Part shown: in pieces, positions 1 to 56,676 of the stretch | Position numbering within the stretch: the stretch's first letter is position 1 | How the letters are laid out: each line of letters starts with the position of its first letter | Origin: Candidatus Spechtbacterales bacterium | GTDB taxonomy: Bacteria; Patescibacteriota; Minisyncoccia; Spechtbacterales; 2-12-FULL-38-22 | Assembly (NCBI GenBank): GCA_040902285.1 | Contig: JBBDXP010000007.1 | Location: forward strand, 67,042-123,717 | Direction of reading: 5' to 3' | DNA length: 56,676 nucleotides | The notes under the pieces: generated by a model | Database searches by the model: none | The model's input: the letters and a program-made list of their open reading frames with translations, nothing else | Told to the model about the DNA's origin: nothing | Position numbers and translations under genes: made by a program

Positions 1-86
1 TTCTATAAGATAGTTGGCTCCTGTTACAGACAGAGCCCCTCCGTGAAATGTAAGTTTTGCCATTGGCTACATTGTATCATAAATAG

Positions 87-449
87 ATGTTATTATTGGA
101 GTATATGTTTAACTTATCAGACAGTTTTTGGCTTCTTTTGTGGGCGGCGGCCGCGCTTTTTATATCATCGGTTTTGCTTGAATTGTATATAAGGCGCAGG
201 GCGCAAAAAACAAAGACGCTGGAAAACCCCCACCCCGATAGGATTGAATTCGCCCTGCACCACATAAGGCATGAGGGCATAAAAGAAATAACAAACGACC
301 TCTGGGAACAAATAACGGGAGTTAGCCATGCGACAGCGACCAGAGATTTATCCGCCCTTGTGGAAATGGGCATGCTAAAAAAGAGCGGTTCGTTAAAAGG
401 CACAAAATATACCTTCGTAAAACACGGAAAGCTCTCAAATAAAATATAA
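87..449 (+). CDS. Small membrane-anchored protein with C-terminal winged helix-turn-helix (DeoR/Fic-associated HTH-like)
   Basis: N-terminal hydrophobic helix; C-terminal 'ITNDLWEQITGVSHATATRDLSALVEMGML...GTKY' matches a wHTH pattern. True start may be the Met at 105. Confidence 0.6.
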   Translation: MLLLEYMFNLSDSFWLLLWAAAALFISSVLLELYIRRRAQKTKTLENPHPDRIEFALHHIRHEGIKEITNDLWEQITGVSHATATRDLSALVEMGMLKKSGSLKGTKYTFVKHGKLSNKI

Positions 450-505
450 CTCACGGGTATGAGTTATAAAAAAAATACGACTCATGCTTATGAGTCGTAT
501 TTTTA
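446..505. terminator. Two adjacent hairpins between convergent genes; probable bidirectional terminator
   Basis: tataactc...gagttata and aaaatacgactcat-gctt-atgagtcgtatttt inverted repeats with A/T tails. Confidence 0.65.
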
Positions 506-1405
506 TAATTCTTTTAGGGCCAGTTTTACGGCGCCTTCCACCGGATCGGCCACGCATACTTTAAACCTGTCTTTTCCGTCTGTGAGCTGTTCTTTTATTT
601 TTTCTTCAAACGGAAACGGCGACCTGAATTCTCCGCCCGCGGCCACTATGTCCCAGTCATCGTTTTGTAAATCCAGTTTTTTTATAAGCGTATTTATGGC
701 AAGAGCTATTTCGCCCGCGGCTTCCGACAATATTTTTTCGGCAACAGCGTCTCCCTGCCTGTAAGCTATATCCACCAGCAGGGCAACTTCGGCAACTTCG
801 TCCTTTCCAAAATTTTCGCTGTAAACCATGTCGGCAAAATCGCGTATTGTGTTTACCTTGAATTTTCCGATGATAAGGCCCTCTATGGATGTTTTTTCTC
901 CCCTGCCGTCGTAACTTTTTGCCGCGGCGCTCATTCCTTTTTGGCCTATACGGTACGCGCCACCCTCGTCGCTTAACAAATAATCCAGTCCGCCCACCCT
1001 CTCTTCGTTGCCATGGCTATCTATACCGTAAAAATTGCTTCCCGTTCCCGCTATAACCGATATACCATACTTTTTATCCGAACACGCGGGCCTTACAAGC
1101 ATTATATCGTTTACAACAAGGAGATTTTTTGCCGAGATAATTTGCGATGCCAGTTGTTTTGCTTTTTCTAAACTTTTTTCAGTATCGGTACCCGCTATTC
1201 CAAAACAAGCAGACGCAAAATCGACCCTCTCCACACCGGCATTTTTTAAAGCCGCTTCTGTGGCCTCGTTTAAATTTTTAGCGCAATCTGCGTTGTGTAT
1301 ATTGCCCGCTCCGCCAACACCTCGGCCCAGTATTTTCCCGGACTCGTCGGCCACGGCGGCAGCTGTTTTTGTTGAACCGGCATCAACGCCGAGTATGTAT
1401 TTCAT
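503..1405 (-). CDS. BadF/BadG/BcrA/BcrD-family sugar kinase (N-acetylglucosamine kinase-like)
   Basis: ILGVDAGSTKT, VVND, IAGTGS, GGLDYLLSDEGGAY motifs. Confidence 0.85.
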   Translation of the reverse strand: MKYILGVDAGSTKTAAAVADESGKILGRGVGGAGNIHNADCAKNLNEATEAALKNAGVERVDFASACFGIAGTDTEKSLEKAKQLASQIISAKNLLVVNDIMLVRPACSDKKYGISVIAGTGSNFYGIDSHGNEERVGGLDYLLSDEGGAYRIGQKGMSAAAKSYDGRGEKTSIEGLIIGKFKVNTIRDFADMVYSENFGKDEVAEVALLVDIAYRQGDAVAEKILSEAAGEIALAINTLIKKLDLQNDDWDIVAAGGEFRSPFPFEEKIKEQLTDGKDRFKVCVADPVEGAVKLALKEL

Positions 1406-1521
1406 CCCGTTAGTGGCAGGTCGCGGCCTATTTGCAAGCCGTTTCCTGCGATTTTATTTTTATAACAATTTGTCTGAATGCCCGTTAATAATACTATGCC
1501 GTGACCGCGGCCACTAACGGG
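1406..1521 (-). repeat. CCCGTTAG...CTAACGGG start-codon-abutting element, subfamily C
   Basis: Terminal inverted repeat catcccgttagtggc / gccactaacgggatg; abuts the ATG at 1405. Confidence 0.85.
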
Positions 1522-1543
1522 ATGCATATTTTTATTCTAACAT

Positions 1544-2566
1544 TTATTCAGCAAATAATTTTTGGGCCTCGTTCCATATTTCGGTTTCTCCCTGTTCGCG
1601 CAGCCAAACAAACCATTCTGCTCCCCAGAGGTAAAACTCGTCAAAACCGGTGCGCCTGGCAAATTCCATATTCGCGCGGAATTGCTCCGGATTTAATGTT
1701 TTATATTGTTCTTCCAAAGAATTTTTTGATATTGGGGGATCCGCTACCCAGGGCTCCGCCTGGAGTTCAGATATCAAAACCCTTACATTCGGTCGCCAAA
1801 AGTGCAAAATTTCCGCCTTTCTTGCGTAAAAAGTGGGATTAAGAAAATCATAACGCACAAAGCCGACCAAGGGATCATGGATTACTCTATATAAAGTGCT
1901 GCCCAGAATATCAGCCCTTTTTCCCGCCTCATACCAAACCGACCATTCACCAGTATCTGTGATTATAATCGGACGCGAAGGATCCAGTGTACGAACGAGT
2001 TTTATTTCTGCATCTAACAATGAAGGGTCTTCCTTGGGGCAAACCCCGAATTTAAGCAGCGGCTCATTTTCGACCTGCCAAGCCCAAACAACCGGATTAT
2101 CTCTGTAGTATGCCACAACATTCCTTATCATTTGAAAAAGCCAAGCGTCTTTTTCGAGCTGGGAAGCATCGTGATTATACCAATCCGGAAACCGGCATTC
2201 GGGCCATCTTGGTTGCTTAAAACCAACAACCAATATTGCCTTCCCTCCTCTCTTTTCAAGTTCCCGCAATTGCCAGTCCCATTTTGAAAAATCAAATTGT
2301 CCCCGCTCTTTTTCCAATTCATCCCAATATATAGGTATCCTGAAATTTCTTACGCCCATATCGTCCAAAAGCGCGGTGTAAGTTTCCTGCCAGTTCAGAC
2401 CCAGATCATCCGCCTGAGAATGGCCGAATGTTACCCCCCATGTTATTTCGCTGGCAGGTTCAACAGAACCTAAAAAAAAGAATCCATACAGCAAAACCAG
2501 AACAGTGTACGTAAAAAGAAGTATTCCAAAAAATATTTTTATAATTTTTCTTTTTACAGGTTTCAT
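1544..2566 (-). CDS. Membrane-anchored clan GH-A glycoside hydrolase (GH5/GH42-like)
   Basis: N-terminal TM; RIPIYWDELE..GQFDF; WQVENEP acid/base motif; ISELQAEPW putative nucleophile. Confidence 0.75.
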   Translation of the reverse strand: MKPVKRKIIKIFFGILLFTYTVLVLLYGFFFLGSVEPASEITWGVTFGHSQADDLGLNWQETYTALLDDMGVRNFRIPIYWDELEKERGQFDFSKWDWQLRELEKRGGKAILVVGFKQPRWPECRFPDWYNHDASQLEKDAWLFQMIRNVVAYYRDNPVVWAWQVENEPLLKFGVCPKEDPSLLDAEIKLVRTLDPSRPIIITDTGEWSVWYEAGKRADILGSTLYRVIHDPLVGFVRYDFLNPTFYARKAEILHFWRPNVRVLISELQAEPWVADPPISKNSLEEQYKTLNPEQFRANMEFARRTGFDEFYLWGAEWFVWLREQGETEIWNEAQKLFAE

Positions 2567-2575
2567 ATTCTATTT

Positions 2576-3484
2576 CTATGTAAGTAAAAGCCAAAATCCG
2601 ACTGCGATTCCCGCAATACCTAAAATCCGAATAACAAGAGCTTTTTTTGTCAGTTCTTCTTTTAAAATACTAGGACGGCGAATAGCCAAAATACCCACAA
2701 ATAACAAAACGAAAAAATATTGCACACCCGCCAAAGCGTTAATAAAAGCGAGTTGACCGGACGCCACCTGCCATATCGCCAGTTTCTGCATAATGGAACC
2801 GCCTCCTCCGGCACTCTTTTGAAGCAAAATAGCGCCCCACACTTTTTTTTGTTTAATAGGATTCTCTTTAAATACCACTTCGCGTGTATGTCGGGAAAAT
2901 AAAAGCAAAAGAGAAAACAATACAGATCCCGCCTGTATCCATATCAGACCGTTTATAAGACCCTGATCTTCAAATACCAATTTAGTGCCCACAAACGCCG
3001 CGCCCAAAATAACAGAAGCAGGCAACACACGAAAAAATTCATGTCCCGTAGTTCTGTTTTTATCAAAATAAAAAAACATGGAGCCCGTTAGCATTAAAAC
3101 AAAAGCAAATATTATCTGAGGACTTAACATGATTCCTTCTCTAAAAAAAACAAAGGCAAACAAGAGCGTAAAAATTGCCGCGAGAGAACCTATCATGGGG
3201 AGCGTTGTTGTGGCATGGCCAAATTTCAGAGCATTGTAAAGCGCCCACAGCCAAGCAACTCCCAAAAATCCGGTCAGCAGCGCAATAAAAATGATACCGA
3301 TTGAAGGTATTTCAAAACCGAAAGGAACCAGAACCACAGCCCAAACTCCCGTGATACCGCCATAAAATGCCGCTGTTCTTCTGTGTTGTAAAGGTCCGGC
3401 CAAAAGATACCGATCAGAAATTGAAGCCAGCGCGAAAAGAAAATAAGAAGCAATTGTAAAATATAACCAAAGCATATTATTCAT
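2576..3484 (-). CDS. EamA/DMT-family transporter
   Basis: About 10 hydrophobic helices in two repeats, 302 aa. Confidence 0.7.
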   Translation of the reverse strand: MNNMLWLYFTIASYFLFALASISDRYLLAGPLQHRRTAAFYGGITGVWAVVLVPFGFEIPSIGIIFIALLTGFLGVAWLWALYNALKFGHATTTLPMIGSLAAIFTLLFAFVFFREGIMLSPQIIFAFVLMLTGSMFFYFDKNRTTGHEFFRVLPASVILGAAFVGTKLVFEDQGLINGLIWIQAGSVLFSLLLLFSRHTREVVFKENPIKQKKVWGAILLQKSAGGGGSIMQKLAIWQVASGQLAFINALAGVQYFFVLLFVGILAIRRPSILKEELTKKALVIRILGIAGIAVGFWLLLT

Positions 3485-4667
3485 TCTCTAACTTATTAGA
3501 TTCACAAATTTCTTTATATTTATAAAAGGATCCTCTGGATTTTCTTTCTAACGTCTCAAAATTTATCTCTACCAATCCAAATTTCATTCGATATCCTTCA
3601 GCCCACTCAAAATTATCCAAAAGAGACCAGTGAAAATAACCCCGCACATCCGCCCCTTCCTCTATGGCTTTATGCAGCCATGTTAAATGTTCTTTGATAA
3701 AATCGGGCCGAAATCTATCGGTCGCGTCGGCAATGCCGTTTTCAAAAATATAAATAGGTTTTTTATATGACGAGGCCTGGCGCACCACATGATAAATACC
3801 TTCCGGATAAAGCTCCCATCCGAAATCGGAAACAATTTTGTTTTCATTTTGATTCATCCAATTTTTGGGATGCGACAATCGTACATGTATTCTGTTGTGG
3901 TTGTAATAATTTATACCGACAAAATCCTGATGCTTATTTATTTTATTCAAAAACCATTTGTTCCATACATAATCTATAAAACCTGCAAAAATTTTTGAAA
4001 GAATCCTGTTTTGATATGCCTCAACATAATTGTTATTTTTTGCTATTCCTATTTGTAGATCCTTTTTGTTTCGCTTTAGGGCTGAGTAGGCGGCATTGTG
4101 AGCCCTGTATAAATTGCGTACCGTTTTTAAAAATCCCGCTTTATTTTTTTTAAAAGGAGGCCATGCTCCCTCCGCGTATCCTTTGCCGGCCATAACAAGG
4201 GGCTCATTTATTGTTATCCAATATTTAACTTCGGGCAGATTTTTAGCAACATATTCGGCATATCTTTTAAAATAAAAAGGGGCCTTTGAATTTTCCCATC
4301 CGCCCTGTTTTGAAAACCAGACGGGATTTGTAAAATGGTGAAGCGTTACAAACGGCTCAAGGCCTCTCTCGCGCAGAGCCCTTACAACATTTTTGTAATG
4401 CTCTATTTCTTTTTCGGAAAACTCGCCCTCTTCAGGCTCTACTCGGCTCCATTCCAGAGAAAAACGATGGGCATTATTTGCCATATCCTTTGCCAAATCG
4501 AAGTCCGTTTCATAAAGATTATAAGAATCGCACGCATTTGCGGACTTGTGCGGAACTTTCCCGGCTTGTTCCGCCTCCCACCAGTCGTTATTTTGGTTAT
4601 TACCCTCTATCTGATGTGACGAAGTGGCACACCCCCAGTAGAACCCTTTTGGGAATTTCAATTCCAT
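3477..4667 (-). CDS. Glycoside hydrolase family 1 (beta-glucosidase)
   Basis: FPKGFYWGCATSSHQIEG signature; TINEP and IFENG catalytic motifs; DNFEWAEG. Start reassigned to ATG 4667 (MELKFPK). Confidence 0.93.
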   Translation of the reverse strand: MELKFPKGFYWGCATSSHQIEGNNQNNDWWEAEQAGKVPHKSANACDSYNLYETDFDLAKDMANNAHRFSLEWSRVEPEEGEFSEKEIEHYKNVVRALRERGLEPFVTLHHFTNPVWFSKQGGWENSKAPFYFKRYAEYVAKNLPEVKYWITINEPLVMAGKGYAEGAWPPFKKNKAGFLKTVRNLYRAHNAAYSALKRNKKDLQIGIAKNNNYVEAYQNRILSKIFAGFIDYVWNKWFLNKINKHQDFVGINYYNHNRIHVRLSHPKNWMNQNENKIVSDFGWELYPEGIYHVVRQASSYKKPIYIFENGIADATDRFRPDFIKEHLTWLHKAIEEGADVRGYFHWSLLDNFEWAEGYRMKFGLVEINFETLERKSRGSFYKYKEICESNKLENE

Positions 4668-4694
4668 TAATATTATTTTAACACTAGCGACAAC

Positions 4695-4719
4695 AAAAAA
4701 CCGCCCTTTGGCGGTTTTT
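4695..4719 (-). terminator. Intrinsic terminator after the YkuK-like gene
   Basis: aaaaaaccgcc-cttt-ggcggttttt hairpin. Confidence 0.6.
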
Positions 4720-4722
4720 AAA

Positions 4723-5253
4723 TTATTTTGCCGGAACAAAATTCCTGGGCGGAAGGGCAAATCTATCGGCAACATTACTTGCGGCGTATGATTCGGGCTT
4801 GATGGCAACCTGGAATCCCGAACCCTTTACCATACCCACGACTTCCTTAATCATATCCTTTGTGTCCCCGTTTTGGCCGATATCTATATGTATCATAAAA
4901 TTATTGTGGACAAAATCCTCGCCCAAATGCTCTGTTAGAACGGGTACTATCTGCTGAGCTAAAAGCAGAGATAGGGTCGCTTCGTTATAAATTTTCTGCC
5001 TTAGAGAAGAATGGGTAAAAACGATATTTTTGCAGATAAAAGCGCGCCCTCCCGCGCCAACGCGATGCACCACAATGGCCGAAGCGTACGGTATGTCTCC
5101 ATACCCCTCCGAATCAGTGCCTATTATTATTCTGTAATCTTTTTCTGTGTCTTCGCGGGTATAAGCGACGATTTCGGCGATAACACCCTTAAAATTCGTC
5201 TGCCTGTGCGTAAGGGTTATAAATTTTTCGAAGTTGTAATCTATCTTATCCAT
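4723..5253 (-). CDS. RNase H-like YkuK family (DUF458) protein
   Basis: IIIGTDS, AIVVHRVGAGG, IHIDIGQNG, IKPESYAASNVAD motifs. Confidence 0.85.
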   Translation of the reverse strand: MDKIDYNFEKFITLTHRQTNFKGVIAEIVAYTREDTEKDYRIIIGTDSEGYGDIPYASAIVVHRVGAGGRAFICKNIVFTHSSLRQKIYNEATLSLLLAQQIVPVLTEHLGEDFVHNNFMIHIDIGQNGDTKDMIKEVVGMVKGSGFQVAIKPESYAASNVADRFALPPRNFVPAK

Positions 5254-5365
5254 CCCGTTAGTAATTACTGCTTGCGCAGTTTTAATTTATGTATATTTAA
5301 ACAAATTAACTACTTGTATTTGTTGCACTTGGTTTAGTGAACCCGTTAGGGTAATTACTAACGGG
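5254..5365 (-). repeat. CCCGTTAG...CTAACGGG start-codon-abutting element, subfamily A
   Basis: 15-bp TIR cccgttagtaattac / gtaattactaacggg; abuts ATG 5253; near-identical to copies at 23569 and 42950. Confidence 0.9.
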
Positions 5366-5425
5366 AATCATCCCCAGCACTATACCATAAATTTTATAAA
5401 ACACAAGTTTAAATATATGCAGAGC

Positions 5426-5758
5426 ACAGCCACGCGGGTATTCCTTTTTCACAACACACCGTCAGAATCCCCAGCGAGGATTCTGCGCTCTCTCTCGCCC
5501 TCGCTCGCCCGAAGGGTTCCAATGTTCTTATCCGCGAATCTCTCGGAAGCGCAAAAGCTTGGTTCCTGAGATTTGCCTGTCAAGGACGGACCTTGACAGG
5601 CAAATACGGTTTTCGAAGGATTTTGCGCTGAGAGGAAGCGGACGATTTCCGCCGGAGAAATCGGACCGCGGTTTGCGGGAAGAAGCATTGGAACCCTTTG
5701 GGCACCATGCCCGCTCGGGCTCCGAGGGGTTGTGAAAAAGGAATACCCGCGTGGCTGT
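5426..5758. mobile_element. Nested non-autonomous palindromic element (outer copy 5426-5758, inner copy 5512-5698, innermost hairpin 5571-5605)
   Basis: Perfect 30-bp outer IR (5426-5455 / 5729-5758); inner IR aagggttccaatg / cattggaaccctt; core homologous to the truB insert and to 53372-53519. Confidence 0.8.
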
Positions 5759-5803
5759 ACTAACAAAAAGCGGCTCAATGCGTGAGCCGCTTTAAAGAAC
5801 TTT

Positions 5804-7438
5804 TTATACAACCGGTTTTGGTGGGATCGGAACCGAAGAAACAAGTTTCTTGGTGTACGGGTGTTCGGGATTTCCGAACACAAGCTCGGGCGGGCCCATC
5901 TCGACCACTTTACCTTCTTTCATCACCGCAACCCTGTCGCAGACAGAGGCGATGGTGGAAAGTTCATGCGAAATAATAATAAGAGCGAGGCCCATTTCGT
6001 CATGCAAACGCACCAGAAGTTCCATTATGATATTTTTACGCGAAGCGTCTAAGGACGCTGTCGGCTCGTCCAAAATCAGGAGCTGTGGATTTGTCGCGAG
6101 AGCTCTTGCTATGGCTATTCTCTGCTGTTCGCCACCGCTAAGGCGGGCCGGGTAATCCCACATCCGCTCGAGAGGACTTCCGACAGACAGAAGAAGTTCC
6201 GCGACCCGTTCCGTTTTTTCTCTGTCTCTGCCTTTAGCAGAGGTACTCTCGTAGAGGTTCTGGATATCCAAGCCCTCAGCGATCAAATCTCTTATCCGCA
6301 TGCGCGGAGTTAAGCTTTGGCGCGATGCCTGAGGCACGCCTCCCAAAAACCTTCTGGCGATGGAATCGTCGGCCAAAGGAATGTTTATATTGCCCGAGAG
6401 CTCTGCGTTGGGAGGAAGAACATCCAAAATTGCGCGCATAAGGGTTGTTTTCCCGCTTCCCGATTCGCCCACAATGCCGAATATCTCTCGACGACCTACC
6501 GAAAATGAAACTCCGTCCACTGCTTTAAGAGAACCGGAACGCCTCTGGAACAGTCCCTTTCTTTTGTACACAGGGTAATCAACGCGCACATTCTCAAGAA
6601 CAAGCGCGTTGGAAGTACCGGCCTCGGGAATTCTCTTTTCCCTGAGAGGCCTGTCCATGCGCGGAAGATCCCGCAGGACATTGCGCACAAATTCGGATTT
6701 GGGTCTGGAGAAAACATCTTTGGCATTTCCGTATTCTGCCACTTCGCCGTCTTTGAGAACGACAACATTGTCTGCGTACCGAGAAACGAGACCGAAATCA
6801 TGAGTAATAAGAATAAGAGATATATTGTTTTCACGAACCTTGGCGACCATGAAATCAAGAACCTGCGCCTGAACAGTGGCGTCCAGAGCCGTTGTTGCTT
6901 CATCGGCAATCAGAATATCGGGCTTTGTAGCAAGAGCCATCATGGCAATGCTCGCCCTTTGTGCCTGGCCTCCGCTCAAGAAAGCGGCGATGCTTTTATA
7001 CTTTTCCGAATAATCAGAAATGTACGCCTGCTCAAGAAGCTTTTCCGCTTCCTCTCTAAGACGCTTGCGCGGAATGGATGAATGGAGAGTAAGCATTTCT
7101 TCTATTTGTTTGCCGACCGGCACAACAGGGTTGAAGGTGCCCACCGCATCCTGAAAGACCATTGATATGCGCTTGCCCCGGTAATTATTCCGCATATCCT
7201 TTTCGGATATATAAAGAAGATTGGTATCTTCAAAAATAACCAACCCGGCACGCACCCGCGCTTTTTCAGGGAGCAGACGGCATATAGCTGAAGCTGTCAT
7301 GCTTTTTCCGCTTCCCGATTCGCCCACAAGCCCCAGAATCTCGCCGCGCTCAAGATTAAATGAAACATCTTTAAGCACTGTTTTTTCGCCGAAAGCGACT
7401 GTAAGGCCGCGCACTTTCAAGAGAGCGTCCTTGCCCAT
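5804..7438 (-). CDS. Peptide/nickel ABC transporter ATP-binding protein, fused double domain (OppD/OppF-like)
   Basis: Two GESGSGK Walker A, two LSGG signatures, ILIADE/LILDEP Walker B; AGGAGG Shine-Dalgarno upstream. Confidence 0.93.
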   Translation of the reverse strand: MGKDALLKVRGLTVAFGEKTVLKDVSFNLERGEILGLVGESGSGKSMTASAICRLLPEKARVRAGLVIFEDTNLLYISEKDMRNNYRGKRISMVFQDAVGTFNPVVPVGKQIEEMLTLHSSIPRKRLREEAEKLLEQAYISDYSEKYKSIAAFLSGGQAQRASIAMMALATKPDILIADEATTALDATVQAQVLDFMVAKVRENNISLILITHDFGLVSRYADNVVVLKDGEVAEYGNAKDVFSRPKSEFVRNVLRDLPRMDRPLREKRIPEAGTSNALVLENVRVDYPVYKRKGLFQRRSGSLKAVDGVSFSVGRREIFGIVGESGSGKTTLMRAILDVLPPNAELSGNINIPLADDSIARRFLGGVPQASRQSLTPRMRIRDLIAEGLDIQNLYESTSAKGRDREKTERVAELLLSVGSPLERMWDYPARLSGGEQQRIAIARALATNPQLLILDEPTASLDASRKNIIMELLVRLHDEMGLALIIISHELSTIASVCDRVAVMKEGKVVEMGPPELVFGNPEHPYTKKLVSSVPIPPKPVV

Positions 7439-7533
7439 GGTTTTTTACCTCCTTTCTTTCGGTTTTTGCCTGTCTCGCCAAGGCGGGCGTTTAGTATTCA
7501 ATGGCAGTGGCGAACTTCGCCGCTGCCATTGAC

Positions 7534-8487
7534 CTATCTCTTCAAACTGATTCTCGGATCGGCCAAAAAGTATAGTATATCCACAACAAGGATGATGAAA
7601 ATACTCAGCATTGAACCGATAATGCCAACCGCCAGAATAACGGGGTAATCCCTGCCGAAAACAGAGTCGATGGTAAAGCGGGCAAGACCCGGGATACCGT
7701 ATATCTGTTCAACAAAGAATGAGCCCTCAAAGAATGTGAAGAATATGGGAACCAAAACCGTCATTAGCGGGAGCCACGCATTGCGCAAGACATACCTGGT
7801 GGCGATTTTGGAAGGATGCAGTCCTTTGGCTTTTGCCGTGCGGACATATTGTTCATCCATAATGCCAAGGGTAATGGTGCGCACGAAGCGCGCCATGCCG
7901 ATAACGCCGACAAGGGAAAGGGTAAGTATGGGAATTATCGCCGAAGTGGTGAATATCCCCTCCCATCCTCCCTGCCATCCGGCGGGAAGCCATCCCAGTT
8001 TAAGCGAAAATAAAAGAATGAAAAACTGAATCAAAAGCAGTGACGGAATTGCTGCAAAGACCAGGAATCCCGAAAGCAGAAGTGTATCAATCCAGGTTCC
8101 TCTCTTGAATGTAGCAAAAAGTCCGACTAATATTCCCAGGAATACCCCTATAACCGACGCAACAAGCCCCAGAGGAGCCGAAACCTGTATTCGCTCCCAC
8201 AAAAGCTCCGCTACCGGCCTGTCCTGGAAACGCAAACTATCGCCAAAATCGCCTTGCAAAAAATCTCCCATATAACTGAAGTACTGCTCATAAAGAGGCC
8301 TGTCAAATCCGTACTGTTCGCGTATAAGCTGTCTGGTCTCTTCAGAGGCCGTGGGACCCGCGATAATATCTATAGGATCGCCCGGAGCGTACATAACGAC
8401 AAAGAATATCAGCAATGAAAATACGAGAAAGTAAACAGGAAAAACAGCCAAACGCCGAAGCGCGTAAAAGGCAACTTCGCTACGCAT
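7534..8487 (-). CDS. oppB: Peptide ABC transporter permease (OppB/DppB-like)
   Basis: APGDP, GFDRPLYEQY, GDFGDS, YVRTAKAKGL EAA loop, RDYPV. Confidence 0.9.
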   Translation of the reverse strand: MRSEVAFYALRRLAVFPVYFLVFSLLIFFVVMYAPGDPIDIIAGPTASEETRQLIREQYGFDRPLYEQYFSYMGDFLQGDFGDSLRFQDRPVAELLWERIQVSAPLGLVASVIGVFLGILVGLFATFKRGTWIDTLLLSGFLVFAAIPSLLLIQFFILLFSLKLGWLPAGWQGGWEGIFTTSAIIPILTLSLVGVIGMARFVRTITLGIMDEQYVRTAKAKGLHPSKIATRYVLRNAWLPLMTVLVPIFFTFFEGSFFVEQIYGIPGLARFTIDSVFGRDYPVILAVGIIGSMLSIFIILVVDILYFLADPRISLKR

Positions 8488-9443
8488 TATTCGCCCTCTC
8501 TTTCATGTTCGCTCGCCAGTATCCTTGTAAGCCGAAGCTCAAGGAAAAGAATGGCGAATAGGAACAGCCCCACTATGAGTCCCGGAATTATTACCAGGTG
8601 CGGCATAGCGTTAAGTATCCTACTTGAAGCCGTTTCAGAGAACATTGCTCCGAATGACGGGTGCGGGGGTCTGATGCCGATGCCGAAAAACGACAGGGCA
8701 ATTTCAGTGCCGATAACACCGGCGAACATAAGAAGCGCGGAGTGCGCTATGTATGTGTAAAGCTGGGGCAGAATATGCCTGAAGATAATCCGCTTATTGC
8801 TGGCACCCAGCATTTTGGCGCTTTCCACAAACGCGCTGTCGCGCAGGGAAAGAACCTGCGAACGATACATGCGGGCCGGTCCGACCCAGAAAATCATGGA
8901 TGTAACCAGGAAAATAAGAGCCAGATCGGCTACTCCCGTTTTAATGATCCATTCCCCCACAGGCCCGAGATTAAAAATGAAATCGTCGTACCTTGGGCGC
9001 GCAATCGCAGTGAAAAGCAAAATAAACAGAAGAGCGGGCACGCCGATGAAAATCTCACCAACGCGCATTATGATCGCCTCTGCCTTGCCGCCAAAATATC
9101 CGGCAACAACGCCAAGAATAATCGCAAGTGGCATACCTCCAAGAAATGCTGTCATTACGATTAAGACATCCGTGACACGGGCCGCGTAAAGCACGCGCGT
9201 AAACATATCGCGGCCGAGCATATCCGTCCCAAACCAATGCTCGGCAGAAGGACCCTGGCGGGCTTCCGCCAAATTTTGGGCGGCGTAGTCACCAGGCCAG
9301 AAAAACGAAAGAATGCCAAGCGCCAAAAAGAAGGCGATATAAATCAAAGCGGGGCGCGCAAACTTGTCCTTCCACATCAAAAACAGCAGTTCGGACAGTG
9401 TGCCTCTCCGCTTTTTAGACATCTCTACTATTGCGGAAACCAA
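8487..9443 (-). CDS. oppC: Peptide ABC transporter permease (OppC/DppC-like)
   Basis: PSAEHWFGTDMLGRD, FVESAKMLGAS..IIFRHILP. Start placed at in-frame TTG 9443 because AGGAGG lies just upstream. Confidence 0.88.
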   Translation of the reverse strand: MVSAIVEMSKKRRGTLSELLFLMWKDKFARPALIYIAFFLALGILSFFWPGDYAAQNLAEARQGPSAEHWFGTDMLGRDMFTRVLYAARVTDVLIVMTAFLGGMPLAIILGVVAGYFGGKAEAIIMRVGEIFIGVPALLFILLFTAIARPRYDDFIFNLGPVGEWIIKTGVADLALIFLVTSMIFWVGPARMYRSQVLSLRDSAFVESAKMLGASNKRIIFRHILPQLYTYIAHSALLMFAGVIGTEIALSFFGIGIRPPHPSFGAMFSETASSRILNAMPHLVIIPGLIVGLFLFAILFLELRLTRILASEHEREGE

Positions 9444-9599
9444 CTCGATCCTCCTTTCTTTTTTGTACTGAGTTGTCAATGAACTGATGCTTTAAAATAT
9501 AACGAAATATCCGTTAAGTCAAGACAAAGCATCTTGACCAAAGTTAACTTTTTATATATTGTATGCGTATCATTGTACCTAAACAAAAGGAGGAAGAAC

Positions 9600-11201
9600 A
9601 TGAGAAAGCTCTCAGGTTTTCTTGTTATCCTGGCGCTGGTAGTTTCCGCTTGTTCCGCCGCCCCTTCGGGCAGCCCAAGCGCCACAAACCAGCCGAGCCA
9701 GAATGCCGATCCGCTTTGCAAAGCGGTTGAACGCACAAGGATTGATTTTGCGGTTCTTAACGACGTTGCTTTTCTGCTGGACAAGTATTCTGTGTTTCAG
9801 GATACAGCAACCAATCCCCGACTTTTGCTGAATCGGACTCACGAGGCGATCTGGAACTATCTGGGCGTTCCCACAGCCAGCATTCCGCAGTGGTCCCGGG
9901 ACATTGTGGACGCTGAGGTGGCACGAAGCAACGGCCATACGGATTTTTCCATCTTTAACCGGGTGTACCAGGAGCTAATCAAAGACCCGAATTATTCGGA
10001 TCTTAAAGATTCATCCCGGCTGGAAGAGCTTGTCCAGGCCTCCATAAAAGGTGTAATTGACGCTATCGGAGACCCATTCGCTTCTTACATGTCCGCTGAT
10101 CTTTACCTTAGCGGGGCCGCGGATAACTCAGGTTCCTACAGGGGCCTTGGGGTGACCCTACGCACCAATTCAAGGGGTGAGATAACCTTTGATTCCATAA
10201 CAGAAGGCAGTCCCGCGGAAAAAGCGGGAATCAAAACAGGCGATGCACTTCTCGAGGTAAACGGCCTTTCCACTTTGAGTTGTTCCGTGAGACAGTTCTC
10301 CCTGCTTATCAAATCGCTTTCAGACCCGCGGCTTAAGCTGACCATTGCCAGAGAAATTCCGCTTTCTACAGAGAGGGAAACTTTGACAATAGATGTGACG
10401 ATGGAAACTATTCAACAGGTTCATCTCTCTACTTATCCCGCGGTTGCGCTTCCCGGTGGCAGGGGCGACACACACGAGGGCGTCCCTTACCGATGCGGGG
10501 CTGAAGGGTCTTACGGAATTCCGTGTCCGTTCGTTGACGACGGCGGCAATGGATATCCGGATGTGTTTTACATACGCATACATCAGTTTTCCGGACAAAT
10601 GGCACAGGACCTTGAATATGTAATGTCAACCACGGACTGGTCGCTGTATAAAGGCGTCGTTGTGGATGTTAGGGATAATCCAGGCGGATGGGTGTCGGCA
10701 ACGCTTGACGCGATAGATTTCTTCCTGCCAAGCAACGACGTTATATTCATACAGCAGGATGCCAACGGAACCGTCACAAAGACCCGGCAAAACAGGGTCA
10801 CGTATGTTCCAGAAGATATGCCCGTTGTTATCCTTATGAATAACAACAGCTATTCGGGCGCCGAGCTTTTTGCCGCGGCGCTGCGCGATCACGGGCGGGC
10901 TGTTATTGTTAACAGCTACGAAAGCAGCGGCGGAAAAGGAAGCGTTAACCGCTGGTTTACTCTTCGCAACGGGGAGTACGGAGCTGTTTATATTTCCTTC
11001 GCTCTTTGGCTTACGCCCAATGGTGAAATGATTGAAAAGCAAGACCTGGACAACGACGGCCACTATGAGGTGGGGGGGCTTAGTCCGGATATCTATATTC
11101 CTTGGTCAGATGACGACTTTGCCAAAAACAATAGAGACGTCAACTATGACCCCACTATTGAGATGGCCCTGGATTACATACAGGAACACCTTAGTAAATA
11201 A
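9600..11201 (+). CDS. S41-family C-terminal processing peptidase, lipoprotein with PDZ domain
   Basis: Lipobox LVVSAC; DPFASY; PDZ GSPAEKAGIKTGD; DVRDNPGG; SYSGAELFAAAL (Ser) and GKGS (Lys); AGGAGG before ATG 9600. Confidence 0.9.
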   Translation: MRKLSGFLVILALVVSACSAAPSGSPSATNQPSQNADPLCKAVERTRIDFAVLNDVAFLLDKYSVFQDTATNPRLLLNRTHEAIWNYLGVPTASIPQWSRDIVDAEVARSNGHTDFSIFNRVYQELIKDPNYSDLKDSSRLEELVQASIKGVIDAIGDPFASYMSADLYLSGAADNSGSYRGLGVTLRTNSRGEITFDSITEGSPAEKAGIKTGDALLEVNGLSTLSCSVRQFSLLIKSLSDPRLKLTIAREIPLSTERETLTIDVTMETIQQVHLSTYPAVALPGGRGDTHEGVPYRCGAEGSYGIPCPFVDDGGNGYPDVFYIRIHQFSGQMAQDLEYVMSTTDWSLYKGVVVDVRDNPGGWVSATLDAIDFFLPSNDVIFIQQDANGTVTKTRQNRVTYVPEDMPVVILMNNNSYSGAELFAAALRDHGRAVIVNSYESSGGKGSVNRWFTLRNGEYGAVYISFALWLTPNGEMIEKQDLDNDGHYEVGGLSPDIYIPWSDDDFAKNNRDVNYDPTIEMALDYIQEHLSK

Positions 11202-11209
11202 AAAATGTT

Positions 11210-11290
11210 GCCCCCGATTTAATCGGGGGCTTTTATTTTATTGGCGTATTAAATAAAAACCCCCATCCTTTTGTGTAAAAGGATGGGGGT
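11210..11290. terminator. Pair of intrinsic terminators between convergent genes
   Basis: gcccccgat-tta-atcgggggc-tttt and aaaaacccccatcctttt...aaaaggatggggg. Confidence 0.75.
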
Positions 11291-11299
11291 GTCTGCGGC

Positions 11300-13042
11300 C
11301 TACCGGTCGCAGAAGCTTACATATCTGAGAATAGATATTCCCATCGGAGTGGGATAATACCCGCAAACAAAGGGCTTAATTAAAATAGAATCCTTGGGGT
11401 GGAATAGGGTAATCCAGGGGGCATCAGCGACGACAATGTCCTCGATTTGGCGGTAAAGCTGAATTCGCTTTTGAGGATCCGGCTCCACTCGAGCTTCGCG
11501 AATGAGGTCGTCGACCTCGTCATTAGAATAACGGGTTTCGTTATTCGCGGACGAACGCCAGCTCTCAAATTTCATAAAGAAGTTGTCCGGGTCCGGATAG
11601 TCGGCAATCCAGCCAAGGGAATACATCTGGAACGTCCCCTTCTTGAGCTCCTCAAGGAAGGTCGCGTAGTCCACCTGTTCAATCTCAACCTCTACCCCGA
11701 GATTGCTCTTCCAGAACTGGACGATGCTCTGCAGAACAACGCTGGGCGCCGACCCGCTTCCCGAAATAGTGATTTTAACGCGCGGCATATTGCCGGCGTA
11801 CTTGCTCTGAGCCAGAAGTTCTCTGGCGGCCGCCGGATTGTACTCCAGACCCTTATAGTCCGCGCGGTACCCGGGCATTCCGGGAGGCAAAACTCCGTTT
11901 GCCGGAACAGCTAGATCCTGTAAAACATCTCTCGCGATGGACGCCTTGTCAACAGACATAGCAAATGCCTGCCGGACAAGAGGATCATCGAACGGAGGGG
12001 TGCGGGTATTAAAGCCAATATAGGAAGTGGACATCTCGGTCATTTCAAAGTACTGCTTGGAAAGCTCTGAATTACGATCGCGAACCTGCTTGAGCAGATC
12101 CAGATCGGCAACGCCTATACCCGTAAAGTAAAGTTCGTCATTCTCGTATCGCAGGTAAGTGGATCCTCCGGAAATATAGAAGACGATCCGCTGTATCTGG
12201 GGCTTATGCCCGAAATAGTTCGGATTCGGCTCCATTACGATTTCGGCGACATCTTTCTTTACGATAACCCATGGTCCGGTCGAATTGGGCCTGTCGGTCC
12301 AGCGGGCCGGCCCTTCGGTCTGAACTTTGTCCACGACGGAAGCGACCTCGTAAGTCATCTTCATCATGAAAAGTTCCGGACTTACCGAATCAGCAAGCGT
12401 TGTGATTCGGATAGTTCTTTCGTCTAAAACTTCCACGCCGGTCAGATCGATGAAGACCTCGTCCTGGCGGGGAGAAACGCGGTTGATAATGCGCCCTCTC
12501 TGCATGTCGAGAACACCCACGATATCCCCCAAGTATAGTTCAGCAGTCGAAGAACGCGTACGCGGATCCGCCGCCCGGTCAAGCGAGTAAGCCATATCCC
12601 GCGCGGTAACAACCCGCCCATTAGCAAACTTTGCGTTCTCCCGTATAACAAATGTATAAGAAACCGTTCCGTCGCCGTTAACGACCGGAGTGGGAATCTC
12701 TTCGGCAAGGTCCGGAACAACAATAGCTGACGCCGTAAGCTCGCCGCTCTGGTAGCGCTTTATCATAGCTTCGTCCGTGGTATCGATGCCCACAGCGACA
12801 AGATTTCCGTTCTTGTCATAAAAAGCGGGTTCCAAACGAACAAGCTTGGCATACAACATGCCTGTGTATCCGTGCGAACCGGCATCTGTCACCAGATGCG
12901 GATCCAGGGTAAGCGGCTCTCCGGCCGGAATCAGAAGAACATCATGTCTCTGATTGCCGGCGCTGCTGCTTGGCTCCGGCGAGGAACTGCAGGCCGTAAC
13001 AATAAAAGCAAGTGCCAAAAACACGACGCCGTACTTCCTCAT
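11300..13042 (-). CDS. oppA: Peptide ABC transporter substrate-binding lipoprotein (SBP family 5, OppA-like)
   Basis: Lipobox FIVTAC; TLDPH; PNSTGPW; PPFDDPLVRQAF; GWIADYPDPDNF. Confidence 0.92.
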   Translation of the reverse strand: MRKYGVVFLALAFIVTACSSSPEPSSSAGNQRHDVLLIPAGEPLTLDPHLVTDAGSHGYTGMLYAKLVRLEPAFYDKNGNLVAVGIDTTDEAMIKRYQSGELTASAIVVPDLAEEIPTPVVNGDGTVSYTFVIRENAKFANGRVVTARDMAYSLDRAADPRTRSSTAELYLGDIVGVLDMQRGRIINRVSPRQDEVFIDLTGVEVLDERTIRITTLADSVSPELFMMKMTYEVASVVDKVQTEGPARWTDRPNSTGPWVIVKKDVAEIVMEPNPNYFGHKPQIQRIVFYISGGSTYLRYENDELYFTGIGVADLDLLKQVRDRNSELSKQYFEMTEMSTSYIGFNTRTPPFDDPLVRQAFAMSVDKASIARDVLQDLAVPANGVLPPGMPGYRADYKGLEYNPAAARELLAQSKYAGNMPRVKITISGSGSAPSVVLQSIVQFWKSNLGVEVEIEQVDYATFLEELKKGTFQMYSLGWIADYPDPDNFFMKFESWRSSANNETRYSNDEVDDLIREARVEPDPQKRIQLYRQIEDIVVADAPWITLFHPKDSILIKPFVCGYYPTPMGISILRYVSFCDR

Positions 13043-13212
13043 TTCCTTCTCCTTTTCTTCCCCTCTTGTTTTGGGTCCGCCTTGGCTGTCGCCAGACGAG
13101 ACAGGTCCGCTCTGTTAAGTCAGGCGGGACAGTTTTTCTGTTGATGCAAAACAGCCGCATCCTACACTTTGAAACAAGGTGCAGGATGCGGCTTCCGTCG
13201 TATCGGATATAT

Positions 13213-14175
13213 TTAAGAGCCGAGAACAGAAGCGACGCGGTTCTTTATCGTCTGTGTAGAAACCACAACGCCCATTCCCGAGCCCGAGGAAACCAGAATT
13301 CCCGCCCACTGGGGCTTGCCGTCTCTGAGAACAAAGACAGGCGCGCCCAGATCCTGCGCAAGGAAGTTTCCGGAAAGTAAGACGAGGCCCCGGTCCGCGA
13401 TAACTCCCTGGACGGAGGCGTTGCCCAAAACAACAACACCGCCTATTGTCCTAGGGAATATGGCCGCGTTCAGTGGCCGGACATCGTCAAGAGATGCCTG
13501 CGTGTAGGGATATCCGTTTGGCTCGGCAATGACCCTATCGACCGGACGCTTAAGGAAAAGCAATCCGTATTCGGGATCGGGGTATATGCCGTCCGCCGCT
13601 ACGAACTCTTCCACAGTTCCCTTAAAGAGGGTTTCCTGCTTCCACTGGTCCTCGACGCGCTGATCGGGAAGGAGAACAATCTCCAGTTGCACGCGCGAAG
13701 CGGCTTCAGCCGGAACATTAAGAGAAACCAGAGAAATGGGAACGATCGTGAAATCGTTCACCAAAACGGAAGAGAGCGCTGTTTGCGCGATGGTCTGAGG
13801 AAGCAAGCCGTCCGAATTGAACAGAGCGCGGATATTGTCGGGAACCTCTTCGATTGTTTCCACACCAAGAATGGCAAGGACCTCTTCCTCGGTGTAATAG
13901 CGCACAGCCGTAAGAGAGACAAGGCGAACGTATTCACTTGTGCTCAAAACATCTGTGCCCGCAAGTTCTGCCTGCAAAAAGTTCGAATCAAACTCTCCAT
14001 CGCTTAAAAGATTTACAAGATCCCGATGGCGGGCCTCCGCATTCGGGGGCTCATACTGGTTAAAACCGCCCAAAGCGCCAACCGCGCCAAGGGTAAGCGA
14101 GAAAGTAAGAACCATAAGAAGCAAAACGATTCCGGGCGTACGAAGCCGGCCGGCAATCTCTCCGAACTTCAGCAT
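13213..14175 (-). CDS. Secreted/membrane-anchored hypothetical protein, possibly a degenerate trypsin-like fold
   Basis: N-terminal TM; C-terminal 'AQDLGAPVFV..DGKPQWAGILVS' resembles GDSGGPV without the Ser; AAGGAG before ATG 14175. Confidence 0.55.
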   Translation of the reverse strand: MLKFGEIAGRLRTPGIVLLLMVLTFSLTLGAVGALGGFNQYEPPNAEARHRDLVNLLSDGEFDSNFLQAELAGTDVLSTSEYVRLVSLTAVRYYTEEEVLAILGVETIEEVPDNIRALFNSDGLLPQTIAQTALSSVLVNDFTIVPISLVSLNVPAEAASRVQLEIVLLPDQRVEDQWKQETLFKGTVEEFVAADGIYPDPEYGLLFLKRPVDRVIAEPNGYPYTQASLDDVRPLNAAIFPRTIGGVVVLGNASVQGVIADRGLVLLSGNFLAQDLGAPVFVLRDGKPQWAGILVSSGSGMGVVVSTQTIKNRVASVLGS

Positions 14176-14303
14176 TTCTTCTCCTTTTGTTTGTGCAAGG
14201 TACGATGCATGAAAAATACCACAACAAAAACACCCAGTCAATATGCTTAGCGCGTTTTAGCTCATTGGACAAATATTACTGTTCCGGGCTATAATGCACC
14301 GTT

Positions 14304-16229
14304 ATGAATTTTGAATTAAACGCTAATTTTAAACCGCGCGGAGATCAAATTAAGGCAATAAAGGAGCTTGGTAACAGCATTAAAAACGGCGCGAAAGACC
14401 AGGTTCTTTACGGTGTTACCGGTTCTGGAAAAACATATACTGCCGCCAACATAATAGCTCAAAGAAACAAGTCGGTGCTTGTAATAAGCCATAACAAAAT
14501 GCTGGCTTGGCAGTTGTATCAGGAGTTTAAAGAATTTTTTCCCAAAAATTCCGTACATTATTTTGTAAGTTATTATGATTATTATCAGCCGGAGGCCTAC
14601 ATCCCTCAAACAGACACATACATAGCTAAAGACGCGAGCATAAATAAAAAAATAGATAAAATGCGCCACGCGGCGGTGCAAAGCTTATTAACCCGAAATG
14701 ACACGATAATAGTGGCCTCTGTTTCGTGCATTTATAACATAGGATCGCCTGAGACCTATCAAAAAGTAATTTTGAACATAAAAAAAGGGCAAAAAATTAC
14801 AAGAAAAAAATTGCTTTCTTGCATAACGGGGCTTGGTTTTGCGCGTAATGATTTTGCGCCGGAAGCCGGAAACTTCCGAGCCAAGGGGGGCGCAGTGGAA
14901 ATACACCCTGCAACCGGAGAAAATCCCGTAGTGGTGGAACTTGAAAAAGATGCCGTGGAAAAAATAAGCCGAAACGGAGTTGAGATAAATTCGGTTGATC
15001 TCTATCCGGCGAATTTCTGGGTCGCTCCGCAGGATAAATTAAAAATAGCTACAGAAAATATCCGTACTGAATTGCAAAAACGATTGGAGGAATTAAAAAA
15101 ACAAAAAAAAGAAATAGAAGCATACCGCCTAGAAAAGAAAACCAATTACGACTTGGAGATGATGGAACAAATGGGGTATTGTCCCGGAATAGAAAATTAC
15201 TCGCGGCATATTGATTTCCGCGAGCCCGATGACCCCCCATTCACGCTATTGGATTACATGCCAAAAGAATTTCTTACGATAATTGATGAATCTCACATGA
15301 CAATTCCTCAGATAAGAGGCATGTACGCGGGAGATCGCGCCAGGAAAGAGACACTTATAAACCATGGGTTCCGCTTGCCTTCCGCGCTGGATAACCGGCC
15401 TTTTACATTTGAGGAGTTTGAAAACAGAAGAGGGCAAACTCTTTATATGTCAGCAACGCCCAATCCTTACGAGATAGAAAAATCCAAGGGAAGAGTTTAC
15501 AAACAGATAGTCCGGCCCACGGGACTTCTTGATCCCAAAATAGAAATTCGCAAAACCAATTCGCCATCCGGCGGACAAATGACTGATGTGTTGAGGGAAA
15601 TACAGAGCGCAACCAAAAAAGGGCACCGCGCCATTGTTGTAACTATAACCAAGCGCCTAGCCGAACATATAGCCGAGTACATGGAAGAAAAAGGACTGAA
15701 AGTAAATTACATACACTCTGAAGTGCCCACGCTTAAAAGACCGCTTATAATACAAAAATTGCGCGAGGGTAAATATGATGTCCTTGTGGGAGTAAATCTG
15801 TTGAGAGAGGGTTTGGATTTTCCTGAAGTTTCTCTGGTTGTGATACTGGACGCGGATAAAGAAGGTTTTTTAAGAAACGAGACCACTCTTTTGCAAACCG
15901 TGGGCCGCGCGGCACGGCATGTTGACGGCAGAGCCATCATGTACGCCGATAAAATAACCGGTTCAATGAAAAAAACTATTCTGGAAACAAATAGGCGCAG
16001 GAGTATACAAATGAAATATAACGAAGAACACGGAATAAAACCCTCGAGCATAAATAAAAAAATATATCCGATACCGCGGGAACTCTTGCAAGATGAGGAC
16101 GAAGAAATAGAAATGGATAAATACAAAAATATGGCAAAAAAAGAGCTTGAAAAAGAAATGGAAAAAGCCGCCAAGGAACTTAATTTTGAAAAAGCGGTGA
16201 AATTAAGAGATGAAATTAAAAAATTGTAG
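14304..16229 (+). CDS. uvrB: Excinuclease ABC subunit B
   Basis: GVTGSGKT, FVSYYDYYQPEAY, DESH, GFRLPSALDNRP, C-terminal UVR domain. Confidence 0.97.
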   Translation: MNFELNANFKPRGDQIKAIKELGNSIKNGAKDQVLYGVTGSGKTYTAANIIAQRNKSVLVISHNKMLAWQLYQEFKEFFPKNSVHYFVSYYDYYQPEAYIPQTDTYIAKDASINKKIDKMRHAAVQSLLTRNDTIIVASVSCIYNIGSPETYQKVILNIKKGQKITRKKLLSCITGLGFARNDFAPEAGNFRAKGGAVEIHPATGENPVVVELEKDAVEKISRNGVEINSVDLYPANFWVAPQDKLKIATENIRTELQKRLEELKKQKKEIEAYRLEKKTNYDLEMMEQMGYCPGIENYSRHIDFREPDDPPFTLLDYMPKEFLTIIDESHMTIPQIRGMYAGDRARKETLINHGFRLPSALDNRPFTFEEFENRRGQTLYMSATPNPYEIEKSKGRVYKQIVRPTGLLDPKIEIRKTNSPSGGQMTDVLREIQSATKKGHRAIVVTITKRLAEHIAEYMEEKGLKVNYIHSEVPTLKRPLIIQKLREGKYDVLVGVNLLREGLDFPEVSLVVILDADKEGFLRNETTLLQTVGRAARHVDGRAIMYADKITGSMKKTILETNRRRSIQMKYNEEHGIKPSSINKKIYPIPRELLQDEDEEIEMDKYKNMAKKELEKEMEKAAKELNFEKAVKLRDEIKKL

Positions 16230-16240
16230 TAGAAATAACC

Positions 16241-17002
16241 ATGCTTTTGATAAATAAAAAACCAGGGCCCACATCTCACGACATAGTTGATGAAATTAGA
16301 AAACTAACCAAAGAAAAAAGAGTGGGCCACGCGGGAACACTGGACCCGTTTGCCGAAGGGCTTCTTATTGTGCTTGTGGGCAGAGAGGAAACGCGTAAAC
16401 AGGCGGAGTTTTTAAATATGGATAAAACATACGAAGCGGTATTTATTTTGGGTGAAGAGCGGGATACAGATGATATTACCGGCAGGGTTCGGGATGCAGG
16501 CACCTCGGAAACTTCGTCCCGAGTATCACAGTCGGATTTTTCCAGCGAAAATCCGCCGCTGCCTCTCAGCGGAAAATCCCGCAAAAGCGGGAACCAAGCT
16601 TTTCCGCTTCCGAGAGCTACTCGGGACAAAGTTTCCGAGGTGCTCGCCTTAAAAGAAATTAAAAATGCCCTGAAAAGGTTTGAAGGAGAAATTGAACAAA
16701 TGCCTCCAGCGTATTCGGCAAAAAAAATAAAGGGTAAAAAAGCGTATGAACTTGCGCGCAGAGGCAAAGAGCCGAAGTTGCATGCGAAAAGGGTGAAAAT
16801 TTATGAAATAAAACTGTTAAACTACACATGGCCGGAGTTAAAAATTCGTACAACGGTTAGTTCGGGAACGTATATACGCGCGCTTGCCCGAGACATAGGA
16901 AGAGAGCTTGGCGTGGGAGCTTATGTTAAAGAATTAAAAAGAACACACATTGGGAAATATTCTTTAGATGAAGCCAAAACACTTGAAGAATTAAAAAAAT
17001 AG
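16241..17002 (+). CDS. truB: tRNA pseudouridine(55) synthase carrying an in-frame 48-codon insertion
   Basis: VGHAGTLDPFAEG, QMPPAYSAKKIKG, SSGTYIRALARDIG. Confidence 0.93.
   Translation: MLLINKKPGPTSHDIVDEIRKLTKEKRVGHAGTLDPFAEGLLIVLVGREETRKQAEFLNMDKTYEAVFILGEERDTDDITGRVRDAGTSETSSRVSQSDFSSENPPLPLSGKSRKSGNQAFPLPRATRDKVSEVLALKEIKNALKRFEGEIEQMPPAYSAKKIKGKKAYELARRGKEPKLHAKRVKIYEIKLLNYTWPELKIRTTVSSGTYIRALARDIGRELGVGAYVKELKRTHIGKYSLDEAKTLEELKK
16500..16643. mobile_element. 144-bp palindromic element inserted in frame in truB
   Basis: IR gcacctcggaaactt-c-gtcccgagta / tactcgggac-a-aagtttccgaggtgc; length is a multiple of 3. Confidence 0.85.
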
Positions 17003-17036
17003 TGGTAACGTGGGAGTGTAAAATACGAACAAAAAT

Positions 17037-17351
17037 ATGCCTAATTTGCAAAATGCGAAAAAAGCGCTGCGACAGACAAAGAAAAAAACAGCGCTGAACC
17101 GCCAGTATAAAAACAGGATAAAAAAAGTTTCCCGAATGATTGACGATGCCGTTAAATCGGGAAACCAAAAAGAGGCGGAAAAAATGCTTCCGATTTATTT
17201 TAAAGCGATTGATAAAGCGGCCAAGCACAACATCATCCACAAAAACACGGCTTCACGAAGAAAATCCTCATATTCTAAGAAGGCGGGTGTAAGCGCAAAC
17301 AAGCAATCTCAGGATAAAATAGCCACCGCTAATAATTCGCAAGACAAATAG
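17037..17351 (+). CDS. rpsT: 30S ribosomal protein S20
   Basis: MPNLQNAKKALRQ...IDKAAKHNIIHKNTASRRKS. Confidence 0.95.
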   Translation: MPNLQNAKKALRQTKKKTALNRQYKNRIKKVSRMIDDAVKSGNQKEAEKMLPIYFKAIDKAAKHNIIHKNTASRRKSSYSKKAGVSANKQSQDKIATANNSQDK

Positions 17352-18250
17352 GGGTCTAACTCGCCCCTCTTACTTTTTATATCCAAGCTCTCTACTCTTT
17401 CGTAGAGATTTTTTATTTTAGGCCAGGAAAATCCACCCGAAAGGCGCAATGTTTTTTGAACAACAAAAGGATGAAGGCCAAGCGTCTTTGCTAATGAACT
17501 TTTGGAAATTTCTCCTTCCGCGTTAACAAGCGCTAATAATTTTAACTGGCGTTCTATCATAAAAAACAGATATTCAGGTGCTTCTCCGCGGTACCAGTGC
17601 ACAAGCATGTTTCGAAGCGCTTTGTCTTTATTGCCTCCAAAAATAGCGTCTATAGTGGAAAATATTTGCGCCTCGCCGGCGCCTACGCCCAAAACTTGCA
17701 AATACGATTTCTTAACATCTTTTCCGTTTCCATATGTAAATAACTTGTTTAACTCATTGTGTATTTGCCACATATCTCCCCCGGATAATCCGACAACTTC
17801 CCTCACAATTTCTTTATTTATTTCCTCTCGAGGATAGATATTGGAAACAAACCATTCAACCTGTCCGGCGGGAGGAAGTTTTTTAAATTCATATTCTTTG
17901 AAAGCTTTTTTAATAACGATTTTGTACTGTTTGTCCTTGGCCACGGATTGAGGCTCATAAAAAATAACGAGCAGATTCGCGTCCGCGGAAATTGCTTTTA
18001 ATTCTTCCCATTCCACTACTTCTTTTTTAAGACCGGGATTTTGTGAAAGATCTTCCAAAACAACAAGCTTGCGGTCATCAAAAAGCGATTGGGAACGTGT
18101 GGTATTTTTAAAATCCTTAAATGTTGTTTCGGCTGCGTCGAATTTTTTAAATAAAAAACCGCCCGCGTACTTTTTCTGATACGCGGTTTTTAATTCCGCC
18201 AGCTTGTGGCGGCTCCTAAAACTGTCTTCGCCGTGTAAAACAATTATCAT
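17309..18250 (-). CDS. holA: DNA polymerase III subunit delta
   Basis: IVLHGEDSF, SLFDDRKLVVL, NELNKL, LGLHPFVVQK; convergent with rpsT. Confidence 0.85.
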   Translation of the reverse strand: MIIVLHGEDSFRSRHKLAELKTAYQKKYAGGFLFKKFDAAETTFKDFKNTTRSQSLFDDRKLVVLEDLSQNPGLKKEVVEWEELKAISADANLLVIFYEPQSVAKDKQYKIVIKKAFKEYEFKKLPPAGQVEWFVSNIYPREEINKEIVREVVGLSGGDMWQIHNELNKLFTYGNGKDVKKSYLQVLGVGAGEAQIFSTIDAIFGGNKDKALRNMLVHWYRGEAPEYLFFMIERQLKLLALVNAEGEISKSSLAKTLGLHPFVVQKTLRLSGGFSWPKIKNLYERVESLDIKSKRGELDPYLSCELLAVAILS

Positions 18251-18282
18251 ATCGTCTTATTATTGTGCCCTAATTTTAACAT

Positions 18283-18308
18283 AAAAGCCGTTCCGGGCGG
18301 AACGGCTG
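18283..18308 (-). terminator. Intrinsic terminator of the 18314-18754 gene
   Basis: aaaagccgttcc-gggc-ggaacggct hairpin, U-tract on the minus strand. Confidence 0.6.
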
Positions 18309-18313
18309 CTGAT

Positions 18314-18754
18314 TTACCTTTTGATGTTTCTTTTGTCTTCTATTTCCTTATCGGAAAGGTTTCTCGGATCTATGGATTTTTCCGGCTCATCAATGGGCCA
18401 GATGTGGAACAGTTCACGGGGCATATCGCAATCTTCCCAGCTTAAAACTTTGGAAATTGAAACACAAATACGATTTCCCAAAGGAGGTTCGGGGTAGTAA
18501 GCGGATATGGTTATATCGCCCGGTTTCAGATTAGCCATCGCGACTATGCGCGCGGCCTCGCTTTCAGGTATACTTCCAACCTTCTGGCCCTCGCCAGATG
18601 AATATATAAGCAATACCGGACCCGCGTTTTTCCACGGTTCCGACACAGTCATAAGAACAAATCTTAAATTGTCATAAACCTCTCGTAGAGATTTTTTCTT
18701 ACCTGAAAGGTGCATCTCTATGGCTCTGAAAAGTTCTTCACTCGCTTCCGACAT
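18314..18754 (-). CDS. Hypothetical protein
   Basis: 146-aa ORF with strong AAGGAGG SD and its own terminator; no recognisable motif. Confidence 0.65.
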   Translation of the reverse strand: MSEASEELFRAIEMHLSGKKKSLREVYDNLRFVLMTVSEPWKNAGPVLLIYSSGEGQKVGSIPESEAARIVAMANLKPGDITISAYYPEPPLGNRICVSISKVLSWEDCDMPRELFHIWPIDEPEKSIDPRNLSDKEIEDKRNIKR

Positions 18755-18820
18755 TCTGCCTCCTTTTGCTGTCTAAAAAACTGAAATTAAAGTACCACAA
18801 AATTCACATATTTGCAATAT

Positions 18821-19918
18821 CTATTCAGCAATTTTTTCGCCCCACAAAACATTTGTGTAAGTATCTGTTACATGTATCCAAATCTTTCCCGGAACGAACG
18901 GTACTTCGTTTCCGTTGCTATCAAAAAAACCTAGCTTGCTCTCTGTGGGATTTTGAGCTTTTTTCCATTTAACTTTTTCCATGCGCCCATTTTGGAATAT
19001 AAACGCCTCACCTTCCCCCGTAACATCTACATCGTTATACTCGCCTTCCAAATTGCGGGTCTGTGTCTTCATAACTACCAGCACACTCGCACTCGCCTGG
19101 GAACCGTCGATTTTATCATATTCGGGAGTTCCGCCCCGCCAACGATAATAAATATTCTTATCCCGATTATAAATATAGCTTACATTCACCGGGTATGGAT
19201 ATTCCACGGATATTGTGACGGAGTTTCCGCTGTCGTCGGGATTGTTTTGCGCCCTGGGATATCCCTCGAACAGAGTATTTGTTCTGTATCCTAGTTTTTC
19301 CGCGGTACTTCGTAATTTTTCGTAAGATGTAAAACCGTTATGCGGAGCGGCTATGGTATTTTTTCTAAAAAATACGCTGAAAGGATTTATAAGAGCGTCT
19401 ATATTGTCTACCGCCCCGCCGTTAAGCCGGTCTAGGGCAAAATGGCTTCCTCCCCAATGTGCATATATCGCGTCGAATGACGCGGCTAAGGGGATAAAAT
19501 CGTCCCGGGAAGAACGCACAGATCCTATTTCTTCGGGTTCTTCGCAGACAAAAACAGCCATAATGCGCGTAATTCCATCTTTTACAACCGGCATTTCCAC
19601 AACCAAATCCGCCTTGGAAATGCCTGACAAAGGACGCGTCACAGGATCTTCCGCCAGCATTACGGCTATCGGCCTTGATTTAGCATTTTCGCATGTCCGG
19701 CCGGTCAAAGGATGTGTGTCGAATTTAACAACTTCGCCTTTTTCGATATTGGTTTCTATATCTATTGTTCTGCCGAATAAGTTTGGATATGGTCCGTGCG
19801 CAAAATAAAGCACGCCAAAACCGGACAGTGCGCAAAAAGAAGCAATAAAAATAATTGCCCGGCGTTTGTGTATCTTCAAAAAATTCGGGATTTTAAATTT
19901 TTTAATTTTTTTTGCCAT
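18821..19918 (-). CDS. DUF3048-family membrane-anchored protein
   Basis: RPIAVM, SGISKADLVVE, GITRIMA, IGSVRSSR, APHNGF; start MAKKIKK at 19918. Confidence 0.85.
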   Translation of the reverse strand: MAKKIKKFKIPNFLKIHKRRAIIFIASFCALSGFGVLYFAHGPYPNLFGRTIDIETNIEKGEVVKFDTHPLTGRTCENAKSRPIAVMLAEDPVTRPLSGISKADLVVEMPVVKDGITRIMAVFVCEEPEEIGSVRSSRDDFIPLAASFDAIYAHWGGSHFALDRLNGGAVDNIDALINPFSVFFRKNTIAAPHNGFTSYEKLRSTAEKLGYRTNTLFEGYPRAQNNPDDSGNSVTISVEYPYPVNVSYIYNRDKNIYYRWRGGTPEYDKIDGSQASASVLVVMKTQTRNLEGEYNDVDVTGEGEAFIFQNGRMEKVKWKKAQNPTESKLGFFDSNGNEVPFVPGKIWIHVTDTYTNVLWGEKIAE

Positions 19919-19974
19919 GGTTGATTGGTGAACAATGAGCCCATGGGTGAATAGTGAACTTAGCAACCATGAGC

Positions 19975-20043
19975 CCCGCCGTAGCTTTACTTGTCCGCCG
20001 TAGCTTTAGCGTAGGCGGAGCGTAGGAGGTTAGCGGAGGCGGG
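19975..20043. repeat. Nested short REP-like palindromes (CCGCCGTAGCTTTAGCGTAGGCGG type)
   Basis: ccgccgtagcttta occurs twice; a complete unit at 19994-20019 interrupts another. Confidence 0.7.
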
Positions 20044-20047
20044 TCAC

Positions 20048-21073
20048 CTAAGAATAAGAGGGCTCTTTAATTGCTGTTTTTTCTATAAGCAAGTTGGCAA
20101 CGACGGCGCCGGCTATCACAAATATGTATATTGAGAAAAATTGCCAGAGCGCGAAAGTAAAATCGAAAAAATCTAAAAAGGTTATTGTTATCCAAGAAAC
20201 AATTGAGACAGAACCGGAAACCTGTATTATTGCCGTCCATTTGCGGCTAATGGAATCCTCTATCCCCGTGGCAAATTTTATAAGCTTATCATTTATTCTG
20301 ACCGAAAGCATGGCACCATTAAGTATTATTATAACAACCACCATTTGATTAAATATAAATTGAACGGTCTCTGGAAAACCCTGTTGCGACGCTATAATGG
20401 AGGTCACAAAATCCATACCAAGGCCTGTCCATATAGCAATACTCATTAAAGGATACATGGGGTACAAAAGCGCCTTGAGTTTTGGTTTGGCAAGCGTGTA
20501 AATGTACATTAAATCAACGGCGATAACCGTTCCTACTGTGAAAATAGAATGCCAGTTATGCAAACTTAAAACCGCTTGTTCGATATCCGCTTTTCCCGAA
20601 AACAACGAAAGGCATATAATCACGCTTAACAACAAAAACCCTGTTATAAAAAATGCCGGTGCGTGGTCTCTGAATAAATTCGGGGATCTCCTTTTTTTTA
20701 TCAGATATATAAGCATGCTAAGAACAAAAAACATGCTGAAAGAAGAAACCCAGAAAAAATTCGCGTTAAAGCCGTTTTGTATGTAGCTTGCAGGATATTC
20801 AGTAGCATGCACAACGCCTTCATGCGCTTCGGCGTTTATAGGAAAAACGAACAGAGCCAGTGCCCACCAACCGATTAAAAAAAGTGTGCCGGCGGATAAA
20901 AATACGTACATGGCTCCTTTCGCTAATTTGTAAAATCCCGTCTTTTTGTCCGTATTTTTTTCTTTTTGCGCCTTAATGGCAAAAACCGCGCCCCACAAAG
21001 AGGCGGACGCGGCAACAACGGCAAAGATTTGAACGAAAAACCTTAAAAAAGGTATTAACTCAAAACCGTACAT
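20048..21073 (-). CDS. Polytopic membrane protein, unknown function
   Basis: About 9 hydrophobic helices; HEG and HNWH His motifs. Confidence 0.7.
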   Translation of the reverse strand: MYGFELIPFLRFFVQIFAVVAASASLWGAVFAIKAQKEKNTDKKTGFYKLAKGAMYVFLSAGTLFLIGWWALALFVFPINAEAHEGVVHATEYPASYIQNGFNANFFWVSSFSMFFVLSMLIYLIKKRRSPNLFRDHAPAFFITGFLLLSVIICLSLFSGKADIEQAVLSLHNWHSIFTVGTVIAVDLMYIYTLAKPKLKALLYPMYPLMSIAIWTGLGMDFVTSIIASQQGFPETVQFIFNQMVVVIIILNGAMLSVRINDKLIKFATGIEDSISRKWTAIIQVSGSVSIVSWITITFLDFFDFTFALWQFFSIYIFVIAGAVVANLLIEKTAIKEPSYS

Positions 21074-21243
21074 TATGATTTTTTAAAAATAAAATTATAT
21101 AAAAAATAAGCAAGCCCCGCAAAATATAAAACTTTCGCAAGAATCCAAAACCCAAATCCCAAAGAATTGCCCAAAAGAGGCAATGAAAAAAGCATTACGA
21201 GCCCCGCCGTTAAAAATATGATTTCGTTCGTTTTAAGTTTCAT
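21073..21243 (-). CDS. Small membrane protein (56 aa), not in the ORF track
   Basis: Manual translation MKLKTNEIIFLTAGLVMLFSLPLLGNSLGFGFWILAKVLYFAGLAYFLYNFIFKKS*; two hydrophobic segments; TAATG overlap with the next gene. Confidence 0.7.
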   Translation of the reverse strand: MKLKTNEIIFLTAGLVMLFSLPLLGNSLGFGFWILAKVLYFAGLAYFLYNFIFKKS

Positions 21244-21356
21244 CCCGTTAGTAATTGCTGCTATGCAGTTCTATCGCAATAAAATGCTACAGCGGTAATT
21301 ATTATGAATTTTGGTATTGTTTAAACGGATGACCCGTTAGGGTTATTACTAACGGG
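21244..21356 (-). repeat. CCCGTTAG...CTAACGGG element, divergent subfamily A
   Basis: Same ends and internal gacccgttaggg; abuts ATG 21243; supplies the polA TAG stop (21349-21351). Confidence 0.88.
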
Positions 21357-23568
21357 ATTCATCCGATTTTAAATTTCCCCAATTGTCCCCCACTTTGCAG
21401 TCCACCTTAAGAGGTACCGATAAGCTTGCGGCATTTTCCAAAATATCTTTGGCTTTGGAAATATTCTCTTTTATTTTATCATCAGGCCCTTCCCATAACA
21501 ATTCATCGTGTATTTGCAGTAAAAGATCCACGCCACGCAGTTCTTTGTCAGCTTTCACCATTGCCATTTTAACGATATCCGCGGCCGTGCCCTGCACCGG
21601 CATATTTATTGCGGCGCGTTCGGCCATTGCTCTTAGCATGGGGTTTGGGGAACTAAGATCGCTGATAAACCTTTTTCTGCCGAAAAGCGTTTCAACGTAT
21701 CCCAGCTCATGGGCCCTTCGTTTAGTTTCTTCCATGTAACGCGCTATGTTTTGAAAAATCTCCATATACCTTTGTATGAATTTTTTGGCCTCGTCAAAAC
21801 TTATTTCCGCTGATTCGGAAAACGCCTTGGGCCCTATTCCATATATAATTCCAAAATTGAGGGCTTTAGCCCTATATCTCATTTTTGGAGTAACATCTTT
21901 TTCTTTTATACCGAAAACCAGGGCGGCCGTATGCGCATGCACGTCCTCATCGCGGCGAAATACATCTATCATGTTTTTATCTTGCGCCAGATGCGCAATC
22001 ACGCGCAATTCCATCTGAGAATAATCGCACGCCATAAACTTTTTACCTTCTTCGGGAATAAAACTGCTCCTTATGTCTTCGGCGAATTCCCCTCTTATGG
22101 GAATATTTTGTAAATTAGGATCCTTGCTTGATATTCTTCCGGTGGAAGCTCCGAGAGAATTAAAAACGGTATGAATTCTGCTATTTTCGTCTGCCAATTT
22201 GGGGAGAGGCACCACATAGGTAGAAAGCAATTTTTGTATTTCTCTTTGTTCGAATATCAGGTCTACTATCGGGTGTTGTCCCCGCAATTTTTCCAGCTCG
22301 CTCGCGGCAATGGATATTTTTTTACCCGGGGTCTTTCTAAGACCCTTGGGGTCTATTTTTAATCTTTCAAACAAAATATCCGAAAGTTGTTGCGATGAAT
22401 TAATGTTGAATTTAATGCCCGCTTTTTTGTATATTTTTCTTTCTATGTCTTGAAGTTTCTTTTTGAGTTTTTTACTCAAGGCGGATAATTTGTCTTTATC
22501 TATTTTTATTCCTTTTTGTTCCATTTTTAAAAGCACGGGAATAAGTTCCTTTTCCAAATTATATATTTCATCGGATAATATTCCCGCTTCACGCGCACTA
22601 TCGACCTCGCGCAATATATCTTTTTCCCGGGATAACCCGTTAGACGCGCTGTCGGGCTCTATACTCTTAAAACCTTCCAGCTCATTTAATCCGGATAAAA
22701 GCCGGTTAAATTCAAGTTCTTGAAACAATTGGCGCGCCTTTTCAGGATCAAATCCTCCCCATTCAGCATCGCTAAGCTTAAAGTTAAGCTTTACATCCCT
22801 GCGAATAGTAGCCAGCATTCTTGAAAAAAGCGCCTGCTCTTTGTTCTCTTTTAAAATTATCCAAATGCGCTCACTTATAATATCGGGTTTCTCAACTTCG
22901 ACGGAGCGATACATATCATCCAGGTTCCCGTATTTTTTCAAAAGCACGGCCGCGGTTTTTTCTCCTACCCCCGGAACCCCCACTATATTGTCTGAGGGGT
23001 CTCCGCGGAGACCCTTGTAATCAACCATTTGCTCCGGCCTTAAACCAAAACGCGCTTTTACAGCTTCCTCATTATACAACACGGTATCCTGGACGCTCTT
23101 TTTCATCGTATAAACCCTGGTATGCGCGCTTACAAGCTGCAGGGTGTCCAGGTCTCCACTTGCTATGATTATTTTTATGTCCTCCTTTTTCTGTTCCACC
23201 AATTTCGACACAGTGCCTATTATATCATCGGCTTCGAAACCCTGTTTTTCATATACAGGTACATTAAACGCCGTCAGTACCTCTTTTATGCGGGGAATTT
23301 GCTCATACAGTTCATCGGGCGCTTTTTGTCGGGTTGCTTTATAATCTTCGTATTCCTCGTCTCTGAATGTGGGACCCTCAACATCAAAAGCGGCCGCAAC
23401 GTACGCGGGTTTTAATTCTTTCAGAGCTTTAATCAATATCGAAGAAAAACCGTAAACGGCGTTGGTAAGTTCTCCCTTTTTCGTTTTAAAGCGCGGCAGG
23501 GCATGGTATGCGCGATGAAAAATCGAATTAGCATCTATAAGTAAAAATATTTTTTCGCTATTATTCAT
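21349..23568 (-). CDS. polA: DNA polymerase I (5'-3' exonuclease plus polymerase; 3'-5' exonuclease domain absent)
   Basis: LIDANSIFHRAYHA, GDPSDNIVGVPGVGEKTA, PNLQNIP, DYSQMELR, QIHDEL; 739 aa. Confidence 0.95.
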   Translation of the reverse strand: MNNSEKIFLLIDANSIFHRAYHALPRFKTKKGELTNAVYGFSSILIKALKELKPAYVAAAFDVEGPTFRDEEYEDYKATRQKAPDELYEQIPRIKEVLTAFNVPVYEKQGFEADDIIGTVSKLVEQKKEDIKIIIASGDLDTLQLVSAHTRVYTMKKSVQDTVLYNEEAVKARFGLRPEQMVDYKGLRGDPSDNIVGVPGVGEKTAAVLLKKYGNLDDMYRSVEVEKPDIISERIWIILKENKEQALFSRMLATIRRDVKLNFKLSDAEWGGFDPEKARQLFQELEFNRLLSGLNELEGFKSIEPDSASNGLSREKDILREVDSAREAGILSDEIYNLEKELIPVLLKMEQKGIKIDKDKLSALSKKLKKKLQDIERKIYKKAGIKFNINSSQQLSDILFERLKIDPKGLRKTPGKKISIAASELEKLRGQHPIVDLIFEQREIQKLLSTYVVPLPKLADENSRIHTVFNSLGASTGRISSKDPNLQNIPIRGEFAEDIRSSFIPEEGKKFMACDYSQMELRVIAHLAQDKNMIDVFRRDEDVHAHTAALVFGIKEKDVTPKMRYRAKALNFGIIYGIGPKAFSESAEISFDEAKKFIQRYMEIFQNIARYMEETKRRAHELGYVETLFGRKRFISDLSSPNPMLRAMAERAAINMPVQGTAADIVKMAMVKADKELRGVDLLLQIHDELLWEGPDDKIKENISKAKDILENAASLSVPLKVDCKVGDNWGNLKSDESR

Positions 23569-23680
23569 CCCGTTAGTAATTACTGCTTGCGCAGTTTTAA
23601 TTTATGTATATTTAAACGAATTAACTATTTATATTTATTGCACTTGGTTTAGCAGACCCGTCAGGGTGATTACTAACGGG
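23569..23680 (-). repeat. CCCGTTAG...CTAACGGG element, subfamily A
   Basis: Abuts polA ATG 23568; flanked on the minus strand by ATGAAT on both sides. Confidence 0.9.
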
Positions 23681-23685
23681 ATTCA

Positions 23686-24168
23686 TTACTTTACCGTTAT
23701 TTCCCTAGTGTTTTCTCCTGTTTCTTTTATGCTCACCCGGATAGTATTTTGGGGCAAAATATCTTCTATTTTTTCCGCCCATTCCACAAGTATTATATTT
23801 CCGGGATCGGATACAACATCCTCCCACCCGATATCCTGTATCTCTTTGCTTGAATTTACCCTGTAACAATCCAGATGATAAAATTTCCTGATTTTCTTTT
23901 CAAAAACCCTATCGCGCACATCATATTTTTTCATCAACACAAATGTAGGGCTCGTAATCTTTCTGCCTATTTGCAAAAATTCCGCCACACCTTGCGCGAA
24001 TCTTGTTTTACCGGCCCCCAATTCTCCATTCAACGCAATAGTAATGGAGGTATTCCTGTTTTTTTTTGCCGCATTTTCTAATATTGCCCGGGCTATTAGT
24101 TTGGTTTCTGCCTCCGAAGATGAAATCAAACGGATGTCTCCGGTGCTTAACCTTTGTTCTTTTGACAT
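23686..24168 (-). CDS. tsaE: tRNA threonylcarbamoyladenosine biosynthesis ATPase
   Basis: LNGELGAGKT, ITSPTFVL, YHLDCYR, LVEWAE. Confidence 0.95.
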   Translation of the reverse strand: MSKEQRLSTGDIRLISSSEAETKLIARAILENAAKKNRNTSITIALNGELGAGKTRFAQGVAEFLQIGRKITSPTFVLMKKYDVRDRVFEKKIRKFYHLDCYRVNSSKEIQDIGWEDVVSDPGNIILVEWAEKIEDILPQNTIRVSIKETGENTREITVK

Positions 24169-24216
24169 ACTTGTTCTTTTGACATATATTTAAATATCGC
24201 AAAAAATTATAAAGCA

Positions 24217-25194
24217 ATGACTTCCTTACACGCCAACACCTTAGAGCAATTCATAAAAAAAAGCAAAGGCATACTTATTGTTCCAGCGAAAGATAAAATA
24301 AAAGACACTTTCCCGGCGGCAATTGCCCTGTCTTATGTTTGTAAAAAGCTGGGATCAAACAGTGGTGTATATTTACTAAAAGAATCTCCCGAACAGCTCA
24401 AATTTTTAATAAACAATAAAACTGATTCGAGTGGCTTGGCTTTAGTCGAGGGTATAATTTTTCTGGGATCGGAACCCCACGATCTAAAAATTGATACCAA
24501 CGAAATGGTGTTTGTAAAAAACCCTTTCCGTACGTTTATTTTAAACTCTCGAGCCGCACATAACAAATCTTCCGACAGTCCAAAAAACTACATTTTGGAT
24601 ATTAGCGCCAGTTCTGTTTCTGAAATACTTGCCCGTACGATAAAATCCATGGATGAAGAATTAATAACACGCGAAATGGCAACAGCTCTTCTTACGGGAT
24701 TAATAGCTTCGACTCAAAATTTTCGGTTAGCCGTGCGCCCGCAAACTCTGTTTATCGCGGCTTATTTGATTTCCAAGGGAGCGGATAATGAAAAAATAGC
24801 AAAGCAATTGTACAAAACCAGGCCATTAAATTCCGTAAAACTATGGGGGCATGCCCTTTCGCGATTTTCTTATGACAATAATAAAAAAATAGGGTGGAGT
24901 TTTATAAAAAAAGACGACCTTAAAAACAAAAACGAAAATCGTTCCCAAATATCTTTTATATTAAACGAATTCAAAAATAATTTCACAGAAGCAAACATCT
25001 TTGTTTTGGGCATAAGCCACTTCGATTATTATTTAGCCGTAGTACATGCGAAAAATGACGATTATTTAAAGACATTCGCGCGAAAACATAAATTATCAAT
25101 AAAAAATTCTTCTGTACTCGTTCGTGCGTCAAAAAACGGCAATCCGGAATCTTTAACTCAAAAAATAGTTGAAGCACTAAAAAAAACACTTTAG
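24217..25194 (+). CDS. DHH/NrnA-like phosphoesterase homolog, probably degenerate
   Basis: ASSVSEI, ATALLTGLIASTQNF, AAYLISKGAD match the family; the DxD and DHH catalytic motifs are not recognisable. Confidence 0.6.
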   Translation: MTSLHANTLEQFIKKSKGILIVPAKDKIKDTFPAAIALSYVCKKLGSNSGVYLLKESPEQLKFLINNKTDSSGLALVEGIIFLGSEPHDLKIDTNEMVFVKNPFRTFILNSRAAHNKSSDSPKNYILDISASSVSEILARTIKSMDEELITREMATALLTGLIASTQNFRLAVRPQTLFIAAYLISKGADNEKIAKQLYKTRPLNSVKLWGHALSRFSYDNNKKIGWSFIKKDDLKNKNENRSQISFILNEFKNNFTEANIFVLGISHFDYYLAVVHAKNDDYLKTFARKHKLSIKNSSVLVRASKNGNPESLTQKIVEALKKTL

Positions 25195-25242
25195 AAGTGT
25201 GTCAAGATTGTACAGATATCCAAATGCGTATAGGATGGGTAT

Positions 25243-26910
25243 ATGGATGTCCAAGACCCTCAAAATCAACTGGAAAAGATACGGAGACAACAGGAAGAAA
25301 ATTTGGCTAAACAGAGAGCGGAATCGCATGGTATGCCTTATTTAAATTTATCCGCCGTACCCCTGCACCCCGAGTCGATTTCCACTTTAGATGAACAAAC
25401 CGCCAAAGAAGCGCATGTGACGGTTATACAAAAGAAGGAAGCAAGCGTAAGCGTGGGAGTTGAAAATCCGAATAATCCAAAAACTCAAGAAGTGCTGGGA
25501 AAATTAAAAAAGGCGGCAAAAGAGATTAATGTATTTTTGGTTTCTCATAGCAGTTTGGAGGCCGCATGGAGCCACTACTCAGCCAAAAAAATAGATAAAG
25601 AAGAAATTACAGGAGCAGTAAAGCTGTCCGAGGCCGTTGTTGAGAGTTTTCGCAAAAAAATATCTTCGATAGCCGACATAGGAAAATTACTTGGCGAGGT
25701 TTCCAAAAAAAATGCTTCCGGCGCTTTTGAGGCCTTGCTCGGCGCGACGCTCGCACTGGACGGAACCGACATACACATAGAACCGTTGAAAGAAGGGGCC
25801 GTGGTCAGGGTAAAAATAGACGGAATACTTTATGAATCCGCAAATTTGGACCAGCACATATACAACTTGATACTGTCCCGCGTAAAGCTTCTGTCCAAGC
25901 TGAAACTTAATATAAAAAATCAGCCGCAGGAAGGAAGATTTTCGGCCGTATTCGAAGACAGACAGGTGGAGATTAGGACATCAATACTTCCGGCAGAATA
26001 CAATGAAGATATCGCGCTGCGGCTACTGGATCCTAAATTCCTTTTATCTATGAAGGAACTAGGGCTTAGAAAAGATCTTGAAGAAACTCTTATAAAATCT
26101 CTAAAAAAACCGCAGGGTCTGATACTTGTAACCGGAGCCACGGGATCCGGAAAAACAACCACACTTTACGCGTGCATAAAATATTTAAAAACCCCTGGAG
26201 TCAAAATAATCACAATAGAAGACCCCATAGAATATCACCTTGCGGGAATAACTCAAACACAGGTCAGAGAAAAAGAGGGTTACATATTTGAAACGGGTCT
26301 CAAAGCGATTTTAAGACAAGACCCCGACATAATACTCATAAGCGAATTGCGCAGTGTTGACGCCGCCGAGGCCGCGATACAAGCGGCGCTTGCCGGGCGC
26401 CAGGTTCTTTCCACCCTGCATACAATTGACGCAGCGGGAACCGCCCCCCGCTTGGCGGATATGGGCATAGATTCTTCGGCCGTGTCTTCGGCTTTATCTA
26501 TGTCCATAGCGCAAAGATTAATCAGAAAATTATGCGAAAACTGCAAGGTTAAAAAACGCTTAAACGATATGGAATATAAAGCTATTAAAAACGCCTTCAC
26601 GGGAATTTCGGAAAATGTTCAGGTTCCTGAAATAAAAAAAGATTCCTATATATGGGAATCGAAAAAAAACGGCTGTTCGGAATGCTTTAATACCGGTTAT
26701 AAGGGCAGAACCGGAATTTTTGAGATTATGGAAATTACAAGAGAGATAGAAGAAAAAATACTTGTACGCCCCGCGGAAGATGAATTGAGAGATTTTGCCC
26801 GCAAAAACGGTATGACCAGCTTAAAACAAGACGGGCTTTTAAAAGTATTGAGCGGCATTACATCCATAGAAGAAATCGAAAGAAATCTGGGGACAATAGG
26901 AGAAATATAA
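25243..26910 (+). CDS. pilB: Type IV pilus assembly / GspE-PulE family ATPase
   Basis: TDIHIEP, TGATGSGKTT, TIEDPIEY, ILRQDPDII, STLH, CxxC...CxxC-TGYKGRTG. Confidence 0.85.
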   Translation: MDVQDPQNQLEKIRRQQEENLAKQRAESHGMPYLNLSAVPLHPESISTLDEQTAKEAHVTVIQKKEASVSVGVENPNNPKTQEVLGKLKKAAKEINVFLVSHSSLEAAWSHYSAKKIDKEEITGAVKLSEAVVESFRKKISSIADIGKLLGEVSKKNASGAFEALLGATLALDGTDIHIEPLKEGAVVRVKIDGILYESANLDQHIYNLILSRVKLLSKLKLNIKNQPQEGRFSAVFEDRQVEIRTSILPAEYNEDIALRLLDPKFLLSMKELGLRKDLEETLIKSLKKPQGLILVTGATGSGKTTTLYACIKYLKTPGVKIITIEDPIEYHLAGITQTQVREKEGYIFETGLKAILRQDPDIILISELRSVDAAEAAIQAALAGRQVLSTLHTIDAAGTAPRLADMGIDSSAVSSALSMSIAQRLIRKLCENCKVKKRLNDMEYKAIKNAFTGISENVQVPEIKKDSYIWESKKNGCSECFNTGYKGRTGIFEIMEITREIEEKILVRPAEDELRDFARKNGMTSLKQDGLLKVLSGITSIEEIERNLGTIGEI

Positions 26911-26913
26911 CTT

Positions 26914-27081
26914 AAAACGCCTGCGAGATGCAGATATGCACAAATCTTGGTATGGGAACCGAGTAAAAGACAATTTTCGAGGTATTGTTCAGCTATGCAG
27001 CCGCACAATCCATTCACTAAAAAATAATCCGTACCTTGCAAAAAGCAAGGCATGTGCATACCTGCATTCCGCAGGCGTTTT
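26914..27081. repeat. 168-bp intergenic element with imperfect long terminal inverted repeats
   Basis: aaaacgcctgcg-agatgcagatatgcaca / tgtgcatacctgcattc-cgcaggcgtttt. Confidence 0.7.
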
Positions 27082-27147
27082 CAAAAAGCTTTCAAATTCG
27101 ATAGAACCGTACCATTGAACATGGTATACTAACAAAAGGATAAACTC

Positions 27148-28176
27148 TTGTCAAGTATTTTGGCCAATAAAATGCAAAAAACAGCCCCCGAACAAAAAAA
27201 GGAAGATTTGTTGTTAGATACGGCTCTCAGGCCACATAAATGGGATGAATATATAGGCCAGGAGAAAACCAAAGAAAAACTCAAGATTTTTATTGACGCC
27301 GCTAAAAAAAGAGGTGATGCGCTAGATCATACGCTTTTATACGGACCGCCTGGCTTGGGAAAAACAACTTTGGCATATTTGATGGCAAAAGAATTGGGAG
27401 TTGATATAAAAATAACATCCGGACCTGCCATTGAAAAAGTTGGAGACATGGCCTCAATACTTACAAACCTAAATCCTCATGATGTTTTGTTTATAGATGA
27501 ATCTCATCGTTTAAACAAAGTTATAGAAGAGGTCTTGTACCCGGCAATGGAACAGCGCACTCTGGATATAATTTTGGGGAAAGGGCCTTCAGCGCGCACC
27601 ATACAGCTAGATTTACCGCCTTTTACTCTTATCGCGGCTACCACAAGAATAGGACTTATGTCAGCACCGATGCGCTCCAGATTCGGAATAACGACGCGCC
27701 TTAATTTTTATGAACCCGAAGAACTCGAAAATATTCTGCAAAGATCGGCCAATCTTTTAAACATCGGGGCCGACCGGGATGCTCTGTCCTTTATTTCAGA
27801 TTGCTCCAGAAAAACTCCGCGAGTGGCAAATCGCTTACTAAAACGTATACGCGATTATGCCGAGGTAAAGCATTCGGGCAGAATCACAAAGAGCGCGGCG
27901 CAAGACGCGCTAAAAATGCTTGAAGTAGATGAACTCGGACTTGAACCAACAGACAGGCAAATATTAAAAATTATGATAGACAGATTTAACGGAGGCCCCG
28001 TGGGCCTCCAGGCGCTAGCCGCGGGAACCTTTGAAGAAACCGAAACCATAGAAGAGGTTTACGAACCATATTTGATGCAAATAGGGTTTATTGAAAGAAC
28101 ACCCAGGGGCAGAACAGCAACTCCCGCCGCCTATAAGCATTTAGGGTTGGAAATACCAGAAAATAAGTTGTTATAA
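27148..28176 (+). CDS. ruvB: Holliday junction branch migration helicase
   Basis: [48 protein letters not shown]. Confidence 0.97.
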
Positions 28177-28186
28177 AATTTTCAGA

Positions 28187-28285
28187 TTTGTACGCAGTAC
28201 AAGGAAGATGCGAGGAGCAGAGTAAGCGGTACATAATCGGTACCGCGTCGAGCACCGCAACATCTAACGCCGTAATGCGTACAAA
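28187..28285. repeat. About 100-bp interrupted hairpin element between ruvB and yebC
   Basis: tttgtacgca / tgcgtacaaa outer IR; agatg / catct; gcggtac-ataatcg-gtaccgc apex. Confidence 0.65.
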
Positions 28286-28296
28286 GATAAAATTTA

Positions 28297-28866
28297 ATGA
28301 GCGGACACTCTAAATGGAGCACAATTAAACACAAAAAGGCCGCTAATGATGCTAAGCGGTCCGCTGTTTTTAATAAAATAGCAAGAGCTATAACCATAGA
28401 GGCCCGCCAGGGAGGTGGCGATATAAACGCTAATTATGCTCTGCGGACTTTGGTTGAAAAAGCCAAAGGACTTAATATGCCGAAAGATAAGATAGAAACC
28501 GCCACAAAGAAAGGTACGGGTGAACTCAAGGACAACGCCCGATTGGAAGAACTTTTAATAGAAGGGTTCGGGCCCGGTGGCGTCGCACTCCTTATAAAAG
28601 CAATTACTGATAATCGAAATCGCACCGTATCGGAAATAAAACATCTCTTAGACCAAACTGGAGCTAAGTTTACTGGAGAAAACAGCGTGCGCTGGATGTT
28701 TAAACAAGAACTCCGCGAAAACGAAGAAGGACACAAGGCCATGGAATGGATTCCTCAAAATACCATTAAATCCTCTGATGCAGATGCGCAAAAACTTGAA
28801 AAACTATACGAAGCCCTGGATGACCAGGATGATGTCCAAGAAGTTTATTCAAATGAGGAATACTGA
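28297..28866 (+). CDS. yebC: YebC/PmpR family protein (short form)
   Basis: MSGHSKWSTIKHKK, EGFGPGGVA, TDNRNRT, LDDQDDVQEVYSN. Confidence 0.95.
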   Translation: MSGHSKWSTIKHKKAANDAKRSAVFNKIARAITIEARQGGGDINANYALRTLVEKAKGLNMPKDKIETATKKGTGELKDNARLEELLIEGFGPGGVALLIKAITDNRNRTVSEIKHLLDQTGAKFTGENSVRWMFKQELRENEEGHKAMEWIPQNTIKSSDADAQKLEKLYEALDDQDDVQEVYSNEEY

Positions 28867-29359
28867 AAAAATTATACTGGGCATAGATCCCGGCACAGCA
28901 ACAATGGGATACGGCATAATAAAAAAAACCGGATCCGATATAAAATGTCTGAGCTATGGAACATTAACCACCGACGCGGGGATTCCCGAACACATACGGC
29001 TTAAAAATCTTTACGCTGGCATTAACAAACTATTGAAAAAACACAAACCGGATATAATAGCGGTTGAAAACATATTCTACTTCAAAAATCAAAAAACGGT
29101 AATCCATGTGAGTCAGGCCAGAGGCGTGGCTCTTCTTATAGCTGCTCAGAGGGCTAAAGAATATTTCTCATTCACTCCTTTGCAAATAAAACAAGCCGTA
29201 ACAGGATATGGGCGAGCAGATAAAAAACAGGTGCAAACCATGGTAAAAACCCTGCTACGCCTAGACGAAGTGCCAAAACCGGATGATGCCGCCGACGCTC
29301 TGGCCGTGGCTATATGCTGCGCCAATTCTTTGAACGTATTGCAAATTTTAAAAAAATAG
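28853..29359 (+). CDS. ruvC: Holliday junction resolvase
   Basis: ILGIDPG, QARGVA, TPLQIKQAVTGYGRADK, PDDAADALAVA; start ATG 28853. Confidence 0.95.
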   Translation: MRNTEKIILGIDPGTATMGYGIIKKTGSDIKCLSYGTLTTDAGIPEHIRLKNLYAGINKLLKKHKPDIIAVENIFYFKNQKTVIHVSQARGVALLIAAQRAKEYFSFTPLQIKQAVTGYGRADKKQVQTMVKTLLRLDEVPKPDDAADALAVAICCANSLNVLQILKK

Positions 29360-29370
29360 TATAGGAGTCA

Positions 29371-29709
29371 GGAGTGTGAAATAAGAACAGAATCAACTTT
29401 AGAAGCAAAAGAATGAACCGGATGCGATGAATGATGACGAAGGAGTAGTTTTAACTACTTTGAGGAGGAATGAAGAAGCAGACGGTTTATTCTTTTGCTT
29501 CCCGCATGGCGGGCGAATATTGAACATATTCTTCGTTTGAACGCTACGCGTTATGCCTGCGACGCTCGGAAAAGAAAGCTTGCTTTCTTTTCACTCGCTA
29601 TCCTCGGCATCCCGTCGCTCACGCACAGGCAGTGCGTTTCGACACCTGGGGCCTTGTGGCTAAAAAATATACGCTCCGCTAAATTGATTCTGTTCGTATC
29701 TCACACTCC
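29371..29709. mobile_element. 339-bp composite palindromic element with a nested ~100-bp hairpin (29402-29501)
   Basis: Outer IR ggagtgtga..aagaacagaatcaa / ttgattctgttcgtatctcacactcc; inner IR gaagcaaaagaatgaaccg / cggtttattcttttgcttc. Confidence 0.7.
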
Positions 29710-29721
29710 CCAAATAATCAT

Positions 29722-30339
29722 ATGAACCACGAAAACATCAATATTATCGAGGGTAAATCCCCCATACTGATATCGGCGCCGCACGCAGTGCCCATAAGAA
29801 AAAATGTAGAAGGCAGGATTTACACGCGGAAAGCGGAAAAAAGAGTAAGCGAAATAGTGGATGTTTTAACGCGAAATACGGGCGCCTGGGGAATACATAC
29901 GGTTTCAAGAGGAACTCTAGAGGGCTGGAGGCAGGAAATATACGGGATATATAAAAAAAATGTTAAGAACATAGTAAAATTAAGCGGAGTAAACCTTGTA
30001 ATAGATATACACGCGGCAAAAAGCGGGCGGCCTTTTTATGTAGATTATGATTTTGTGCTCCCAAACAAGCACCCGCACGATAGCATGGTTGAAGAAATAT
30101 TTTGCCACCACTACCTGCAATACTTTCCTTCACATAAATTGAGTAGAGGATATTTTAGAGAAGAAAAAGGTTCGGGAAAGAACACTCTTACTTTTTATGT
30201 AAGAAATTATCTTAAGATTCCCGCTTTGCAAATAGAGATAAATAAAGCCCTAAAACAAGATGAGGCGGGTTTCCGTGATATATTAAAAATGCTATATTCG
30301 TTTATGAAAGATTATGAAAATACTATTACTCGGGTTTAG
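29722..30339 (+). CDS. Zn-dependent amidohydrolase/carboxypeptidase-fold protein (N-formylglutamate amidohydrolase-like)
   Basis: ILISAPH...E, VIDIH, PALQIEIN motifs. Confidence 0.6.
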   Translation: MNHENINIIEGKSPILISAPHAVPIRKNVEGRIYTRKAEKRVSEIVDVLTRNTGAWGIHTVSRGTLEGWRQEIYGIYKKNVKNIVKLSGVNLVIDIHAAKSGRPFYVDYDFVLPNKHPHDSMVEEIFCHHYLQYFPSHKLSRGYFREEKGSGKNTLTFYVRNYLKIPALQIEINKALKQDEAGFRDILKMLYSFMKDYENTITRV

Positions 30340-31750
30340 CAAAAAAAAGAGATCCTATACGGTAAAGCGCCTTGTGGCAGAACTTAAAAAAAAGGACCAC
30401 ACGGTAAATTATCTTTCCTGGCACGCCATCGTTTTTATGTTTACCCGCAAAGGAACGGACATAAAACGCGCCAAGGGAACGGATTTAAAATATTATGACT
30501 TTATAATACCAAAAGCTCCTTTTTCGCGAGGCAAGGTACGCAAAGGCATGTATTTAAGCCATTTATACCGCCACTATCTGCTTATTATCGATTATATAAA
30601 TCAGCACCACAAGCATGTGCTAAACGAGAAAACAGCTAAAAAAATACCCTTCTATGACAAACTCTTTCAGTATTATTTAATGAATAAAAAAGGCCTTCCG
30701 ATTGTGCCGTCTATATTATATACCGGAGCTCAAACACCCAATCTTGTATACAAGAAATTCAAAAAGCCCTATATAGCAAAAAACATAGAAGGATTTGGTG
30801 GGAAACAGGTATTGCTTATACACAAAATAAAGGAGGTTAAAAAATTCATTAATAAATTCGGCATAGGAAAGCTCTTGGTTCAAAAATACCTCCCCGTAAA
30901 ATATGATTACAGGGTTTTAATAATAGGCAGCAAAGTTGTGGGAGCCATGAAACGCACTGCCAAAGAAGGAGAGTTCCGTTCCAATGTATCTATGGGAGGA
31001 GGCGTCGAAAAAGCAGACATATCGAATGAAATGAAAAAGATAGCGTTAAAGGCGGCAGCTGTTTTTAACGCTGAATTTACCGGTGTGGATATAATAAAAC
31101 ATAAAGGAAAATATTACATTCTTGAAGTAAACATATTCCCCGGATTTGAAGGATTTGAAAGAGCCACAAAAATCAATGTAGCCGAAAAACTCGCTTCTTA
31201 CATAGAAAAAAAATATCTTTGGAGCTTGCAGACAGAATTTACCAAAAAAGAAAAAAGAGAAATGTTTGAAGATTTATACAAGATAGAAAAAGAAAATCTG
31301 GAAAAACCCCTGTCCAAAAAAGGATTTTTGGACACAATATTAAAAAGAGATCTTATTGTTATCAAAAAAGAAGAAAAACCCATTGCTTATCTCACCCACT
31401 ATCGCGAAGATGGAACGCGCAGAATTACCAGATATGGCATATCTCCAAAACACCGCGGGCAGCGCATGGGGCGGAGAATACTTAGAGCCCTTATAAGAAT
31501 AACAGAATCCGACAACGATGAAACAGCAAACGCCGTAATTCCGGCAATGAACAAAAAAAGGCAGAGAACCTTTAAGAGAATCGGTTTTTCCAAGATTGAA
31601 GCGCTGAAAAAATATTATCCGGACGGTTCGGACGCTTTTATTTTTGAATATAAAACCCATCCTTCAAAAAAAATACGCGGGCCGGGGCTTACAAAAACAA
31701 AGAAGGAGACGAAAAATAAAATTAACAAAAACAAAGGAGGTAATAAATAA
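30314..31750 (+). CDS. RimK-family ATP-grasp ligase fused to a C-terminal GNAT-like domain
   Basis: GFGGKQV, VQKYL, DYRVLIIG, EFRSNVSMGG, GVDII, LEVNIFPGF; C-terminal ISPKHRGQRMGRRIL and FKRIGF...YYPDGSDA. Confidence 0.85.
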   Translation: MKILLLGFSKKKRSYTVKRLVAELKKKDHTVNYLSWHAIVFMFTRKGTDIKRAKGTDLKYYDFIIPKAPFSRGKVRKGMYLSHLYRHYLLIIDYINQHHKHVLNEKTAKKIPFYDKLFQYYLMNKKGLPIVPSILYTGAQTPNLVYKKFKKPYIAKNIEGFGGKQVLLIHKIKEVKKFINKFGIGKLLVQKYLPVKYDYRVLIIGSKVVGAMKRTAKEGEFRSNVSMGGGVEKADISNEMKKIALKAAAVFNAEFTGVDIIKHKGKYYILEVNIFPGFEGFERATKINVAEKLASYIEKKYLWSLQTEFTKKEKREMFEDLYKIEKENLEKPLSKKGFLDTILKRDLIVIKKEEKPIAYLTHYREDGTRRITRYGISPKHRGQRMGRRILRALIRITESDNDETANAVIPAMNKKRQRTFKRIGFSKIEALKKYYPDGSDAFIFEYKTHPSKKIRGPGLTKTKKETKNKINKNKGGNK

Positions 31751-31776
31751 AAAACAGGGTCTGCGCCCTGTTTTTT
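31750..31776. terminator. Bidirectional terminator between convergent genes
   Basis: aaaaacaggg-tctgcg-ccctgttttt. Confidence 0.7.
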
Positions 31777-33001
31777 ATTTTAGAATGATTTTCATAATCC
31801 TTTTTTTACCGACACGAAGCGTAAAAGGTTTGCGGGGTATATCTTGGTTGTAATCCCCCACCCTCTTGCCATCTATGTATACCCCACCCTGGTTTACCAA
31901 ACGGCGAGCCTCGCTTTTAGAAACCTTCAAAACCTCGGTTAAAACGGGGCCCGTGTTCTTTGTGCTTTTCGGAATGCTTTTTTCTTCAATGGCTCTTGTG
32001 ACATCCTTTTCCTGGAAAACTTTTTTAAACCGTTCTCCAGCTTTTTGGGCCGCGTCTTTGCCCCAATATAAAGATGTTATGGTTTCGGCAAGATTGAGTT
32101 TGAGATTACGCGCCGTTGTGCCGGATATTTTTTCTTTTTTTATTTTATTGATTTCGCCAAGCGGAATAGGTGTTACTAATTCAAAATATTTGACTATTTC
32201 GCTGTCAGGAATGCTCATTATTTTACCGAACATATTATGAGATTTATCCGACAGAGCTATATAATTATCAAAACTCTTCCCCATTTTGCGCACCCCGTCA
32301 GTACCCAAAAGAAGCGGGAATGTTAATATATCCTGCGGTTTTTGCCCGTATTTGCGCTGAATCTGCCTGCCCATAAGAAGATTAAATTTTTGATCCGTGC
32401 CGCCAATTTCAACATCCGCTTTTATTTTTACCGAATCATACGCCTGAAGCAAGGGATAAAAAAGCTCAATAAAAGTAATATCTTCTCCTTTTTTAATCCG
32501 TTCTTTAAAATCAGAGCGTTTAGTGAGTTGCAAAAGAGTTGCTGTTCTGGCAAGCTGGAGAGCCGCATTAAGCCCTTCTTTTTCATGCCACTCGCTGTTG
32601 TGGCGTATTTCTGTTTTTTTCATATCTAGTATTTTGGCAATTTGTTGAAGATAGGTCTTCATATTGTTTTTGACTTCTTTTTTTGTAAGCATCTTTCTTT
32701 CTTTGCTCTGTTCGCTTGGATCCCCTATGGTTGCTGTAAAATCCCCTATTATTAAAACCGCCTTGTGGCCCGCGTCTTGAAATTGGCGCAGTTTCCACAA
32801 AGCAACCGTATGTCCCAGGTGTATATCTGGACCCGTAGGATCAATGCCAAACTTAACGCGTAATTTACCTCCAGACGACAGGCGCTTGGCTAAGCTTTTT
32901 TTCTCTATAATCTCCTCTACACCTCTGGTTAAGATATCTGTCCGTGTGAAAGTTGATTTTTTTATAGGAATATGCATAATATATGAAGTTATTGCGAACA
33001 A
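31775..33001 (-). CDS. tyrS: Tyrosine--tRNA ligase
   Basis: KFGIDPTGPDIHLGH, YPLLQAYD, GGTDQKFN, KMGKS, C-terminal S4 domain; exact start uncertain. Confidence 0.96.
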   Translation of the reverse strand: MFAITSYIMHIPIKKSTFTRTDILTRGVEEIIEKKSLAKRLSSGGKLRVKFGIDPTGPDIHLGHTVALWKLRQFQDAGHKAVLIIGDFTATIGDPSEQSKERKMLTKKEVKNNMKTYLQQIAKILDMKKTEIRHNSEWHEKEGLNAALQLARTATLLQLTKRSDFKERIKKGEDITFIELFYPLLQAYDSVKIKADVEIGGTDQKFNLLMGRQIQRKYGQKPQDILTFPLLLGTDGVRKMGKSFDNYIALSDKSHNMFGKIMSIPDSEIVKYFELVTPIPLGEINKIKKEKISGTTARNLKLNLAETITSLYWGKDAAQKAGERFKKVFQEKDVTRAIEEKSIPKSTKNTGPVLTEVLKVSKSEARRLVNQGGVYIDGKRVGDYNQDIPRKPFTLRVGKKRIMKIILK

Positions 33002-33059
33002 AAATATGTTAAAATTGCATTGAGGGTGTATTGAGGGTGTTTTTAATTATCCTAACACA

Positions 33060-35600
33060 ATGGGCAAAATTCTGAAACGGACCGCGATTTATTTTCTGAA
33101 ACAGATCGGAAAATATACTAAAAAATCAATAGCTTTTATTTTTAAAAATCCGGTAAAACTGTTAAAGGTAGCCGGGCTTTCGGCTTTTTTGGGTTCTGTG
33201 GCGGTTGCCGCTCTTTTCATATACTACAGCAAAGACCTTCCGTCTCCAGCGGCTCTGCGCGAAGTGTTCGTCCCAGAATCCACAAAAATATTAGACAGAA
33301 CCGGAACAACCGTTCTGTACGATATTTATGGGGAGGAAAAAAGAACGATAATAGCTTACTCCGAAATGCCCGAGTATGTTCGCAACGCCACTATTGTGGC
33401 CGAAGATGACAGTTTTTATCACCACATAGGAGTTGATATTAAAGCCATAGCAAGGGCATTTCTCGCCAACATGCGCGGGAGAGAAATAAGACAAGGAGGA
33501 TCCACCATAACTCAGCAATTTATAAAAAATGCGCTTTTAACTTCCGAAAAAACCTTACCCCGAAAGATAAAAGAGGCAATTCTTGCCATTGAATTGGAGT
33601 GGAAATATTCAAAAGATGAAATATTGGAACTTTACCTAAACCAGGTCCCCTACGGCTATAATGCCTACGGAATTGAAGCGGCGGCACAAACCTATTTTAA
33701 TAAACACGCCAAAGACTTAACACTGGCCCAGTCCGCGACCCTCGCAGCCCTTCCGCAGGCAACCACATATTACACAAGCAATTTGGGTGAGCTGGAGAAA
33801 AGAAAAACATACATATTAAATAAAATGCTTGAATTCGGCTATATTAATAAGGATGAGTATCTGGCGGCCCTTACAGAAGAAGTAGAGATGGAAGCTATAT
33901 ATATCGAAATGCAAGCACCCCATTTTATAATTGAAGTCAAAAAATACCTCGAAGAAAAATATGGAACTTCTCTTGTAAAACAAAGCGGGTTAAGAGTTGT
34001 TACAACCCTTGATACAACACTTCAAAAAGCGGCTGAAGACGCGGTAAGCGAATATGCGCAAAAGAATATTGCAAACTTCAACGCCAATAACGCCGCGCTT
34101 GTGGCAATAGATCCAAAGACCGGCCAAGTTCTAGCAATGGTGGGGTCAAGAGATTATTTTGGAGAATCAAGCCCGGAAAATTGCGCGACAGGCAAGACCT
34201 GTAAATTTGACCCTAATGTAAATGTCGCCCTTACCCCACAGCAGCCCGGTTCGTCATTTAAACCCCTTGCTTATGCTGAAGCGTTTTCAAAAGGATACAC
34301 ACCCGATACTGTCGTTTTTGATTTGCCGACCGAGTTTAACTCTTCTTGTCCCTGGACCGCCAATAAAGAAACGGGAGAGGGTGGAACCAAGTGCTACAAT
34401 CCGGGCAACTATGATCTTTCTTATTTTGGGCCAATAACCCTCAAGGAAGCCCTGGCGCAATCAAGAAACGTGCCTGCCGTAAAGGTTCTTTACCTTGCCG
34501 GGGTTCAGGACACGATAGAATTAGCACGAAGAATGGGGATTGAGTCCCTTGCCGATAGTTCGCGGTATGGCCTGTCTCTTGTTCTTGGCGGAGGAGATGT
34601 AACCCTGCTTGAAGAAACATCGGCTTTTGGTGTATTTGCCACCAGGGGAAAGAAAAATCCGCCCGCATACATACTTAGAATAGAAGACAGGGAGGGAAGG
34701 GTTCTGGAAGAATTTCGCAAAGAAACCGAAGAAGTGCTTGATAAAAATGTCGCCGATCAAATAAATTATGCGCTTAGCACTGACTCTTTCCGCGAAAGAG
34801 TTTTTGGCGAAAACAATTATCTCAACATAGCGGGTCTTCCGATAGCAGTCAAAACCGGAACCACGCAGGAATATAGGGACGCCTGGACTGTGGGATACAC
34901 CCCAAGCTTGACTGCCGGTGTTTGGGTGGGAAACAACAACAACGCAAAGATGTACAATGCTCCCGGATCCGCGGCGGCGGCCCCTATATGGAACAGGTTT
35001 TTTAGAGAGGCGTATGCCAGAAAACAGCAGGAATCGGACGAAATGAAAAACAAAGAATTTTATTTTGCCCTACCCCCTATCGGCAACGAAGAACCCTTTG
35101 TAAGCCCTGATATTCCAAAAACCGGAAAAGCCGTGCTCGACGGAACCGTGCTTCCCCACTCTATCCTGCGCTTTGTCGACAAAGAAGATCCTTTGGGCCC
35201 GTACCCCAAAAACCCGCAAAATGATCCTTTGTATCTTAATTGGGAATTACCCGTCCAGCGATGGGGCGGACAAGTTAGTATTACAAACAAAAACTCCGAA
35301 AATATAAGCATTGTTTTTACAAGTCCCCAAAACAATACTTTCTCAAAAAACGATACGGTTAATCTGCGGGCCGAGGTACAATCCAGCGAGCCCTTAAGCT
35401 TGGTAAGAATACTGCTCGACGGAAAATTAACAAAACAATTTAAATACGACAAAGATTCGTCTGTACTGGCGTTAAATATTAACGAGAATTTGTCGTTAAG
35501 CTCTTTGGAGGACGACAAAAACCCCCACGAAATCATAGTGGAGGCAGAAAATTTCGGAAACGTTGCTGAGAAAAACAGCTTTGTTTTTTCTTTAACTTAG
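33060..35600 (+). CDS. Class A penicillin-binding protein (transglycosylase-transpeptidase) with C-terminal Ig-like domain
   Basis: EDDSFYHH, GGSTITQQ, RKIKE, GSSFKP (SxxK), SRN, KTGT. Confidence 0.95.
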   Translation: MGKILKRTAIYFLKQIGKYTKKSIAFIFKNPVKLLKVAGLSAFLGSVAVAALFIYYSKDLPSPAALREVFVPESTKILDRTGTTVLYDIYGEEKRTIIAYSEMPEYVRNATIVAEDDSFYHHIGVDIKAIARAFLANMRGREIRQGGSTITQQFIKNALLTSEKTLPRKIKEAILAIELEWKYSKDEILELYLNQVPYGYNAYGIEAAAQTYFNKHAKDLTLAQSATLAALPQATTYYTSNLGELEKRKTYILNKMLEFGYINKDEYLAALTEEVEMEAIYIEMQAPHFIIEVKKYLEEKYGTSLVKQSGLRVVTTLDTTLQKAAEDAVSEYAQKNIANFNANNAALVAIDPKTGQVLAMVGSRDYFGESSPENCATGKTCKFDPNVNVALTPQQPGSSFKPLAYAEAFSKGYTPDTVVFDLPTEFNSSCPWTANKETGEGGTKCYNPGNYDLSYFGPITLKEALAQSRNVPAVKVLYLAGVQDTIELARRMGIESLADSSRYGLSLVLGGGDVTLLEETSAFGVFATRGKKNPPAYILRIEDREGRVLEEFRKETEEVLDKNVADQINYALSTDSFRERVFGENNYLNIAGLPIAVKTGTTQEYRDAWTVGYTPSLTAGVWVGNNNNAKMYNAPGSAAAAPIWNRFFREAYARKQQESDEMKNKEFYFALPPIGNEEPFVSPDIPKTGKAVLDGTVLPHSILRFVDKEDPLGPYPKNPQNDPLYLNWELPVQRWGGQVSITNKNSENISIVFTSPQNNTFSKNDTVNLRAEVQSSEPLSLVRILLDGKLTKQFKYDKDSSVLALNINENLSLSSLEDDKNPHEIIVEAENFGNVAEKNSFVFSLT

Positions 35601-35884
35601 AAACCTAGAGTAAACTTTATTGTTTGTACGGGGTTTTTCCTTTTGTCGTTAATTGATTGTTTAAGATTTTCTTTATAAAACTCCAGTTCCCCCGCCCATA
35701 TAGCATCTTCTACTCTTATGTACAGGGTGTTTTTTTTAAAATCTTTATAGTGTGTGTATGGGGCTGCTTTGGGGTGGATATTTTTTATTGTGTCGTTCCA
35801 AACAGAAGACAGTTGAGCATCTTCTATTTTTTCTCCAAAAAGTTCCCGTTTTTTATTTAATAGGTTTCCTAAACCAACCCACAT
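35597..35884 (-). CDS. DUF721/DciA-family protein
   Basis: 95 aa directly after dnaN; W...LYIRVEDAIWAGEL...INDK....IKF pattern. Confidence 0.7.
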   Translation of the reverse strand: MWVGLGNLLNKKRELFGEKIEDAQLSSVWNDTIKNIHPKAAPYTHYKDFKKNTLYIRVEDAIWAGELEFYKENLKQSINDKRKNPVQTIKFTLGF

Positions 35885-35885
35885 A

Positions 35886-36998
35886 TTAATTATTTTTTAT
35901 GGGCATTAATATATAAAAATAATCTTTGTGTTTTGTTGATTCAAGAACCACTGGGCTGTCCGGATTATTCATTTTTATAACAATCTCGTCTCCCTCTGTG
36001 TTGTTAAGCCCATCCAACAGATATTCACAATTAAACACGGTTTCTTTGTTTTCTCCTTCTGTTGAGGCGTCTATAGAAGATTCAAACTTGCCCACATCGC
36101 GATTTTCAGTCCTTATGTCTATTGTTTTTTCTTTAATTATAAGTTTCACATCATTAATTCTGCTCGCAAATAGTCCTGCTGATTTTACTTGTTTTAAAAA
36201 ATCTTCTTTTAAAACAATTGTCTTGGTTTGGTACTTAGATGGAATAATCCTGGCATACTCCGGATAATCCCCTTCTATAATTTTTGAAACAATCAATAAG
36301 TTAAAATTTTTATTGTCCGTGTTTTCTACTACTATTTGGTTGTTGTCAAGATAAAAATATAAAACTTCTCCCGGATCCGGGTAGCTTCTTATTATTTCGT
36401 TTACGGTCTTTGCGGGCACTATTAAATTTTCATTTCCTGTTTGTATGGCTTTTTCCGGTATCCTTTTTTCAGACAACCTAAAAGAATCCGTGGATGCCAG
36501 TTTGAGTTCTCCTTGAGAAAGAGAAAATAAAACCCCCGTCAATTCCGGTTTTATATCAGAAACCGCCACGGAATTTATGGTTTGTTGTAATCCTTTTATA
36601 AGATCTCCTGAAGAAATAGTAAAATATTTTCTTTTGTTCAGTTTTGGTAAAAGAGGAAACTCTCTGTCTCCTTCTCCTTTTATTGCGGTTTTATAGCTAC
36701 CTTGTTCTATCAGCAAACTATTATCTTTTATTTCGAGGCGGGTATTTCCCTCCGGTATATTGTTTAGAAAACTGCTTATTATTTTAGGAGGAACCACAAT
36801 ACTTCCCTCTCTTTCTATTTTTGCTGGCACGGAAACAGAAACAGCAAGTTCCAGATCCGTTGAAACAAAGTTAAGAGTATCTTTTTGGGTTCTTATTAAT
36901 ATATTACTAAGAACAGGCAAGGTTAAATTTCTTCCGATATTCTTTTCTACAGACTGTATGCTCTTTAATAATAACTCTTTTTTAATAATTAATTTCAT
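35886..36998 (-). CDS. dnaN: DNA polymerase III subunit beta
   Basis: LPVLSNILI, STDLE, STDSFRL, GDYPEY, YILMP; start ATG 36998. Confidence 0.96.
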   Translation of the reverse strand: MKLIIKKELLLKSIQSVEKNIGRNLTLPVLSNILIRTQKDTLNFVSTDLELAVSVSVPAKIEREGSIVVPPKIISSFLNNIPEGNTRLEIKDNSLLIEQGSYKTAIKGEGDREFPLLPKLNKRKYFTISSGDLIKGLQQTINSVAVSDIKPELTGVLFSLSQGELKLASTDSFRLSEKRIPEKAIQTGNENLIVPAKTVNEIIRSYPDPGEVLYFYLDNNQIVVENTDNKNFNLLIVSKIIEGDYPEYARIIPSKYQTKTIVLKEDFLKQVKSAGLFASRINDVKLIIKEKTIDIRTENRDVGKFESSIDASTEGENKETVFNCEYLLDGLNNTEGDEIVIKMNNPDSPVVLESTKHKDYFYILMPIKNN

Positions 36999-36999
36999 T

Positions 37000-37190
37000 G
37001 TTGTTTTAGATAAGGAGTATTTTAGGGGATAACTTGATTTAAGGTCTAAACTAAAACGATTTATATATTTAAAACTCGTGTAAAAACAAGGGAACAATTT
37101 TGTGGATGAAGTGTGGAATAATTTGTTGTTTAAAAAACTTTATTTTTTATACACAAATCTTCGGTCCGTGTTTCAACAAGTTTACCCCAG
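37000..37190. promoter_or_regulatory. Candidate oriC part (dnaA-dnaN spacer) with DnaA-box-like sites
   Basis: ttatacaca (37147-37155) fits TTATNCACA; tgtggatga (37101-37109) is 8/9; AT-rich surroundings. Confidence 0.6.
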
Positions 37191-37192
37191 GT

Positions 37193-38545
37193 TTAATCGG
37201 AATACAGTTGCTGTTTTATAAAGTCGAGCTCTTCTTCCCTGTCGTTATTTTCTCTCATTTCCTTTTCTATTTTTTCACACGCATGAATTACTGTTGTATG
37301 GTCTTTTCCTCCAAACCTTTCCCCGATGAAGGGATAAGAGCTTTTCATTTCTTTTCTCATTAAAAACATTGCGACCTGCCGAGGAACGACGATCTCTCTT
37401 TTGCGATTTTTTCCCAGAAGCTCTTTTTCTTTTATCTCATAAAAATTAGATACGGTTTGGACTATTTTTTTATAAGTGATGGGTTTTTGGGGCTTGTGGG
37501 TCAGATGAGAAAGAATCTTTTTCGCTCTCTCAAGATCCATTTCGTTATTATTTAATTTGGAAGAGGCTATTATCAGGTTAAGAGCCCCCTCCAATTCTCT
37601 TATGTTGCGTTGTACGCTGGTGGCTATGTAATTAATAACGTCCTCCTCCAAAGAAACGTTTTTGTTTTTTATTTTTGTTTTAAGAATGGCGACTCGAGTT
37701 TCGTAATCCGGATAACCTATGTCTACAAGCATTCCGCCCTCAAAACGGGATCTAAGGCGTTCCTCAAGAGTGGGTATGGCTTTGGGGGGTCTGTCTGAAC
37801 TTAATATAACTTGTTTGTTTTGTTCATGAAGAGCGTTAAAGGTGTGAAAAAATTCTTCCTGGGTTTGTTCTTTTCCTGCAATAAACTGTATGTCGTCAAT
37901 TATTAAAACATTTATTTTTCTATACTTGTCTTTAAAACCCTCTATTCCTTGGTGTTGTATTGCCGATATAAATTCACTCGTAAATCTCTCTGAGGTTAAA
38001 TAAACAACACTCTTGTCTTTAGAGGCGAATTTGTTGCCCACCGCCTGCAGAAGATGTGTTTTTCCGAGGCCCACTCCCCCATATATAAACAAGGGGTTAT
38101 ACATAAGCCCGGGCTTTTTTGAAACGGAAACCGCGGCGGCATGCGCCAACTCATTAGAGGGGCCCACAACAAAAGATTCAAAAGTATATTTGGGATTAAG
38201 GTTGGTTTCTTTGTCTATTTGCAGCTCTTCAAATTGGAGTTGTGTTTCTTCCACCTCCTCTTGTTTGTATTCAGAAACCGCTGTCTGAGCCACCGGCTTT
38301 TTGTTTTCGATAATATATTTTATTTCTTTTATGTTGCCGTCTTTGTCTCGGAGGGCTTTGAATATATATTTATTGTATTTATTTTCAAGCCATTCTCTGC
38401 TGAACGCGTTGGGAACAGCAACATGAACGACACCTCCTTTTTTCGAAGCAATATATGTGTTTTTAAACCACGTAATAAAATTAGCTTTGGAAAGCTGTAA
38501 TTCTATTTCGTTTAGTGCTGATTGCCAGAGCTTTTGTTCGTTCAT
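37193..38545 (-). CDS. dnaA: Chromosomal replication initiator
   Basis: LNPKYTFESFVVG, YGGVGLGKTHL, IDDIQF, RLRSRF, GGKDHTTV. Confidence 0.98.
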   Translation of the reverse strand: MNEQKLWQSALNEIELQLSKANFITWFKNTYIASKKGGVVHVAVPNAFSREWLENKYNKYIFKALRDKDGNIKEIKYIIENKKPVAQTAVSEYKQEEVEETQLQFEELQIDKETNLNPKYTFESFVVGPSNELAHAAAVSVSKKPGLMYNPLFIYGGVGLGKTHLLQAVGNKFASKDKSVVYLTSERFTSEFISAIQHQGIEGFKDKYRKINVLIIDDIQFIAGKEQTQEEFFHTFNALHEQNKQVILSSDRPPKAIPTLEERLRSRFEGGMLVDIGYPDYETRVAILKTKIKNKNVSLEEDVINYIATSVQRNIRELEGALNLIIASSKLNNNEMDLERAKKILSHLTHKPQKPITYKKIVQTVSNFYEIKEKELLGKNRKREIVVPRQVAMFLMRKEMKSSYPFIGERFGGKDHTTVIHACEKIEKEMRENNDREEELDFIKQQLYSD

Positions 38546-38723
38546 TGTAATGTTTAAAGAGTGCCTATATAACCTGTGTACATGATAACACGAAGCCGGG
38601 GGTGCTCGTAAATCTTGATTTTTAGGAAATTATGTGTAGAAGCTGTGGATTGGGTGTGGATTTTATTTTAGATCCGCACATGGCCTTGAATAGGCGCAAA
38701 AAAACTGATAAGGTGTTAAAGGT
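38546..38723. promoter_or_regulatory. dnaA-rpmH divergent promoter region with degenerate DnaA boxes
   Basis: tgtggattg (38644) and tgtggattt (38655). Confidence 0.45.
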
Positions 38724-38861
38724 ATGAAATCACCCACGTATAGTCCGAGCAAAAAAAGAAGAGTAAAAACCCATGGCTTTAGAAAACGCATGTCCACAAA
38801 AGCCGGGACTAGGGTTTTAAAAAGAAGAAGGACCAAAAACCGCAAGAAACTCGCAGTATAG
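38724..38861 (+). CDS. rpmH: 50S ribosomal protein L34, not in the ORF track
   Basis: Manual translation [45 protein letters not shown]. Confidence 0.95.
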
Positions 38862-38869
38862 TTCTTAGT

Positions 38870-39211
38870 ATGTTTTCAAAAAAAAACCGGCTTAGCTCCG
38901 CAGAGTTTTCGAGAACAATCAAAAAAGGAAAGGGATACAGCAGTCCCGCTTTGCATGTAAAGCTAATTAAAAATTCCACGGGCTATATAAGGATTGGTGT
39001 GGGCGTATCAAAACAACTGGCAACAAGGCCCACAAAAAGAAACTATTATAAGAGAATTTTAAAAAACACCTTATTCGCTGTTTTGCCGGAGAAAGACACC
39101 CCATACGATGTTGTGATAATAGCCAGAGAAAGTGCGGGCGATAAAAGTTTTGAAGAACTAAAAAAAGATGCAAAAGATCTCTTACAAAAAACCCCAATAT
39201 TTTCAAAATAA
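38870..39211 (+). CDS. rnpA: Ribonuclease P protein component
   Basis: KKNRL..., RIGVGVSK, KRNYYKR, YDVVII; synteny. Confidence 0.88.
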   Translation: MFSKKNRLSSAEFSRTIKKGKGYSSPALHVKLIKNSTGYIRIGVGVSKQLATRPTKRNYYKRILKNTLFAVLPEKDTPYDVVIIARESAGDKSFEELKKDAKDLLQKTPIFSK

Positions 39212-39443
39212 AATATCAATATCCCTGTATCAGCTAGGACGTATTCCTAGTTTTTTCTTTTTAACAACCATTACGGTTTACCAGTGGACTTTTTCTCCGG
39301 ATCACGGAATAATAAGTTTTTTTGTGCTGGGCCAATGCAAATTCAGGCCGACCTGCTCTGAGTTTACCAAACAACAAATTGTGGAGTTAGGGGCTTTAAA
39401 GGGGCTTAAGCGGGGGTTTGAACAAATAAAACAATGCCATTAA
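39168..39443 (+). CDS. yidD: Membrane protein insertion efficiency factor
   Basis: YQWTFSPDHG, CKFRPTCSEF, C-terminal CH; synteny; start uncertain. Confidence 0.8.
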   Translation: MQKISYKKPQYFQNKISISLYQLGRIPSFFFLTTITVYQWTFSPDHGIISFFVLGQCKFRPTCSEFTKQQIVELGALKGLKRGFEQIKQCH

Positions 39444-39447
39444 CCAT

Positions 39448-40164
39448 ATGGATTTTTTAATAGGATTATTCAACAGTTTAATATTTGAGCCCCTGCTAAA
39501 CTTTTTAATAGTGGTAGTTAATTTTGTGCCGGGACACGCCTTGGGCCCGGCCATTGTGCTTGTTACGGTCATTATTCGTTTAATCCTTTATCCCCTTTCC
39601 CACAAAGCGCTTATTTCCCAAAGAAAGCTTTTTGCACTACAGCCCGAAGTTAAAAAAATTCAAGAAAAGCTTAAAGATAACAAGCAGGAGCAATCAAAGG
39701 TAATAATGGAGCTTTATAAAAAGGAGAAAATAAACCCTCTTGCCGGGTGTGTGCCTTTTCTTATACAAATCCCTTTTATATTCGGTCTCTACAGGGTATT
39801 TCTTTTTGAGTTGACGCCTGACAACCTGCCTCCTCTTTATTCCCTTGTCAGCATGCCCGAAAGCATAAGCACTGTATTTTTGGGAATATCATTATCTCAG
39901 CCATCTGTTATTTTGGCGCTTTTGGCCGCCGTGTCACAGTTTTTTCTTTCTAAATTCATGTTTTCTCGCCGAAAGAATATGGGGCTTTCAAGTGGGAAAA
40001 AAAATGACCTCCAAAGCATGATGGGAAAACAAATGACATATGTTTTGCCCGTTGTGACTTTTTTTATCGCCCAAAGTTTTCCGGCGGGACTTGCTCTTTA
40101 CTGGGTTACGACCACCCTCTTTTCTTTTGGCGAACAATATATTATAAATAGAAAGATATCTTAA
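39448..40164 (+). CDS. yidC: YidC/Oxa1 membrane protein insertase (short form)
   Basis: IIRLILYPL, LQPEVKKIQ, INPLAGCVPFLIQIP, PAGLALYW. Confidence 0.93.
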   Translation: MDFLIGLFNSLIFEPLLNFLIVVVNFVPGHALGPAIVLVTVIIRLILYPLSHKALISQRKLFALQPEVKKIQEKLKDNKQEQSKVIMELYKKEKINPLAGCVPFLIQIPFIFGLYRVFLFELTPDNLPPLYSLVSMPESISTVFLGISLSQPSVILALLAAVSQFFLSKFMFSRRKNMGLSSGKKNDLQSMMGKQMTYVLPVVTFFIAQSFPAGLALYWVTTTLFSFGEQYIINRKIS

Positions 40165-40173
40165 CAAGATTGC

Positions 40174-40290
40174 AACGCGGATTGATGCGGATTTTGCTGA
40201 TTTATACGGATAAGCCCAATTAAAAAAATCAGTATAAATTTGTTTAATCAGTATTCATCTGCGTTATTGCAAGCGTAGCGAGCAAAAAAC
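40174..40290 (+). repeat. Palindromic array of ~9-nt (GCGGATTTA-like) units, copy 1
   Basis: Four GAT-centred units mirrored by four ATC units; homologous to 49671-49778 in the opposite orientation. Confidence 0.7.
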
Positions 40291-40743
40291 ATGAGTGAAG
40301 TAATAAAAATAAAAAACGACATAAAAGAACTGCTTGAAGGGATGAATCTTATTCTTTTATATCCGCCTGAGGTCCACAATAATGATGAAAGAACAACCGT
40401 AAGTGTTTTTGTTGATGACCCCAGGGCCCTTATAGGTGAAGGAGGCGCCAGCTTGAGGGCTTTTCAGCACATAATCCGACTTATGGCGGTTAAAAAATAT
40501 GGCCCCGATATAAAAGTAGACGTTGATGTAAACGGATATAAACAAAAACGGGCCGAGTTTTTGCGTGAAATGGCGCTTTCTGCCAGGCGAAGAGCCATTG
40601 AAAAAGGAGGATCTGTGGAGCTTGAGCCAATGAACGCCTTTGACAGACGGGTTATACATACGACCTTATCTGAATTTAAAGACGTAGAAACCGAAAGTAC
40701 CGGTGAATATCCCCAAAGAAGAGTAACCATAGGCCTCGTTTAA
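40291..40743 (+). CDS. jag: Jag/KhpB-like KH-R3H RNA-binding protein
   Basis: LIGEGGASLRAFQ, DVNGY, LEPMNAFDRRVIH, STGEYPQRRV. Confidence 0.88.
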   Translation: MSEVIKIKNDIKELLEGMNLILLYPPEVHNNDERTTVSVFVDDPRALIGEGGASLRAFQHIIRLMAVKKYGPDIKVDVDVNGYKQKRAEFLREMALSARRRAIEKGGSVELEPMNAFDRRVIHTTLSEFKDVETESTGEYPQRRVTIGLV

Positions 40744-40768
40744 TACTCGGGGCCTATTTTTAATGAAT

Positions 40769-40882
40769 CCCGTTAGAAGTCGCGATCGCAACAGATGGGA
40801 CAAGTAATTTAAAACAATAATAATTCAAATAAATAATTAAGAGTTGCGGGTTGTGGCTTAATCGCGATCTGTTTCTAACGGG
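40769..40882 (+). repeat. CCCGTTAG...CTAACGGG element, subfamily B
   Basis: Abuts ATG 40883; preceded by ATGAAT; homologous to 52328-52441. Confidence 0.9.
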
Positions 40883-42313
40883 ATGAAGGGCATTTTTAAA
40901 AATATTACCCTAAATACTATTGCGTTTTCCGCCGGCAGGATTACCGGAGGACTAATGGGACTTCTTGTTATAGGTATTATAGCCAGATCTTTGGGTGCCC
41001 GAGGTTTTGGAGAATATGCCACCATTATTGCTTACCTCGGAACATTTCAAATCTTAGCTGATCTTGGCCTTTACTCTCTTTTAACAAGAGAAATATCTCA
41101 AAACCCCGAAAAGGAAAAAGAGATTATAGGTTCATTTTTAACGCTGCGTCTTTTTGTCGCCGCGTTTTTTCTTTTAATCGCTTCGGCTCTGGTTTTTGTG
41201 TTTCCTTATTCCATGGAGGTTAAAATAGGTGTTGTGTATGCCGCCTCCGGATTTTTGTTTCTTTCACTTTCCCAGATATTTTTGGGTGTTTTTCAAAAGT
41301 ATATGCAAATCTACAAGGCCGCCATATCCGAAGTTATTGGGCGCGGAATACAGCTTGGCATAGTTTGGTTTCTTTTTTCCGCGGGTGGGACCTTGTTTTC
41401 TTATATAGGGGCTATGGTAGCCGGGGCTTTCGTTATGTTCGCGCTTAATATTTTTTTTGCAACAAGAATCGTGTCTTTTAGGCCCAGCATATCTTTGCAT
41501 AAATGGAAAAACATATTAAAACAGACCTATCCGATTGCTGTTTCTTTGATTTTTACCCTTCTTTATTTTAAAGCGGATACAATATTGTTATCTGTTCTTA
41601 AATCCCCCGAAGATGTGGGTCTCTATAACGCCTCTTATAAAGTTTTGGAAACACTTATATTCTTTCCGGCGGCTTTCGTCGGGCTTATGCTGCCTATAAT
41701 GTCCAAGTATGCTAAAGAAAACAGAGAAAAATTGTCTAAATTGCTGTCTGCCCTATCTGATATAATTACGGTATTTGCTTTGCCCATTGTCGCGGGCGGT
41801 GTTATTTTGTCCGCCACATTTGTGTACATTATAGGCGGACAGGAGTTTTTGGCCGCGGCGCCCGCAATGATGGTATTGTTTCTTGCTGTTGGAATAATTT
41901 TTTACGGCACGCTGTGGGGCAACTCTGTAATCGCCCTAAATTTGCAAAAGAAAGCAATGAAAATATACTTTGCCGGATTTGTTTTTAATTTTATCGCAAA
42001 CCTGCTTTTTATACCGGCATATTCATATATGGGGGCCGCTTGGACTACGGTTGTTACCGAACTTTTAGTTACAGCGTGGCTCTTTTTGCTTGTAAAAAAG
42101 GAAATTTCTTTTAGTATTTCTTTGAACGCAATAACAAAGGCGGTCGCGGGGACCGCCTTAATGAGTGTTGTTGTTTTTTACATCGCGGGCTCTCTTTACG
42201 AGCCGGTTTCTGTAATAAGATTTATAATGGCAATACTTGGCGGCATTGTTTTGTATTCTATGTTCGGGTTAAAAATTCTTAAAAATTTGTTCCAAAAAGA
42301 GGTTTTGCGCTAA
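40883..42313 (+). CDS. Wzx-like polysaccharide flippase (MOP superfamily)
   Basis: ARSLG..GFGEY, ADLGL...TREIS, DTILLS, VGLYNA, GAAWTT; about 14 TM. Confidence 0.88.
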   Translation: MKGIFKNITLNTIAFSAGRITGGLMGLLVIGIIARSLGARGFGEYATIIAYLGTFQILADLGLYSLLTREISQNPEKEKEIIGSFLTLRLFVAAFFLLIASALVFVFPYSMEVKIGVVYAASGFLFLSLSQIFLGVFQKYMQIYKAAISEVIGRGIQLGIVWFLFSAGGTLFSYIGAMVAGAFVMFALNIFFATRIVSFRPSISLHKWKNILKQTYPIAVSLIFTLLYFKADTILLSVLKSPEDVGLYNASYKVLETLIFFPAAFVGLMLPIMSKYAKENREKLSKLLSALSDIITVFALPIVAGGVILSATFVYIIGGQEFLAAAPAMMVLFLAVGIIFYGTLWGNSVIALNLQKKAMKIYFAGFVFNFIANLLFIPAYSYMGAAWTTVVTELLVTAWLFLLVKKEISFSISLNAITKAVAGTALMSVVVFYIAGSLYEPVSVIRFIMAILGGIVLYSMFGLKILKNLFQKEVLR

Positions 42314-42325
42314 GGTTTGCTATTT

Positions 42326-42949
42326 TCATTCTGCAACACACTCTTTACCGTTCCAGTCACAACCTTCCACATCGCACTCTTTTTCGCTTTTCATGAGATT
42401 GCAGTCGGGTTCGTCGGGAACACCTATGGGTTCTATTTTGTCTACACACTTGCTGTTTTTCCATTCACACTCAGGATGGCTGGGGCATTGGGAAAAATTC
42501 CATTGCGCGCAACCCGCGGGTTTTACGGAAGGGTCCTGCAGATTTGTTATTTGCGGATTTATAATATTTAAAATTATTACAGACAACAACAATATAAATA
42601 TACCCCACACCACATTTTTTAATCTTTCCCTCGCGGCGGCTCTAACCGCGGGGCTTTCTCCTCCGACTATAAACTGGATACCCGTGTATATTAAAGAAGT
42701 AAACGCGACCAGTCCCCCTATCCATATAGAGGCGACAAAAAGGAATAATATTATGTTGCCTATGGTCGGGTTGCAGGTTCCGTCTTCTATGCAGTTTAGA
42801 TCAAAAAATCCGCCGGGAACAGGCGCGGGTATTTTTGGGTAGTTTACATTCAAATCTATGCCCGCCGCGTTTGCGTTTACGGCAAGCGTCAAAACAAGGA
42901 TGCTAAAAACAGCAAGAGGTATTATTTTTTTAAAAATGTTCTTTTTCAT
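42326..42949 (-). CDS. T4SS pilin-like (TrbC/VirB2-like) protein with short Cys-rich tail, paralog 3
   Basis: Signal peptide ANA|A; YPKIPAPVPGG; IYTGIQFI...AAARERLKNVVWG...ILNIINP. Confidence 0.75.
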   Translation of the reverse strand: MKKNIFKKIIPLAVFSILVLTLAVNANAAGIDLNVNYPKIPAPVPGGFFDLNCIEDGTCNPTIGNIILFLFVASIWIGGLVAFTSLIYTGIQFIVGGESPAVRAAARERLKNVVWGIFILLLSVIILNIINPQITNLQDPSVKPAGCAQWNFSQCPSHPECEWKNSKCVDKIEPIGVPDEPDCNLMKSEKECDVEGCDWNGKECVAE

Positions 42950-43061
42950 CCCGTTAGTAATTACTGCTTACGCAGTTTTAATTTATATGTATTTAACTAA
43001 ATCAACTACCTATATTTACTGTACTTAGCTTAGCAGACCCGTTAGGGTAATTACTAACGGG
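42950..43061 (-). repeat. CCCGTTAG...CTAACGGG element, subfamily A
   Basis: Abuts ATG 42949; homologous to copies at 5254 and 23569. Confidence 0.9.
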
Positions 43062-43068
43062 ATTCATT

Positions 43069-43731
43069 CTATTGCTCTTCCGGTGACGCAAAATCTTCTG
43101 TGTATGGCTCTTCATGCTGTTCCAATTGCTGTTCCAATGCCAGGGTATCCAGTCCCGGGGAACTCGCGATTCTATAATAAAAGCTGGCCTCTGATTGCGG
43201 GACAAAATATAAAACTCCGGTTATATCCTGCAAATTGCTTGATTCTACGGCTACGCCCTCTTCCAGAAAAATATGCCACGGCCACTCGCTCTCATTGCTC
43301 CAGTAAACAAGATCCGGCTCACCATACTTATCTGTGTAGTCCGAAAAAGCTCCTCTGTAGTCGGAGTAAACATATTCCAGCGCGTAATAAACGGTTTCGC
43401 CTCTAAGCGCCACAACATTTTCAAAAAACTCTATGGGTGTTTTATAATACATATAAGTAAACACATCGTGCGTGGACACGGTGTAGGGCCGGCCAATAAT
43501 CTTTTCCACATCCTCGCGTGTGCTTTCCCCCGGGATTATCTCGTTAATCCTGCTGTAATCGGCTTCAAGGTCCATTGTCGGAGGAGCTTGATCGGGATCA
43601 ACTACCTCTCTTTCAAGTACCGCGCTTTCGTCCTCCCCGCTTGTCAATGTCAGTATAATCGCAACAACACCTATGACAAGAAATAAAGATATGGCTAAAA
43701 GAAAAATATGTTTTTTGATAAAATCTATCAT
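43069..43731 (-). CDS. Acidic membrane-anchored protein with a BamE/BLIP-like motif
   Basis: N-terminal TM; IIPGESTREDVEKIIGRP and KYGEPD half-repeats. Confidence 0.6.
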   Translation of the reverse strand: MIDFIKKHIFLLAISLFLVIGVVAIILTLTSGEDESAVLEREVVDPDQAPPTMDLEADYSRINEIIPGESTREDVEKIIGRPYTVSTHDVFTYMYYKTPIEFFENVVALRGETVYYALEYVYSDYRGAFSDYTDKYGEPDLVYWSNESEWPWHIFLEEGVAVESSNLQDITGVLYFVPQSEASFYYRIASSPGLDTLALEQQLEQHEEPYTEDFASPEEQ

Positions 43732-43743
43732 GATGTTAAAGAA

Positions 43744-45363
43744 TTAAGGATTATAAACATTCGTATTCATCCACCTGTTGGTGTCATCGCACTGCGTAGG
43801 TATGCTTGATATGTTTTGTGAGCATAAAAACCTTCCCCCGCGGTTAGTATACAGATAGTTAGCCATGCCTTCGGCGAAAGATTCTGAAAAGGCGCGAATT
43901 TTGGTGATACAGGAACTGCCGCCGTAAGACGGGCAGTAATAACGTAAGGCGTATGTTTTGACAAAGTGACGATCAGAATACGACGGGAAACAACTTGAAC
44001 TATCGCGCTGATAGCAGTCGGGGTCCAGGGTAGCCAAACCGGACAGGGCCGAGGTGAACTGAGTGCTTAAGCGTGGGTTTCTGCCGGTTATTATGTGCCC
44101 GCTTTCATGTTGTACTAGGCCGACTATTGCCGGATTGGTAAGCGTTAAGCATCCGAGGGTTTTGAATAATATGGTGTTGGCGTCGGATGCGTACCCGAAA
44201 CAATAGGACGGGTCAGAAGATGTGGGGGCGTATCTTACATAAAGTATGTTTCCTCCATAAATTAAATTTGTTCTGTATCCCGGCCCCCCACTTGTGGTGG
44301 CTTGATACATTGCGTCCCATACCTTTTTTATAAAATTAGAATTACTTGTTCCGGTAACAACAACATTGAATTCTTGTTTTAGACAAGTTGCGTATCCTGA
44401 AAGGAAGGGATCGCATGAGAATGTCATTCCACATTCAAACCTGCAAACTCCCGGCGCCCCGCCAAGTTCTATGCATTTGTTGTAACAACTAAGAACAGGG
44501 GCGTTGGTTTCGTCATCGTCATCCGGAGATTCGCACCCTCCGTCCACGGGATAGTCGATAAAAGTATCATCGTCATTATCTATTCCGTCCGAACACTGCG
44601 GTGCCGATTCAGTATCGTCGTCTCTTGACTCACACTGCGGGTCTTCCGGATAGTCAACAAAACCGTCATTGTCATTATCTTCCAAGTCCCAGCATTCGGG
44701 CGGGGGCGGAATACAAGGAACATCTTTGGATGTTCTTGCGTCTATGCATTCTGAGTGTCTTACAAGGTAACACCAACGAAGGTCGGGCACATATCCGCTC
44801 TGGCAATTATCTTCAGCAACCTCGCACTTCTCTTCGTCTTCATTCCATCCGCACGAAAAAACCCCCGTTATCGCCTCCGGTTCGGGTATTTTAAGGTTGG
44901 AGATAGTTCCCTTGTCTGCACCTTGCAGAAGCGGGTCTCGTAGATTTGTTATGTCGGGATTTATTATATTTAAAATAACAACAGTGGATAAGAGTATGGC
45001 TATTCCCCACATAACTTTCTGCAATCTGTCTTTGGCCGCCAATCTTACTTGAGCATCGCTTCCGGCAAGTATAAATTGTACCCCCGTGTACAAAAGAGAA
45101 ATAAGCGCGACAATGCCCCCGACCCATATAGCGGATATAAACAGGAAAAAAATTATGTTGCTTATTGACGGGTCGGGTATGTAGGAAGAGTAGCACCCGG
45201 ACAAATCATTCCAAAATACATCAATGCAGTTTAAATCAAAATATCCTCCAGGAACGGGTGCTGGAATAGCGGGATAGTCGATACTAAAGGCAAAACTCTG
45301 CGCTGGGACGAATAGCGCCGCAAAAACCACTATACCTGTAATTATTTTAACTACCGCATGCAT
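43744..45363 (-). CDS. T4SS pilin-like protein with Cys/Asp-rich repeats and C-terminal HExxH metallopeptidase-like domain, paralog 2
   Basis: Pilin-like N-terminus; two CxDxxDNDxDxFxDYPxDxxC repeats; VQHESGH followed by ESFAEG. Confidence 0.75.
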   Translation of the reverse strand: MHAVVKIITGIVVFAALFVPAQSFAFSIDYPAIPAPVPGGYFDLNCIDVFWNDLSGCYSSYIPDPSISNIIFFLFISAIWVGGIVALISLLYTGVQFILAGSDAQVRLAAKDRLQKVMWGIAILLSTVVILNIINPDITNLRDPLLQGADKGTISNLKIPEPEAITGVFSCGWNEDEEKCEVAEDNCQSGYVPDLRWCYLVRHSECIDARTSKDVPCIPPPPECWDLEDNDNDGFVDYPEDPQCESRDDDTESAPQCSDGIDNDDDTFIDYPVDGGCESPDDDDETNAPVLSCYNKCIELGGAPGVCRFECGMTFSCDPFLSGYATCLKQEFNVVVTGTSNSNFIKKVWDAMYQATTSGGPGYRTNLIYGGNILYVRYAPTSSDPSYCFGYASDANTILFKTLGCLTLTNPAIVGLVQHESGHIITGRNPRLSTQFTSALSGLATLDPDCYQRDSSSCFPSYSDRHFVKTYALRYYCPSYGGSSCITKIRAFSESFAEGMANYLYTNRGGRFLCSQNISSIPTQCDDTNRWMNTNVYNP

Positions 45364-45422
45364 GTTTATATTATAATATGTTTTTATGGATTATCATGAT
45401 AAAATCGTATTTCTTGAAAAAA

Positions 45423-46415
45423 TTATCTATATTCCGGTCCGCAGTCATCGCCAAAAATCCACCATCCTCCCCCCCAGTCGCATCCGGTTTTTTCTTCGCA
45501 GTCCTTTTCGTTTTCCATAAGACCGCATGCGTCTATTCTTAAGCAAGATATGCCTATGAATGACGGACTTCCACAATCGCTACCCGCGTCGTTACATATT
45601 TCCTGTCTGGCCTCGTAGCCATAGGGGCATACATCATTCGCTACTATGCACTTCCCGCTCGAACGTATGCAATCAAATGTGCCCAGTTCGCACTCAAGAT
45701 TTATTGGAAGATTACTCGGATCTTCACAGGGAGGCCATGCTTCCCTGCACAGCCCTGGGGCACCTCCCTCTGCCACACATCTTTCATAACACATTTTACA
45801 GTCGGTTGTGTCGGCGCTACACGCGCCATCGGGGACAAAATATCCTTGTGTACATTCACTTATTGCTCCGCAGCCGGTGCCTGTACCGGGGTCATAACAG
45901 GAGTATGTTCCGGGCTTGTCCAGAGGGTCGTCTTCACCGCTGGGTACACCCAGGGAATCTGTGGTTTCTGTATCTACATTGTCAAGGTTTAAGCCAAGTC
46001 GTGTAAGATCGGGATTTATGGTATTCAAAACGACGGTTGTGGACAAAAGTATCAGCATGCCCAATATAACATTTTGCAACCTTTTTTTCGCTTCAGCTCT
46101 TATCGGCGGGCTTTGTCCCGAGAATACAAATTGTCCTCCCGTATAAATTAAAGATACCAAAGCTATAAATCCCCCTGCCCAAAGAGCCATGGCAAATACG
46201 AACAGCACCAAAGTGCCTATAGTTGCCGGCGGTCTGTAAGAGGATGTGCATCCGGAAGCGTTTTTTAATCCTCCGTTGGGAAGCTGGAGGCAATCCAAGT
46301 CCAAACTCCCTCCCGGAACAGGCGCCGGCACAGCCGGATAATCTATTGCCTGTGCTGACGCGGGCATTATAATCGCGGCAGCTATAACTATTAATAGTAT
46401 GCAAACTCTTCTCAT
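45423..46415 (-). CDS. T4SS pilin-like protein with long Cys-rich tail, paralog 1
   Basis: AQA|IDYPAVPAPVPGG; IYTGGQF...AEAKKRLQNVILG...LNTINP; start ATG 46415 coupled by TAATG. Confidence 0.75.
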   Translation of the reverse strand: MRRVCILLIVIAAAIIMPASAQAIDYPAVPAPVPGGSLDLDCLQLPNGGLKNASGCTSSYRPPATIGTLVLFVFAMALWAGGFIALVSLIYTGGQFVFSGQSPPIRAEAKKRLQNVILGMLILLSTTVVLNTINPDLTRLGLNLDNVDTETTDSLGVPSGEDDPLDKPGTYSCYDPGTGTGCGAISECTQGYFVPDGACSADTTDCKMCYERCVAEGGAPGLCREAWPPCEDPSNLPINLECELGTFDCIRSSGKCIVANDVCPYGYEARQEICNDAGSDCGSPSFIGISCLRIDACGLMENEKDCEEKTGCDWGGGWWIFGDDCGPEYR

Positions 46416-46747
46416 TATTTTGTCAGGTCCATTAGCGCTTTTTTTGTCCAATAACCGGGTATCCATCCGAAAAAGAAGTTTTTTAACCAAGTTTTTATTT
46501 TTTGCCCCAAGGATTTATCTTTATTAATTTCCACATGCTGGAAAATATTTAAGGTTATCATTCCCAAAAAAGGAGGTATGCCTTGCAGGGGCGCCGTAAA
46601 GCCCAGTGTTACAAGGGTGAAAAGCCAGAATATAACAGTCATCATATCAAGCATCATGGCCCAAAAAATTAATACAAAGCCCATGGCGCTGAATCTGCTT
46701 ACTCTTCTGTCGCGTTTTTTTAGGTTTTTGATTGCGAACTTTGGCAT
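46415..46747 (-). CDS. Small membrane protein of the T4SS-like operon
   Basis: Hydrophobic core; tightly packed between virB4 and the pilin paralog. Confidence 0.6.
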   Translation of the reverse strand: MPKFAIKNLKKRDRRVSRFSAMGFVLIFWAMMLDMMTVIFWLFTLVTLGFTAPLQGIPPFLGMITLNIFQHVEINKDKSLGQKIKTWLKNFFFGWIPGYWTKKALMDLTK

Positions 46748-46749
46748 AA

Positions 46750-48597
46750 TTATTCTTCCTCCTTGGCTTTTTGTATCTGCAAAAGCTGTTCAGGATCCGA
46801 GGTTATTATTTGGTCCTCCACATAGGAGGCAACCACTTTTATGGCAACATGCTTTGTGCCGGCAAAAAACAGGCCTTCTCCTACATTATTTTCAAGCAGA
46901 AGATATTTTTCTTCGTCCGTTAAGTTGAATATCTGCTGAAGTTTGTCTATGGTGGCGGCATGCTGTTTCATTAATATTTGCAGAGACGAGTTCGTGATTA
47001 TGGCTCTTCCGTAATCGGAGTTCATAAAATCCTCTATGTCTTGGGTTATGGTTGTAACTCCCAGATAGTATTTTCTGGCTCTTTTGGCTATACCGAACAA
47101 AAAGGCCGCGCTTTCGGGGTGCTGCAATAGCCACCACGCCTCATCTATGACCAGTATTCTTCTTTTTAGTTCTTTGCGTATATTGGTCCAAATGTAATTT
47201 ATTATTATGTACATTGCCACCGGCCTTAATTCGTCTTCCATGTCTCGGATATTAAATACGACAAGCCGGCTTTTAAGCTGAATATTGGTCTGTTTATTTA
47301 AAAATCCGGAATATACCCCCGTTGTGTATTTTTCCAAACGCTGCGCCAAGCTTTCCCCTCCCTCCATGCTGCTCAATACTGTGTGCAAGTCCTGCATAAG
47401 AGGTGGAGTTATTTCCCAAAAATTCGGAGTTGCCGGAGTTATGTCTTTGGATGCATATGTCTGGTTTATTGCTTCGTTCAATATGCTTTCTTCTTCGGGG
47501 GTCATGGATCCCAGCATTATTTTTAAAAGCCCTATAAGGGTTATTATATTAGCCCGCAAAACTTCTTTTGGGTCTTCGTCCTTTTGAGGCGCGGGCAGGT
47601 CGAACGGGTTGATATGGTCCCCGCTTGTAAGAGAAACTTTAAAAAAACTGCCCCCGGTTGTTTCGGCTAGGTATTGGTATTCATTTTCCGGATCTATAAC
47701 TATTACATCTGTTCCCATCATTAAGGAGCGCAGAACTTCAAGTTTTATGGCATAGCTTTTGCCGCCACCGCTCTTGCCGAGTATTACAGTGTTGGCGTTT
47801 TCCAGAGAAAACCTGTCAAAAAGTATTAAGCTGGAATTATGCCTGTTTATTCCGTAAAGAATGCCCTTATCGTCTGTAAGGTCAAAAGATACAAAAGGAA
47901 AAGTCGAAGAAAGCGGAGAAGTGTTTAAGCTTCTTGTCACCTTTAACTCGTCCAGGTTTACGGGTATGCCCGAGCGCAGGCCTTCTCCCTGCTGGTATAC
48001 AGCTTGCTTTAAGTAGACAAGACGGCTTTCCAATATAGAGCGTATTTCATTTTCTATTTTATCCAGCTCCTCTTTTGTTTTTCCGTATATCAAGACATAC
48101 AGGCCGAACTGGAACATTTTTTCTTCCGCTGTCTGCATTTTGTCCCGCAAATCTTCTATGTTGCGGTACGCGGTATCCAGGACCGGGTCGCGTATCATGC
48201 CCTTCTCTTCTCTTTCCATCATTTCCGCTTCAATTCCGGTAAGCCGGCTTTGTAGCTGTTTTAATATCTTTTCCGTGCTTACGGGTTGTATAAACATGGA
48301 AATATCAACCGTCTGATCCATATTTATAATGGGACTCATCCAGTTTTGCGCCAAATATCTGGGATAACTGAATACAAAAAGCGTGCGTACCAAAGTATTA
48401 CCCAGTTTTACATGGTCCAGCTCCACTTCTATGGCGGGGGGTGCTATCACATCAAGAAGTTTTTGGCGTTTTTGTTCGTTTATTTCCTTTTGGGTCTGTC
48501 CCTGCCACCGATAGCCCTGTATTGTTGCCGGCTGTTTGCCTGCCTGTCCGGTAGGCGGGCCCGGCTGCCGTGGGTTGTAATTGGGTTGTTGAGGCAT
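46750..48597 (-). CDS. virB4: VirB4/TraC-like ATPase
   Basis: GILYGIN, FDRFSLENAN, GKSGGGKS, VIDPENEY, INPFD, VIDEAW, KRARKY, TQD; start ATG 48597. Confidence 0.9.
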   Translation of the reverse strand: MPQQPNYNPRQPGPPTGQAGKQPATIQGYRWQGQTQKEINEQKRQKLLDVIAPPAIEVELDHVKLGNTLVRTLFVFSYPRYLAQNWMSPIINMDQTVDISMFIQPVSTEKILKQLQSRLTGIEAEMMEREEKGMIRDPVLDTAYRNIEDLRDKMQTAEEKMFQFGLYVLIYGKTKEELDKIENEIRSILESRLVYLKQAVYQQGEGLRSGIPVNLDELKVTRSLNTSPLSSTFPFVSFDLTDDKGILYGINRHNSSLILFDRFSLENANTVILGKSGGGKSYAIKLEVLRSLMMGTDVIVIDPENEYQYLAETTGGSFFKVSLTSGDHINPFDLPAPQKDEDPKEVLRANIITLIGLLKIMLGSMTPEEESILNEAINQTYASKDITPATPNFWEITPPLMQDLHTVLSSMEGGESLAQRLEKYTTGVYSGFLNKQTNIQLKSRLVVFNIRDMEDELRPVAMYIIINYIWTNIRKELKRRILVIDEAWWLLQHPESAAFLFGIAKRARKYYLGVTTITQDIEDFMNSDYGRAIITNSSLQILMKQHAATIDKLQQIFNLTDEEKYLLLENNVGEGLFFAGTKHVAIKVVASYVEDQIITSDPEQLLQIQKAKEEE

Positions 48598-48598
48598 A

Positions 48599-49249
48599 TT
48601 AATCAAAAATGGATTTAACAAGCCCCCTTTTTCTAAGATCTCCGGGATTATAAAGTATCCAGAACAAAGAAATAAGCTCTTCGGTTGTAAGAGTTCTTGC
48701 GGTAAGGCCGAGGCGGTGCAATCCGCTGGAAACAAAATCAACTCTTTGCATAAGCTGGCCTTTATAAAAAGAAAATTTTTCGGGATCTATCGTGGCCAAT
48801 TCTCCGCTCTTTCCCACCACACTTTTGAATCTCTCTCCGGCCCCTCCCTGCATTGTGGCGGTTTCTACCAAACTGAATGGTACAACCACATAAAAATCTG
48901 TGGCCACTATGTTTGCTTCTTTTACGAATTGCCCGATAAAGTTTATATATTCGTTTGTCTGCATTTGCAAAAGATCAGAAGTTTCCTGGGTTAATCTTTG
49001 TTGCAAACTTTCTATGTATCTGTCGATATTCATTAAACGGGAATTTATAAATATTTGTATTGAAAAATCCAGAGAATTTAAAAAGTTTTGATATTCGTAA
49101 ATTATCGCCTCTTGCTCCTGTTGGCTTTTTAACGCTAAGTTTATACTTGAAACCTGCAAAATGGCGCGCATGTGCCCGCCCTTAGCAACCACAACATCGC
49201 TTCTTATATTGTCTATTTTTACAAAATCTTGTGTGCTTGTTTCTGGCAT
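48599..49249 (-). CDS. VirB4-associated protein (TraC N-terminal-like) of the T4SS-like locus
   Basis: STQDFV, SSINLALKS..EQEAII..YQNFLNSLDF, FYVVVP; located between prgI and virB4. Confidence 0.7.
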   Translation of the reverse strand: MPETSTQDFVKIDNIRSDVVVAKGGHMRAILQVSSINLALKSQQEQEAIIYEYQNFLNSLDFSIQIFINSRLMNIDRYIESLQQRLTQETSDLLQMQTNEYINFIGQFVKEANIVATDFYVVVPFSLVETATMQGGAGERFKSVVGKSGELATIDPEKFSFYKGQLMQRVDFVSSGLHRLGLTARTLTTEELISLFWILYNPGDLRKRGLVKSIFD

Positions 49250-49250
49250 T

Positions 49251-49670
49251 TTATTGGTTTAAAATATCCGCTAAGTTTTTAATATCGCGCAATTTTTCTT
49301 CTTCGGTCGGTTCCGCTCGTTCCGCGGGAGCGGTTTTTTGATTACCGGAATATTGAGGCGCCCACTTGGTGCCCTTGGGCATTTTAGCTTCTGTTTTGCG
49401 CCAAGTGTATTTTCTGGGTTGGAAAAAATAATTTATAAAATACATTACGAAATCTATAAGCGGGCGCCCGTTAACCTGTACAAAAGCCATTGTCAGGGCA
49501 ACACCGGACACTATAACGGCAAGCAGCGTAAACACAAAAAAGTTCTTAAATAAAAGATAAAGCACGAATATTATCGCGCCCGCCCCCAGAAGTATTACTG
49601 TTTGCCGCACGGTTAGCGGTCCCAGCAACCTATCCTCTCTTTCAACAAATTGTGGTACGGGATATTGCAT
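49251..49670 (-). CDS. PrgI-family protein
   Basis: MQYPVPQFVEREDRLLGPLTVRQ, two TM, NGRP, PRKYTW. Confidence 0.85.
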   Translation of the reverse strand: MQYPVPQFVEREDRLLGPLTVRQTVILLGAGAIIFVLYLLFKNFFVFTLLAVIVSGVALTMAFVQVNGRPLIDFVMYFINYFFQPRKYTWRKTEAKMPKGTKWAPQYSGNQKTAPAERAEPTEEEKLRDIKNLADILNQ

Positions 49671-49778
49671 ATTTTTTGCTTCGCAAAACCGCAGATTTAT
49701 GCTGATTTAGCGGATTTATACTGATGATTTTAAATGCGTTATCTGTATCTATCAGCCCAATCTGCATTGATCCGCGTT
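49671..49778 (-). repeat. Palindromic array of ~9-nt units, copy 2
   Basis: Reverse complement aligns with 40174-40290, including the GCGA(A)GCAAAAAA(C/T)ATG end. Confidence 0.7.
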
Positions 49779-49796
49779 TGAGTGAACGAAGTGAAC

Positions 49797-50264
49797 TCAC
49801 TCTATTATTTTTCTCGTTACCGATTCGTCTTTGTGGTGCGATTCCGGTTTTTTTTCGTCTTTTACATCATTATCTTTTTCTCCCCTTGATGTTTCAGTTT
49901 CTTTCTTGGCTTCTTGAGCGGCTTTTTGCCAGTTTTCTTCCGCTTTTTCCTGCATGTCTGCCAGTTCTTTGGCAACCGGAGCAAAAATTTCGGCCCGCAC
50001 ATCATGCGCCACATTCCTTGCGGTTTCCGCATCAAGGCCAGCTTCACTTTGCAGGGCGTCAATAAATCTTTTTATTGGCACAAGGCCGACCATCGCGTAG
50101 CCTATGATGGCCGACACGTCAAAAATCTTATCTGCCTCGACATTATATCTTTGTGTCAAATTTTCCACGGCTTCAGCGGTATTTTCGGATAGAAGCATAT
50201 CGTTGACACCCTCAGGTATTTCATTGAATGCTTGTAAATATTCTTCTCGGGCAAAGTTTAACAT
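49797..50264 (-). CDS. Hypothetical acidic helical protein
   Basis: 155-aa ORF co-oriented within the operon. Confidence 0.65.
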   Translation of the reverse strand: MLNFAREEYLQAFNEIPEGVNDMLLSENTAEAVENLTQRYNVEADKIFDVSAIIGYAMVGLVPIKRFIDALQSEAGLDAETARNVAHDVRAEIFAPVAKELADMQEKAEENWQKAAQEAKKETETSRGEKDNDVKDEKKPESHHKDESVTRKIIE

Positions 50265-50298
50265 AAATTTATTTGAAAATATTTGTATTTACTTTTTT

Positions 50299-52327
50299 CT
50301 ATGAATCCTTATTCTTATCTTTATCTGTATCTTTATCCGTACCTCCGCTTTTTGCTGAATCTAACGCTTCCCTTATTTCTTCTCCAATATCTTTTTTTCT
50401 GGCAGTTTTGAGTAATGCGGCAATATTTGGACTGGTGCTAATATTGTTCGCGAAAGAAGAGCCCGTGCGGCGTTTTATTACATCTTCCACCGCGCCCCCG
50501 ACTAAGCCATAAGCAGCCGATATTCCTGCCTCCAATGCTTTTGTTTTTTCAATGTCTTTACCTATATCGGCAACAAAGCTCTTGGTAAACTTATCCTGTT
50601 TGATCAATTCATCTACTATACCCGGATCTTTTAAAACTCCAGGGGACCAGTTTCTCATCGATTTTTCTGTTGCTTTAGCTATAACTTCCCCAATATCTTT
50701 ACCGAGCTGTTTTGCAATGTCCGGCCTGATTTCGAGTACGCTCTTTTCACTGCCCGGCATTGTTATACTTCGGGCGTTCATCTCTTTTGCGAACTTCTCA
50801 AATTTCTTTGTTCCATTTGCCTTATCATCTGTTTTGAGTTTGTCCACATGCTCATTAAATTTGTCGGGATGCTTATTTACCAGTAAGTCGGTTATCTTTG
50901 CCCTTTCTTTTGAATTTGAGGTATAATTAAGGGCTTGAAGCAGGGCTGTTGGAGAATAATTATCATAACCCTTAACTTTTTTCCATTCTTGTTGGTATGT
51001 TTCTTTTCCGGCCCCGTATCCTTTTCTAATGGGTGCAACCAATTGTTTTATTCCCGGTAGTTGAAGCACGGTTTTAATCGGTTTTCCAACGCTACTCGTT
51101 ACCCCTTTTGCTTTTTCGGGTGTTACATCCTTATACAACGTGGATCCGCCTACGTCTCTTATTTGTCTTGACACCCACCTTCCGCTCGCGTTTACACCTC
51201 CTTGATACAGCCGTCTTGCCCCTTTTATTATTGCCTGTGAACCCTCCGCGCTGAATGACATACTCATCATTATTCCTATAACCAAGGCCCCAAGAGCAAA
51301 TACCATCTGTGACGCCTCACATATATTCAATTCTGCTTGCAAATCGTTAATCTCGGTTGGATTGCTTGTTATGACGGTGGGACAAGGCACTTCAAGGAAC
51401 CACCCGGCCAGCCACAGGGAGAAAAGAAGCGGAACTATTATTATGGACCACTGTATGAAATTGCTCCACCAGCGGTCGTATAATCTTGCCATCATATACT
51501 TAACGTTTAAAAATTAATCCTATAAAAGCTATTGGAGAAAGTATAACCAGTATTGTCAGCATAAGCGTTCTTCCGAAGAGTAGCAGGGATAAAAGCAAAT
51601 ATACAAATATTAAAAACAAGTTGATTAAAATAGAAACAACCGCTTTTACAAGTATTGCTATAGCTTCTGATATGTCCGCACTGAATATACTGCCCAACAC
51701 GGCAATTATATCTCCAAACACATCCCCTAAATAGTCGAAGCCCCCGAACGGATTACTGTTTATCAACGCGCTGCTGCTTCTTTTGGCGCTTTCCCAAAAA
51801 ACATAACCCGCTATATTTGATAGATCTATAATTATACCGGTTATTATCGGCGTAAAGTTTATCAGAAGCGCTACAACAAAAAATCTTCCCAGCATACGCT
51901 TGTTTATTGTCTGCAGATTGAGCATTGTTCCCACGCCTATAGCCACAAAAACAATAACAAGCGACATATTAGCTAAATCACGCATTACGGGCCAACCTAC
52001 ATCAAATATTGTTCCGGATGTGTAAGTATGTGTGAGTGTTAGCTCTAAGAAAAATTCCATGAACATCCGCGCTATCCACGCAACAAATATAAGCAACAGG
52101 TTTACTATTGCGGCTAGTATGACAACAACGGCTATTAAAAAGGCCATTACTATTCTGAAAAAGAACTCAAATACAGCCGTTGCAACATCTTCAAAGAAAC
52201 CGGCATTGGCTGGCTCTGGCATTAACATGAGGGTTCCTGCTATCAAAACAACAGCCACAATCAAAACAGTCCTCGCAACAGGCGCCTTTTCGTTAAAAAT
52301 ATTCTTAGGGTTTAAAATGCCCCTCAT
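50299..52327 (-). pseudogene. VirB6/TrbL-like polytopic membrane protein split by a frameshift (51500-52327 and 50299-51495)
   Basis: GWPVMRDLAN, VALLINFT, ILSPIAFI, then 'YDRWWSNFIQWS' continues in another frame; removing one base of ATTTTTAAAC restores one ORF. May be a sequencing error. Confidence 0.65.
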
Positions 52328-52441
52328 CCCGTTAGAAGCAGATTGCGATTAAACCACAACCTGCAGTTCTTAATTATTTATTTGAATTATTATTGTTTTA
52401 AATTACTCATCCCGTATATTGCGATCGCGACTTCTAACGGG
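52328..52441 (-). repeat. CCCGTTAG...CTAACGGG element, subfamily B
   Basis: Abuts ATG 52327; homologous to 40769-40882. Confidence 0.9.
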
Positions 52442-52496
52442 ACTTATTGACTTAATTATACAACAGGGCGTTTGTAGTAGCCAATCTACTTTTCCA

Positions 52497-53348
52497 CTAA
52501 TTTAAATTATTTGCGCGCAATAGTTCAGCGAGTTTAAGCCAATCTTTGGGGTGCAGGGCTTCTGCCCTTATCGATATATCCAACCCTGCGGTTTTAAGCG
52601 TGTTTTCGATGTCGGCCCGGGGTATTTTAAATTGTTTAGACAAATTTTTTGCCAGTTGTTTGCGCGGAGAAGAAAAACCCGCTTTAACCGCGCGAAAAAG
52701 CTCTTCCTCATTTGTTTTTGGCTTTTCTATATTTTTAACGGTTAAAATAGCCGAGTTTATTTTTGGTTTTGGCCAAAAAGCGCTGCTCGGTATTTGTTTT
52801 TCCAGTTTTGTTTTGCCGTATATTTGTACGGAAATCGCCAGAAGGTTGGTTTTGGGAGGACGGGCTGTAATTTTTTCAGCTATTTTCTTCGGAATAATAA
52901 CCGCTATTAATTTGGGAGGGTTCTCTGTGTTTTCAAGAAATTTTCTGAACAATCTAGCTGTTAGGTAGTATGGAATCGCGCCCACTAGTTTATAGGATCT
53001 TGCTTGAGAGTTTGTCCGCCAGTTGGCGGATTGTAAATTGTAAATTGAAAATTTTAATATATCATCTTCTACAATCTCAACATTTTTATGATTTGCGAAT
53101 TCATCTTTAAGCAATTTCACAAGCCGAGGATCTTTTTCTACAGCTATTACTTTTTTAGCTTTTTTTGCCAGTTCTTGCGTTATCCCCCCTGTCCCGGGGC
53201 CAACTTCAATCACGACATCTTTTGAGGATATTTCAGCCGAGGCAATTAAATCAATTATATATTTTTTATCAATTAAAAAATTCTGCCCTAATACTTTGTT
53301 CGGCGTTATGTTGTATTTTTCTAACAGGATTTTTATTTTATTTGACAC
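52497..53348 (-). CDS. rsmA: 16S rRNA adenine dimethyltransferase
   Basis: LGQNFLID, IEVGPGTG, AVEKD, IPYY, FWPKPKINS, RAEAL. Confidence 0.95.
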   Translation of the reverse strand: MSNKIKILLEKYNITPNKVLGQNFLIDKKYIIDLIASAEISSKDVVIEVGPGTGGITQELAKKAKKVIAVEKDPRLVKLLKDEFANHKNVEIVEDDILKFSIYNLQSANWRTNSQARSYKLVGAIPYYLTARLFRKFLENTENPPKLIAVIIPKKIAEKITARPPKTNLLAISVQIYGKTKLEKQIPSSAFWPKPKINSAILTVKNIEKPKTNEEELFRAVKAGFSSPRKQLAKNLSKQFKIPRADIENTLKTAGLDISIRAEALHPKDWLKLAELLRANNLN

Positions 53349-53371
53349 TTGTTTTGTTTATGACTTTATTC

Positions 53372-53519
53372 TAGAAGTGTCCGGCATTGTTTTTAGCGAT
53401 TCTCGGAGGCATTTTTGGCTTGGTCCGAGTGCAGCGAGGCGAAAATGCCGAGAGGGAGCGGTGGTTTTCCGCTGGAGAAAACCAACCACGGTCGCTAAAA
53501 ACAATGCCGGACACTTCTA
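53372..53519. mobile_element. 148-bp palindromic element, same core family as the truB insert
   Basis: Perfect 28-bp IR tagaagtgtccggcattgtttttagcga / tcgctaaaaacaatgccggacacttcta; its end is the pcrA TAG stop. Confidence 0.85.
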
Positions 53520-55511
53520 CCCCAAACTAATTATATCGTCATCATCGGTTAGATAATCAGTTTCATCTTCGGGCGGTTCATATAATTCTACATCTTTATA
53601 TTTGGGCGGTATTTCGTAAAGAAAACTGCTTGGCGGATTGTGTGCAATCGCCCCCCAAACTATCCGAGTCCCCGCCACAAGGCACCACACCTCCTTTTTG
53701 GCTCTTGTAATCCCGACATAAAACAGCCGGCGTTCTTCCTCAAGTTCTTTTTGCGAAAACATGCTGTTTGCGTGCGGTAAAATGCCTTCCTCGCATCCGG
53801 CTATAAATACAATCGGAAATTCAAGCCCCTTTGCCATGTGCAGAGTCATAATATGGACAAGGTCTGAGTTTTTATCAACGCGGTCTGCCTCTTGCATCAA
53901 TGTTATATCCTCAAGAAATTTTAAAACCGCGTCTTTGGGGGCAATATTTGAATATTCATCAGCGGAAGAAAAAAGTTCCAGCACATTTTGCCATCTTTCT
54001 TCACCCTGCTCTGTGCCGTCTTTGAGCATTTGTTCAAAATTAGTTTTACGGGCTATGTACTCCATTAATTTTCTAAGATTTAAGTTTTCTTTAACTTTCA
54101 AAGCAAATTCTTCGCTCAAAATTTGTATGGCCTCATTTTTGGTGGAAACCGGAACAAGCATCCTTGTCTTTAATGCCGAAAGAGGAAGATCTCTCAATCT
54201 TTCGCGGGATGTATCATCCTTTTTGTTAATCGCAAGACGAATCCAGGCAACCATGTCTTTGATTTCTTTTCGCTGATAGAATTTTATTCCTCCGACTATT
54301 TTGTAGGGCATCCCTGCGCGCAAAAGCACTTCTTCAATAGCGCGTGACTGAACGTTTGTCCTGTAAAGAACTACAAAATCTTTTAATCTGTATTTTTTTT
54401 CTGAAACAAGAGCATTTATTTTGTTTAAAATAAATTCCGCTTCCGAATGCGCGTCGGGAAGGCCTCTTATGTACACAGGTTTCCCCTTTTTATTGTCTGT
54501 CCACAGTTTTTTTGGATATCCTTGGGAATTATTTTTTATCAGTTCTGACGCGGCCTTTATTATATTTTTGCTTGAACGATAATTTTGCTCCAGTTTAATT
54601 ATCTTTGCTGACGGCCAATCCTTTTTAAAGTTCAATATGTTTGTGAAATCAGCGTTGCGCCAGCTGTATATGGCCTGCGCGTCGTCTCCTACCACGCATA
54701 AATTTTTTGATTCGCGCGCCAACAGGTTCAACAGAGAGTACTGGGCGGTGTTTGTGTCCTGGTACTCATCTACCAATATGTACGCGTATTTCTTTTGGTA
54801 TTTTTTGAGTACTAAGGGATTGTTTTCAAAAAGTAAAACAACTTTAAATATAAGATCTCCAAAATCCAGAGCGTCTTGGGCGTTTAGTTTTTCTTCGTAT
54901 AATTCGTATATTTTAGATATTTCTTTTCCGGGGTAGTTATTACCGTTTTCTGCTTTGTATGATTGAGGGTTTATCAATCTGTCTTTTGCCCCGGATATAG
55001 CCGAGCGCGCTTTTTGCGGAGACAATTGTTTCGGATCAATACCCAGTTCCTTTATTGCCTTTTTAATTACAGATAATTGGTCCGCGTCGTCATATATCGC
55101 GAAATTTCGGCTTATCCCAAGCCCCGGCCCGCCTGCGCCGAGGCTTCGGCGGGCAGGCGCTTCCCGCCTTAGTATTTGCGCGCAAACGGCATGAAAAGTG
55201 CCGACCGTCGGCGCAGGCGGGCCTGCCTGCCGAAGCTCCTGTTCACCAGTCGGCATAGGCGGGGAATGCGATAATCCCGGATTTATTTTCAACAAACCCA
55301 GAATCCTGTCCTTCATCTCACCAGCCGCCTTATTTGTGAATGTAAGAGCCAGGATATTTTGCGGATGTATGCCCGAAGATATTAAATAGGCCACCCTATG
55401 GACGAGCGTCTTTGTTTTACCGGAACCCGGACCGGCCAGTATTAAAAGTGGACCGCTCGGTGCGGTTACGGCGCGTTTTTGTTTTTTATTTAGCGAAGAA
55501 AGCAAATTCAT
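53517..55511 (-). CDS. pcrA: UvrD/PcrA SF1 DNA helicase with two palindrome-derived insertions
   Basis: AGPGSGKT, TFTNKAA, VDEYQDTN, QNYRS, TLHMAKGLEF, EERRLFYVGITRA; start ATG 55511. Confidence 0.95.
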   Translation of the reverse strand: MNLLSSLNKKQKRAVTAPSGPLLILAGPGSGKTKTLVHRVAYLISSGIHPQNILALTFTNKAAGEMKDRILGLLKINPGLSHSPPMPTGEQELRQAGPPAPTVGTFHAVCAQILRREAPARRSLGAGGPGLGISRNFAIYDDADQLSVIKKAIKELGIDPKQLSPQKARSAISGAKDRLINPQSYKAENGNNYPGKEISKIYELYEEKLNAQDALDFGDLIFKVVLLFENNPLVLKKYQKKYAYILVDEYQDTNTAQYSLLNLLARESKNLCVVGDDAQAIYSWRNADFTNILNFKKDWPSAKIIKLEQNYRSSKNIIKAASELIKNNSQGYPKKLWTDNKKGKPVYIRGLPDAHSEAEFILNKINALVSEKKYRLKDFVVLYRTNVQSRAIEEVLLRAGMPYKIVGGIKFYQRKEIKDMVAWIRLAINKKDDTSRERLRDLPLSALKTRMLVPVSTKNEAIQILSEEFALKVKENLNLRKLMEYIARKTNFEQMLKDGTEQGEERWQNVLELFSSADEYSNIAPKDAVLKFLEDITLMQEADRVDKNSDLVHIMTLHMAKGLEFPIVFIAGCEEGILPHANSMFSQKELEEERRLFYVGITRAKKEVWCLVAGTRIVWGAIAHNPPSSFLYEIPPKYKDVELYEPPEDETDYLTDDDDIISLG

Positions 55512-55551
55512 GGTAAGCGGGATGTGTTTATAACGTGTGGACAGTATTCTA

Positions 55552-55579
55552 TTGACATCGGCAATGTAGATGCTATCCT
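55552..55579 (+). promoter_or_regulatory. Candidate sigma70 promoter toward the LysM gene
   Basis: TTGACA-N16-TATCCT with an upstream TG. Confidence 0.4.
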
Positions 55580-55695
55580 TAAATAGATGGTGCTTCGGCA
55601 CCATTTTTGTATATCATAATTTTGTCTTTAGTATCTAACTCTTTTAGACTATTAGTGACAACTCACAAGACCCTTCCTCATCGCCTTCACGGGTC

Positions 55696-56676
55696 ATGAG
55701 GATGCGTGACATATTTATGCGTATTAAAAACCTTTTGCTTTTATCCAAGGATAAGGGCTCGGGGGTTTTTTACGGATTAAAGAAAACCGACGCCAATTCT
55801 CTTTTTTCTTTTGCGTGGAAGAGTTTGGCGATTTTTATTTTTGGGGGAATTCTTGTTGCCGGGTTTCGCGCAACTGAGATAAGTACTATTTTGCCTTTGC
55901 ATGCCGCCGCCGAGAAATCAATACCTGCTGAAAAAAATACGCGCATAGACCCTACCCTCGGATCTCAGCCGTTTTTAAACGGCCGGTTAATAGCGTCTAT
56001 TGAAATTCCTGCGGTACAGGACCAGGAATCAGGCACCGGAGGAGCTGTTTATCCTTCAATATCAACAGTGCAGGGGGTTGCTTTGTTGCCTACAACAGCC
56101 CCAATTATACCAGAACCGCCTTCTAAAGACAGAGCACAAATAATTGAATACATAGTAAAACCATATGACACGCCTTCCGGCATTGCAGCGGCATATGGCT
56201 TGAAGCTGAACACTCTTTTGTGGAGCAACCATATAGATAATCCAAATCTTATACACCCGGGAGACAAGCTTTTCATACTTCCTGTGGACGGACTTACATA
56301 CCAGGTAAGCAACGGAGATACGCTTTCAAGGATAGCATCCAAATTCAAAGCGGATATGGGTGATATTCTAAAATATAACGATATAGAATCCGCACAACAT
56401 ATATTTCCCGGACAGTTGCTCATAATCCCCGGAGGCGTGGAACCGCCGGCATCTTCATCAAGTTCGGGCCGTTCATCATCATCTTCTTCCCAATACGCGT
56501 ATTCATCTTTGCCCAATTTAGACGGATATTTCGCGATGCCTGTTCACGGAAGAATAACTCAGGGTCTGCACTTAAAAAGTGGAGTTGATATTGGAAACAA
56601 GCGCGGAACGCCTATTATGCCCCGGCAAGCGGAGCAGTGGGCATAGCCGTAAATAACGGGCGGTGGAACGGAGGGT
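55696..56676 (+). CDS. Double-LysM / M23 peptidase, partial at the window end, with an apparent frameshift near 56616
   Basis: Two LysM repeats; 'ITQGLH..SGVDIGNKRGTPI' continues in another frame as YAPASGAV...GRWNGG; start uncertain. Confidence 0.8.

Follow-up and report, generated by a model that had tools for sequence, protein, structure and literature searches.

How seven short DNA elements came to lie directly before the start codons of seven functionally unrelated genes is the question raised by a 56,676-nt stretch of DNA from a Candidatus Spechtbacterales bacterium, referred to below as the window. Two origins had been put forward in the original prediction: a non-autonomous element that targets translation starts, or a domesticated 5' leader or initiation module. 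The first is favoured here. With a probability of roughly 0.7, the window copies are non-autonomous copies (MITEs) of a very small mobile-element family, long relatives of which encode a predicted GIY-YIG nuclease.

Elements of the window

An exact search of the window for CCCGTTAG-N(80-110)-CTAACGGG returned exactly seven matches, which are the seven elements of 112-116 bp predicted earlier (Table 1), and none in 100 dinucleotide-preserving shuffles. The 8-mer end itself occurs 19 times in the window, against 1.4 expected. Each element, as claimed, adjoins an ATG that opens an ORF. Three subfamilies with identical 8-bp ends and unrelated interiors, also foreseen, were recovered, with 30-55% identity between subfamilies and 90% between the two subfamily C copies. 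The terminal 8 bp are invariant, and inverted-repeat pairing reaches 12-15 bp. Orientation relative to the gene proved as constant as proposed, since all copies could be aligned in gene sense with no flipping needed. Pfam names five of the seven downstream genes, encoding a BadF/BcrA-type ATPase (sugar-kinase-like), an RNaseH-like protein of the YkuK family (PF04308), PolA, a polysaccharide flippase and a T4SS pilin, in agreement with the identities first given to them, and returned no match for the 56-aa and 275-aa ORFs. The VirB6-like identity suggested for the 275-aa ORF is therefore not confirmed. According to the ORF and Pfam survey, the downstream genes are housekeeping genes and, as had been thought, unrelated to each other.

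Table 1. Positions, downstream genes and flanking sequences (gene sense) of the seven window copies.
Positions	Strand	Length (bp)	Subfamily	Gene directly downstream	ORF (aa)	Upstream flank	Downstream flank
1406..1521	-	116	B	BadF/BcrA-type ATPase, 503-1405	300	ATGCAT (1522-1527, minus strand)	ATGAAA
5254..5365	-	112	A	PF04308, 4723-5253	176	ATGATT	ATGGAT (imperfect repeat)
21244..21356	-	113	A (variant A4)	56-aa ORF, 21073-21243	56	ATGAAT	ATGAAA
23569..23680	-	112	A	polA, 21349-23568	739	ATGAAT	ATGAAT
40769..40882	+	114	C	flippase, 40883-42313	476	ATGAAT	ATGAAG
42950..43061	-	112	A	T4SS-pilin-like, 42326-42949	207	ATGAAT	ATGAAA
52328..52441	-	114	C	275-aa ORF, 51500-52327	275	ATAAGT	ATGAGG

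Insertion at the start codon

A direct repeat of the start codon and two further bases, which had escaped the original prediction, is found on both sides of the elements, in the form ATGAA-T, CCCGTTAG…CTAACGGG, ATGAA. Copies across the source genome (G000) are flanked by ATGAAT and ATGAAx, with covarying variants (ATGAGT/ATGAG, ATGCGT/ATGCG and ATGGAT/ATGGA), and the same pattern was seen at 30 loci of other genomes. The composition of the upstream hexamer over 56 distinct elements is A 88, T 88, G 82, A 80, A 80 and T 95%, and tandem copies (L020, L103, L180) are spaced by exactly ATGAAT. There are exceptions to this pattern: in three copies (L226, L049, L025) the repeat consists of TGA only, CTTGT replaces the upstream ATGAAT in six copies, and GTTGAC-type flanks occur in some. 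The flanks of the 52328 copy point to decay of the upstream repeat copy.

Comparison of orthologous loci, proposed with the original prediction, yielded two empty sites. L062, with an 81% identical polA, has a single ATGAA where the source genome has ATGAA-T-element-ATGAA (the 21244 copy), and its polA start is element-free, unlike that of the source genome (the 23569 copy). At the second site, the source genome has a single ATGAAAGCA…, and a genome from a sister genus (G002) bears an element before the same MKALITAGG gene. The source genome (624 kb) contains 24 copies of 61-116 bp, including one pair with 100% identity and nine copies that are 93-100% identical, and only two of nine element-bearing genes of G002 carry an element at the counterpart in the source genome, one of them of a different subfamily. 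Flank duplication, empty sites, near-identical copies and the different genes occupied in the sister genus together show insertion of DNA rather than a conserved leader RNA, and support the proposal of a non-autonomous, start-targeting element.

Insertion of the family occurs in a single orientation at 5'-ATGA(A/G)-3', which in practice is a gene's start codon with the two bases that follow it, and it leaves the pentamer on either side. The upstream copy, followed by T, retains the native upstream signals of the gene and, where an upstream gene overlapped the start, the TGA stop of that gene as well. The downstream copy, right after CTAACGGG, stays the start codon. The stop codon of polA is now a TAG within the CCCGTTAG end of the 21244 copy.

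Longer relatives and a predicted nuclease

A search for longer copies enclosing an ORF, for instance of GIY-YIG type, had been proposed, and such copies were found in other genomes. They are 275-278 bp long, share the ends and flanks, and encode a single predicted 94-95-aa GIY-YIG nuclease (Slx1/UPF0213-type). Intact ORFs lie between these ends in L095, L162, L212, L217 and L226, with host ORFs of 105-485 aa downstream. Two starts are available to the nuclease ORF, the upstream ATG copy (M-N/S-P-V-R, where CCCGTTAGA encodes P-V-R) and a conserved internal Met10, and its last codons (L-T-G; the protein ends …SLTG) coincide with the right end CTAACGGG. Since the length of each of these copies leaves a remainder of 2 when divided by 3, the TGA stop overlaps the host ATG (ATGA).

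By sequence and structural modelling, the protein is a predicted member of the GIY-YIG nuclease superfamily. It matches Pfam PF01541 (GIY-YIG) with an E value of 1.2e-17, and no further Pfam domain over the cut-off was found in its 94-95 aa. The best folds for its structure model (pLDDT 86.5) are UPF0213 BH0048 and Slx1; At-HIGLE and I-TevI are matched too, and 1zg2 is matched both by fold and by sequence (E 1.9e-8). Residues Y14, Y25, R33, R35, H39 and E59, which we take to be the catalytic-motif Tyr, Arg, His and Glu of the fold, are invariant in 52 nuclease sequences. There are 3320 homologous protein clusters; among the best 120, 76 start with MNPVR, 11 start with MSPVR and 104 end with SLTG.

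In MITEs of other genomes, the left 15-24 nt and the right 18-26 nt agree with the ends of the full-length elements. The copies of the source genome match the full-length elements examined over only 12-17 terminal bases, with at most two mismatches allowed; what connects them with the nuclease is thus the ends, flanks and orientation that they have in common with those elements. No full-length nuclease copy with element ends was found in the source genome. Its only two small GIY-YIG ORFs, 38-44% identical to the element protein, are located on other contigs and are without element ends, in keeping with the earlier statement that the window holds no mobilising enzyme. Given the longer nuclease-coding relatives with the same ends and flanks, the window copies are best read as their non-autonomous relatives.

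Small GIY-YIG genes are also present in genomes free of the pattern (about eight in G005, five in G025 and three in G020), and at the Pfam level there is no simple association of these genes with the elements. The predicted nuclease ORF of the long copies could be cargo. It is conceivable, if unlikely, that the elements are true MITEs moved by another enzyme, such as the RAYT-like Y1 HUH protein or the lone Xer-type tyrosine recombinase of the source genome, or a transposase that is unknown or missing from the assembly, with the GIY-YIG ORF as cargo or as a separate selfish gene using the same safe site. Orientation-specific insertion would suit another enzyme, and the order of tandem copies (right end, ATGAAT, left end) resembles a recombinase core site; the source genome has one tyrosine recombinase and a single RAYT-like gene, which matches Pfam Y1_Tnp (E 1e-7) and, short of the curated cut-off, NCBIfam REP_Tyr_transpos (E 1.7e-11). 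However, a palindrome of its own, distinct from the element ends, borders the RAYT-like gene at C5:28.8 kb (five copies, four of them clustered in ~2 kb around the gene), with no CCCGTTAG end adjoining it, and the Xer-type gene does not discriminate, since each of the five genomes checked has one copy. Moreover, a search of a 100% complete genome with 17 elements (G045) for Y1, DDE_Tnp_1, rve and resolvase found no match, and the coincidence of the first and last nuclease codons with the element ends in thousands of clusters is hard to square with passive cargo.

Folding and a possible leader function

In every copy that was folded, the two ends form a helix of 12-15 bp that closes directly at the ATG. 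Together with the constant sense orientation, this would fit elements that are primarily functional 5' leaders or translation-control modules, in which the closing helix hides the start region until it is opened by translation of a short upstream ORF or by a factor, and which have spread as useful rather than selfish DNA. Records titled Omnitrophota, with GGAGG in the right arm 9 nt before the ATG and its complement in the left arm, point the same way, and Neisseria REP2 repeats provide a precedent by supplying promoter, RBS and ATG (PMC3184786). The source genome itself hardly uses Shine-Dalgarno sites, GGAG being found upstream of 8% of ORFs.

Such a primary function is nevertheless improbable. 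Folding of 55 copies revealed no sense-strand bias, the sense RNA being more stable than the antisense in 26 and less stable in 27, and no consistent promoter was found in the elements (only weak 9-of-12 matches in subfamily C, and none in A). A match to a described Rfam model had been named as a result that would refute the original prediction; the covariance models gave 0 matches for the whole window at gathering thresholds, and 0 at E <= 1 for regions 40700-43120 and 1350-1580. Neither the frame nor the stop position is constant in the short ORF that remains in MITEs (length modulo 3 split 45/41/31; stop at or beside the ATG in only 35 of 117), which makes translational coupling a weak idea for the window copies. 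The unrelated interiors of the subfamilies, the variety of housekeeping genes downstream and the evidence for insertion also speak against a domesticated module as the origin.

Distribution and preference for gene starts

The genome-wide and cross-genome search suggested at the outset covered 401 class genomes, of which 91 contain the two ends followed by ATG; the reversed control gave 0. The titles of these class records are Paceibacteria/Parcubacteria, and the pattern is also present in records titled Omnitrophota and Planctomycetota; a 14-mer scan matched mostly Parcubacteria/Paceibacterota titles. Variants carrying whole tRNA genes, located inside tRNA genes, or lying in frame inside protein genes were also observed.

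All 21 copies of the source genome with an ATGAR repeat are at ORF starts. Gene starts make up only 111 of its 310 non-coding-compatible ATGAR sites, so the expected enrichment was found (binomial tail for at least 20 of 21, 1.7e-8). It is very improbable that insertion is specific only for ATGAR and that the restriction to start codons is survivorship, with intragenic copies lethal, free intergenic copies soon deleted in streamlined genomes, and copies wedged between stop and start codon removable only by precise excision: although 1948 of ~2260 ATGAR sites are within coding DNA (the genome is ~91% coding), a 61-bp copy at ATGCG (C1:32841) sits 21 nt upstream of the likely start, and ~29% of elements in five element-rich genomes are without a directly following ATG (82 of 115 have it), the nine youngest copies (93-100% identity) are all at start codons, all 199 intergenic or edge non-start ATGAR sites are unoccupied, and the full-length ORF is built for ATG…ATGA, starting at the upstream copy and stopping across the host start.

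Interpretation and proposed mechanism

The window copies are non-coding, shorter than 300 bp and present in many copies, with terminal inverted repeats, target duplication and empty sites, which are among the structural features of MITEs. If they are MITEs of the nuclease-coding family, the transposition chemistry can only be inferred. The element would be expressed from the promoter and initiation region of the host gene, which would then be read by termination-reinitiation, or after the ribosome opens the terminal helix. The predicted nuclease, a relative of structure-selective junction cutters, may act on ATGAA targets, at the base of the stem that the paired ends form, or on both. Break repair with short flanking homology might join or copy the elements in, which would be in keeping with a repeat that varies in length (2-5 bases). 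The 112-116-bp copies, keeping only the ends, would need nuclease in trans or may now be immobile. An effect of the elements on initiation of the downstream gene is likely.

The elements may be an undescribed kind of bacterial transposable element. Similar elements were not found in Rfam or the literature searched, and both 8-mer ends, sought as words in DNA and RNA spelling, returned only primers and unrelated matches from the literature. The chances are about even that the family is a new class of prokaryotic transposable element, with a 95-aa Slx1-like GIY-YIG nuclease as its only protein, that parasitises translation starts and has spawned MITE populations. If so, the element expresses its ORF from the borrowed promoter and start codon of the host gene, which in turn receives a duplicated ATG via the ATGA stop-start overlap, and large MITE populations have arisen across Patescibacteria and in records titled Omnitrophota and Planctomycetota. 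At ~275 bp the full-length element, if autonomous, would be to our knowledge the smallest autonomous mobile element.

Comparison with known systems

The elements resemble the Correia elements of Neisseria (CREE/NEMIS) and ERIC in length (100-150 bp), terminal inverted repeats, many copies beside genes, co-transcription, a long hairpin and a short flanking target duplication. Correia/NEMIS elements have a TA target duplication, 26-bp inverted repeats and Neisseria hosts, whereas the present elements target ATGAR at start codons, keep a fixed orientation, combine ends conserved throughout the class and beyond with differing interiors, and have coding relatives that carry a GIY-YIG nuclease instead of a DDE transposase. 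With an ATGAR duplication and Patescibacteria as hosts, the elements do not belong to Correia/NEMIS.

The seg genes of phage T4 and intron-borne I-TevI encode GIY-YIG homing endonucleases, whose spread is thought to begin with a nuclease cut, and they share with the present family a GIY-YIG nuclease gene as a selfish element between host genes. Equipped with long DNA-binding domains, these enzymes each recognise a single long site and home to the cognate allele; we know of no paired ends, short target repeat or derived MITEs in them. In contrast, the element protein consists only of an 80-aa catalytic core with short tails, and the elements lie at dozens of unrelated genes. At 94-95 aa, with no extra Pfam domain and with many unrelated sites, it is not a classical GIY-YIG homing endonuclease.

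REP/REPIN sequences with RAYT transposases are short, palindromic and multi-copy, persist vertically and are tied to a single small nuclease-type gene, and in this link between multi-copy repeats and such a gene the present family is similar. REPINs are not known to us to duplicate their target or to occupy start codons, and the different palindrome around the RAYT-like gene of the source genome, with no CCCGTTAG end nearby, sets the elements apart from this group. Elements derived from IS200/IS605 have a Y1 transposase, no inverted ends and no target duplication; the inverted ends and flanking repeat seen here exclude that origin. Integron attC sites (57-141 bp) have only their ends conserved, with a variable palindromic interior, and are located just before the next ORF, all of which recalls the present elements, but here the GTT/AAC core-box order is reversed, and the copies, flanked by core housekeeping genes, are dispersed rather than arrayed.

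Size, fold and catalytic motif are common to the element nuclease and stand-alone prokaryotic Slx1-like/UPF0213 (YhbQ-type) proteins. UPF0213-type proteins have been treated as a minimal GIY-YIG domain (Dunin-Horkawicz 2006; PMC1564403), and the available part of that paper describes none that has inverted repeats at its boundaries, occurs in many copies or is inserted at start codons. Repeats placed directly before unrelated genes, to whose ORFs they contribute a fused ATG as the present elements do, are described from Neisseria (REP2) and Borrelia (IR repeats; PMC3184786). In that account REP2 has a promoter and RBS and no terminal inverted repeats, whereas in the elements studied here the ends are paired and the start pentamer is duplicated, empty sites can be demonstrated, and coding relatives exist.

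Short repeats at start codons in the window

The pattern CCCGTTAG-N(80-110)-CTAACGGG has exactly seven matches in the window, at the seven places where the original prediction had put short elements touching the ATG of a gene; none of 100 shuffles matches, and the 8-mer end occurs 19 times against 1.4 expected. Each adjoining ATG opens an ORF of 56-739 aa. Gene names had been proposed for all seven hosts, and Pfam bears out five of them (a BadF/BcrA-type ATPase, the YkuK family PF04308, PolA, a polysaccharide flippase and a T4SS pilin) but has no match for the 56-aa and 275-aa ORFs. As had also been claimed, the copies align into three subfamilies, only 30-55% identical between groups in gene sense. 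Every copy has the same orientation relative to its gene. At one site, the polA stop codon is now a TAG within CCCGTTAG. On the antisense strand of one subfamily A copy, two small hairpins are each followed by a T-rich run, terminator-like by scan.

Coordinates of the elements and associated features (G000, source genome of the window; other G numbers, genomes of the class; C, contig; L, individual locus)
Feature	Location	Remarks
Subfamily A copies	window, starts 5254, 21244, 23569, 42950	aligned in gene sense
Subfamily B copy	window, start 1406	aligned in gene sense
Subfamily C copies	window, starts 40769, 52328	aligned in gene sense
polA stop within CCCGTTAG	window 21349-21356	TAG
Terminator-like hairpins	window 42963-42976, 43038-43061	plus strand
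Copy at ATGCG	G000:C1:32841	61 bp
Copy ahead of 24-aa ORF	G000:C12:78121	
Mini hairpin	G000:C14:29517-29564	48 bp
Mini hairpin	G000:C15:5962-5987	26 bp
Small GIY-YIG ORF	G000:C4:6165-6359	
Small GIY-YIG ORF	G000:C6:2442-2630	
RAYT-like gene	G000:C5:28540-30640	extent of locus L069; gene 239 aa
Nested elements	G125:C3:95744-95857, C6:42565-42678, C6:88922-89017	
Copy within Xer-type gene	G373:C7:56404-56466	L074 1795-1857; 63 bp
Arg-TCT tRNA between ends	G003:C20	L052, locus 1501-1603
Leu-CAG tRNA between ends	G107:C9	L061, locus 1599-1705
tRNA-like interior	G023:C37:18610-18698	judged by eye
tRNA-like interior	G373:C5:166466-166570	judged by eye

Insertion and flanking repeats

The elements are inserted DNA and, by structure, MITEs. 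In gene sense they are flanked as ATGAAT-element-ATGAAx, and the variable fourth and fifth bases match on both sides (ATGAGT/ATGAG, ATGCGT/ATGCG and ATGGAT/ATGGA, with ATGTAT/ATGTA in other genomes). L062, a metagenome contig whose polA is 81% identical, is free of elements at both ends of polA; the small ORF behind polA reads …ATGAAGCTT… there vs …ATGAA-T-element-ATGAAACTT… in the window. Likewise, a gene starting MKALITAGG is preceded by an element in the sister genus (G002) and has a single ATGAAAGCA… in G000. Among nine element-bearing genes of G002, two also have an element at the G000 counterpart (pheT and a sugar-kinase-like gene, the latter with different subfamilies in the two genomes) and seven have none, one of the seven protein matches being weak. 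G000 holds 24 copies (20 exact, three with one end mismatch and one cut by a contig end), of which one pair is 100% identical and nine are 93-100% identical, and in three other genomes tandem copies are separated by exactly ATGAAT. The mobile-element reading of the original prediction is thus supported by the flanking repeat, the empty sites in L062 and G000, the near-identical copies, and the largely different set of occupied genes in the sister genus.

Across 56 distinct elements from many genomes, the hexamer before CCCG is conserved as A88 T88 G82 A80 A80 T95 (%), with no conservation further upstream. In three cases in G000, an overlapping upstream gene now has its TGA stop within the upstream ATGA copy. 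With the element bounds set at T…A, the repeat is of the four-base TGAA type in the majority of copies, TGA alone in three (L226, L049 and L025), and TG alone in six; a single fixed TSD length (2, 4 or 5 bp) fails to fit all copies. In these six (L091, L101, L124, L147, L052 and L061), CTTGT, often ACTTGT, replaces the upstream ATGAAT. Together with the downstream ATGA, this flank would add four pairs, including two G-T, to the helix, and it is explained by none of the insertion models tried.

Preference for start codons

All 21 G000 copies with an ATGAA or ATGAG (ATGAR) repeat stand at ORF starts. By a crude gene call, ATGAR sites in this genome number 111 at gene starts, 199 in intergenic DNA or at gene edges, and 1948 within coding DNA, and the chance of at least 20 of 21 copies falling at starts among the non-coding-compatible sites is 1.7e-8. 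Exceptions are the copy at ATGCG, 21 nt before a likely start, and the copy ahead of a 24-aa ORF behind a tRNA. In five element-rich genomes, ATG follows 82 of 115 pattern matches, a total that includes a few nested double counts.

Coding relatives and their nuclease

The original prediction had proposed a search for longer copies enclosing an ORF such as a GIY-YIG gene, and these exist. A scan of loci for wider-spaced ends gave copies of 274-278 bp with the same flanks and an ORF of 94-95 aa that shares the frame of the upstream ATG; Pfam assigns this ORF to GIY-YIG (E 1.2e-17 and 2.2e-15). Five are intact (L095, L162, L212, L217 and L226) and two degenerate (L187 and L234). Lengths of the intact copies all leave a remainder of 2 when divided by 3, so the ORF ends in …L-T-G, read from CTAACGGG, and a TGA that overlaps the host ATG; the host ORFs that follow have 105-485 aa. 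Two of the intact copies, L217 and L226, have either lost the upstream ATG or carry it in another frame; their ORFs begin at a conserved internal Met, so either position may be the true start.

Homologues of the nuclease make up 3320 protein clusters at E <= 1e-5 among 3326 candidates, with the source names 'GIY-YIG nuclease family protein', 'putative endonuclease' and, once, 'excinuclease ABC subunit C'. Among the best 120 of these clusters, 81 are 95 aa long, 76 start with MNPVR and 11 with MSPVR, and 104 end in SLTG. An alignment of 52 sequences with a mean column identity of 83% shows no variation at Y14, Y25, G27, R33, R35, H39 and E59; the Tyr, Arg, His and Glu among them we take to be the catalytic motif of the GIY-YIG fold. 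The AlphaFold model (pLDDT 86.5, residues 1-6 below 50) is structurally most similar to UPF0213 BH0048, Slx1 and At-HIGLE, with I-TevI and UvrC lower, and a sequence search of the PDB gave 1zg2 as the single match. No NCBIfam model names the nuclease, and tblastn against a phage collection gave no match.

At their left ends, MITEs from other genomes have 15-24 bases in common with the coding copies, and at their right ends 18-26 (<=2 mismatches), the right-hand stretch including the …RFLSLTG codons. MITEs sharing such long ends are internal-deletion derivatives. Between the G000 copies and the five coding copies, the match is limited to 12-17 end bases; flanks and orientation are shared as well, and the left-over ORF of the G000 copies likewise starts with MNPV. 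Only two small GIY-YIG ORFs are present in G000, 38-44% identical to the element protein and without these ends, and counts of such genes in five element-free genomes give no discrimination. The elements are probably members of a GIY-YIG-encoding family of mini-elements, so far undescribed, whose insertions fall on start codons.

Further small GIY-YIG genes are numerous (L206-L235, in G373, G265, G125 and G045), G373 by itself accounting for 16 Pfam matches. Several, like the ORF on C4 of G000, are immediate neighbours of tRNA genes. Within the class, inverted repeats of other kinds surround many more of these small genes, so placement of the gene between paired ends seems to be a general feature of the protein family.

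Distribution and unusual copies

Of 401 sampled genomes of the class, 91 contain the ends followed by ATG, against 0 for the reversed control, so the pattern extends to other Patescibacteria, where the original prediction had suggested looking for it. An exact 14-mer scan, with one genome per species, gave at least 119 stretches. Among the matches listed, titles are mainly of Parcubacteria/Paceibacterota groups, with some Levyibacteriota, Kerfeldbacteria and 'Saccharibacteria', and many of the other-titled ones are chance, the second end being absent. Complete 36-65-bp copies with the same ends and ATGAAT/ATGAA flanks are present in Omnitrophota- and Planctomycetota-titled records (L135, L152, L131, L150, L151 and L160). 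The two copies in L135 (Omnitrophota-titled) have GGAGG in the right arm, 9 nt before the ATG, and its complement in the left arm; some Planctomycetota-titled copies stand before very short ORFs only. Interiors are highly varied, with GC-rich hairpins of 63-74 bp and AT-rich forms of 100-130 bp. In G125, the hairpin of a GC-rich copy carries a second copy, of 75 bp, at its tip, and this composite is itself present three times.

Two mini hairpins with the same 8-bp ends lie outside the window in G000; both are intergenic and have direct-repeat flanks, GTTGAC and GTTCAC. Similar GT..AC-flanked copies are found in G003 (L056, L057 and L059), and such copies may represent a second target type, with C…G replacing T…A beside the ends. 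In G373, the only gene for an Xer-type recombinase contains a copy flanked by GTTCAC-…-GTAAAA and remains open over 357 aa, vs 309-324 aa for the genes in the other four genomes.

ARAGORN calls a tRNA between the element ends at two loci (L052 and L061), and two further interiors appear tRNA-like. At the two loci with calls, the element interrupts a second tRNA gene of matching type (in the T-loop and anticodon loop), with CTTGT-…-ATGAR flanks, and it looks as if the disrupted host tRNA has been replaced by the copy on the element. An exact insertion rule was sought in these two genes and abandoned: removing the element with 0-7 flanking bases gives several tRNA-like solutions, none unique.

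Proposed mechanism and alternatives

It is proposed that the element relies on the host's signals for transcription and initiation and has to spare essential genes, which would account for the ATGA requirement, the fixed orientation and the ORF boundaries. The upstream ATG copy would serve as start of the element ORF, the TGA of ATGA as its stop, and the same ATGA as start of the host gene, coupled to the element stop. The left-over upstream ORF of the window MITEs stops at varying positions, so this coupling design is unsupported for them. Shine-Dalgarno use is very low in G000 (of 597 long ORFs, 8% are preceded by GGAG and 3.5% by GGAGG), regions upstream of genes are A/T-rich, and the assembly has no convincing 16S 3' end. 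The nuclease belongs to the Slx1-like branch, whose members cut branched DNA at junctions. Covariation of the paired ends continues past the invariant 8 bp, as would suit an enzyme that recognises the base of a stem instead of a long sequence, and the variable repeat length would favour break repair via short homology over a fixed transposase stagger.

An enzyme other than the element nuclease may mobilise the elements, but element-rich G045 is without Y1, DDE_Tnp_1, rve and resolvase, the last three being absent from G000 and G265 as well. G000 does encode a RAYT-like Y1 HUH protein (Pfam Y1_Tnp, E 1e-7; NCBIfam REP_Tyr_transpos, E 1.7e-11, below cut-off). A 17-bp perfect palindrome flanks its gene and lies within it, with four of five genome copies within about 2 kb around the gene; because the gene has a palindrome of its own, mobilisation by RAYT was discarded as the simplest reading. 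Each of the five genomes checked has one copy of the Xer-type recombinase, which makes that enzyme uninformative. Survivorship may add to the start-codon bias, but leaves the young copies and the ORF design unexplained. Origin as a structured leader RNA, which the original prediction had allowed, is unsupported, with no Rfam match at gathering or at E <= 1 and no sense-antisense bias in folding energy. No consistent promoter emerged from a consensus scan of 40000-53000: both subfamily C copies have only weak 9-of-12 sites, and the subfamily A copy has no sense site.

Significance and comparison with known systems

Five kinds of nuclease are known to move bacterial DNA elements. If the link to the nuclease is true, GIY-YIG would be the sixth such chemistry, in an element hardly bigger than its own 95-aa gene. 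A seat on the start codon, its duplication and stop-start coupling could offer a survival route in genomes of 0.5-1 Mb that are over 90% coding. For annotation, gene callers meet two ATGs about 118 bp apart, and 95-aa 'GIY-YIG family' ORFs are labelled UvrC fragments. The elements also provide a natural experiment on translation initiation in Patescibacteria, organisms that hardly use Shine-Dalgarno sites, and practical use might be made of a nuclease of 95 aa whose DNA signal is short and defined.

No description of such elements was found in the literature searched, largely the main text of papers outside subscription journals. In CPR rRNA genes, GIY-YIG ORFs in non-intron insertions and many short unclassified insertions are reported in one study (PMC11270868); these may be relatives of the present elements, which may then account for some of them. 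Closest to the element protein are stand-alone Slx1-like GIY-YIG proteins, described as the minimal form of the domain (PMC1564403). In structure, Correia elements and like MITEs are closest. In behaviour, the nearest system is REP2 of Neisseria, which too supplies the ATG to unrelated genes but, unlike the present elements, is described as having no inverted ends (PMC3184786).

What the first reader, a model, noticed from the sequence alone, without database searches (positions are those of the whole stretch)
5426..53519. A ~145-bp element family with a covarying structured core but unrelated terminal inverted repeats
Seen: four copies (5426-5758 outer, 5512-5698 inner, 16500-16643, 53372-53519). 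Three share the core YTCTCGGARGC-stem-GCTTGGT...stem-GCYGAGAGG.AGCGG-stem-CGCYGGA-stem, and the outer copy is a more divergent version on the opposite strand. Stems covary: gcgcaaaa/ttttgcgc vs gcggaaaa/ttttccgc vs gcattttt/gaaaatgc, and cgatttc/gaaatcg vs cggatttt/aaaatccg vs tggttttc/gaaaacca around a conserved CGCYGGA loop. The roughly 25-30 bp closing arms are strongly self-complementary but differ between copies, the reverse of an ordinary MITE. Inference: a structure-recognised mobile unit (ssDNA/HUH-type or RNA-based) or an undescribed structured RNA.
Basis: partly seen in the sequence, partly recalled or inferred. Interest (0 to 1): 0.85.

Follow-up and report, generated by a model that had tools for sequence, protein, structure and literature searches.

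The report
Structured palindromic repeat family in Patescibacteria
A roughly 115-190 base repeat that folds into a long stem capped by a three-way junction is scattered about twenty times through this tiny bacterial genome and through many related ultra-small bacteria, even sitting in frame inside essential genes, and it matches no catalogued RNA or transposon family.

Summary
All four window copies exist at the stated coordinates. They belong to a family with at least 17 full-length copies in this 0.62-Mb genome.

**Distribution.** It occurs in 14 of 60 related genomes, 6 of 150 phylum-wide genomes and about 100 further MAG or metagenome contigs, almost all labelled Patescibacteria.

**Structure.** The fold is a long P1 stem, a three-way junction, and hairpins P2 and P3 with conserved purine-rich loops. 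Covariation supports it in three alignments: 88-90% of cells paired, 21-35 of 38 pairs with double changes, 0 of 500 shuffles as good. G·U outnumbers A·C 143 to 44, which marks the CTCGG strand as the folded one.

**Behaviour.**
- Copies nest in one another's P2 loop.
- They lack target-site duplications.
- They change position between congeneric genomes.
- They sit in frame in truB, mnmA and a PIG-L gene.
- They typically abut the stop codon of an opposite-strand gene.

**Negative results.** No Rfam match. The genome's one RAYT-like Y1 gene is not co-distributed with the element.

**Best reading.** An undescribed, structure-dependent selfish repeat, like Rickettsia palindromic elements or REPINs. 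The mobilising enzyme is unknown, and a functional RNA is not excluded.

The parts
5426..5758 (-). Outer copy (subtype C). Long P1 arms at 5426-5469 and 5715-5758. Its P2 hairpin is interrupted by the inner copy.
   Evidence: Sequence and fold. Weak CM match because of the interruption (E 0.137). Intact copies of the same subtype at G000:C12:16346-16492 and C13:15574-15720 score 49.8 and 47.8 bits.
5515..5695 (+). Inner copy (subtype B), 181 bp, inserted in the P2 loop of the outer copy. The neighbouring outer-copy stem extends its pairing to about 5507-5703.
   Evidence: CM match at E 1.9e-23. Copies 95-99% identical at C5:10696-10886, C9:77367-77547 and C9:27681-27853. Contigs in runs X1 and X2 join 5513 to 5701 with six other letters in place of this copy.
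5571..5605 (.). Perfect hairpin with 15-bp arms, the core of the extra roughly 40 nt in the P2 loop of subtype B. It is absent from the B-like copy at C9:79385.
   Evidence: palindrome list; alignment gap; joint 5570 to 5613 skipping 42 nt.
16500..16643 (-). Copy of 144 bp (48 codons) with 26-bp perfect arms, lying in frame inside truB.
   Evidence: E 2.4e-24. Translation. TruB domains split around it. Alignment with nine TruB homologues that lack the segment.
16241..17002 (+). Host gene truB (tRNA pseudouridine synthase B), carrying the in-frame insertion at about residues 87-135.
   Evidence: Pfam TruB_N in two stretches plus TruB_C_2. Homologue alignment.
53372..53519 (+). Copy (subtype A), 148 bp, with 30-bp perfect arms. 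Its last three bases are the stop codon, on the minus strand, of the neighbouring UvrD-like helicase gene.
   Evidence: E 1.5e-29; arms. ORF 53517..55604. Pfam UvrD-helicase.

Best explanation
**What it is.** A family of non-autonomous, structure-specified selfish repeats of Patescibacteria (CPR bacteria). Its closest analogues are the Rickettsia palindromic elements and REPINs.

**Anatomy.**
- A closing stem P1 of 6-34 bp whose sequence is specific to each lineage.
- A three-way junction carrying two hairpins, P2 and P3.
- The hairpin stems are free to vary.
- The junction, internal-loop and apical-loop nucleotides are conserved: CUCGGARG, GCUUGGU, GAGAGGNAG, CGCYGGA and ACCRCGG.

**How it most likely works (inferred).**
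- One strand, the CTCGG strand, folds as single-stranded nucleic acid.
- The conserved loops, presented by that fold, are what a trans-acting enzyme recognises. That enzyme has not been identified.
- The enzyme copies or moves the unit without making a target-site duplication.
- New copies survive in three kinds of place where they do little harm:
  - directly behind the stop codon of a gene on the other strand
  - in the apical loop of an existing hairpin, including P2 of another copy
  - in frame in surface loops of proteins
- Complementarity of the arms and stems is kept partly by selection on the fold. It may also be kept by hairpin-templated (template-switch) correction, which copies a change from one arm to the other.

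**Shown:** the fold, the strand, the copy number, the nesting, the in-frame insertions, the geometry at stop codons and the taxonomic range.

**Inferred:** mobility through a folded single strand, the existence of a trans-acting enzyme, and the correction mechanism.
For: **Copy number**
- 15 full-length CM matches in the own genome.
- 2 more with filters off.
- 1 interrupted copy.
- 3 partial or degenerate copies.
- All within 623,642 bp.

**Recent spread**
- Copies 100% identical over 173 nt and 99% identical over 191 nt at different loci.

**Fold**

| Alignment | Sequences | Cells paired | Pairs with double changes | Shuffles as good | Slid controls |
|---|---|---|---|---|---|
| A1 | 12 own copies | 88.4% | 21 of 38 | 0 of 500 | 43-56% |
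| A2 | 20 copies from 14 other genomes | 89.6% | 35 of 38 | 0 of 500 | not cited |
| A3 | 44 copies | 88.7% | 31 of 38 | 0 of 500 | not cited |

**Strand**
- In A3, G·U 143 versus A·C 44. Other mismatches are mostly G·A.
- The CTCGG strand folds 7-9 kcal/mol better than its complement.

**No target-site duplication**
- 8 of 9 copies examined have no flanking direct repeat of 3 bp or more. The ninth has only AAA.

**Nesting**
- The inner copy lies in P2 of the outer copy.
- Uninterrupted forms are seen in assembled contigs.
- Extra hairpins occur in P2 or P3 loops.
- An unrelated MITE lies inside P2 in L161.

**Site turnover**
- Only 1 of 6 sites in G005 has a counterpart among the 7 matches of congeneric G007.
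- The flanking genes of one G005 site lie in G007 around a 208-nt spacer that has no match.

**Patchy range**
- 14 of 60 relatives.
- 6 of 150 across the phylum, four of them in other classes.
- 37 of 38 genome-contig pattern hits confirmed by CM, 34 of them labelled as CPR lineages.

**In-frame insertions in real genes**
- truB.
- mnmA in two genomes and a PIG-L gene in two genomes.

**Geometry at stop codons**

| Set | Opposite-strand stop within 11-25 nt of the CM match | Same-strand stop within 11-25 nt |
|---|---|---|
| Metagenome contigs | 14 of 21 | 0 of 14 |
| Genome contigs | 14 of 18 | 0 of 15 |

- The end of P1 lies 0-8 nt from the stop in 9 of 15 cases viewed, and overlaps it by 3 nt in one more.

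**Neighbouring genes**
- The abutted genes are unrelated housekeeping genes, such as those for a UvrD-like helicase, ThrRS, DnaE, FtsA and DapA.

**Genome context**
- The same genome carries several ordinary MITE families.
Against: **No mobilising enzyme found**
- No transposase is linked to the element.
- Y1/RAYT is not co-distributed with it.
- No TnpB, RT, IS110 or DDE_Tnp_1 gene is present in this genome.
- No copy carries a cargo gene among about 110 pattern-selected loci.
- None was found in viral contigs.

**No direct evidence of movement**
- No presence/absence polymorphism at one locus was seen. The 'empty' joints have about the full genome depth, so they are most likely other copies, not alleles.

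**Same-site copies keep their fold**
- The mnmA pair shows 14 compensated pairs and the PIG-L pair 7, while the flanking coding DNA is only 69-74% identical.
- Junk left behind by a transposon would be expected to decay. This points to continuing selection or correction at each locus and fits a host function as well.

**Orientation bias is uneven**
- Own genome: 11 opposite, 1 same, 3 mixed of 15.
- Relatives: 14 opposite, 5 same, 1 mixed of 20.
- Broader sets are much weaker: 18 versus 13, and 8 versus 7.

**Limits of method**
- Gene positions come from my own longest-ORF heuristic, not a gene finder.
- Copies within a genome, and the two contig sets, are not independent samples.
Confidence: 0.45

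Rival explanations
1. A functional structured non-coding RNA read from the CTCGG strand. It would be a small RNA or a new self-cleaving ribozyme, spread as a multi-copy gene or carried by a retrozyme-like element. On this reading, the shortage of same-sense copies next to gene ends reflects selection against an active RNA inside host messages.
For: - The strand-specific signature is RNA-like. G·U 143 versus A·C 44. Mismatches are mainly G·A. Conserved unpaired positions are purine-rich, including a GGA/GA internal loop.
- Conserved loops with freely varying stems occur across a phylum.
- The fold is kept in same-site copies over long divergence.
- Same-sense copies are never found within 25 nt of a stop codon: 0 of 14 and 0 of 15.
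Against: - Most copies lie antisense to the surrounding genes, inside tight operon spacers. No conserved promoter-like flank was seen. Left flanks are unrelated, read by eye, and no promoter scan was run.
- There is no Rfam match, ribozyme families included, at E up to 10.
- The 26-34-bp perfect arms and the near-absence of wobble pairs in the main stems also fit DNA hairpins.
- No reverse transcriptase was found.
Confidence: 0.2
2. A host-recruited cis element at gene 3' ends. The long hairpin, read as part of the messenger on the complementary strand, would act as a 3'-end stabiliser, processing site or terminator substitute placed directly after stop codons.
For: - The position directly behind stop codons.
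- The genome is full of long perfect hairpins just after stop codons: 173 with arms of 10 bp or more. On contig C7 there are 19, against 1 in a shuffle.
- A few copies have arms that look like A-tract/GC-stem/T-tract terminators, namely L138, L185 and L147.
- The fold is maintained in situ.
Against: - The strand with the selected fold is the one not present in the host messenger.
- Only about 3 of 15 arms viewed are terminator-like, and no U-tract follows P1 in the own-genome copies.
- Copies also sit inside coding sequences.
- Positions differ between congeneric genomes.
- Most related genomes lack the element: 46 of 60.
Confidence: 0.15
3. A substrate of a known single-strand DNA recombination system. 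Either a REPIN-like unit moved by the RAYT-type Y1 protein of this genome, or an attC-like site recombined as a folded bottom strand by a tyrosine recombinase.
For: - A 239-aa Y1_Tnp protein with HUH and Y motifs is encoded at G000:C5, L084:1246-1965. The motifs were read from the sequence.
- There is no target-site duplication.
- The folded strand is antisense to the adjacent ORF and the element abuts its stop codon, as for attC sites. This property of attC is recalled knowledge, not from a call.
- Subtype A arms contain words resembling the attC R boxes.
Against: - Y1 occurs in 5 of 14 element-bearing relatives and 24 of 46 element-free relatives.
- The Y1 gene is not flanked by copies. The nearest copy on its contig is about 16 kb away.
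- R-box-like words are missing from the other subtypes.
- Copies are dispersed next to housekeeping genes, not in cassette arrays.
- Only one tyrosine recombinase gene was found in the genome.
- The most conserved part is the apex, whereas attC sites conserve the base (recalled).
Confidence: 0.1

Closest known systems
Rickettsia palindromic elements (RPEs)
   Same: - Palindromic repeats of about 100-150 bp in a reduced genome.
- Many copies, some inserted in frame in unrelated housekeeping genes, giving translational fusions.
- No known transposase.

The RPE properties come from passages of the review PMC10969869. For this element.
   Different: - Different phylum, and no sequence relation was tested or seen.
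- This family is defined by a three-way junction with conserved loops and phylum-wide covariation.
- At least two reading frames are used in different host genes, rather than one conserved peptide.
- Same-site copies keep their fold through compensated changes.
REP/REPIN elements mobilised by RAYT (Y1 HUH) transposases
   Same: - Hairpin-forming intergenic repeats recognised by shape.
- No target-site duplication.
- A single RAYT-like gene is present in the genome.
   Different: - No co-distribution with Y1.
- No copies flank the Y1 gene.
- The unit is a branched 115-nt core, not a pair of 20-40-bp REPs.
- No GTAG/CGTC head tag was noticed. That definition is from the abstract of PMC3733652 in the listing, and no motif search was run.
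Classical bacterial MITEs (conserved terminal inverted repeats, target-site duplication, parent IS)
   Same: - Small size, many copies, AT-rich intergenic homes, and transcripts predicted to form stable stem-loops (review passages).
- Ordinary MITE families coexist in this genome.
   Different: - No target-site duplication.
- Terminal repeats are conserved only within sublineages.
- No parent element with a transposase gene was found.
- Internal stems covary.
Integron attC recombination sites
   Same: - Structure rather than sequence is conserved.
- The strand that folds is the one antisense to the adjacent ORF, and the site abuts that ORF's stop codon.

The attC properties are recalled, not from a call.
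   Different: - Not in arrays.
- Neighbouring genes are housekeeping genes.
- Copies lie inside genes.
- Sequence conservation is at the apex, not at the base boxes.
- R-box-like words occur in one subtype only.

Membership tests
Any Rfam 15 family (ribozymes, sRNAs, cis-regulatory RNAs) | Match to a curated covariance model at or near its gathering score | tested here: not met
   0 matches at gathering score over the whole window. At E up to 10, searches of 5300-5900 and 53330-53560 gave only unrelated low scores, the best being 21.3 bits against a 90-bit threshold.
Classical MITE | Direct target-site duplication flanking the terminal inverted repeats | tested here: not met
   8 of 9 own-genome copies have no flanking direct repeat of 3 bp or more. 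One has AAA.
Classical MITE | Terminal inverted repeats conserved across the family and shared with an autonomous IS | tested here: not met
   Arms are conserved only within subtypes. Self-BLAST finds no repeat longer than about 490 bp, so there is no multi-copy IS. No cargo-bearing copy was found in the pattern-selected loci.
REP/REPIN-RAYT system | Co-occurrence of the repeats with a RAYT (Y1_Tnp) gene, typically flanked by them | tested here: not met
   A Y1 gene is present in this genome. Among relatives, it occurs in 5 of 14 genomes with the element and 24 of 46 without. No copies flank the gene.
IS200/IS605 ends or derived palindrome-associated elements | Partner TnpA/TnpB genes and a conserved short target or cleavage word at the element's left end | tested here: inconclusive
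   No TnpB was found, and Y1 is not co-distributed. By eye there is no conserved word between the end of P1 and the neighbouring stop codon. The true cleavage points are unknown.
Rickettsia palindromic elements | Palindromic repeat inserted in frame in protein-coding genes | tested here: met
   Found in truB, mnmA (two genomes) and a PIG-L gene (two genomes), with Pfam domains on both sides. This is likeness of behaviour. Sequence membership in an RPE family was not tested.
Integron attC site | Arrays of cassettes, each an ORF plus a site, with conserved R''/R' boxes, near an integron integrase | tested here: not met
   Copies are dispersed over seven contigs next to housekeeping genes. Box-like words occur in one subtype only. 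Only one tyrosine recombinase was found, and its type was not examined.
Self-cleaving ribozyme | Site-specific self-scission of the transcript | not testable with these tools
   Only the absence of matches to known ribozyme models could be shown.

The most novel reading that the evidence does not exclude
The conserved three-way junction may be an active nucleic acid in its own right. Two forms are possible: a new class of self-cleaving or protein-recruiting RNA, or a new kind of folded single-stranded DNA transposition substrate with an enzyme not yet recognised. Its fold would be kept by selection at each locus, even inside translated genes. That would make it a CPR-wide genetic element of a kind not yet described.
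Probability: 0.25. Interest if true: 0.85.

Novelty: new variant of a known kind. Interest (0 to 1): 0.62.

Why it matters
Patescibacteria have some of the smallest bacterial genomes, yet this one devotes about 3 kb to some twenty copies of a single structured repeat, and more to other MITE families. My searches found no catalogued family and no paper describing it.

It gives a second, independent case, after Rickettsia, of palindromic repeats living in frame inside essential genes of a reduced genome.

Unlike that case, it combines three features:
- a deeply conserved branched fold
- a clear strand signature
- a sharp positional rule at stop codons

These make three questions testable:
- How do such repeats move without any visible transposase?
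- Is the fold maintained by selection or by hairpin-templated correction?
- Does the host use the element?

The covariance model can also flag these repeats as a cause of assembly breaks in CPR metagenome bins. Several copies lie at or near contig ends.

Tried and rejected
**Rfam.** Nothing at gathering score. Only noise at E up to 10.

**RNA evidence.** No RNA holder was listed.

**Contig laying.**
- Assembled contigs of three DNA runs were laid on window 1-20000.
- No joint skipped the truB copy or the whole outer copy.
- Joints that skip the inner copy have about the full genome depth. They are not in the MAG. I read them as further copies, not as empty alleles.
- Parts without cover are not used as evidence.

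**Transposase hunt in the own genome.**
- TnpB, RT, IS110 and DDE_Tnp_1 were not found.
- The genome is 95% complete, so absence is not proven.

**Viral contigs.** 0 pattern matches.

**Search for an autonomous, cargo-bearing copy.**
- All CM-confirmed pattern hits were full length or were cut by a contig end.
- The four metagenome hits without a CM match (L148, L150, L165, L190) look like chance matches in GC-rich, coding-like DNA.
- The genome-contig hit in a Kitasatospora record (L059), which also lacks a CM match, is taken as chance without inspecting it.

**Filled-versus-empty comparison.**
- This was attempted between the congeners G005 and G007.
- The spacer had diverged too far to define insertion boundaries.

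**Ideas considered and set aside.**
- *Pre-existing palindromes as targets.* Such hairpins are abundant. But the truB copy brought its 26-bp arms into coding DNA, and only a few arms look like terminators. This remains undecided.
- *A single conserved reading frame, as reported for RPEs.* Rejected, because truB/mnmA and PIG-L use different frames in the central part.
- *Stop-codon depletion as the cause of the orientation bias.* The complementary strand has more open frames, 1.71 against 1.18 per copy, with shuffles at 0.94 and 0.66. The difference is modest.

**Literature.**
- Searches found no description of such an element in CPR bacteria. Only listings and abstracts were seen.
- Passages of PMC10969869 were read.
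- Supplementary files were not consulted and may hold repeat catalogues that I could not see.

Full report
**What is in the window**

Three carry the core on one strand:
- a long closing stem (P1)
- the words CTCGGARG
- a hairpin P2 with an internal GCTTGGT
- GAGAGGNAGCGG
- a hairpin P3 with the loop CGCYGGA
- ACCRCGG, then the return strand of P1

The fourth copy, at 5426-5758, has the same plan on the minus strand. Its P2 is interrupted by the copy at about 5515-5695.

The 53372 and 16500 copies fold at -85 and -91 kcal/mol on the CTCGG strand. Their complements fold at -76 and -84. All four have z-scores near -11, and 0 of 200 shuffles fold as well.

The window lies in contig C7 of a 623,642-bp assembly of 15 contigs, rated 95% complete. 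This is the size of an ultra-small CPR bacterium.

**How many copies, and where else**

*Own genome.* A regex, nhmmer and a covariance model (R1, built from 12 own-genome copies) give:
- 15 full-length matches
- a 3' half at the start of contig C5
- a 5' half at the end of C1 and a degenerate copy on C4
- with filters off, two intact copies of the outer subtype, at 49.8 and 47.8 bits

Some copies are nearly identical. One pair is 100% identical over 173 nt and another 99% over 191 nt.

*Other genomes.*
- Among 60 related genomes of 0.5-1.2 Mb, 14 have 1-8 matches each. That includes 5 of 7 in the same family.
- In an even sample of 150 genomes of the phylum, 6 have matches. Four are from other classes, and one of those has 10 copies.

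*Contig collections.* An exact pattern over the P3 region was used.
- It hit 38 stretches in the species-representative genome collection. The model confirms 37 of them, with 44 matches.
- By record title, 34 of the 38 carry CPR labels: Paceibacteria/Parcubacteria lineages, 'Patescibacteria group', or a generic 'Saccharibacteria' label.
- Of the rest, one is an unnamed bacterium, two are MAGs labelled Gammaproteobacteria and Omnitrophota, and one (Kitasatospora) has no model match and is taken as chance.
- The pattern hit 69 metagenome stretches. Four of them have no model match and look like chance matches in GC-rich, coding-like DNA.
- It hit no viral contig.

**The fold is supported by covariation and is strand-specific**

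| Alignment | Sequences | Cells paired | Pairs with double changes | Shuffles as good |
|---|---|---|---|---|
| A1 (MAFFT) | 12 own copies | 88.4% | 21 of 38 | 0 of 500 |
| A2 (model-fitted) | 20 copies from 14 other genomes | 89.6% | 35 of 38 | 0 of 500 |
| A3 (model-fitted) | 44 genome-collection copies | 88.7% | 31 of 38 | 0 of 500 |

With the 3' partners slid by 1-3 columns, A1 pairing falls to 43-56%. A2 and A3 lean towards the structure because they are fitted to the model. A1 is not fitted and agrees with them.

In A3 the CTCGG strand shows 143 G·U cells against 44 A·C cells, and the remaining mismatches are mostly G·A. Several positions alternate between A-U or C-G and G·U. One junction pair is U·G in 42 of 44 sequences. 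The CTCGG strand is therefore the one whose fold is kept. Whether it acts as RNA or as single-stranded DNA cannot be told from sequence.

**Arms**

- Within a subtype the inner 12-16 bp of P1 are conserved.
- The arms of the inner-copy subtype recur at five loci.
- Outer segments of some copies look related, with changes mirrored on both arms. This is by eye.
- In two species of one genus, the copies share long arms with conserved flanking words.

The arms therefore belong to element lineages and evolve fast.

No direct repeat of 3 bp or more flanks P1 in 8 of 9 copies checked.

**Behaviour that looks like a mobile, selfish unit**

*Nesting.*
- Copies nest in the P2 loop of other copies.
- Assembled contigs of two DNA runs hold the outer subtype with 6 or 15 other letters in place of the inner copy. 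These forms are not in the MAG. Their depth is close to the genome's, so I take them as further copies, not as empty alleles.
- A 42-nt insert with a 35-nt perfect-hairpin core fills the P2 loop of the inner-copy subtype but not of a sister copy.
- One copy has an extra hairpin in the P3 loop.
- A metagenome copy holds an unrelated small palindromic element inside P2.

*Site turnover.*
- Between two genomes of one genus, only 1 of 6 sites in one has a counterpart among the 7 matches of the other. The second genome is 82% complete.
- At one further site the same flanking genes enclose a 208-nt spacer with no match.

**In-frame residence in genes**

*truB.* The 16500 copy is 144 bp, or 48 codons. 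It lies in frame in truB, between conserved blocks. Nine homologues have a short variable loop at that point. Pfam finds TruB_N in two stretches around the insert.

*Other genes.* Of eight further ORFs that enclosed a match in the genome-collection set, four have Pfam families:
- mnmA in two genomes, with the element at the same site
- a PIG-L-family gene in two genomes, again at the same site

The other four have no Pfam family and may be spurious. Three enclosing ORFs of that set and 18 of the metagenome set were not examined.

*Orientation and frame.* In all five supported cases the CTCGG strand is antisense to the gene. The reading frame through the core differs between truB/mnmA and PIG-L, so no single peptide is conserved.

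*Same-site copies keep the fold.*

| Pair | Pairs changed on both sides, still paired | One-sided changes | Lost pairs | Identity at paired positions | Identity of flanking coding DNA |
|---|---|---|---|---|---|
| mnmA | 14 of 38 | 2 | 5 | 47% | 69-74% |
| PIG-L | 7 of 38 | 2 | 4 | 74% | 71-72% |

A same-site intergenic pair from the two congeners shows the same behaviour by eye.

**Position and orientation**

I used a crude longest-ORF gene call.
- In the own genome, 11 of the 15 model-matched copies have the neighbouring or enclosing genes on the opposite strand. One has them on the same strand and 3 are mixed.
- Gene direction flips several times within 60 kb of contig C7, and the copies flip with it. 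The bias therefore follows transcription, not replication.
- In relatives the counts are 14 opposite, 5 same and 1 mixed of 20.
- In the broader sets the bias is weak: 8 against 7 and 18 against 13 for unambiguous cases.

A sharper rule appears in the broader sets.
- A stop codon of an opposite-strand gene lies 11-25 nt from the 3' end of the model match in 14 of 18 cases and 14 of 21 cases.
- A same-strand stop lies that close in 0 of 15 and 0 of 14 cases. The minimum there is 33 nt.
- The two sets share some contigs.
- Measured from the end of P1, the stop is 0-8 nt away in 9 of 15 cases viewed and overlaps the arm by 3 nt in a tenth. No conserved word lies between.
- In the window, the stop codon of the UvrD-like helicase gene is the last three bases of the 53372 copy.

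The abutted genes are unrelated housekeeping genes. I have no tested explanation for this polarity. Two candidates are selection against the active strand inside messages, and a strand-specific insertion step.

**Who moves it**

Among the families tested, the genome holds:
- one 239-aa Y1_Tnp protein of RAYT type
- one tyrosine recombinase
- no match to TnpB, reverse transcriptase, IS110 or DDE_Tnp_1
- no repeat longer than about 490 bp

Y1 genes occur in 29 of 60 relatives. They are present in only 5 of the 14 relatives with the element, against 24 of the 46 without it. The HUH idea is therefore not supported. Loss after spread and incomplete bins cannot be excluded.

**Comparison with what is known**

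Nothing in Rfam matches. Four literature searches found no description of such a repeat in CPR bacteria (listings and abstracts only).
- The nearest analogue in behaviour is the Rickettsia palindromic element (passages of PMC10969869).
- The nearest in presumed mechanism is the REPIN/RAYT system, or another single-strand recombination substrate.
- It fails the defining tests of a classical MITE: no target-site duplication, no family-wide terminal repeats and no parent IS.
- It also fails the tests for a RAYT-linked REPIN and for an attC array.

**Verdict**

This is a real family, widespread in Patescibacteria and previously uncatalogued. It is best read as a structure-specified selfish repeat whose conserved loops are the recognition surface and whose stems are kept paired. 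The mover is unknown, and the in-situ maintenance of the fold keeps a functional RNA or DNA role open.

I rate the selfish-repeat reading at about 0.45. The rivals are a functional RNA at 0.2, a recruited 3'-end element at 0.15 and a known ssDNA recombination substrate at 0.1.

Noticed in passing
window 1403-1543, 5245-5374, 23548-23693, 42932-43073: Copies of an ordinary-looking MITE family of about 135-145 bp. It has conserved terminal inverted repeats of about 20 bp (beginning CATCCCGTTAG) and an AT-rich interior. The self-BLAST table shows about 15 copies across the genome.
   Followed up: partly
window 40762-40900 and 52311-52448; also G000:C7:22711-22847 and 65550-65689: Two further small repeat families whose terminal repeats begin with the same CATCCCGT word but continue differently. 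This suggests one transposase type serving several MITE lineages.
   Followed up: no
window 29367-29538: A member, apparently partial, of a third repeat family. Its full copies (G000:C9:44744-45014, C13:9181-9449) have long terminal inverted repeats of about 30 bp.
   Followed up: no
L084:1246-1965 (G000:C5:28568-29287), minus strand: A single 239-aa RAYT-like Y1_Tnp gene in a 0.62-Mb genome. The same perfect hairpin with 16-bp arms lies just downstream of it and again about 2 kb away. Some relatives carry 5-8 such genes.
   Followed up: partly
whole genome G000, e.g. C9:86399-86442, C15:31058-31093: There are 173 perfect hairpins with arms of 10 bp or more and loops of 0-8 nt. On contig C7 there are 19, against 1 in a shuffle. 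Many have an A-tract, a GC stem and a T-tract, and lie 2-17 nt after a stop codon, like bidirectional terminators.
   Followed up: partly
G000:C5:19558-19607, C5:20238-20283, C6:28978-29019, C6:29636-29677, C9:82876-82915: A repeated perfect palindrome of about 40-50 bp (arms beginning AACGTCAA) at five or more sites. It is another small palindromic family.
   Followed up: no
L161:1819-2066: A metagenome copy of the element carries an unrelated palindromic insert of about 130 nt inside its GCTTGGT internal loop. The insert is flanked by a 4-bp direct repeat, which looks like a MITE with a target-site duplication nested in the element.
   Followed up: no
G000:C5:3125-3331 and C12:2690-2896: A 207-bp unit is duplicated at 96% identity. 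It consists of the 5' half of an outer-subtype copy followed by a complete subtype A copy. No 3' half of the outer copy was seen.
   Followed up: partly

Follow-up and report, generated by a model that had tools for sequence, protein, structure and literature searches.

The 112-nt non-coding hairpin that lies between tsaE and polA in the genome of a Candidatus Spechtbacterales bacterium is probably a MITE-like (non-autonomous) member of a family of hairpin-ended mobile elements of Patescibacteria, full-length relatives of which carry a nuclease gene. This reading draws on comparisons of the element's copies, of their flanks and of the corresponding gene junctions in other genomes. All positions refer to a 56,676-nt stretch of contig JBBDXP010000007.1 (hereafter the window), the features of which are listed in Table 1.

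The hairpin between tsaE and polA

Read on the minus strand, the hairpin is bracketed by two ATGAAT hexamers, the sequence and coordinates of which proved to be as given in the initial annotation, and the tsaE stop codon (TAA at 23688-23686, following AAG) overlaps the left one. Excising the element and one repeat in silico yields the junction ...AAG TAATGAAT AAT..., i.e., the TAATG overlap between tsaE and polA that the annotation had reconstructed. The predicted DNA fold of this copy has an energy of -17.7 kcal/mol with its termini paired, and its predicted RNA fold has a z-score of -2.92.

We also considered the hairpin as a promoter cassette, an idea that was dropped because promoter-like sites were not in excess over shuffled sequences between positions 21100 and 23800 (6 sites vs. 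6.4 +/- 3.2), with none convincing inside the focal copy. A terminator scan of the same interval gave one weak terminator-like hairpin (23582-23595), located on the strand opposite to the genes.

Table 1. Positions of the focal hairpin, its neighbouring genes and the other copies in the window.
Feature	Position	Strand	Description
Focal hairpin element, 112 nt, non-coding	23569..23680	minus	12-nt perfect terminal inverted repeats CCCGTTAGTAAT / ATTACTAACGGG
Left ATGAAT	23681..23686	minus	old start codon 23686-23684; left TGAA 23685-23682; element's closing T 23681
Right ATGAAT	23563..23568	minus	element's closing A 23568; right TGAA 23567-23564; working polA start codon
uORF, 21 codons plus stop	23621..23686	minus	MNPVSNHPDGSAKPSAININS, then stop; old start through hairpin 5' arm
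tsaE, upstream gene	23686..24168	minus	Pfam TsaE PF02367, 4e-35
polA, downstream gene, 739-aa ORF	21349..23568	minus	Pfam 5_3_exonuc_N, 5_3_exonuc, DNA_pol_A
Copy, 113 nt	21244..21356	minus	flanks ATGAAT/ATGAAA; before 56-aa ORF; polA stop is the TAG inside this copy's CCCGTTAG
Copy, subfamily C, 116 nt	1406..1521	minus	flanks ATGCAT/ATGAAA
Copy, 112 nt	5254..5365	minus	flanks ATGATT/ATGGAT; before RNaseH_like gene
Copy, subfamily B, 114 nt	40769..40882	plus	flanks ATGAAT/ATGAAG; before Polysacc_synt gene
Copy, 112 nt	42950..43061	minus	flanks ATGAAT/ATGAAA; upstream stop TAG 1 nt before left ATG
Copy, subfamily B, 114 nt	52328..52441	minus	flanks ATAAGT/ATGAGG; left ATG decayed

Copies, target duplications and element-free junctions

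We found 25 hairpin-ended copies in this 0.62-Mb genome, seven of them in the window. The flank pairs reported earlier for the six copies other than the focal one were all correct on re-reading, as was the statement that the copy at 52328 has no upstream ATG. Matches to the terminal 12-mer with up to two mismatches number 14 in the window as compared with 4.9 +/- 2.1 in shuffles, none of 100 of which reached 14. Terminal pairing extends over at least 11 of the 14 end positions in all 25 genomic copies; 20 have a perfect 5-nt flanking direct repeat, and 23 have flanks of the form ATGNN(T)/ATGNN. Nearly all of these ATG-type copies (21/23) adjoin an ORF of at least 56 aa, and the element always points the same way with respect to the flanking ATG and ORF. 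Such strict orientation despite symmetrical ends is not accounted for by a simple cut-and-paste model. Recent activity is indicated by a pair of copies that are 100% identical although their loci are unrelated. One copy (C1:32841) occupies an ATG within a gene, 15 nt ahead of the stop codon, and another follows a tRNA, so ATG appears to be recognised as a sequence and not as a start.

Were ATGAAT part of the element, it should be invariant regardless of the downstream codon, and it is not: in 19 of 23 ATG-type copies, bases 4-5 of the left repeat match their counterparts at the downstream codon. These include six of the seven copies whose gene start is not ATGAA (ATGCG, ATGGA, ATGAG three times, and ATAAG/ATGAG), and the pairs ATGCG/ATGCG, ATGGA/ATGGA and ATGAG/ATGAG are all present in the genome. 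ATGAG-flanked and ATGAA-flanked copies are 98.2% identical, and flank variants form no clade in the element tree; given this and the fact that both flanks follow the target, we rejected a tyrosine recombinase with arms and a 6-bp spacer at the circle junction.

Judging from these flanks, we take the repeat to be a target duplication. Its length differs from the six nucleotides originally proposed: the duplication is real but comprises 4 nt (TGAA), or 5 with the adjoining A, while the invariant T in sixth position is contributed by the element and pairs with the base just beyond the other end (the A of the rebuilt ATG). We then pooled 138 hairpins from many genomes and compared their flanks both in register and slid by 1-3 nt. 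A perfect 4-nt in-register repeat beside a complementary closing pair was found in 87 of the 138, as against 2, 0 and 1 for the slid flanks. The closing pair was T..A in 80 hairpins and C..G in 49; copies of the latter kind rebuild the start as GTG (e.g., ATGAAC/GTGAAA), which rules out a 5-nt duplication there. The pooled hairpins thus fit an element Y-CCCGTTAG...CTAACGGG-R (here T...A) with a 4-bp duplication, mostly of TGAA.

That insertion duplicates or re-creates the start codon, as the initial annotation had suggested, is supported by these target-following flanks together with element-free junctions in relatives. Specifically, an element before polA was found in 0 of 13 relatives searched, and 9 of 12 TsaE-PolA junctions overlap or lie within 10 nt, including one TAATG and one ATGA overlap; the relatives come from other genera only, with 58-73% PolA identity. 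No empty allele was found within the species. A metagenome scan with TsaE for close strains gave a best match of 49% identity, and in three DNA runs of one study that cover the stretch the contigs stop at the elements, none joining across an empty site; no RNA runs covering the stretch are listed.

Nuclease-carrying relatives and a candidate insertion mechanism

The same ends also enclose a gene. Among the 30 loci in the same class closest to the G016 nuclease, 25 have a GIY-YIG ORF of about 90 aa between these ends. In these full-length relatives (as distinct from the window copy), a bounded ORF of 95 aa, within the size expected of Ssn nucleases (about 90-100 aa), consists of a single GIY-YIG domain (PF01541, residues 10-80, E = 1.7e-18). 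An intact left ATG is in frame with the nuclease in 11 of the bounded loci. The ORF runs into the right repeat in 22 of the 25, where it terminates as ...LTG and its TGA stop overlaps the rebuilt start; the right flank then carries an ORF of at least 137 aa in 19 of the 25. As the nuclease ORF typically uses the host's old ATG as its start codon and its stop overlaps the rebuilt one, it would be translated from the host's initiation site.

The uORF that follows the old start of polA shares an M(N/S)PV beginning with the N-terminus of these nuclease ORFs. In the subfamily C copy it stays open across the entire element, and its TGA overlaps the gene's ATG. The annotation had regarded this short MNPV... 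uORF as left in the old coupled position; it is indeed present there, but coupling alone does not explain it. Given that the frame of the nuclease ORF frequently coincides with that of the left ATG, and that its TGA overlaps the rebuilt start, the uORF is most plausibly a remnant, namely the N-terminal stretch of the nuclease reading frame carried by full-length relatives.

One alternative is a conventional MITE that descends from a classical DDE insertion sequence and is mobilised by it, in which case some copies would carry the GIY-YIG gene as a passenger. The textbook signature of a MITE is indeed seen (terminal inverted repeats, a 4-bp target duplication, small size and many copies), and so are empty orthologous sites (in other genera) and a longer coding element that has these ends. 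What that longer element encodes is a nuclease rather than any known transposase. Across 41 genomes, CCCCGTTAGAR ends pair almost only at 20-130 nt (by eye, in the 149 matches listed of 149 + 115), with no IS-like end spacing among the matches listed. Furthermore, in 25 of the 30 loci no ORF other than the nuclease lies between the ends; the right repeat supplies the nuclease's last codons, and its reading frame is coupled to the flanking ATG, which argues for an integrated design and against a passenger. We therefore consider this alternative unlikely.

The nearest solved structure to the CPR nuclease is UPF0213 BH0048 (1zg2, 2.1e-5), with Slx1 as a weak second; NCBIfam gave only a sub-threshold match to a group-I-intron endonuclease. 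The assembly of this genome (95% complete) contains no full-length element with these ends, and its own two small GIY-YIG genes (C4:6165-6359 and C6:2442-2630) were rejected as partners, as they are not motif-bounded. A close homologue of the bounded nuclease is likewise absent from several MITE-rich relatives (G003, G028 and G024). The inner terminal repeat differs between window copies (TAATTAC) and full-length elements (AGAGAT), and cross-mobilisation is therefore assumed. We know of no GIY-YIG enzyme that acts as a transposase with a 4-bp duplication.

Under the mobile-element reading, the focal copy would have inserted into a TAATGAA junction, in which the tsaE stop overlapped the polA start, with duplication of the 4-bp TGAA. 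The left TGAA would retain the tsaE stop and the old ATG, and the right TGAA, together with the element's last base A, would rebuild the polA ATG. In full-length relatives the single gene, encoding the single-domain nuclease, would typically run from the host's old ATG (MNPVRD...) to ...LTG and its stop, with ribosomes passed on to the host gene via the ATGA overlap; the window copies would have lost the nuclease ORF, leaving the 21-codon uORF as its stump. The transposition chemistry we infer from the same comparisons: the nuclease, acting in trans, may recognise the folded termini and, at T(G/T/A)RA sites, either introduce a break with a 4-nt stagger or take advantage of one. Insertions would survive mainly at ATGA/TAATG junctions, as these are the only places in this genome, about 91% of which is coding, where neither stop nor start is lost.

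Opinion could fall evenly on either side of a broader proposal, namely that these elements represent an undescribed minimal selfish class, consisting of inverted ends and one ~90-aa GIY-YIG nuclease as the sole protein, and transposing into start codons with target duplications. The ORF would be fused to the host initiation site and hand back through ATGA, without a promoter or ribosome-binding site of its own, and the class would have given rise to hundreds of gene-less hairpins, located at start codons and -35 boxes in Patescibacteria and perhaps also in Omnitrophota and Planctomycetota. Should a GIY-YIG nuclease be all that moves such elements, this would be a new transposition chemistry and also a natural case of a parasite borrowing a host gene's start codon. 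For annotation, the ATG ahead of a hairpin would be a scar, and short MNPV... ORFs should not be taken for genes. The 25 copies also explain much of the non-coding DNA between the tightly coupled genes of this ultra-small genome.

Host leaders, other repeats and known systems

A second alternative is a host-evolved translational leader, in which decoy start, uORF and hairpin control polA and other genes and have spread by selection and not by transposition. The element always lies at a start codon in a fixed orientation, and the uORF crosses the 5' arm of a stem in which the first two bases of the real AUG are paired, both of which speak for such a role. Against it, the genes behind the copies are unrelated according to Pfam (polA, RNaseH-like, polysaccharide exporter, pilin-like and unknowns), the same junction is without the element in the 13 relatives, and element interiors are not conserved between genomes. 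The left ATG has decayed in several copies (ATAAGT and ATTCAT in this genome, ACGAAT four times in relative G023). Stem mismatches are without strand bias (G:T 104 vs. A:C 99), i.e., there is no sign of strand-specific RNA selection, and Rfam at gathering thresholds matched nothing in the window and only a tRNA in four other element-bearing loci. The conserved leader, confined to one gene family and kept across relatives, that characterises a leader-peptide attenuator is not what we observe. We regard such an origin as very unlikely, and a secondary effect of the element on translation as possible.

Spread of a REP/REPIN-type palindrome by a domesticated IS200-like Y1 (RAYT) transposase is the most improbable explanation: hairpins of only 26-80 nt do occur, the ends keep their sequence throughout the whole class, and 20 of 41 relatives, this genome among them, have Y1_Tnp genes, but these genes are not associated with the element pattern (6 of 11 genomes with it vs. 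14 of 30 without), are absent from G023 (13 copies) and G002 (8 copies), and Y1 transposition, as in IS200/IS605, leaves no target duplication, unlike the 87 of 138 hairpins in which one is present.

Turning from these alternatives to described repeats, Rickettsia palindromic elements (RPEs) and mycobacterial MIRUs are small repeats that are tolerated within genes or between them, since reading frames or stop/start overlaps are preserved. The former are in-frame insertions in genes, the latter are direct-repeat units that lack hairpin ends, and to our knowledge neither is linked to a GIY-YIG gene. The Correia elements of Neisseria duplicate TA and are not known to derive from a nuclease-coding partner. 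They resemble the present element, as do other bacterial MITEs that are co-transcribed with genes, in being small foldback sequences with terminal inverted repeats, target duplications and many gene-adjacent copies, and in having no transposase gene (PMC3184786, accessible text); insertion exactly into start codons with the ATG rebuilt is not described in that text. Neisseria REP2 and Borrelia IR repeats are similarly placed directly upstream of ORFs and bring an ATG initiation codon, but they have their own promoter and ribosome-binding site, and the accessible text describes neither hairpin ends nor duplications for them (PMC3184786), whereas the ATG here is rebuilt from the target.

Our literature search found no paper describing this family of start-codon hairpin elements. 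The accessible portions of PMC12455944 and PMC11270868 mention GIY-YIG genes in CPR without this architecture. The closest known system appears to be that of the Ssn nucleases with their NTS hairpins. According to the accessible text of Chenal et al. 2025 (PMC11893778), Ssn is a single-domain GIY-YIG nuclease of ~94 aa bracketed by NTS/SRM hairpin repeats, of which there are many orphan copies, and SsnA binds the single-stranded (ssDNA) form of the hairpin and cleaves within the variable flank, a few nucleotides away. In the CPR family, inverted ends flank the GIY-YIG gene and orphan copies are abundant. UPF0213 is a small GIY-YIG group different from the Ssn clade (cd10448). The terms Patescibacteria, start codon and target site duplication are absent from the accessible text of PMC11893778. 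Small hairpin-specific nucleases may serve as ssDNA tools, as is proposed there for Ssn. Whereas an NTS is a local hairpin of ~28 nt on each side (ATTCCC[N8]GGGAAT), the two ends of the CPR element pair together, and unlike Ssn/NTS as presented in that text, the CPR element duplicates 4 bp, is placed at start codons and has its ORF joined to the host's start (PMC11893778). Chenal et al. themselves remark on the IS-like architecture of Ssn/NTS, and, if a GIY-YIG nuclease alone moves the CPR elements, the clear insertion footprints described here would make their hypothesis that Ssn/NTS are IS-like elements testable (PMC11893778, accessible text).

The tsaE–polA junction

The initial annotation had proposed that an ATGAAT direct repeat surrounds the element upstream of polA, and that removing the element would restore a coupled stop and start. 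Reading back the minus strand bore this out: deletion of the 112-nt segment together with one ATGAAT yields TAATGAAT, which contains a TAATG stop/start overlap, and the six further flank pairs reported at other copies were all as stated. The polA product carries 5'-3' exonuclease and DNA_pol_A domains (Pfam). Within the window, the terminal 12-mer (at most 2 mismatches) occurs 14 times, against 4.9 ± 2.1 in shuffled sequence (0 of 100 shuffles reached 14).

Features of the tsaE–polA junction (window coordinates)
Feature	Position	Strand	Description
tsaE	ORF 23686..24168	minus	Pfam TsaE 4e-35; 3' end ...AAG TAA
Left ATGAAT	23686-23681	minus	overlapped by the tsaE stop
Element	23680-23569	minus	112 nt; starts CCCGTTAGTAAT, finishes ATTACTAACGGG
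Right ATGAAT	23568-23563	minus	opens the 739-aa polA ORF

To assess the reconstructed empty site, we compared 13 relatives within the family and order, with PolA N-termini 58-73% identical. Neither terminal 8-mer was found within 300 nt upstream of polA in any of the 13. A TsaE-like gene lies directly upstream of polA in 12, its stop separated from the polA ATG by -17, 91, 200, 5, -4, 209, 10, -14, 2, -14, 6 and -1 nt; thus 9 of 12 junctions overlap or leave a gap of at most 10 nt, including one TAATG and one ATGA overlap. These element-free, mostly tight junctions match the reconstruction. A metagenome scan for a closer strain gave a best match of only 49% identity, and public contigs from three runs break at the elements, none bridging an empty site.

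At its other end, the polA frame today stops at a TAG that lies in the next copy of the element, within its CCCGTTAG (...S D E S R *; window 21349-21356, minus strand). With that copy and one repeat removed, polA would end ...TCG GAT GAA ACT TAA, overlapping the downstream 56-aa ORF by 11 nt. Two more upstream genes (contig positions C13:3997 and C14:18267) end in CCCGTTAG like polA. Elsewhere in the window, the 370-nt intergenic stretch at 29356-29725 is a different multi-copy repeat, matching C9:44747-45009, C13:9180-9446, C13:16580-16796 and C12:20276-20415 at 77-94% identity; depth rises there and public contigs break. Two neighbouring short hairpins between ORFs at 440-498, TAAAATATAACTCACGGGTATGAGTTAT and AAAAATACGACTCATGCTTATGAGTCGT, are possibly terminators.

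Element family and target duplication

Across the source genome (623,642 bp, 15 contigs), a search for both terminal 8-mers gave 19 exact pairs, and 25 copies plus one broken by a contig end when one mismatch per 8-mer was allowed (at least 11 of 14 end positions paired). Flanks of the form left ATGNN-T and right ATGNN surround 23 of the 25, and in 20 of 25 the 5-nt direct repeats are perfect. In 21 of the 23 ATGNN-flanked copies the right-hand ATG is itself the first codon of an ORF (56-739 aa), and the element always has a single orientation relative to that ATG and its ORF. The upstream stop is often on the target (TGA within the left ATGA in 3 cases, TAATG in the focal one), and in 3 cases, polA included, the upstream frame now stops at a TAG or TAA of the element's CCCGTTAG. 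Several subfamilies (112-116 nt) differ in their interiors and have common ends; end stems show matched changes in both arms (TAATTAC/GTAATTA, TAGTTAC/GTAACTA, TGGC/GCCA, TGAC/GTCA), and 100% identical copies occur at two unrelated loci.

Were ATGAAT element sequence, it should be invariant regardless of the downstream codon. Instead it varies, left positions 4-5 equalling the gene's second-codon positions in 19 of 23 copies and in 6 of the 7 with non-ATGAA genes (ATGCG/ATGCG, ATGGA/ATGGA, three ATGAG pairs, ATAAG/ATGAG). Among 17 family-A copies placed on a tree, those with ATGAG flanks each stand beside ATGAA-flanked ones (98.2% identity) and are not grouped; the target, not the element, is therefore the source of the flank. 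By contrast, the left sixth base is T in 23 of 23 copies whatever the right-hand sixth base, and is therefore element sequence.

We extended this to a pool of 138 hairpins from the source and other genomes, a few of which are internal sub-hairpins and not separate insertions. The bases just outside the ends are complementary (T..A in 80, C..G in 49), and the next four form a perfect direct repeat in 87 (one mismatch in 19); sliding the right flank by 1, 2 or 3 nt left 2, 0 and 1 perfect repeats. Start-codon copies of the C..G type read ATGAAC/GTGAAA, the start being rebuilt as GTG, so the base preceding the repeat is not duplicated. The best description is therefore Y-CCCGTTAG...CTAACGGG-R flanked by a duplication of 4 bp, most often TGAA (42, strands merged), followed by TTGA (11), TAAA (11), TGGA (9) and TGAG (7). 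The right flank is ATG (67) or GTG (11) in 78 of the 103 elements that can be oriented by their duplication. The duplication thus re-creates the start codon, as proposed, while covering 4 nt and not the whole of ATGAAT. At four loci of one genome (G023; L066, L069, L072, L073) the left start-codon copy is ACG, which may reflect decay or selection against a decoy start.

ATG is targeted as a sequence, not as a function. A short copy at C1:32841 (61 nt, TGCG duplication) sits at an ATG inside a gene, 15 nt short of the stop, and one further copy follows a tRNA gene. Two short hairpins (48 and 26 nt) are flanked by GTTGAC/GTTGAC and GTTCAC/GTTCAC; the former keeps a TTGACA -35-like hexamer intact, and many C..G copies of other genomes likewise lie on TTGAC. 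The genome is about 91% coding (crude ORF call). Survival, beyond targeting alone, probably concentrates copies at ATGA/TAATG junctions, because a TGAA duplication there would preserve both stop and start.

The pattern CCCGTTAG-N90-110-CTAACGGG was found in 11 of 41 same-class genomes, the reversed-pattern control giving zero in all 41. Of the 41, 25 contain the end motif CCCCGTTAGAR (maximum 77 in one); in the 149 matches listed, judged by eye, its partners are almost always 20-130 nt apart. Scanning 185,579 species genomes returned at least 80 loci; those listed comprise 49 Patescibacteria-named, 23 from other phyla (including Omnitrophota and Planctomycetota) and 8 without a lineage name, and ends pair at 11 or more of 16 positions in all 82 matches listed. 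Some non-CPR matches, e.g., Collinsella, resemble pieces of larger palindromes and may have no relation to the family. On a Wolfebacteria contig (L113, NVSU01000006.1), two ATGAAT-flanked elements lie 143 nt apart with ATGAATCCCG after the first, a hint that insertions were stacked or nested. At two loci with similar flanks (CTTGC / GTGAA), L002 (G016:C16:6644-6751) and L010 (G033:C1:140460-140568), CCCGTTAG/CTAACGGG ends surround an apparently complete tRNA gene; the ends are thus able to bracket a functional gene.

A probable GIY-YIG coding partner

Small GIY-YIG frames are multi-copy in the class genomes (PF01541 in 40 of 41), and the motif bounded 2 among the first 14 examined. In genome G016, two copies of ATGAGT enclose 278 nt beginning CCCGTTAGAGAT, with a 95-codon frame running from the left ATG (MSPVRDPNLMYCTYVIES...) to ...KRFLSLTG, whose TGA overlaps the right ATG. 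This protein had matches in 191 of 301 class genomes (E <= 1e-12), and 25 of the best 30 loci have the same ends around the ORF (at most 1 mismatch each). These 25 elements measure 268-283 nt, mostly 278 or 275, lengths that hold the left ATG, ORF and terminal TGA in one frame. The left ATG is intact and in frame in 11 (three others have a decayed but in-frame ATG), ...LTG* terminates on the right repeat in 22, and 19 have an ORF of 137 aa or more following at the right flank.

Window copies and full-length elements share flank type, closing base, terminal 8 nt and first codons M-N/S-P-V. The short MNPV... frame noted at the old coupled position of the focal copy (MNPVSNHPDGSAKPSAININS) is thus better explained as a stump of the nuclease frame. 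The 116-nt copy at 1406-1521 keeps the frame open up to a TGA that overlaps the gene's ATG. Other small GIY-YIG genes lie beside or inside tRNA genes (G000:C4:6165-6359 in the source genome; L211, L216, L218, L220), the tRNA 5' part being repeated either side of the nuclease gene, which suggests a sister element family targeting tRNA genes.

Mechanism, alternatives and known systems

Overall, the initial observation stands and its interpretation is supported, with corrections to duplication length, the T and the uORF. Anatomy, duplications, copy number, identical copies, absence from the relatives' orthologous site and related coding elements sharing these ends were all observed. As a mechanism, we propose that the GIY-YIG nuclease, in trans, would recognise the paired ends and bring about insertion, staggered by 4 nt, at T(G/T/A)RA sites. 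Expression of the full-length element would begin at the start codon of the host, with ribosomes passed on through the ATGA overlap, and gene-less copies would be tolerated since neither stop nor start is lost. SD-like motifs precede only 85 of 644 ORFs (crude count), so parting a start from its old upstream region may matter little. In the predicted RNA fold, A and U of the working AUG pair with the end of the left repeat; speculatively, uORF translation through the 5' arm could free it. Arguing against mobilisation by the nuclease are the absence of a bounded nuclease gene from the source assembly, several hairpin-rich relatives without a close nuclease homologue, and inner repeats unlike between window copies and full-length elements. 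Fixed orientation despite symmetrical ends is unexplained by this reading and also counts against it.

The copies might instead be MITEs of a DDE-type transposase, which we consider unlikely: no end pairs at IS length were seen among the matches listed, and in 25 of the best 30 nuclease loci the nuclease is the only enclosed ORF and is integrated with the ends. It is quite improbable that a leader evolved in the host, given that the genes downstream of copies are unrelated, the element is missing at the relatives' polA junction, stem mismatches lack strand bias (G:T 104 vs A:C 99), left ATGs have decayed and Rfam gave no match. A REP/RAYT system is scarcely plausible, as target duplications are present and Y1_Tnp occurs in 6 of 11 pattern-bearing genomes vs 14 of 30 that lack the pattern.

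The nearest solved structure to the CPR nuclease is UPF0213 BH0048 (1zg2, E 2.1e-5), with Slx1 weaker. Full-text literature searches on the motif, start-codon MITEs in CPR and GIY-YIG with Patescibacteria found no description, and the accessible text of two papers names GIY-YIG genes in CPR only in passing (PMC12455944, PMC11270868); the start-codon placement of such elements is thus undescribed in the searchable literature. The closest published system found is Ssn/NTS, whose paper mentions in its text neither Patescibacteria, start codons nor target duplications (PMC11893778). There, a 94-aa single-domain GIY-YIG nuclease lies between hairpin repeats that also occur as hundreds of orphan copies, it cleaves ssDNA a few nt from the hairpin, and the authors remark on the IS-like layout (PMC11893778). 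The element at polA is best regarded as a hairpin MITE, akin to Ssn/NTS in having a putative partner nuclease of the GIY-YIG type.

Follow-up and report, generated by a model that had tools for sequence, protein, structure and literature searches.

Three genes of a chromosomal type IV secretion system (T4SS) locus in an ultra-small, Spechtbacteria-like Patescibacterium encode proteins, named here P1, P2 and P3, which on balance are best explained as VirB2-like pilin-domain fusions of a relaxase-free T4SS, handled by this system and exposing disulfide-rich adhesion or enzyme tails. As judged from their sequence features, the N-termini of all three proteins are of pilin type.

Organization of the locus and its genomic context

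The window, i.e. the entire analysed stretch of 56,676 nucleotides, includes the following features of the locus, listed in the order of transcription.

50299..52327, minus strand: VirB6-like polytopic gene, split into ORFs of 275 aa and 398 aa
49797..50264, minus strand: conserved locus protein of 155 aa, role unassigned
49251..49670, minus strand: PrgI/VirB3-like protein (HMM search)
48599..49249, minus strand: TrsD-like protein (HMM search)
46750..48606, minus strand: VirB4-type ATPase, CD1110 family (conju_CD1110, 393.9 bits)
46415..46747, minus strand: orf110, small membrane protein encoded immediately downstream of virB4; the stop codon overlaps the P1 start
45423..46415, minus strand: P1, pilin-fusion protein of 330 aa (ORF and HMM search)
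45996-46415, minus strand: P1 N-domain
45426-45995, minus strand: P1 tail, 190 aa, 20 Cys
45840-45911 and 45615-45683, minus strand: module B, two copies in the P1 tail
45744-45791, minus strand: module A in the P1 tail
45474-45527, minus strand: CxW module in the P1 tail
43744..45363, minus strand: P2, pilin-fusion protein of 539 aa (ORF and HMM search)
44941-45363, minus strand: P2 N-domain
44791-44865 and 44440-44487, minus strand: modules B and A, respectively, in the P2 tail (398 aa, 24 Cys)
44632-44694 and 44533-44595, minus strand: two acidic Cys-bracketed DNDxD..DYP repeats in the P2 tail
43747-44508, minus strand: orphan C-terminal domain of P2, about 250 aa, with HESGH at 44095-44109 and ESFAE at 43870-43884
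43069..43731, minus strand: orf220, 220 aa, with an N-terminal membrane anchor and a weakly BamE/DUF4309-like outer domain
42945..43068, no strand assigned: MITE-like repeat of 124 nt with 15-nt terminal inverted repeats, between orf220 and P3
42326..42949, minus strand: P3, pilin-fusion protein of 207 aa (ORF and HMM search)
42539-42949, minus strand: P3 N-domain
42461-42511 and 42353-42403, minus strand: two CxW modules that make up the P3 tail (70 aa, 8 Cys)

A preliminary description of this DNA, made from the sequence of the window, placed three tandem paralogs directly downstream of virB6-like, prgI and virB4 genes. All three minus-strand ORFs exist, and genes for PrgI, TrsD-like and VirB4 proteins lie upstream of them, but the array is not strictly tandem, as orf220 and the 124-nt repeat separate P2 from P3. 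In addition, orf110 stands between virB4 and P1, and the product of the virB6-like gene found no match in HMM searches. The latter gene is a single ORF of 652-853 aa in relatives and is split here. Counterparts of orf110 with the WAxxLD motif are present in 7/7 relatives whose locus extends that far. The ATG of P1 shares the sequence TAATG with the stop codon of orf110, so a longer P1 ORF extending to position 46490 is probably unused. In the fully syntenic sister contig L056, chosen as the reference for divergence, only 19 nt occupy the site of the 124-nt repeat, indicating its insertion between orf220 and P3.

What had been stated about the surroundings of the locus was borne out. The T4SS is oriC-proximal, with dnaA and dnaN about 3.8 kb away, and the window is devoid of relaxase, VirD4 and integrase genes. 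In a whole-genome search, VirD4-type families matched only contig C1, the sole tyrosine recombinase of the genome was located on contig C15, and the two relaxase families tried gave no match genome-wide. The VirD4-like gene outside the window had been overlooked in the preliminary description. The genome also encodes two DsbA-like and two VKOR genes and, elsewhere, five short pilins.

The N-domain and its relation to pilins

The N-domain common to P1-P3 is about 140 residues long and comprises a hydrophobic signal segment, the motif YP(A/K)(V/I)PAPVPGGxxDLxC (residues 26-42 in P1, 30-46 in P2, and 37-53 in P3), a two-helix hairpin, and an INPxxTxL end, which is the constant arrangement noticed already in the preliminary description. 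Hydropathy profiles indicate in each protein two long hydrophobic helices and a connecting loop with 4 Lys/Arg, while the short outer segment consists of the YPxxPAPVPGG motif and 2 Cys. Identity among N-domains is 43-55% overall, the other two paralogs being 52% and 43% identical to P1, and the YP..PAP.PGG motif is confined to P1-P3 among the 3070 genome ORFs of at least 50 aa.

The proposed match of the N-termini to pilin models was confirmed by profile comparisons. With PF18895 (T4SS_pilin), whose curated cut-off is 26.6 bits, P3 scores above it (27.3 bits), and P1 and P2 below (19.1 and 15.4 bits). A profile of the three N-domains found 6383 proteins at E<=0.001, of which 189 reach E<=1e-10, with E values down to 1e-72, and PF18895 is present in 94/109 of the best family members scanned in the library. 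Three library proteins (P0053, P0076, and P0108) match both PF18895 and PF04956, and there are library proteins with 5-7 pilin domains in a row. Alignment of the N-domains with the five short pilins of the genome by hhalign gave a probability of 89.9% (E=1.7e-6).

The AF2 model of P3 has a mean pLDDT of 76.5, with helices 63-95 and 100-130 at pLDDT 82-93. In VIA-align, the Aeropyrum pernix conjugation pilus (8dfu_B) was aligned over 74/84 residues (rmsd 3.5) and took rank 10 with Z 7.8, no higher than the unrelated hairpins around it (Z 7.2-8.7). Foldseek gave zero matches at E<=0.001. Pilin hairpins and other hairpins are thus not separable by fold search.

Tails and the post-virB4 slot

The tails of P1-P3 are acidic and the number of Cys is even in each of them. 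Module A (CYxxCxxxGGAPGxCR) is common to P1 and P2 (BLASTP E=7e-5), and the CxW module (CxLMxxEKxC..GCDW) to P1 and P3 (E=1e-4). Module B (GxFxC..C..C..GY), which P1 has in two copies and which is present also in P2, gives a pairwise E of only 0.15, but its regular expression is found in 15/67 family tails and in none of 200 shuffles. No significant similarity was detected between the tails of P2 and P3. The pairwise sharing of short modules announced previously holds. The P2 tail contains more than Cys-rich modules, ending in the HExxH domain. In the family, tails of at least 60 aa occur in 63/67 members with one N-terminal pilin domain, the number of Cys is even in 57/61 tails with at least 4 Cys, and median tail Cys content is 5.1% vs 0.42% in genome ORFs of at least 200 aa. 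Pfam and NCBIfam HMMs revealed in P1-P3 neither SLT, CHAP, M23 or similar peptidoglycan hydrolase domains, nor toxin domains.

The C-terminal domain of P2 is likely a zinc metallopeptidase, a putative assignment that is based on two motifs and an ESM Atlas lead, because the domain found zero matches in Pfam (E<=10) and in a PDB sequence search, and its AF2 model (pLDDT 42.2) is unusable. HExxH is present in all four known homologues of the domain, in the variants HESGH, HETGH, HETAH, and HETGH. ESFAE, located 71 residues after HExxH and invariant in 4/4 homologues, is a candidate for the third metal ligand (Glu in gluzincins). Among the nearest ESM Atlas clusters are the zincin families Peptidase_M90, ATLF, Mx1, M48, and DUF2268 (scores 0.92-0.94, TM 0.39-0.60), which are taken as a lead only. 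Directly after P2, orf220 follows both here and in L056, and a different family of anchored proteins follows one large-tailed pilin in 5 relatives. Tails preceding this partner match M23 above the cut-off in two relatives (G005 and G007), M23 weakly in G002, and M74 weakly in G006, with no Pfam match in G004. The HExxH domain of P2, its partner orf220, and the peptidoglycan hydrolases of relatives at the same place were all missed in the preliminary description.

In relatives, the slot between virB4, with its small membrane gene, and the flippase gene holds 2-4 pilin-fusion genes encoding 167-1248 aa. The array is adjoined by virB4 in 7/8 relatives' loci and by the flippase gene on the opposite side in 6/8, while the remaining loci stop at contig ends. 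M23 scores above the cut-off in 3/24 array proteins, and weak matches to M23, SLT, SLT_3, and M74 were observed in others. Fusions above the cut-off among the 109 best library proteins scanned include 8 M23, 6 SLT, and 1 VanY.

Tails diverge faster than pilin N-domains, and these in turn faster than core genes. Compared with L056, identity is 92% for VirB4, 90% for DnaA, 84% for TrsD, and 78% for the flippase, dropping to 65-70% in the pilin N-domains and to 45-61% in the tails. Changes in the tails are gains, losses and differences in copy number of small Cys modules. The P3 tail has 70 aa and two CxW modules here vs 99 aa and three in L056, and the P2 tail 398 aa and two acidic repeats vs 363 aa and one. 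In the library protein P0003, the N-domain groups with P1 (support 100/99), yet the first module of the tail is CxW, as in the P3 lineage. Comparison of arrays disclosed different tails, lengths and modules among relatives, in agreement with the variability initially supposed. The sister genome contains orthologs of all three paralogs, each built on the tail plan of its counterpart here, which indicates that strains do not exchange tails. DNA repeats between paralogs are 60-76% alike and limited to the N-domain, hence no fresh recombination tracts are present.

Known systems and possible function

VirB2-like pilin arrays without relaxase, positioned beside virB4 and dnaA, are known in Patescibacteria (Quinonero-Coronel et al. 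2025, PMC12102498), although the preliminary description had overlooked them, and the pilins of Southlakia epibionticum are encoded by SEML1_0014-0019 (Wang et al. 2023, PMC10633639). P1-P3 are like the arrays in these reports in the PF18895 domain, the missing relaxase and the proximity of dnaA, and their identity of 43-55% fits the published values for Patescibacteria pilins (mean 25%, maximum 54%; PMC12102498). The published pilins examined are, however, short (e.g. 417 and 435 nt) and mostly PF18895, whereas every member here has a Cys-rich tail of 70-398 aa and one has an enzyme-like domain. The essential Southlakia pilins are short and non-fusion. No mention of pilin fusions, extra pilin domains or pilin cysteines was found in the available text of PMC12102498 and PMC10633639. 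VirB2/TrbC/TraA (PF04956) and archaeal Ced-type pili (PDB 8dfu) have the same signal peptide, two-helix hairpin and basic loop, both ends at the outer side, and are encoded with a VirB4 ATPase, but these pilins are small and without C-terminal domains. The hairpin-only size typical of VirB2-like pilins is exceeded in P1-P3 by tails of 190, 398, and 70 aa.

In Gram-positive T4SSs, PrgK, TraG of pIP501, and TcpG are anchored VirB1-like wall hydrolases, and PrgB is an adhesin. These membrane-anchored proteins of MPF-FATA type likewise expose wall-cutting or adhesive domains, comparable to M23, SLT and VanY in relatives of P1-P3; in contrast to the pilin hairpin, the hydrolases have a single-helix anchor, and no domain of a hydrolase or adhesin was recognised in P1-P3. 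Among type IV pilins, modular forms such as Streptococcus sanguinis PilB and PilC combine a pilin module with a C-terminal functional module displayed on the filament. They resemble P1-P3 by analogy only; type IV pili are unrelated to T4SS. VirB1 domains of T4SS are described in PMC12102498.

According to the explanation we prefer, Sec/YidC would insert the fusions with the tail outside, the tails would be disulfide-bonded by the DsbA/VKOR pairs of the genome, and the pilin hairpin would be taken up by the VirB4 machine, in the manner of VirB2 in established systems. We infer that P1-P3 are incorporated into the pilus, and the tails would be presented on it, most likely by minor or tip subunits, or next to it. 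We assume minor or tip subunits because a VirB2-type filament could hardly accommodate a tail of 190-398 aa on each of its subunits. The Cys modules (A, B, CxW, and acidic repeats) may serve as stalks or may bind the surface of the host cell, the C-terminal domain of P2 may stand in the place held in relatives by M23 (and weakly LAS-/SLT-like) wall hydrolases, and orf220 could be its accessory partner. In a broader and rather speculative proposal, which we advance with considerable doubt, the T4SS pilus of Patescibacteria would be a modular display scaffold, whose VirB4-extracted tip or minor fusions would bring to the host cell both disulfide-knotted binders and enzymes that cut walls or surfaces. 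The P2 enzyme would then constitute a new zincin family of only four sequences, and the post-virB4 slot a fast-evolving site of host-range cassettes.

The hairpin could alternatively do no more than anchor the proteins in the membrane and dock them to the T4SS base, so that unpolymerised proteins in the cell's own membrane would open its own wall or hold a partner cell, as do the anchored VirB1-type hydrolases (PrgK, TraG of pIP501) and surface adhesins of Gram-positive conjugation systems. The large size of tails and the M23, SLT, VanY, and LAS-like wall enzymes that relatives put on the same hairpin speak for this possibility, as does the reported essentiality in Southlakia of homologues of peptidases and lysozyme that are encoded immediately after virB4 (PMC12102498); the five short pilins encoded elsewhere could make the filament proper. 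Nevertheless, we consider it rather unlikely, since pilin-family features needless for a plain anchor are kept over wide distances, the 5-7 tandem pilin domains of library proteins suggest more than anchoring, and P1 and P3 lack an enzyme domain.

Constant N-parts and variable C-parts are characteristic of polymorphic toxin systems such as CDI and Rhs, and the array here is similar in these traits and in a small gene after one member. The N-domain would accordingly be a delivery handle, the tails toxins directed into or onto the host, and orf220 the immunity protein of P2, which is compatible with fast tail evolution and with the preservation in the sister contig of the partner gene right after the enzyme-tailed P2. 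Such a system is improbable, given that known toxin domains were not found (Pfam, NCBIfam), no partner gene follows two of the three members (P1 and P3), sister-genome orthologs keep the same tail plans, and similarity of paralog repeats (60-76%, N-domain only) leaves no fresh recombination tracts. Furthermore, the anchored partner family of relatives is the same behind M23 and weakly LAS-like tails, a poor fit to specific immunity. It is scarcely credible that P1-P3 are unrelated membrane proteins which match the pilin model by composition and share tail motifs by chance. While P1 and P2 remain under the PF18895 cut-off and hairpins match many folds, this is opposed by N-domain matches down to E 1e-72, by the post-virB4 place kept in 7/8 relatives' loci, by the pairwise E values of tail modules (7e-5 and 1e-4), and by module B in 15/67 tails vs 0 in 200 shuffles.

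T4SS is essential for epibiotic growth in the one genetically tested Patescibacterium (Wang et al. 2023, PMC10633639). Understood as T4SS pilin-domain fusions, P1-P3 join pilin anchors to different Cys-rich tails, and would represent a little-described variation on a known system by which Patescibacteria probably reach their hosts. The variable post-virB4 slot, the rates of tails relative to core genes, the orphan domain of P2 with orf220, and the MITE-like repeat are new here, and both this orphan domain with its HExxH motif and several of the small Cys modules are marked for structural work. The locus keeps fast-changing, pilin-anchored outer domains, which may be binding modules here and are wall hydrolases in relatives. 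It thus offers a testable idea of how the T4SS meets the host surface, and of why genomes of this small size retain arrays of pilin paralogs.

The array and its T4SS setting

Five minus-strand genes fill the stretch between the flippase gene and virB4: three genes for pilin-domain fusions (P1, P2 and P3) and their neighbours orf110 and orf220.

Genes and repeat of the pilin-fusion array (window positions)
46415-46747, minus strand: orf110, small membrane protein, directly after virB4
45423-46415, minus strand: P1, pilin fusion with a tail of 190 residues and 20 Cys
43744-45363, minus strand: P2, pilin fusion with a tail of 398 residues and 24 Cys
43069-43731, minus strand: orf220, membrane-anchored protein
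42945-43068: 124-nt repeat with 15-nt terminal inverted repeats (CCCGTTAGTAATTAC ... GTAATTACTAACGGG), between orf220 and P3
42326-42949, minus strand: P3, pilin fusion with a tail of 70 residues and 8 Cys

The stop codon of orf110 and the start codon of P1 overlap as TAATG, so that a longer P1 reading frame (to 46490) is unlikely to be used; the P1 ortholog in L056, a syntenic sister contig from a metagenome, starts at the same point. Counterparts of orf110 (117-147 aa) with the motif (L/F)xWAxxLD occupy the same position in seven relatives and in L056. Family HMM searches (Pfam/NCBIfam) matched orf110 to no known family, and it may be an unrecognised conserved T4SS component. Scanning positions 42000-53000 for promoters and terminators gave counts near the level of shuffled sequence (29 against 23.7 ± 5.2 and 21 against 12.7 ± 3.5, respectively) and defined no operon boundaries.

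Upstream of the array, on the same strand, lie genes for VirB4 (conju_CD1110, 393.9 bits against a cut-off of 325), a TrsD-like protein, PrgI and a conserved 155-aa protein, together with a polytopic VirB6-like gene that has no HMM match. The VirB6-like gene (50299-52327, minus strand) consists of a 275-aa membrane part and a 398-aa hydrophilic part, divided by a TAA stop and a 4-nt spacer, with the frame also shifted. In four relatives a single reading frame of 652-853 aa aligns over the junction; the split may be genuine, or the gene may be broken or misassembled. Downstream, the opposite strand carries genes for a Polysacc_synt/MurJ-like flippase, Jag, YidC, YidD and RnpA; DnaA and DnaN follow on the minus strand. 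The position ascribed to the array in the preliminary description, after T4SS genes and near oriC, is thus borne out. The genome (623,642 bases in 15 contigs, 95% complete) has a candidate VirD4/TraG-like coupling protein distant from this locus, at C1:5054-6058 (PF02534, 30.2 bits; PF12696, 25 bits; both over cut-off), and one tyrosine recombinase, on contig C15; a search with two relaxase families gave no match. MPF-FATA-like T4SS have been described in Patescibacteria, with VirB2-like pilins near virB4, few relaxases and proximity to dnaA (Quinonero-Coronel et al. 2025, PMC12102498), and the T4SS and its pilins have been reported as essential (Wang et al. 2023, PMC10633639). As far as the accessible parts of these two papers go, the locus agrees with them and is the known patescibacterial T4SS.

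The 124-nt repeat resembles a MITE-type element and has a predicted fold as one long hairpin (z=-5.3). It recurs in the window at 5251-5371 and 23564-23687, with an ends-only copy at 21238-21362. Besides the array copy, 13 further near-full copies (84-98% identity) are spread over contigs C5, C7, C9, C12, C13 and C14. The bin of the repeat in metagenome contigs has a depth of 146 against about 11; these contigs break at the repeat, and some skip 67-70 nt. In L056 the gap between the orf220 homologue and P3' is only 19 nt, so that the repeat is an insertion within the array. The repeat has no Rfam match, and the Rfam gathering scan of the window gave 0 matches. At the end of the contig, a gene for a LysM-repeat protein (55696-56646, plus strand) runs off the sequence; contig C14 opens with an M23 fragment, and a single LysM-M23 gene may therefore span both contigs.

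A pilin domain with Cys-rich tails

The N-terminal domain common to P1, P2 and P3 (about 140 residues) opens with a signal-type hydrophobic start and YPxxPAPVPGGxxDLxC, and continues with two long hydrophobic helices, a linking loop with four Lys/Arg, and an INPxxTxL end. The other two paralogs are 52% and 43% identical to P1 in this domain, and its motif is exclusive to the three among the 3070 ORFs of at least 50 aa in the genome. The Pfam T4SS_pilin model (PF18895) scores 27.3 bits with P3, 19.1 with P1 and 15.4 with P2, so that only P3 exceeds the cut-off of 26.6. An HMM built from the three N-domains and run against 1.84 billion representative proteins gave 6383 matches at E<=0.001, 189 at E<=1e-10 and 14 at E<=1e-30. 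Among the 109 best matches scanned, 94 have PF18895 at E<=0.001, and three of these additionally match TrbC/VirB2 (PF04956). Alignment with the five short PF18895 pilins of the genome by hhalign reached a probability of 89.9% (E=1.7e-6). The pilin-like character first proposed for these N-termini therefore agrees with pilin models, and by sequence comparison the domain can be assigned as a T4SS pilin domain.

The AF2 model of P3 (66-row alignment, mean pLDDT 76.5) places helices at 63-95 and 100-130 with pLDDT 82-93, and its first CxW module is confident. Foldseek found nothing with this model at E<=0.001; the Aeropyrum pernix conjugation pilus (8dfu_B) aligned over 74 residues with Z 7.8, a score equalled by unrelated hairpins, so that fold comparison is not discriminating here.

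A second PF18895 set was observed at C9:14842-16928, where four short tandem paralogs (123-162 aa) adjoin gyrA, three of them with an HGxH...C...LICxYG N-terminal extension. A single 137-aa PF18895 pilin lies at C14:8929-9342. The major pilus subunit may be among these short pilins.

The tails of P1, P2 and P3 are all acidic, and the modules said to be shared pairwise among them were recovered to differing degrees. Module A (CYxxCxxxGGAPGxCR) joins P1 and P2 (BLASTP E=7e-5), and the CxW module (CxLMxxEKxC..GCDW) joins P1 and P3 (E=1e-4), with a second, more diverged copy in P3. For module B (G[TV][FY]SC..C..C..GY) the pairwise match is weak (E=0.15); the module is found again in 15 of 67 family tails, compared with 0 in 200 shuffles, and usually starts 26-63 residues past the pilin domain. 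The tails of P2 and P3 have no significant similarity in pairwise comparison. Whole-tail phmmer gave no link among the three at E<=0.01, and detecting the short modules required pairwise BLASTP. The P2 tail contains the Cys modules claimed for it and, in addition, two acidic Cys-bracketed DNDxD..DYP repeats with a weak match, under cut-off, to NCBIfam acid_disulf_rpt (E=0.017); a C-terminal domain of about 250 residues had been overlooked.

Tail statistics were taken from 67 non-identical proteins with one N-terminal domain of the P1-P3 type, after dropping P0001 (P1 with a longer start) and the fragment P0011. Tails have a median length of 231 residues (range 7-582) and reach at least 60 in 63 of the 67 proteins; 61 have at least four tail Cys, the number being even in 57 of these. 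Cys-rich tails outside the cell thus characterise the family, and the genome has DsbA/VKOR genes predicted to oxidise them.

Variation of the slot among relatives

The N-domain profile matches 23 of 31 related genomes at E<=1e-8, our own included, and all seven other genomes of the same GTDB family (2-4 matches each). Across eight loci the gene order is KsgA, VirB6-like, orf155, PrgI, TrsD, VirB4, a small membrane ORF, pilin fusions, flippase, Jag, YidC and DnaA. The array is adjoined by virB4 in seven of these and by the flippase in six, the rest ending at contig ends. Arrays of relatives comprise 2-4 genes for proteins of 167-1248 aa; 21 of 24 array proteins have PF18895 at E<=0.01, three have Peptidase_M23 over cut-off, and others show weak M23, SLT, SLT_3, M74 or cellulase matches. 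Among the 109 library proteins scanned, M23 exceeds its cut-off in eight, SLT in six and VanY in one; four have beta/gamma-crystallin-type tails (one over cut-off), and nine are chains with 5-7 pilin domains. These putative pilin "polyproteins" (445-1046 aa), which may be real genes or merged gene calls, are P0028, P0031, P0042, P0053, P0069, P0071, P0079, P0099 and P0108.

The 52.8-kb contig L056 is fully syntenic: orf110', P1' (P0002), P2' (P0152), orf209 (the orf220 homologue), P3' and flippase. Its identity to the window is 92% for VirB4, 90% for DnaA, 84% for TrsD, 81% for YidC/Jag, 78% for the flippase and 74% for PrgI; it is 65-70% for the pilin N-domains, 58% for orf220, 57% for orf110, and 45%, 61% and 48% for the tails of P1, P2 and P3. 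P3' has three CxW modules against two in P3, and P2' has one acidic repeat against two in P2 and a decayed module A. An N-domain tree of 38 of 69 alignment rows, mainly higher-scoring, placed (P3,P0010), (P2,P0152) and (P0003,(P1,P0002)) in one clade (support 90/82). P0003 combines a P1-type N-domain (100/99) with a tail that opens with the P3-lineage CxW module and lacks module A. These copy-number shifts and the mixed make-up of P0003 indicate that tails evolve through gain, loss and transfer of modules, though the layout of orthologous tails is kept from one sister genome to the other. At the DNA level, repeats shared by the paralogs are confined to the N-domain and are 60-76% alike, so that fresh conversion tracts are absent. 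Metagenome contigs of one sediment study, possibly including the source run, gave no usable tail variation (run X2 covers the array in short fragments only); a search of sequencing runs listed none with RNA. The conserved-N, variable-tail pattern expected among relatives was found, in the diverged L056 tails with their length changes and in the differing size and content of the arrays.

The P2 C-terminal domain and the role of the fusions

Only four known sequences contain the C-terminal domain of P2 (residues ~286-539), namely P2, P0152, P0026 and the fragment P0153; HExxH and an ESFAE located 71 residues further along are conserved in each. The domain has no Pfam match at E<=10, and single-sequence and profile searches found no PDB match. 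Among 401 sampled genomes of the class it occurs in one, our own; the genome-contig search gave no relative, the metagenome-contig search one locus (L056), and word-index searches P0152 at near lengths and P0153, a 184-aa fragment, at shorter ones. The closest named relative of P2 comes from a Candidatus Spechtbacteria MAG. Nearest in the ESM Atlas are unnamed Chloroflexota clusters and zincin-family clusters, a lead only. An AF2 model (3-row alignment) was discarded and left out of the fold search because of its mean pLDDT of 42.2. From its motifs, the domain is a probable gluzincin-type metallopeptidase.

In the window and in L056 alike, orf220 or its homologue directly follows P2. In orf220 a single N-terminal helix is combined with an outer domain that weakly resembles BamE/DUF4309; complex prediction of this ectodomain with the P2 domain scored 0.00 and weighs neither way. 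In five relatives an anchored 216-339-aa protein directly follows one large-tailed pilin; the tail of that pilin carries M23 above cut-off, M23 or M74 at weak scores, or nothing recognised by Pfam. These proteins form their own family, with no detectable relation to orf220. This family and a second anchored one (153-182 aa, ending ...SFC) are interleaved with the pilin-fusion genes of loci L040-L045 (G002-G007).

Domain make-up, T4SS-operon position and slot variability are established, as is the predicted topology with N-terminus out, loop in and C-terminus out. VirB2 pilins are inserted in the membrane and extracted with the help of VirB4, and both their ends lie at the outer face of the filament. 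By analogy, the T4SS would handle the fusions and present their tails outside; with tails of this bulk, the fusions would probably enter a filament built from short pilins as minor or tip subunits. In the main rival reading, the hairpin does no more than anchor the fusions beside the T4SS machine, like the VirB1-like hydrolases of Gram-positive systems. Sequence tools do not separate pilus display from anchoring.

Earlier publications cover the T4SS with its pilin arrays, the lack of a relaxase and the position near oriC. The literature searched, including PMC12102498 and PMC10633639 in their accessible parts, describes no fusions of pilin domains to Cys-rich tails or hydrolases. What appears to be new is that pilin-domain fusions with large tails, Cys-rich or enzymatic, account for many array members, that these fusions occupy a variable slot after virB4, and that an orphan HExxH domain, accompanied by a dedicated partner gene, makes up one of the tails.
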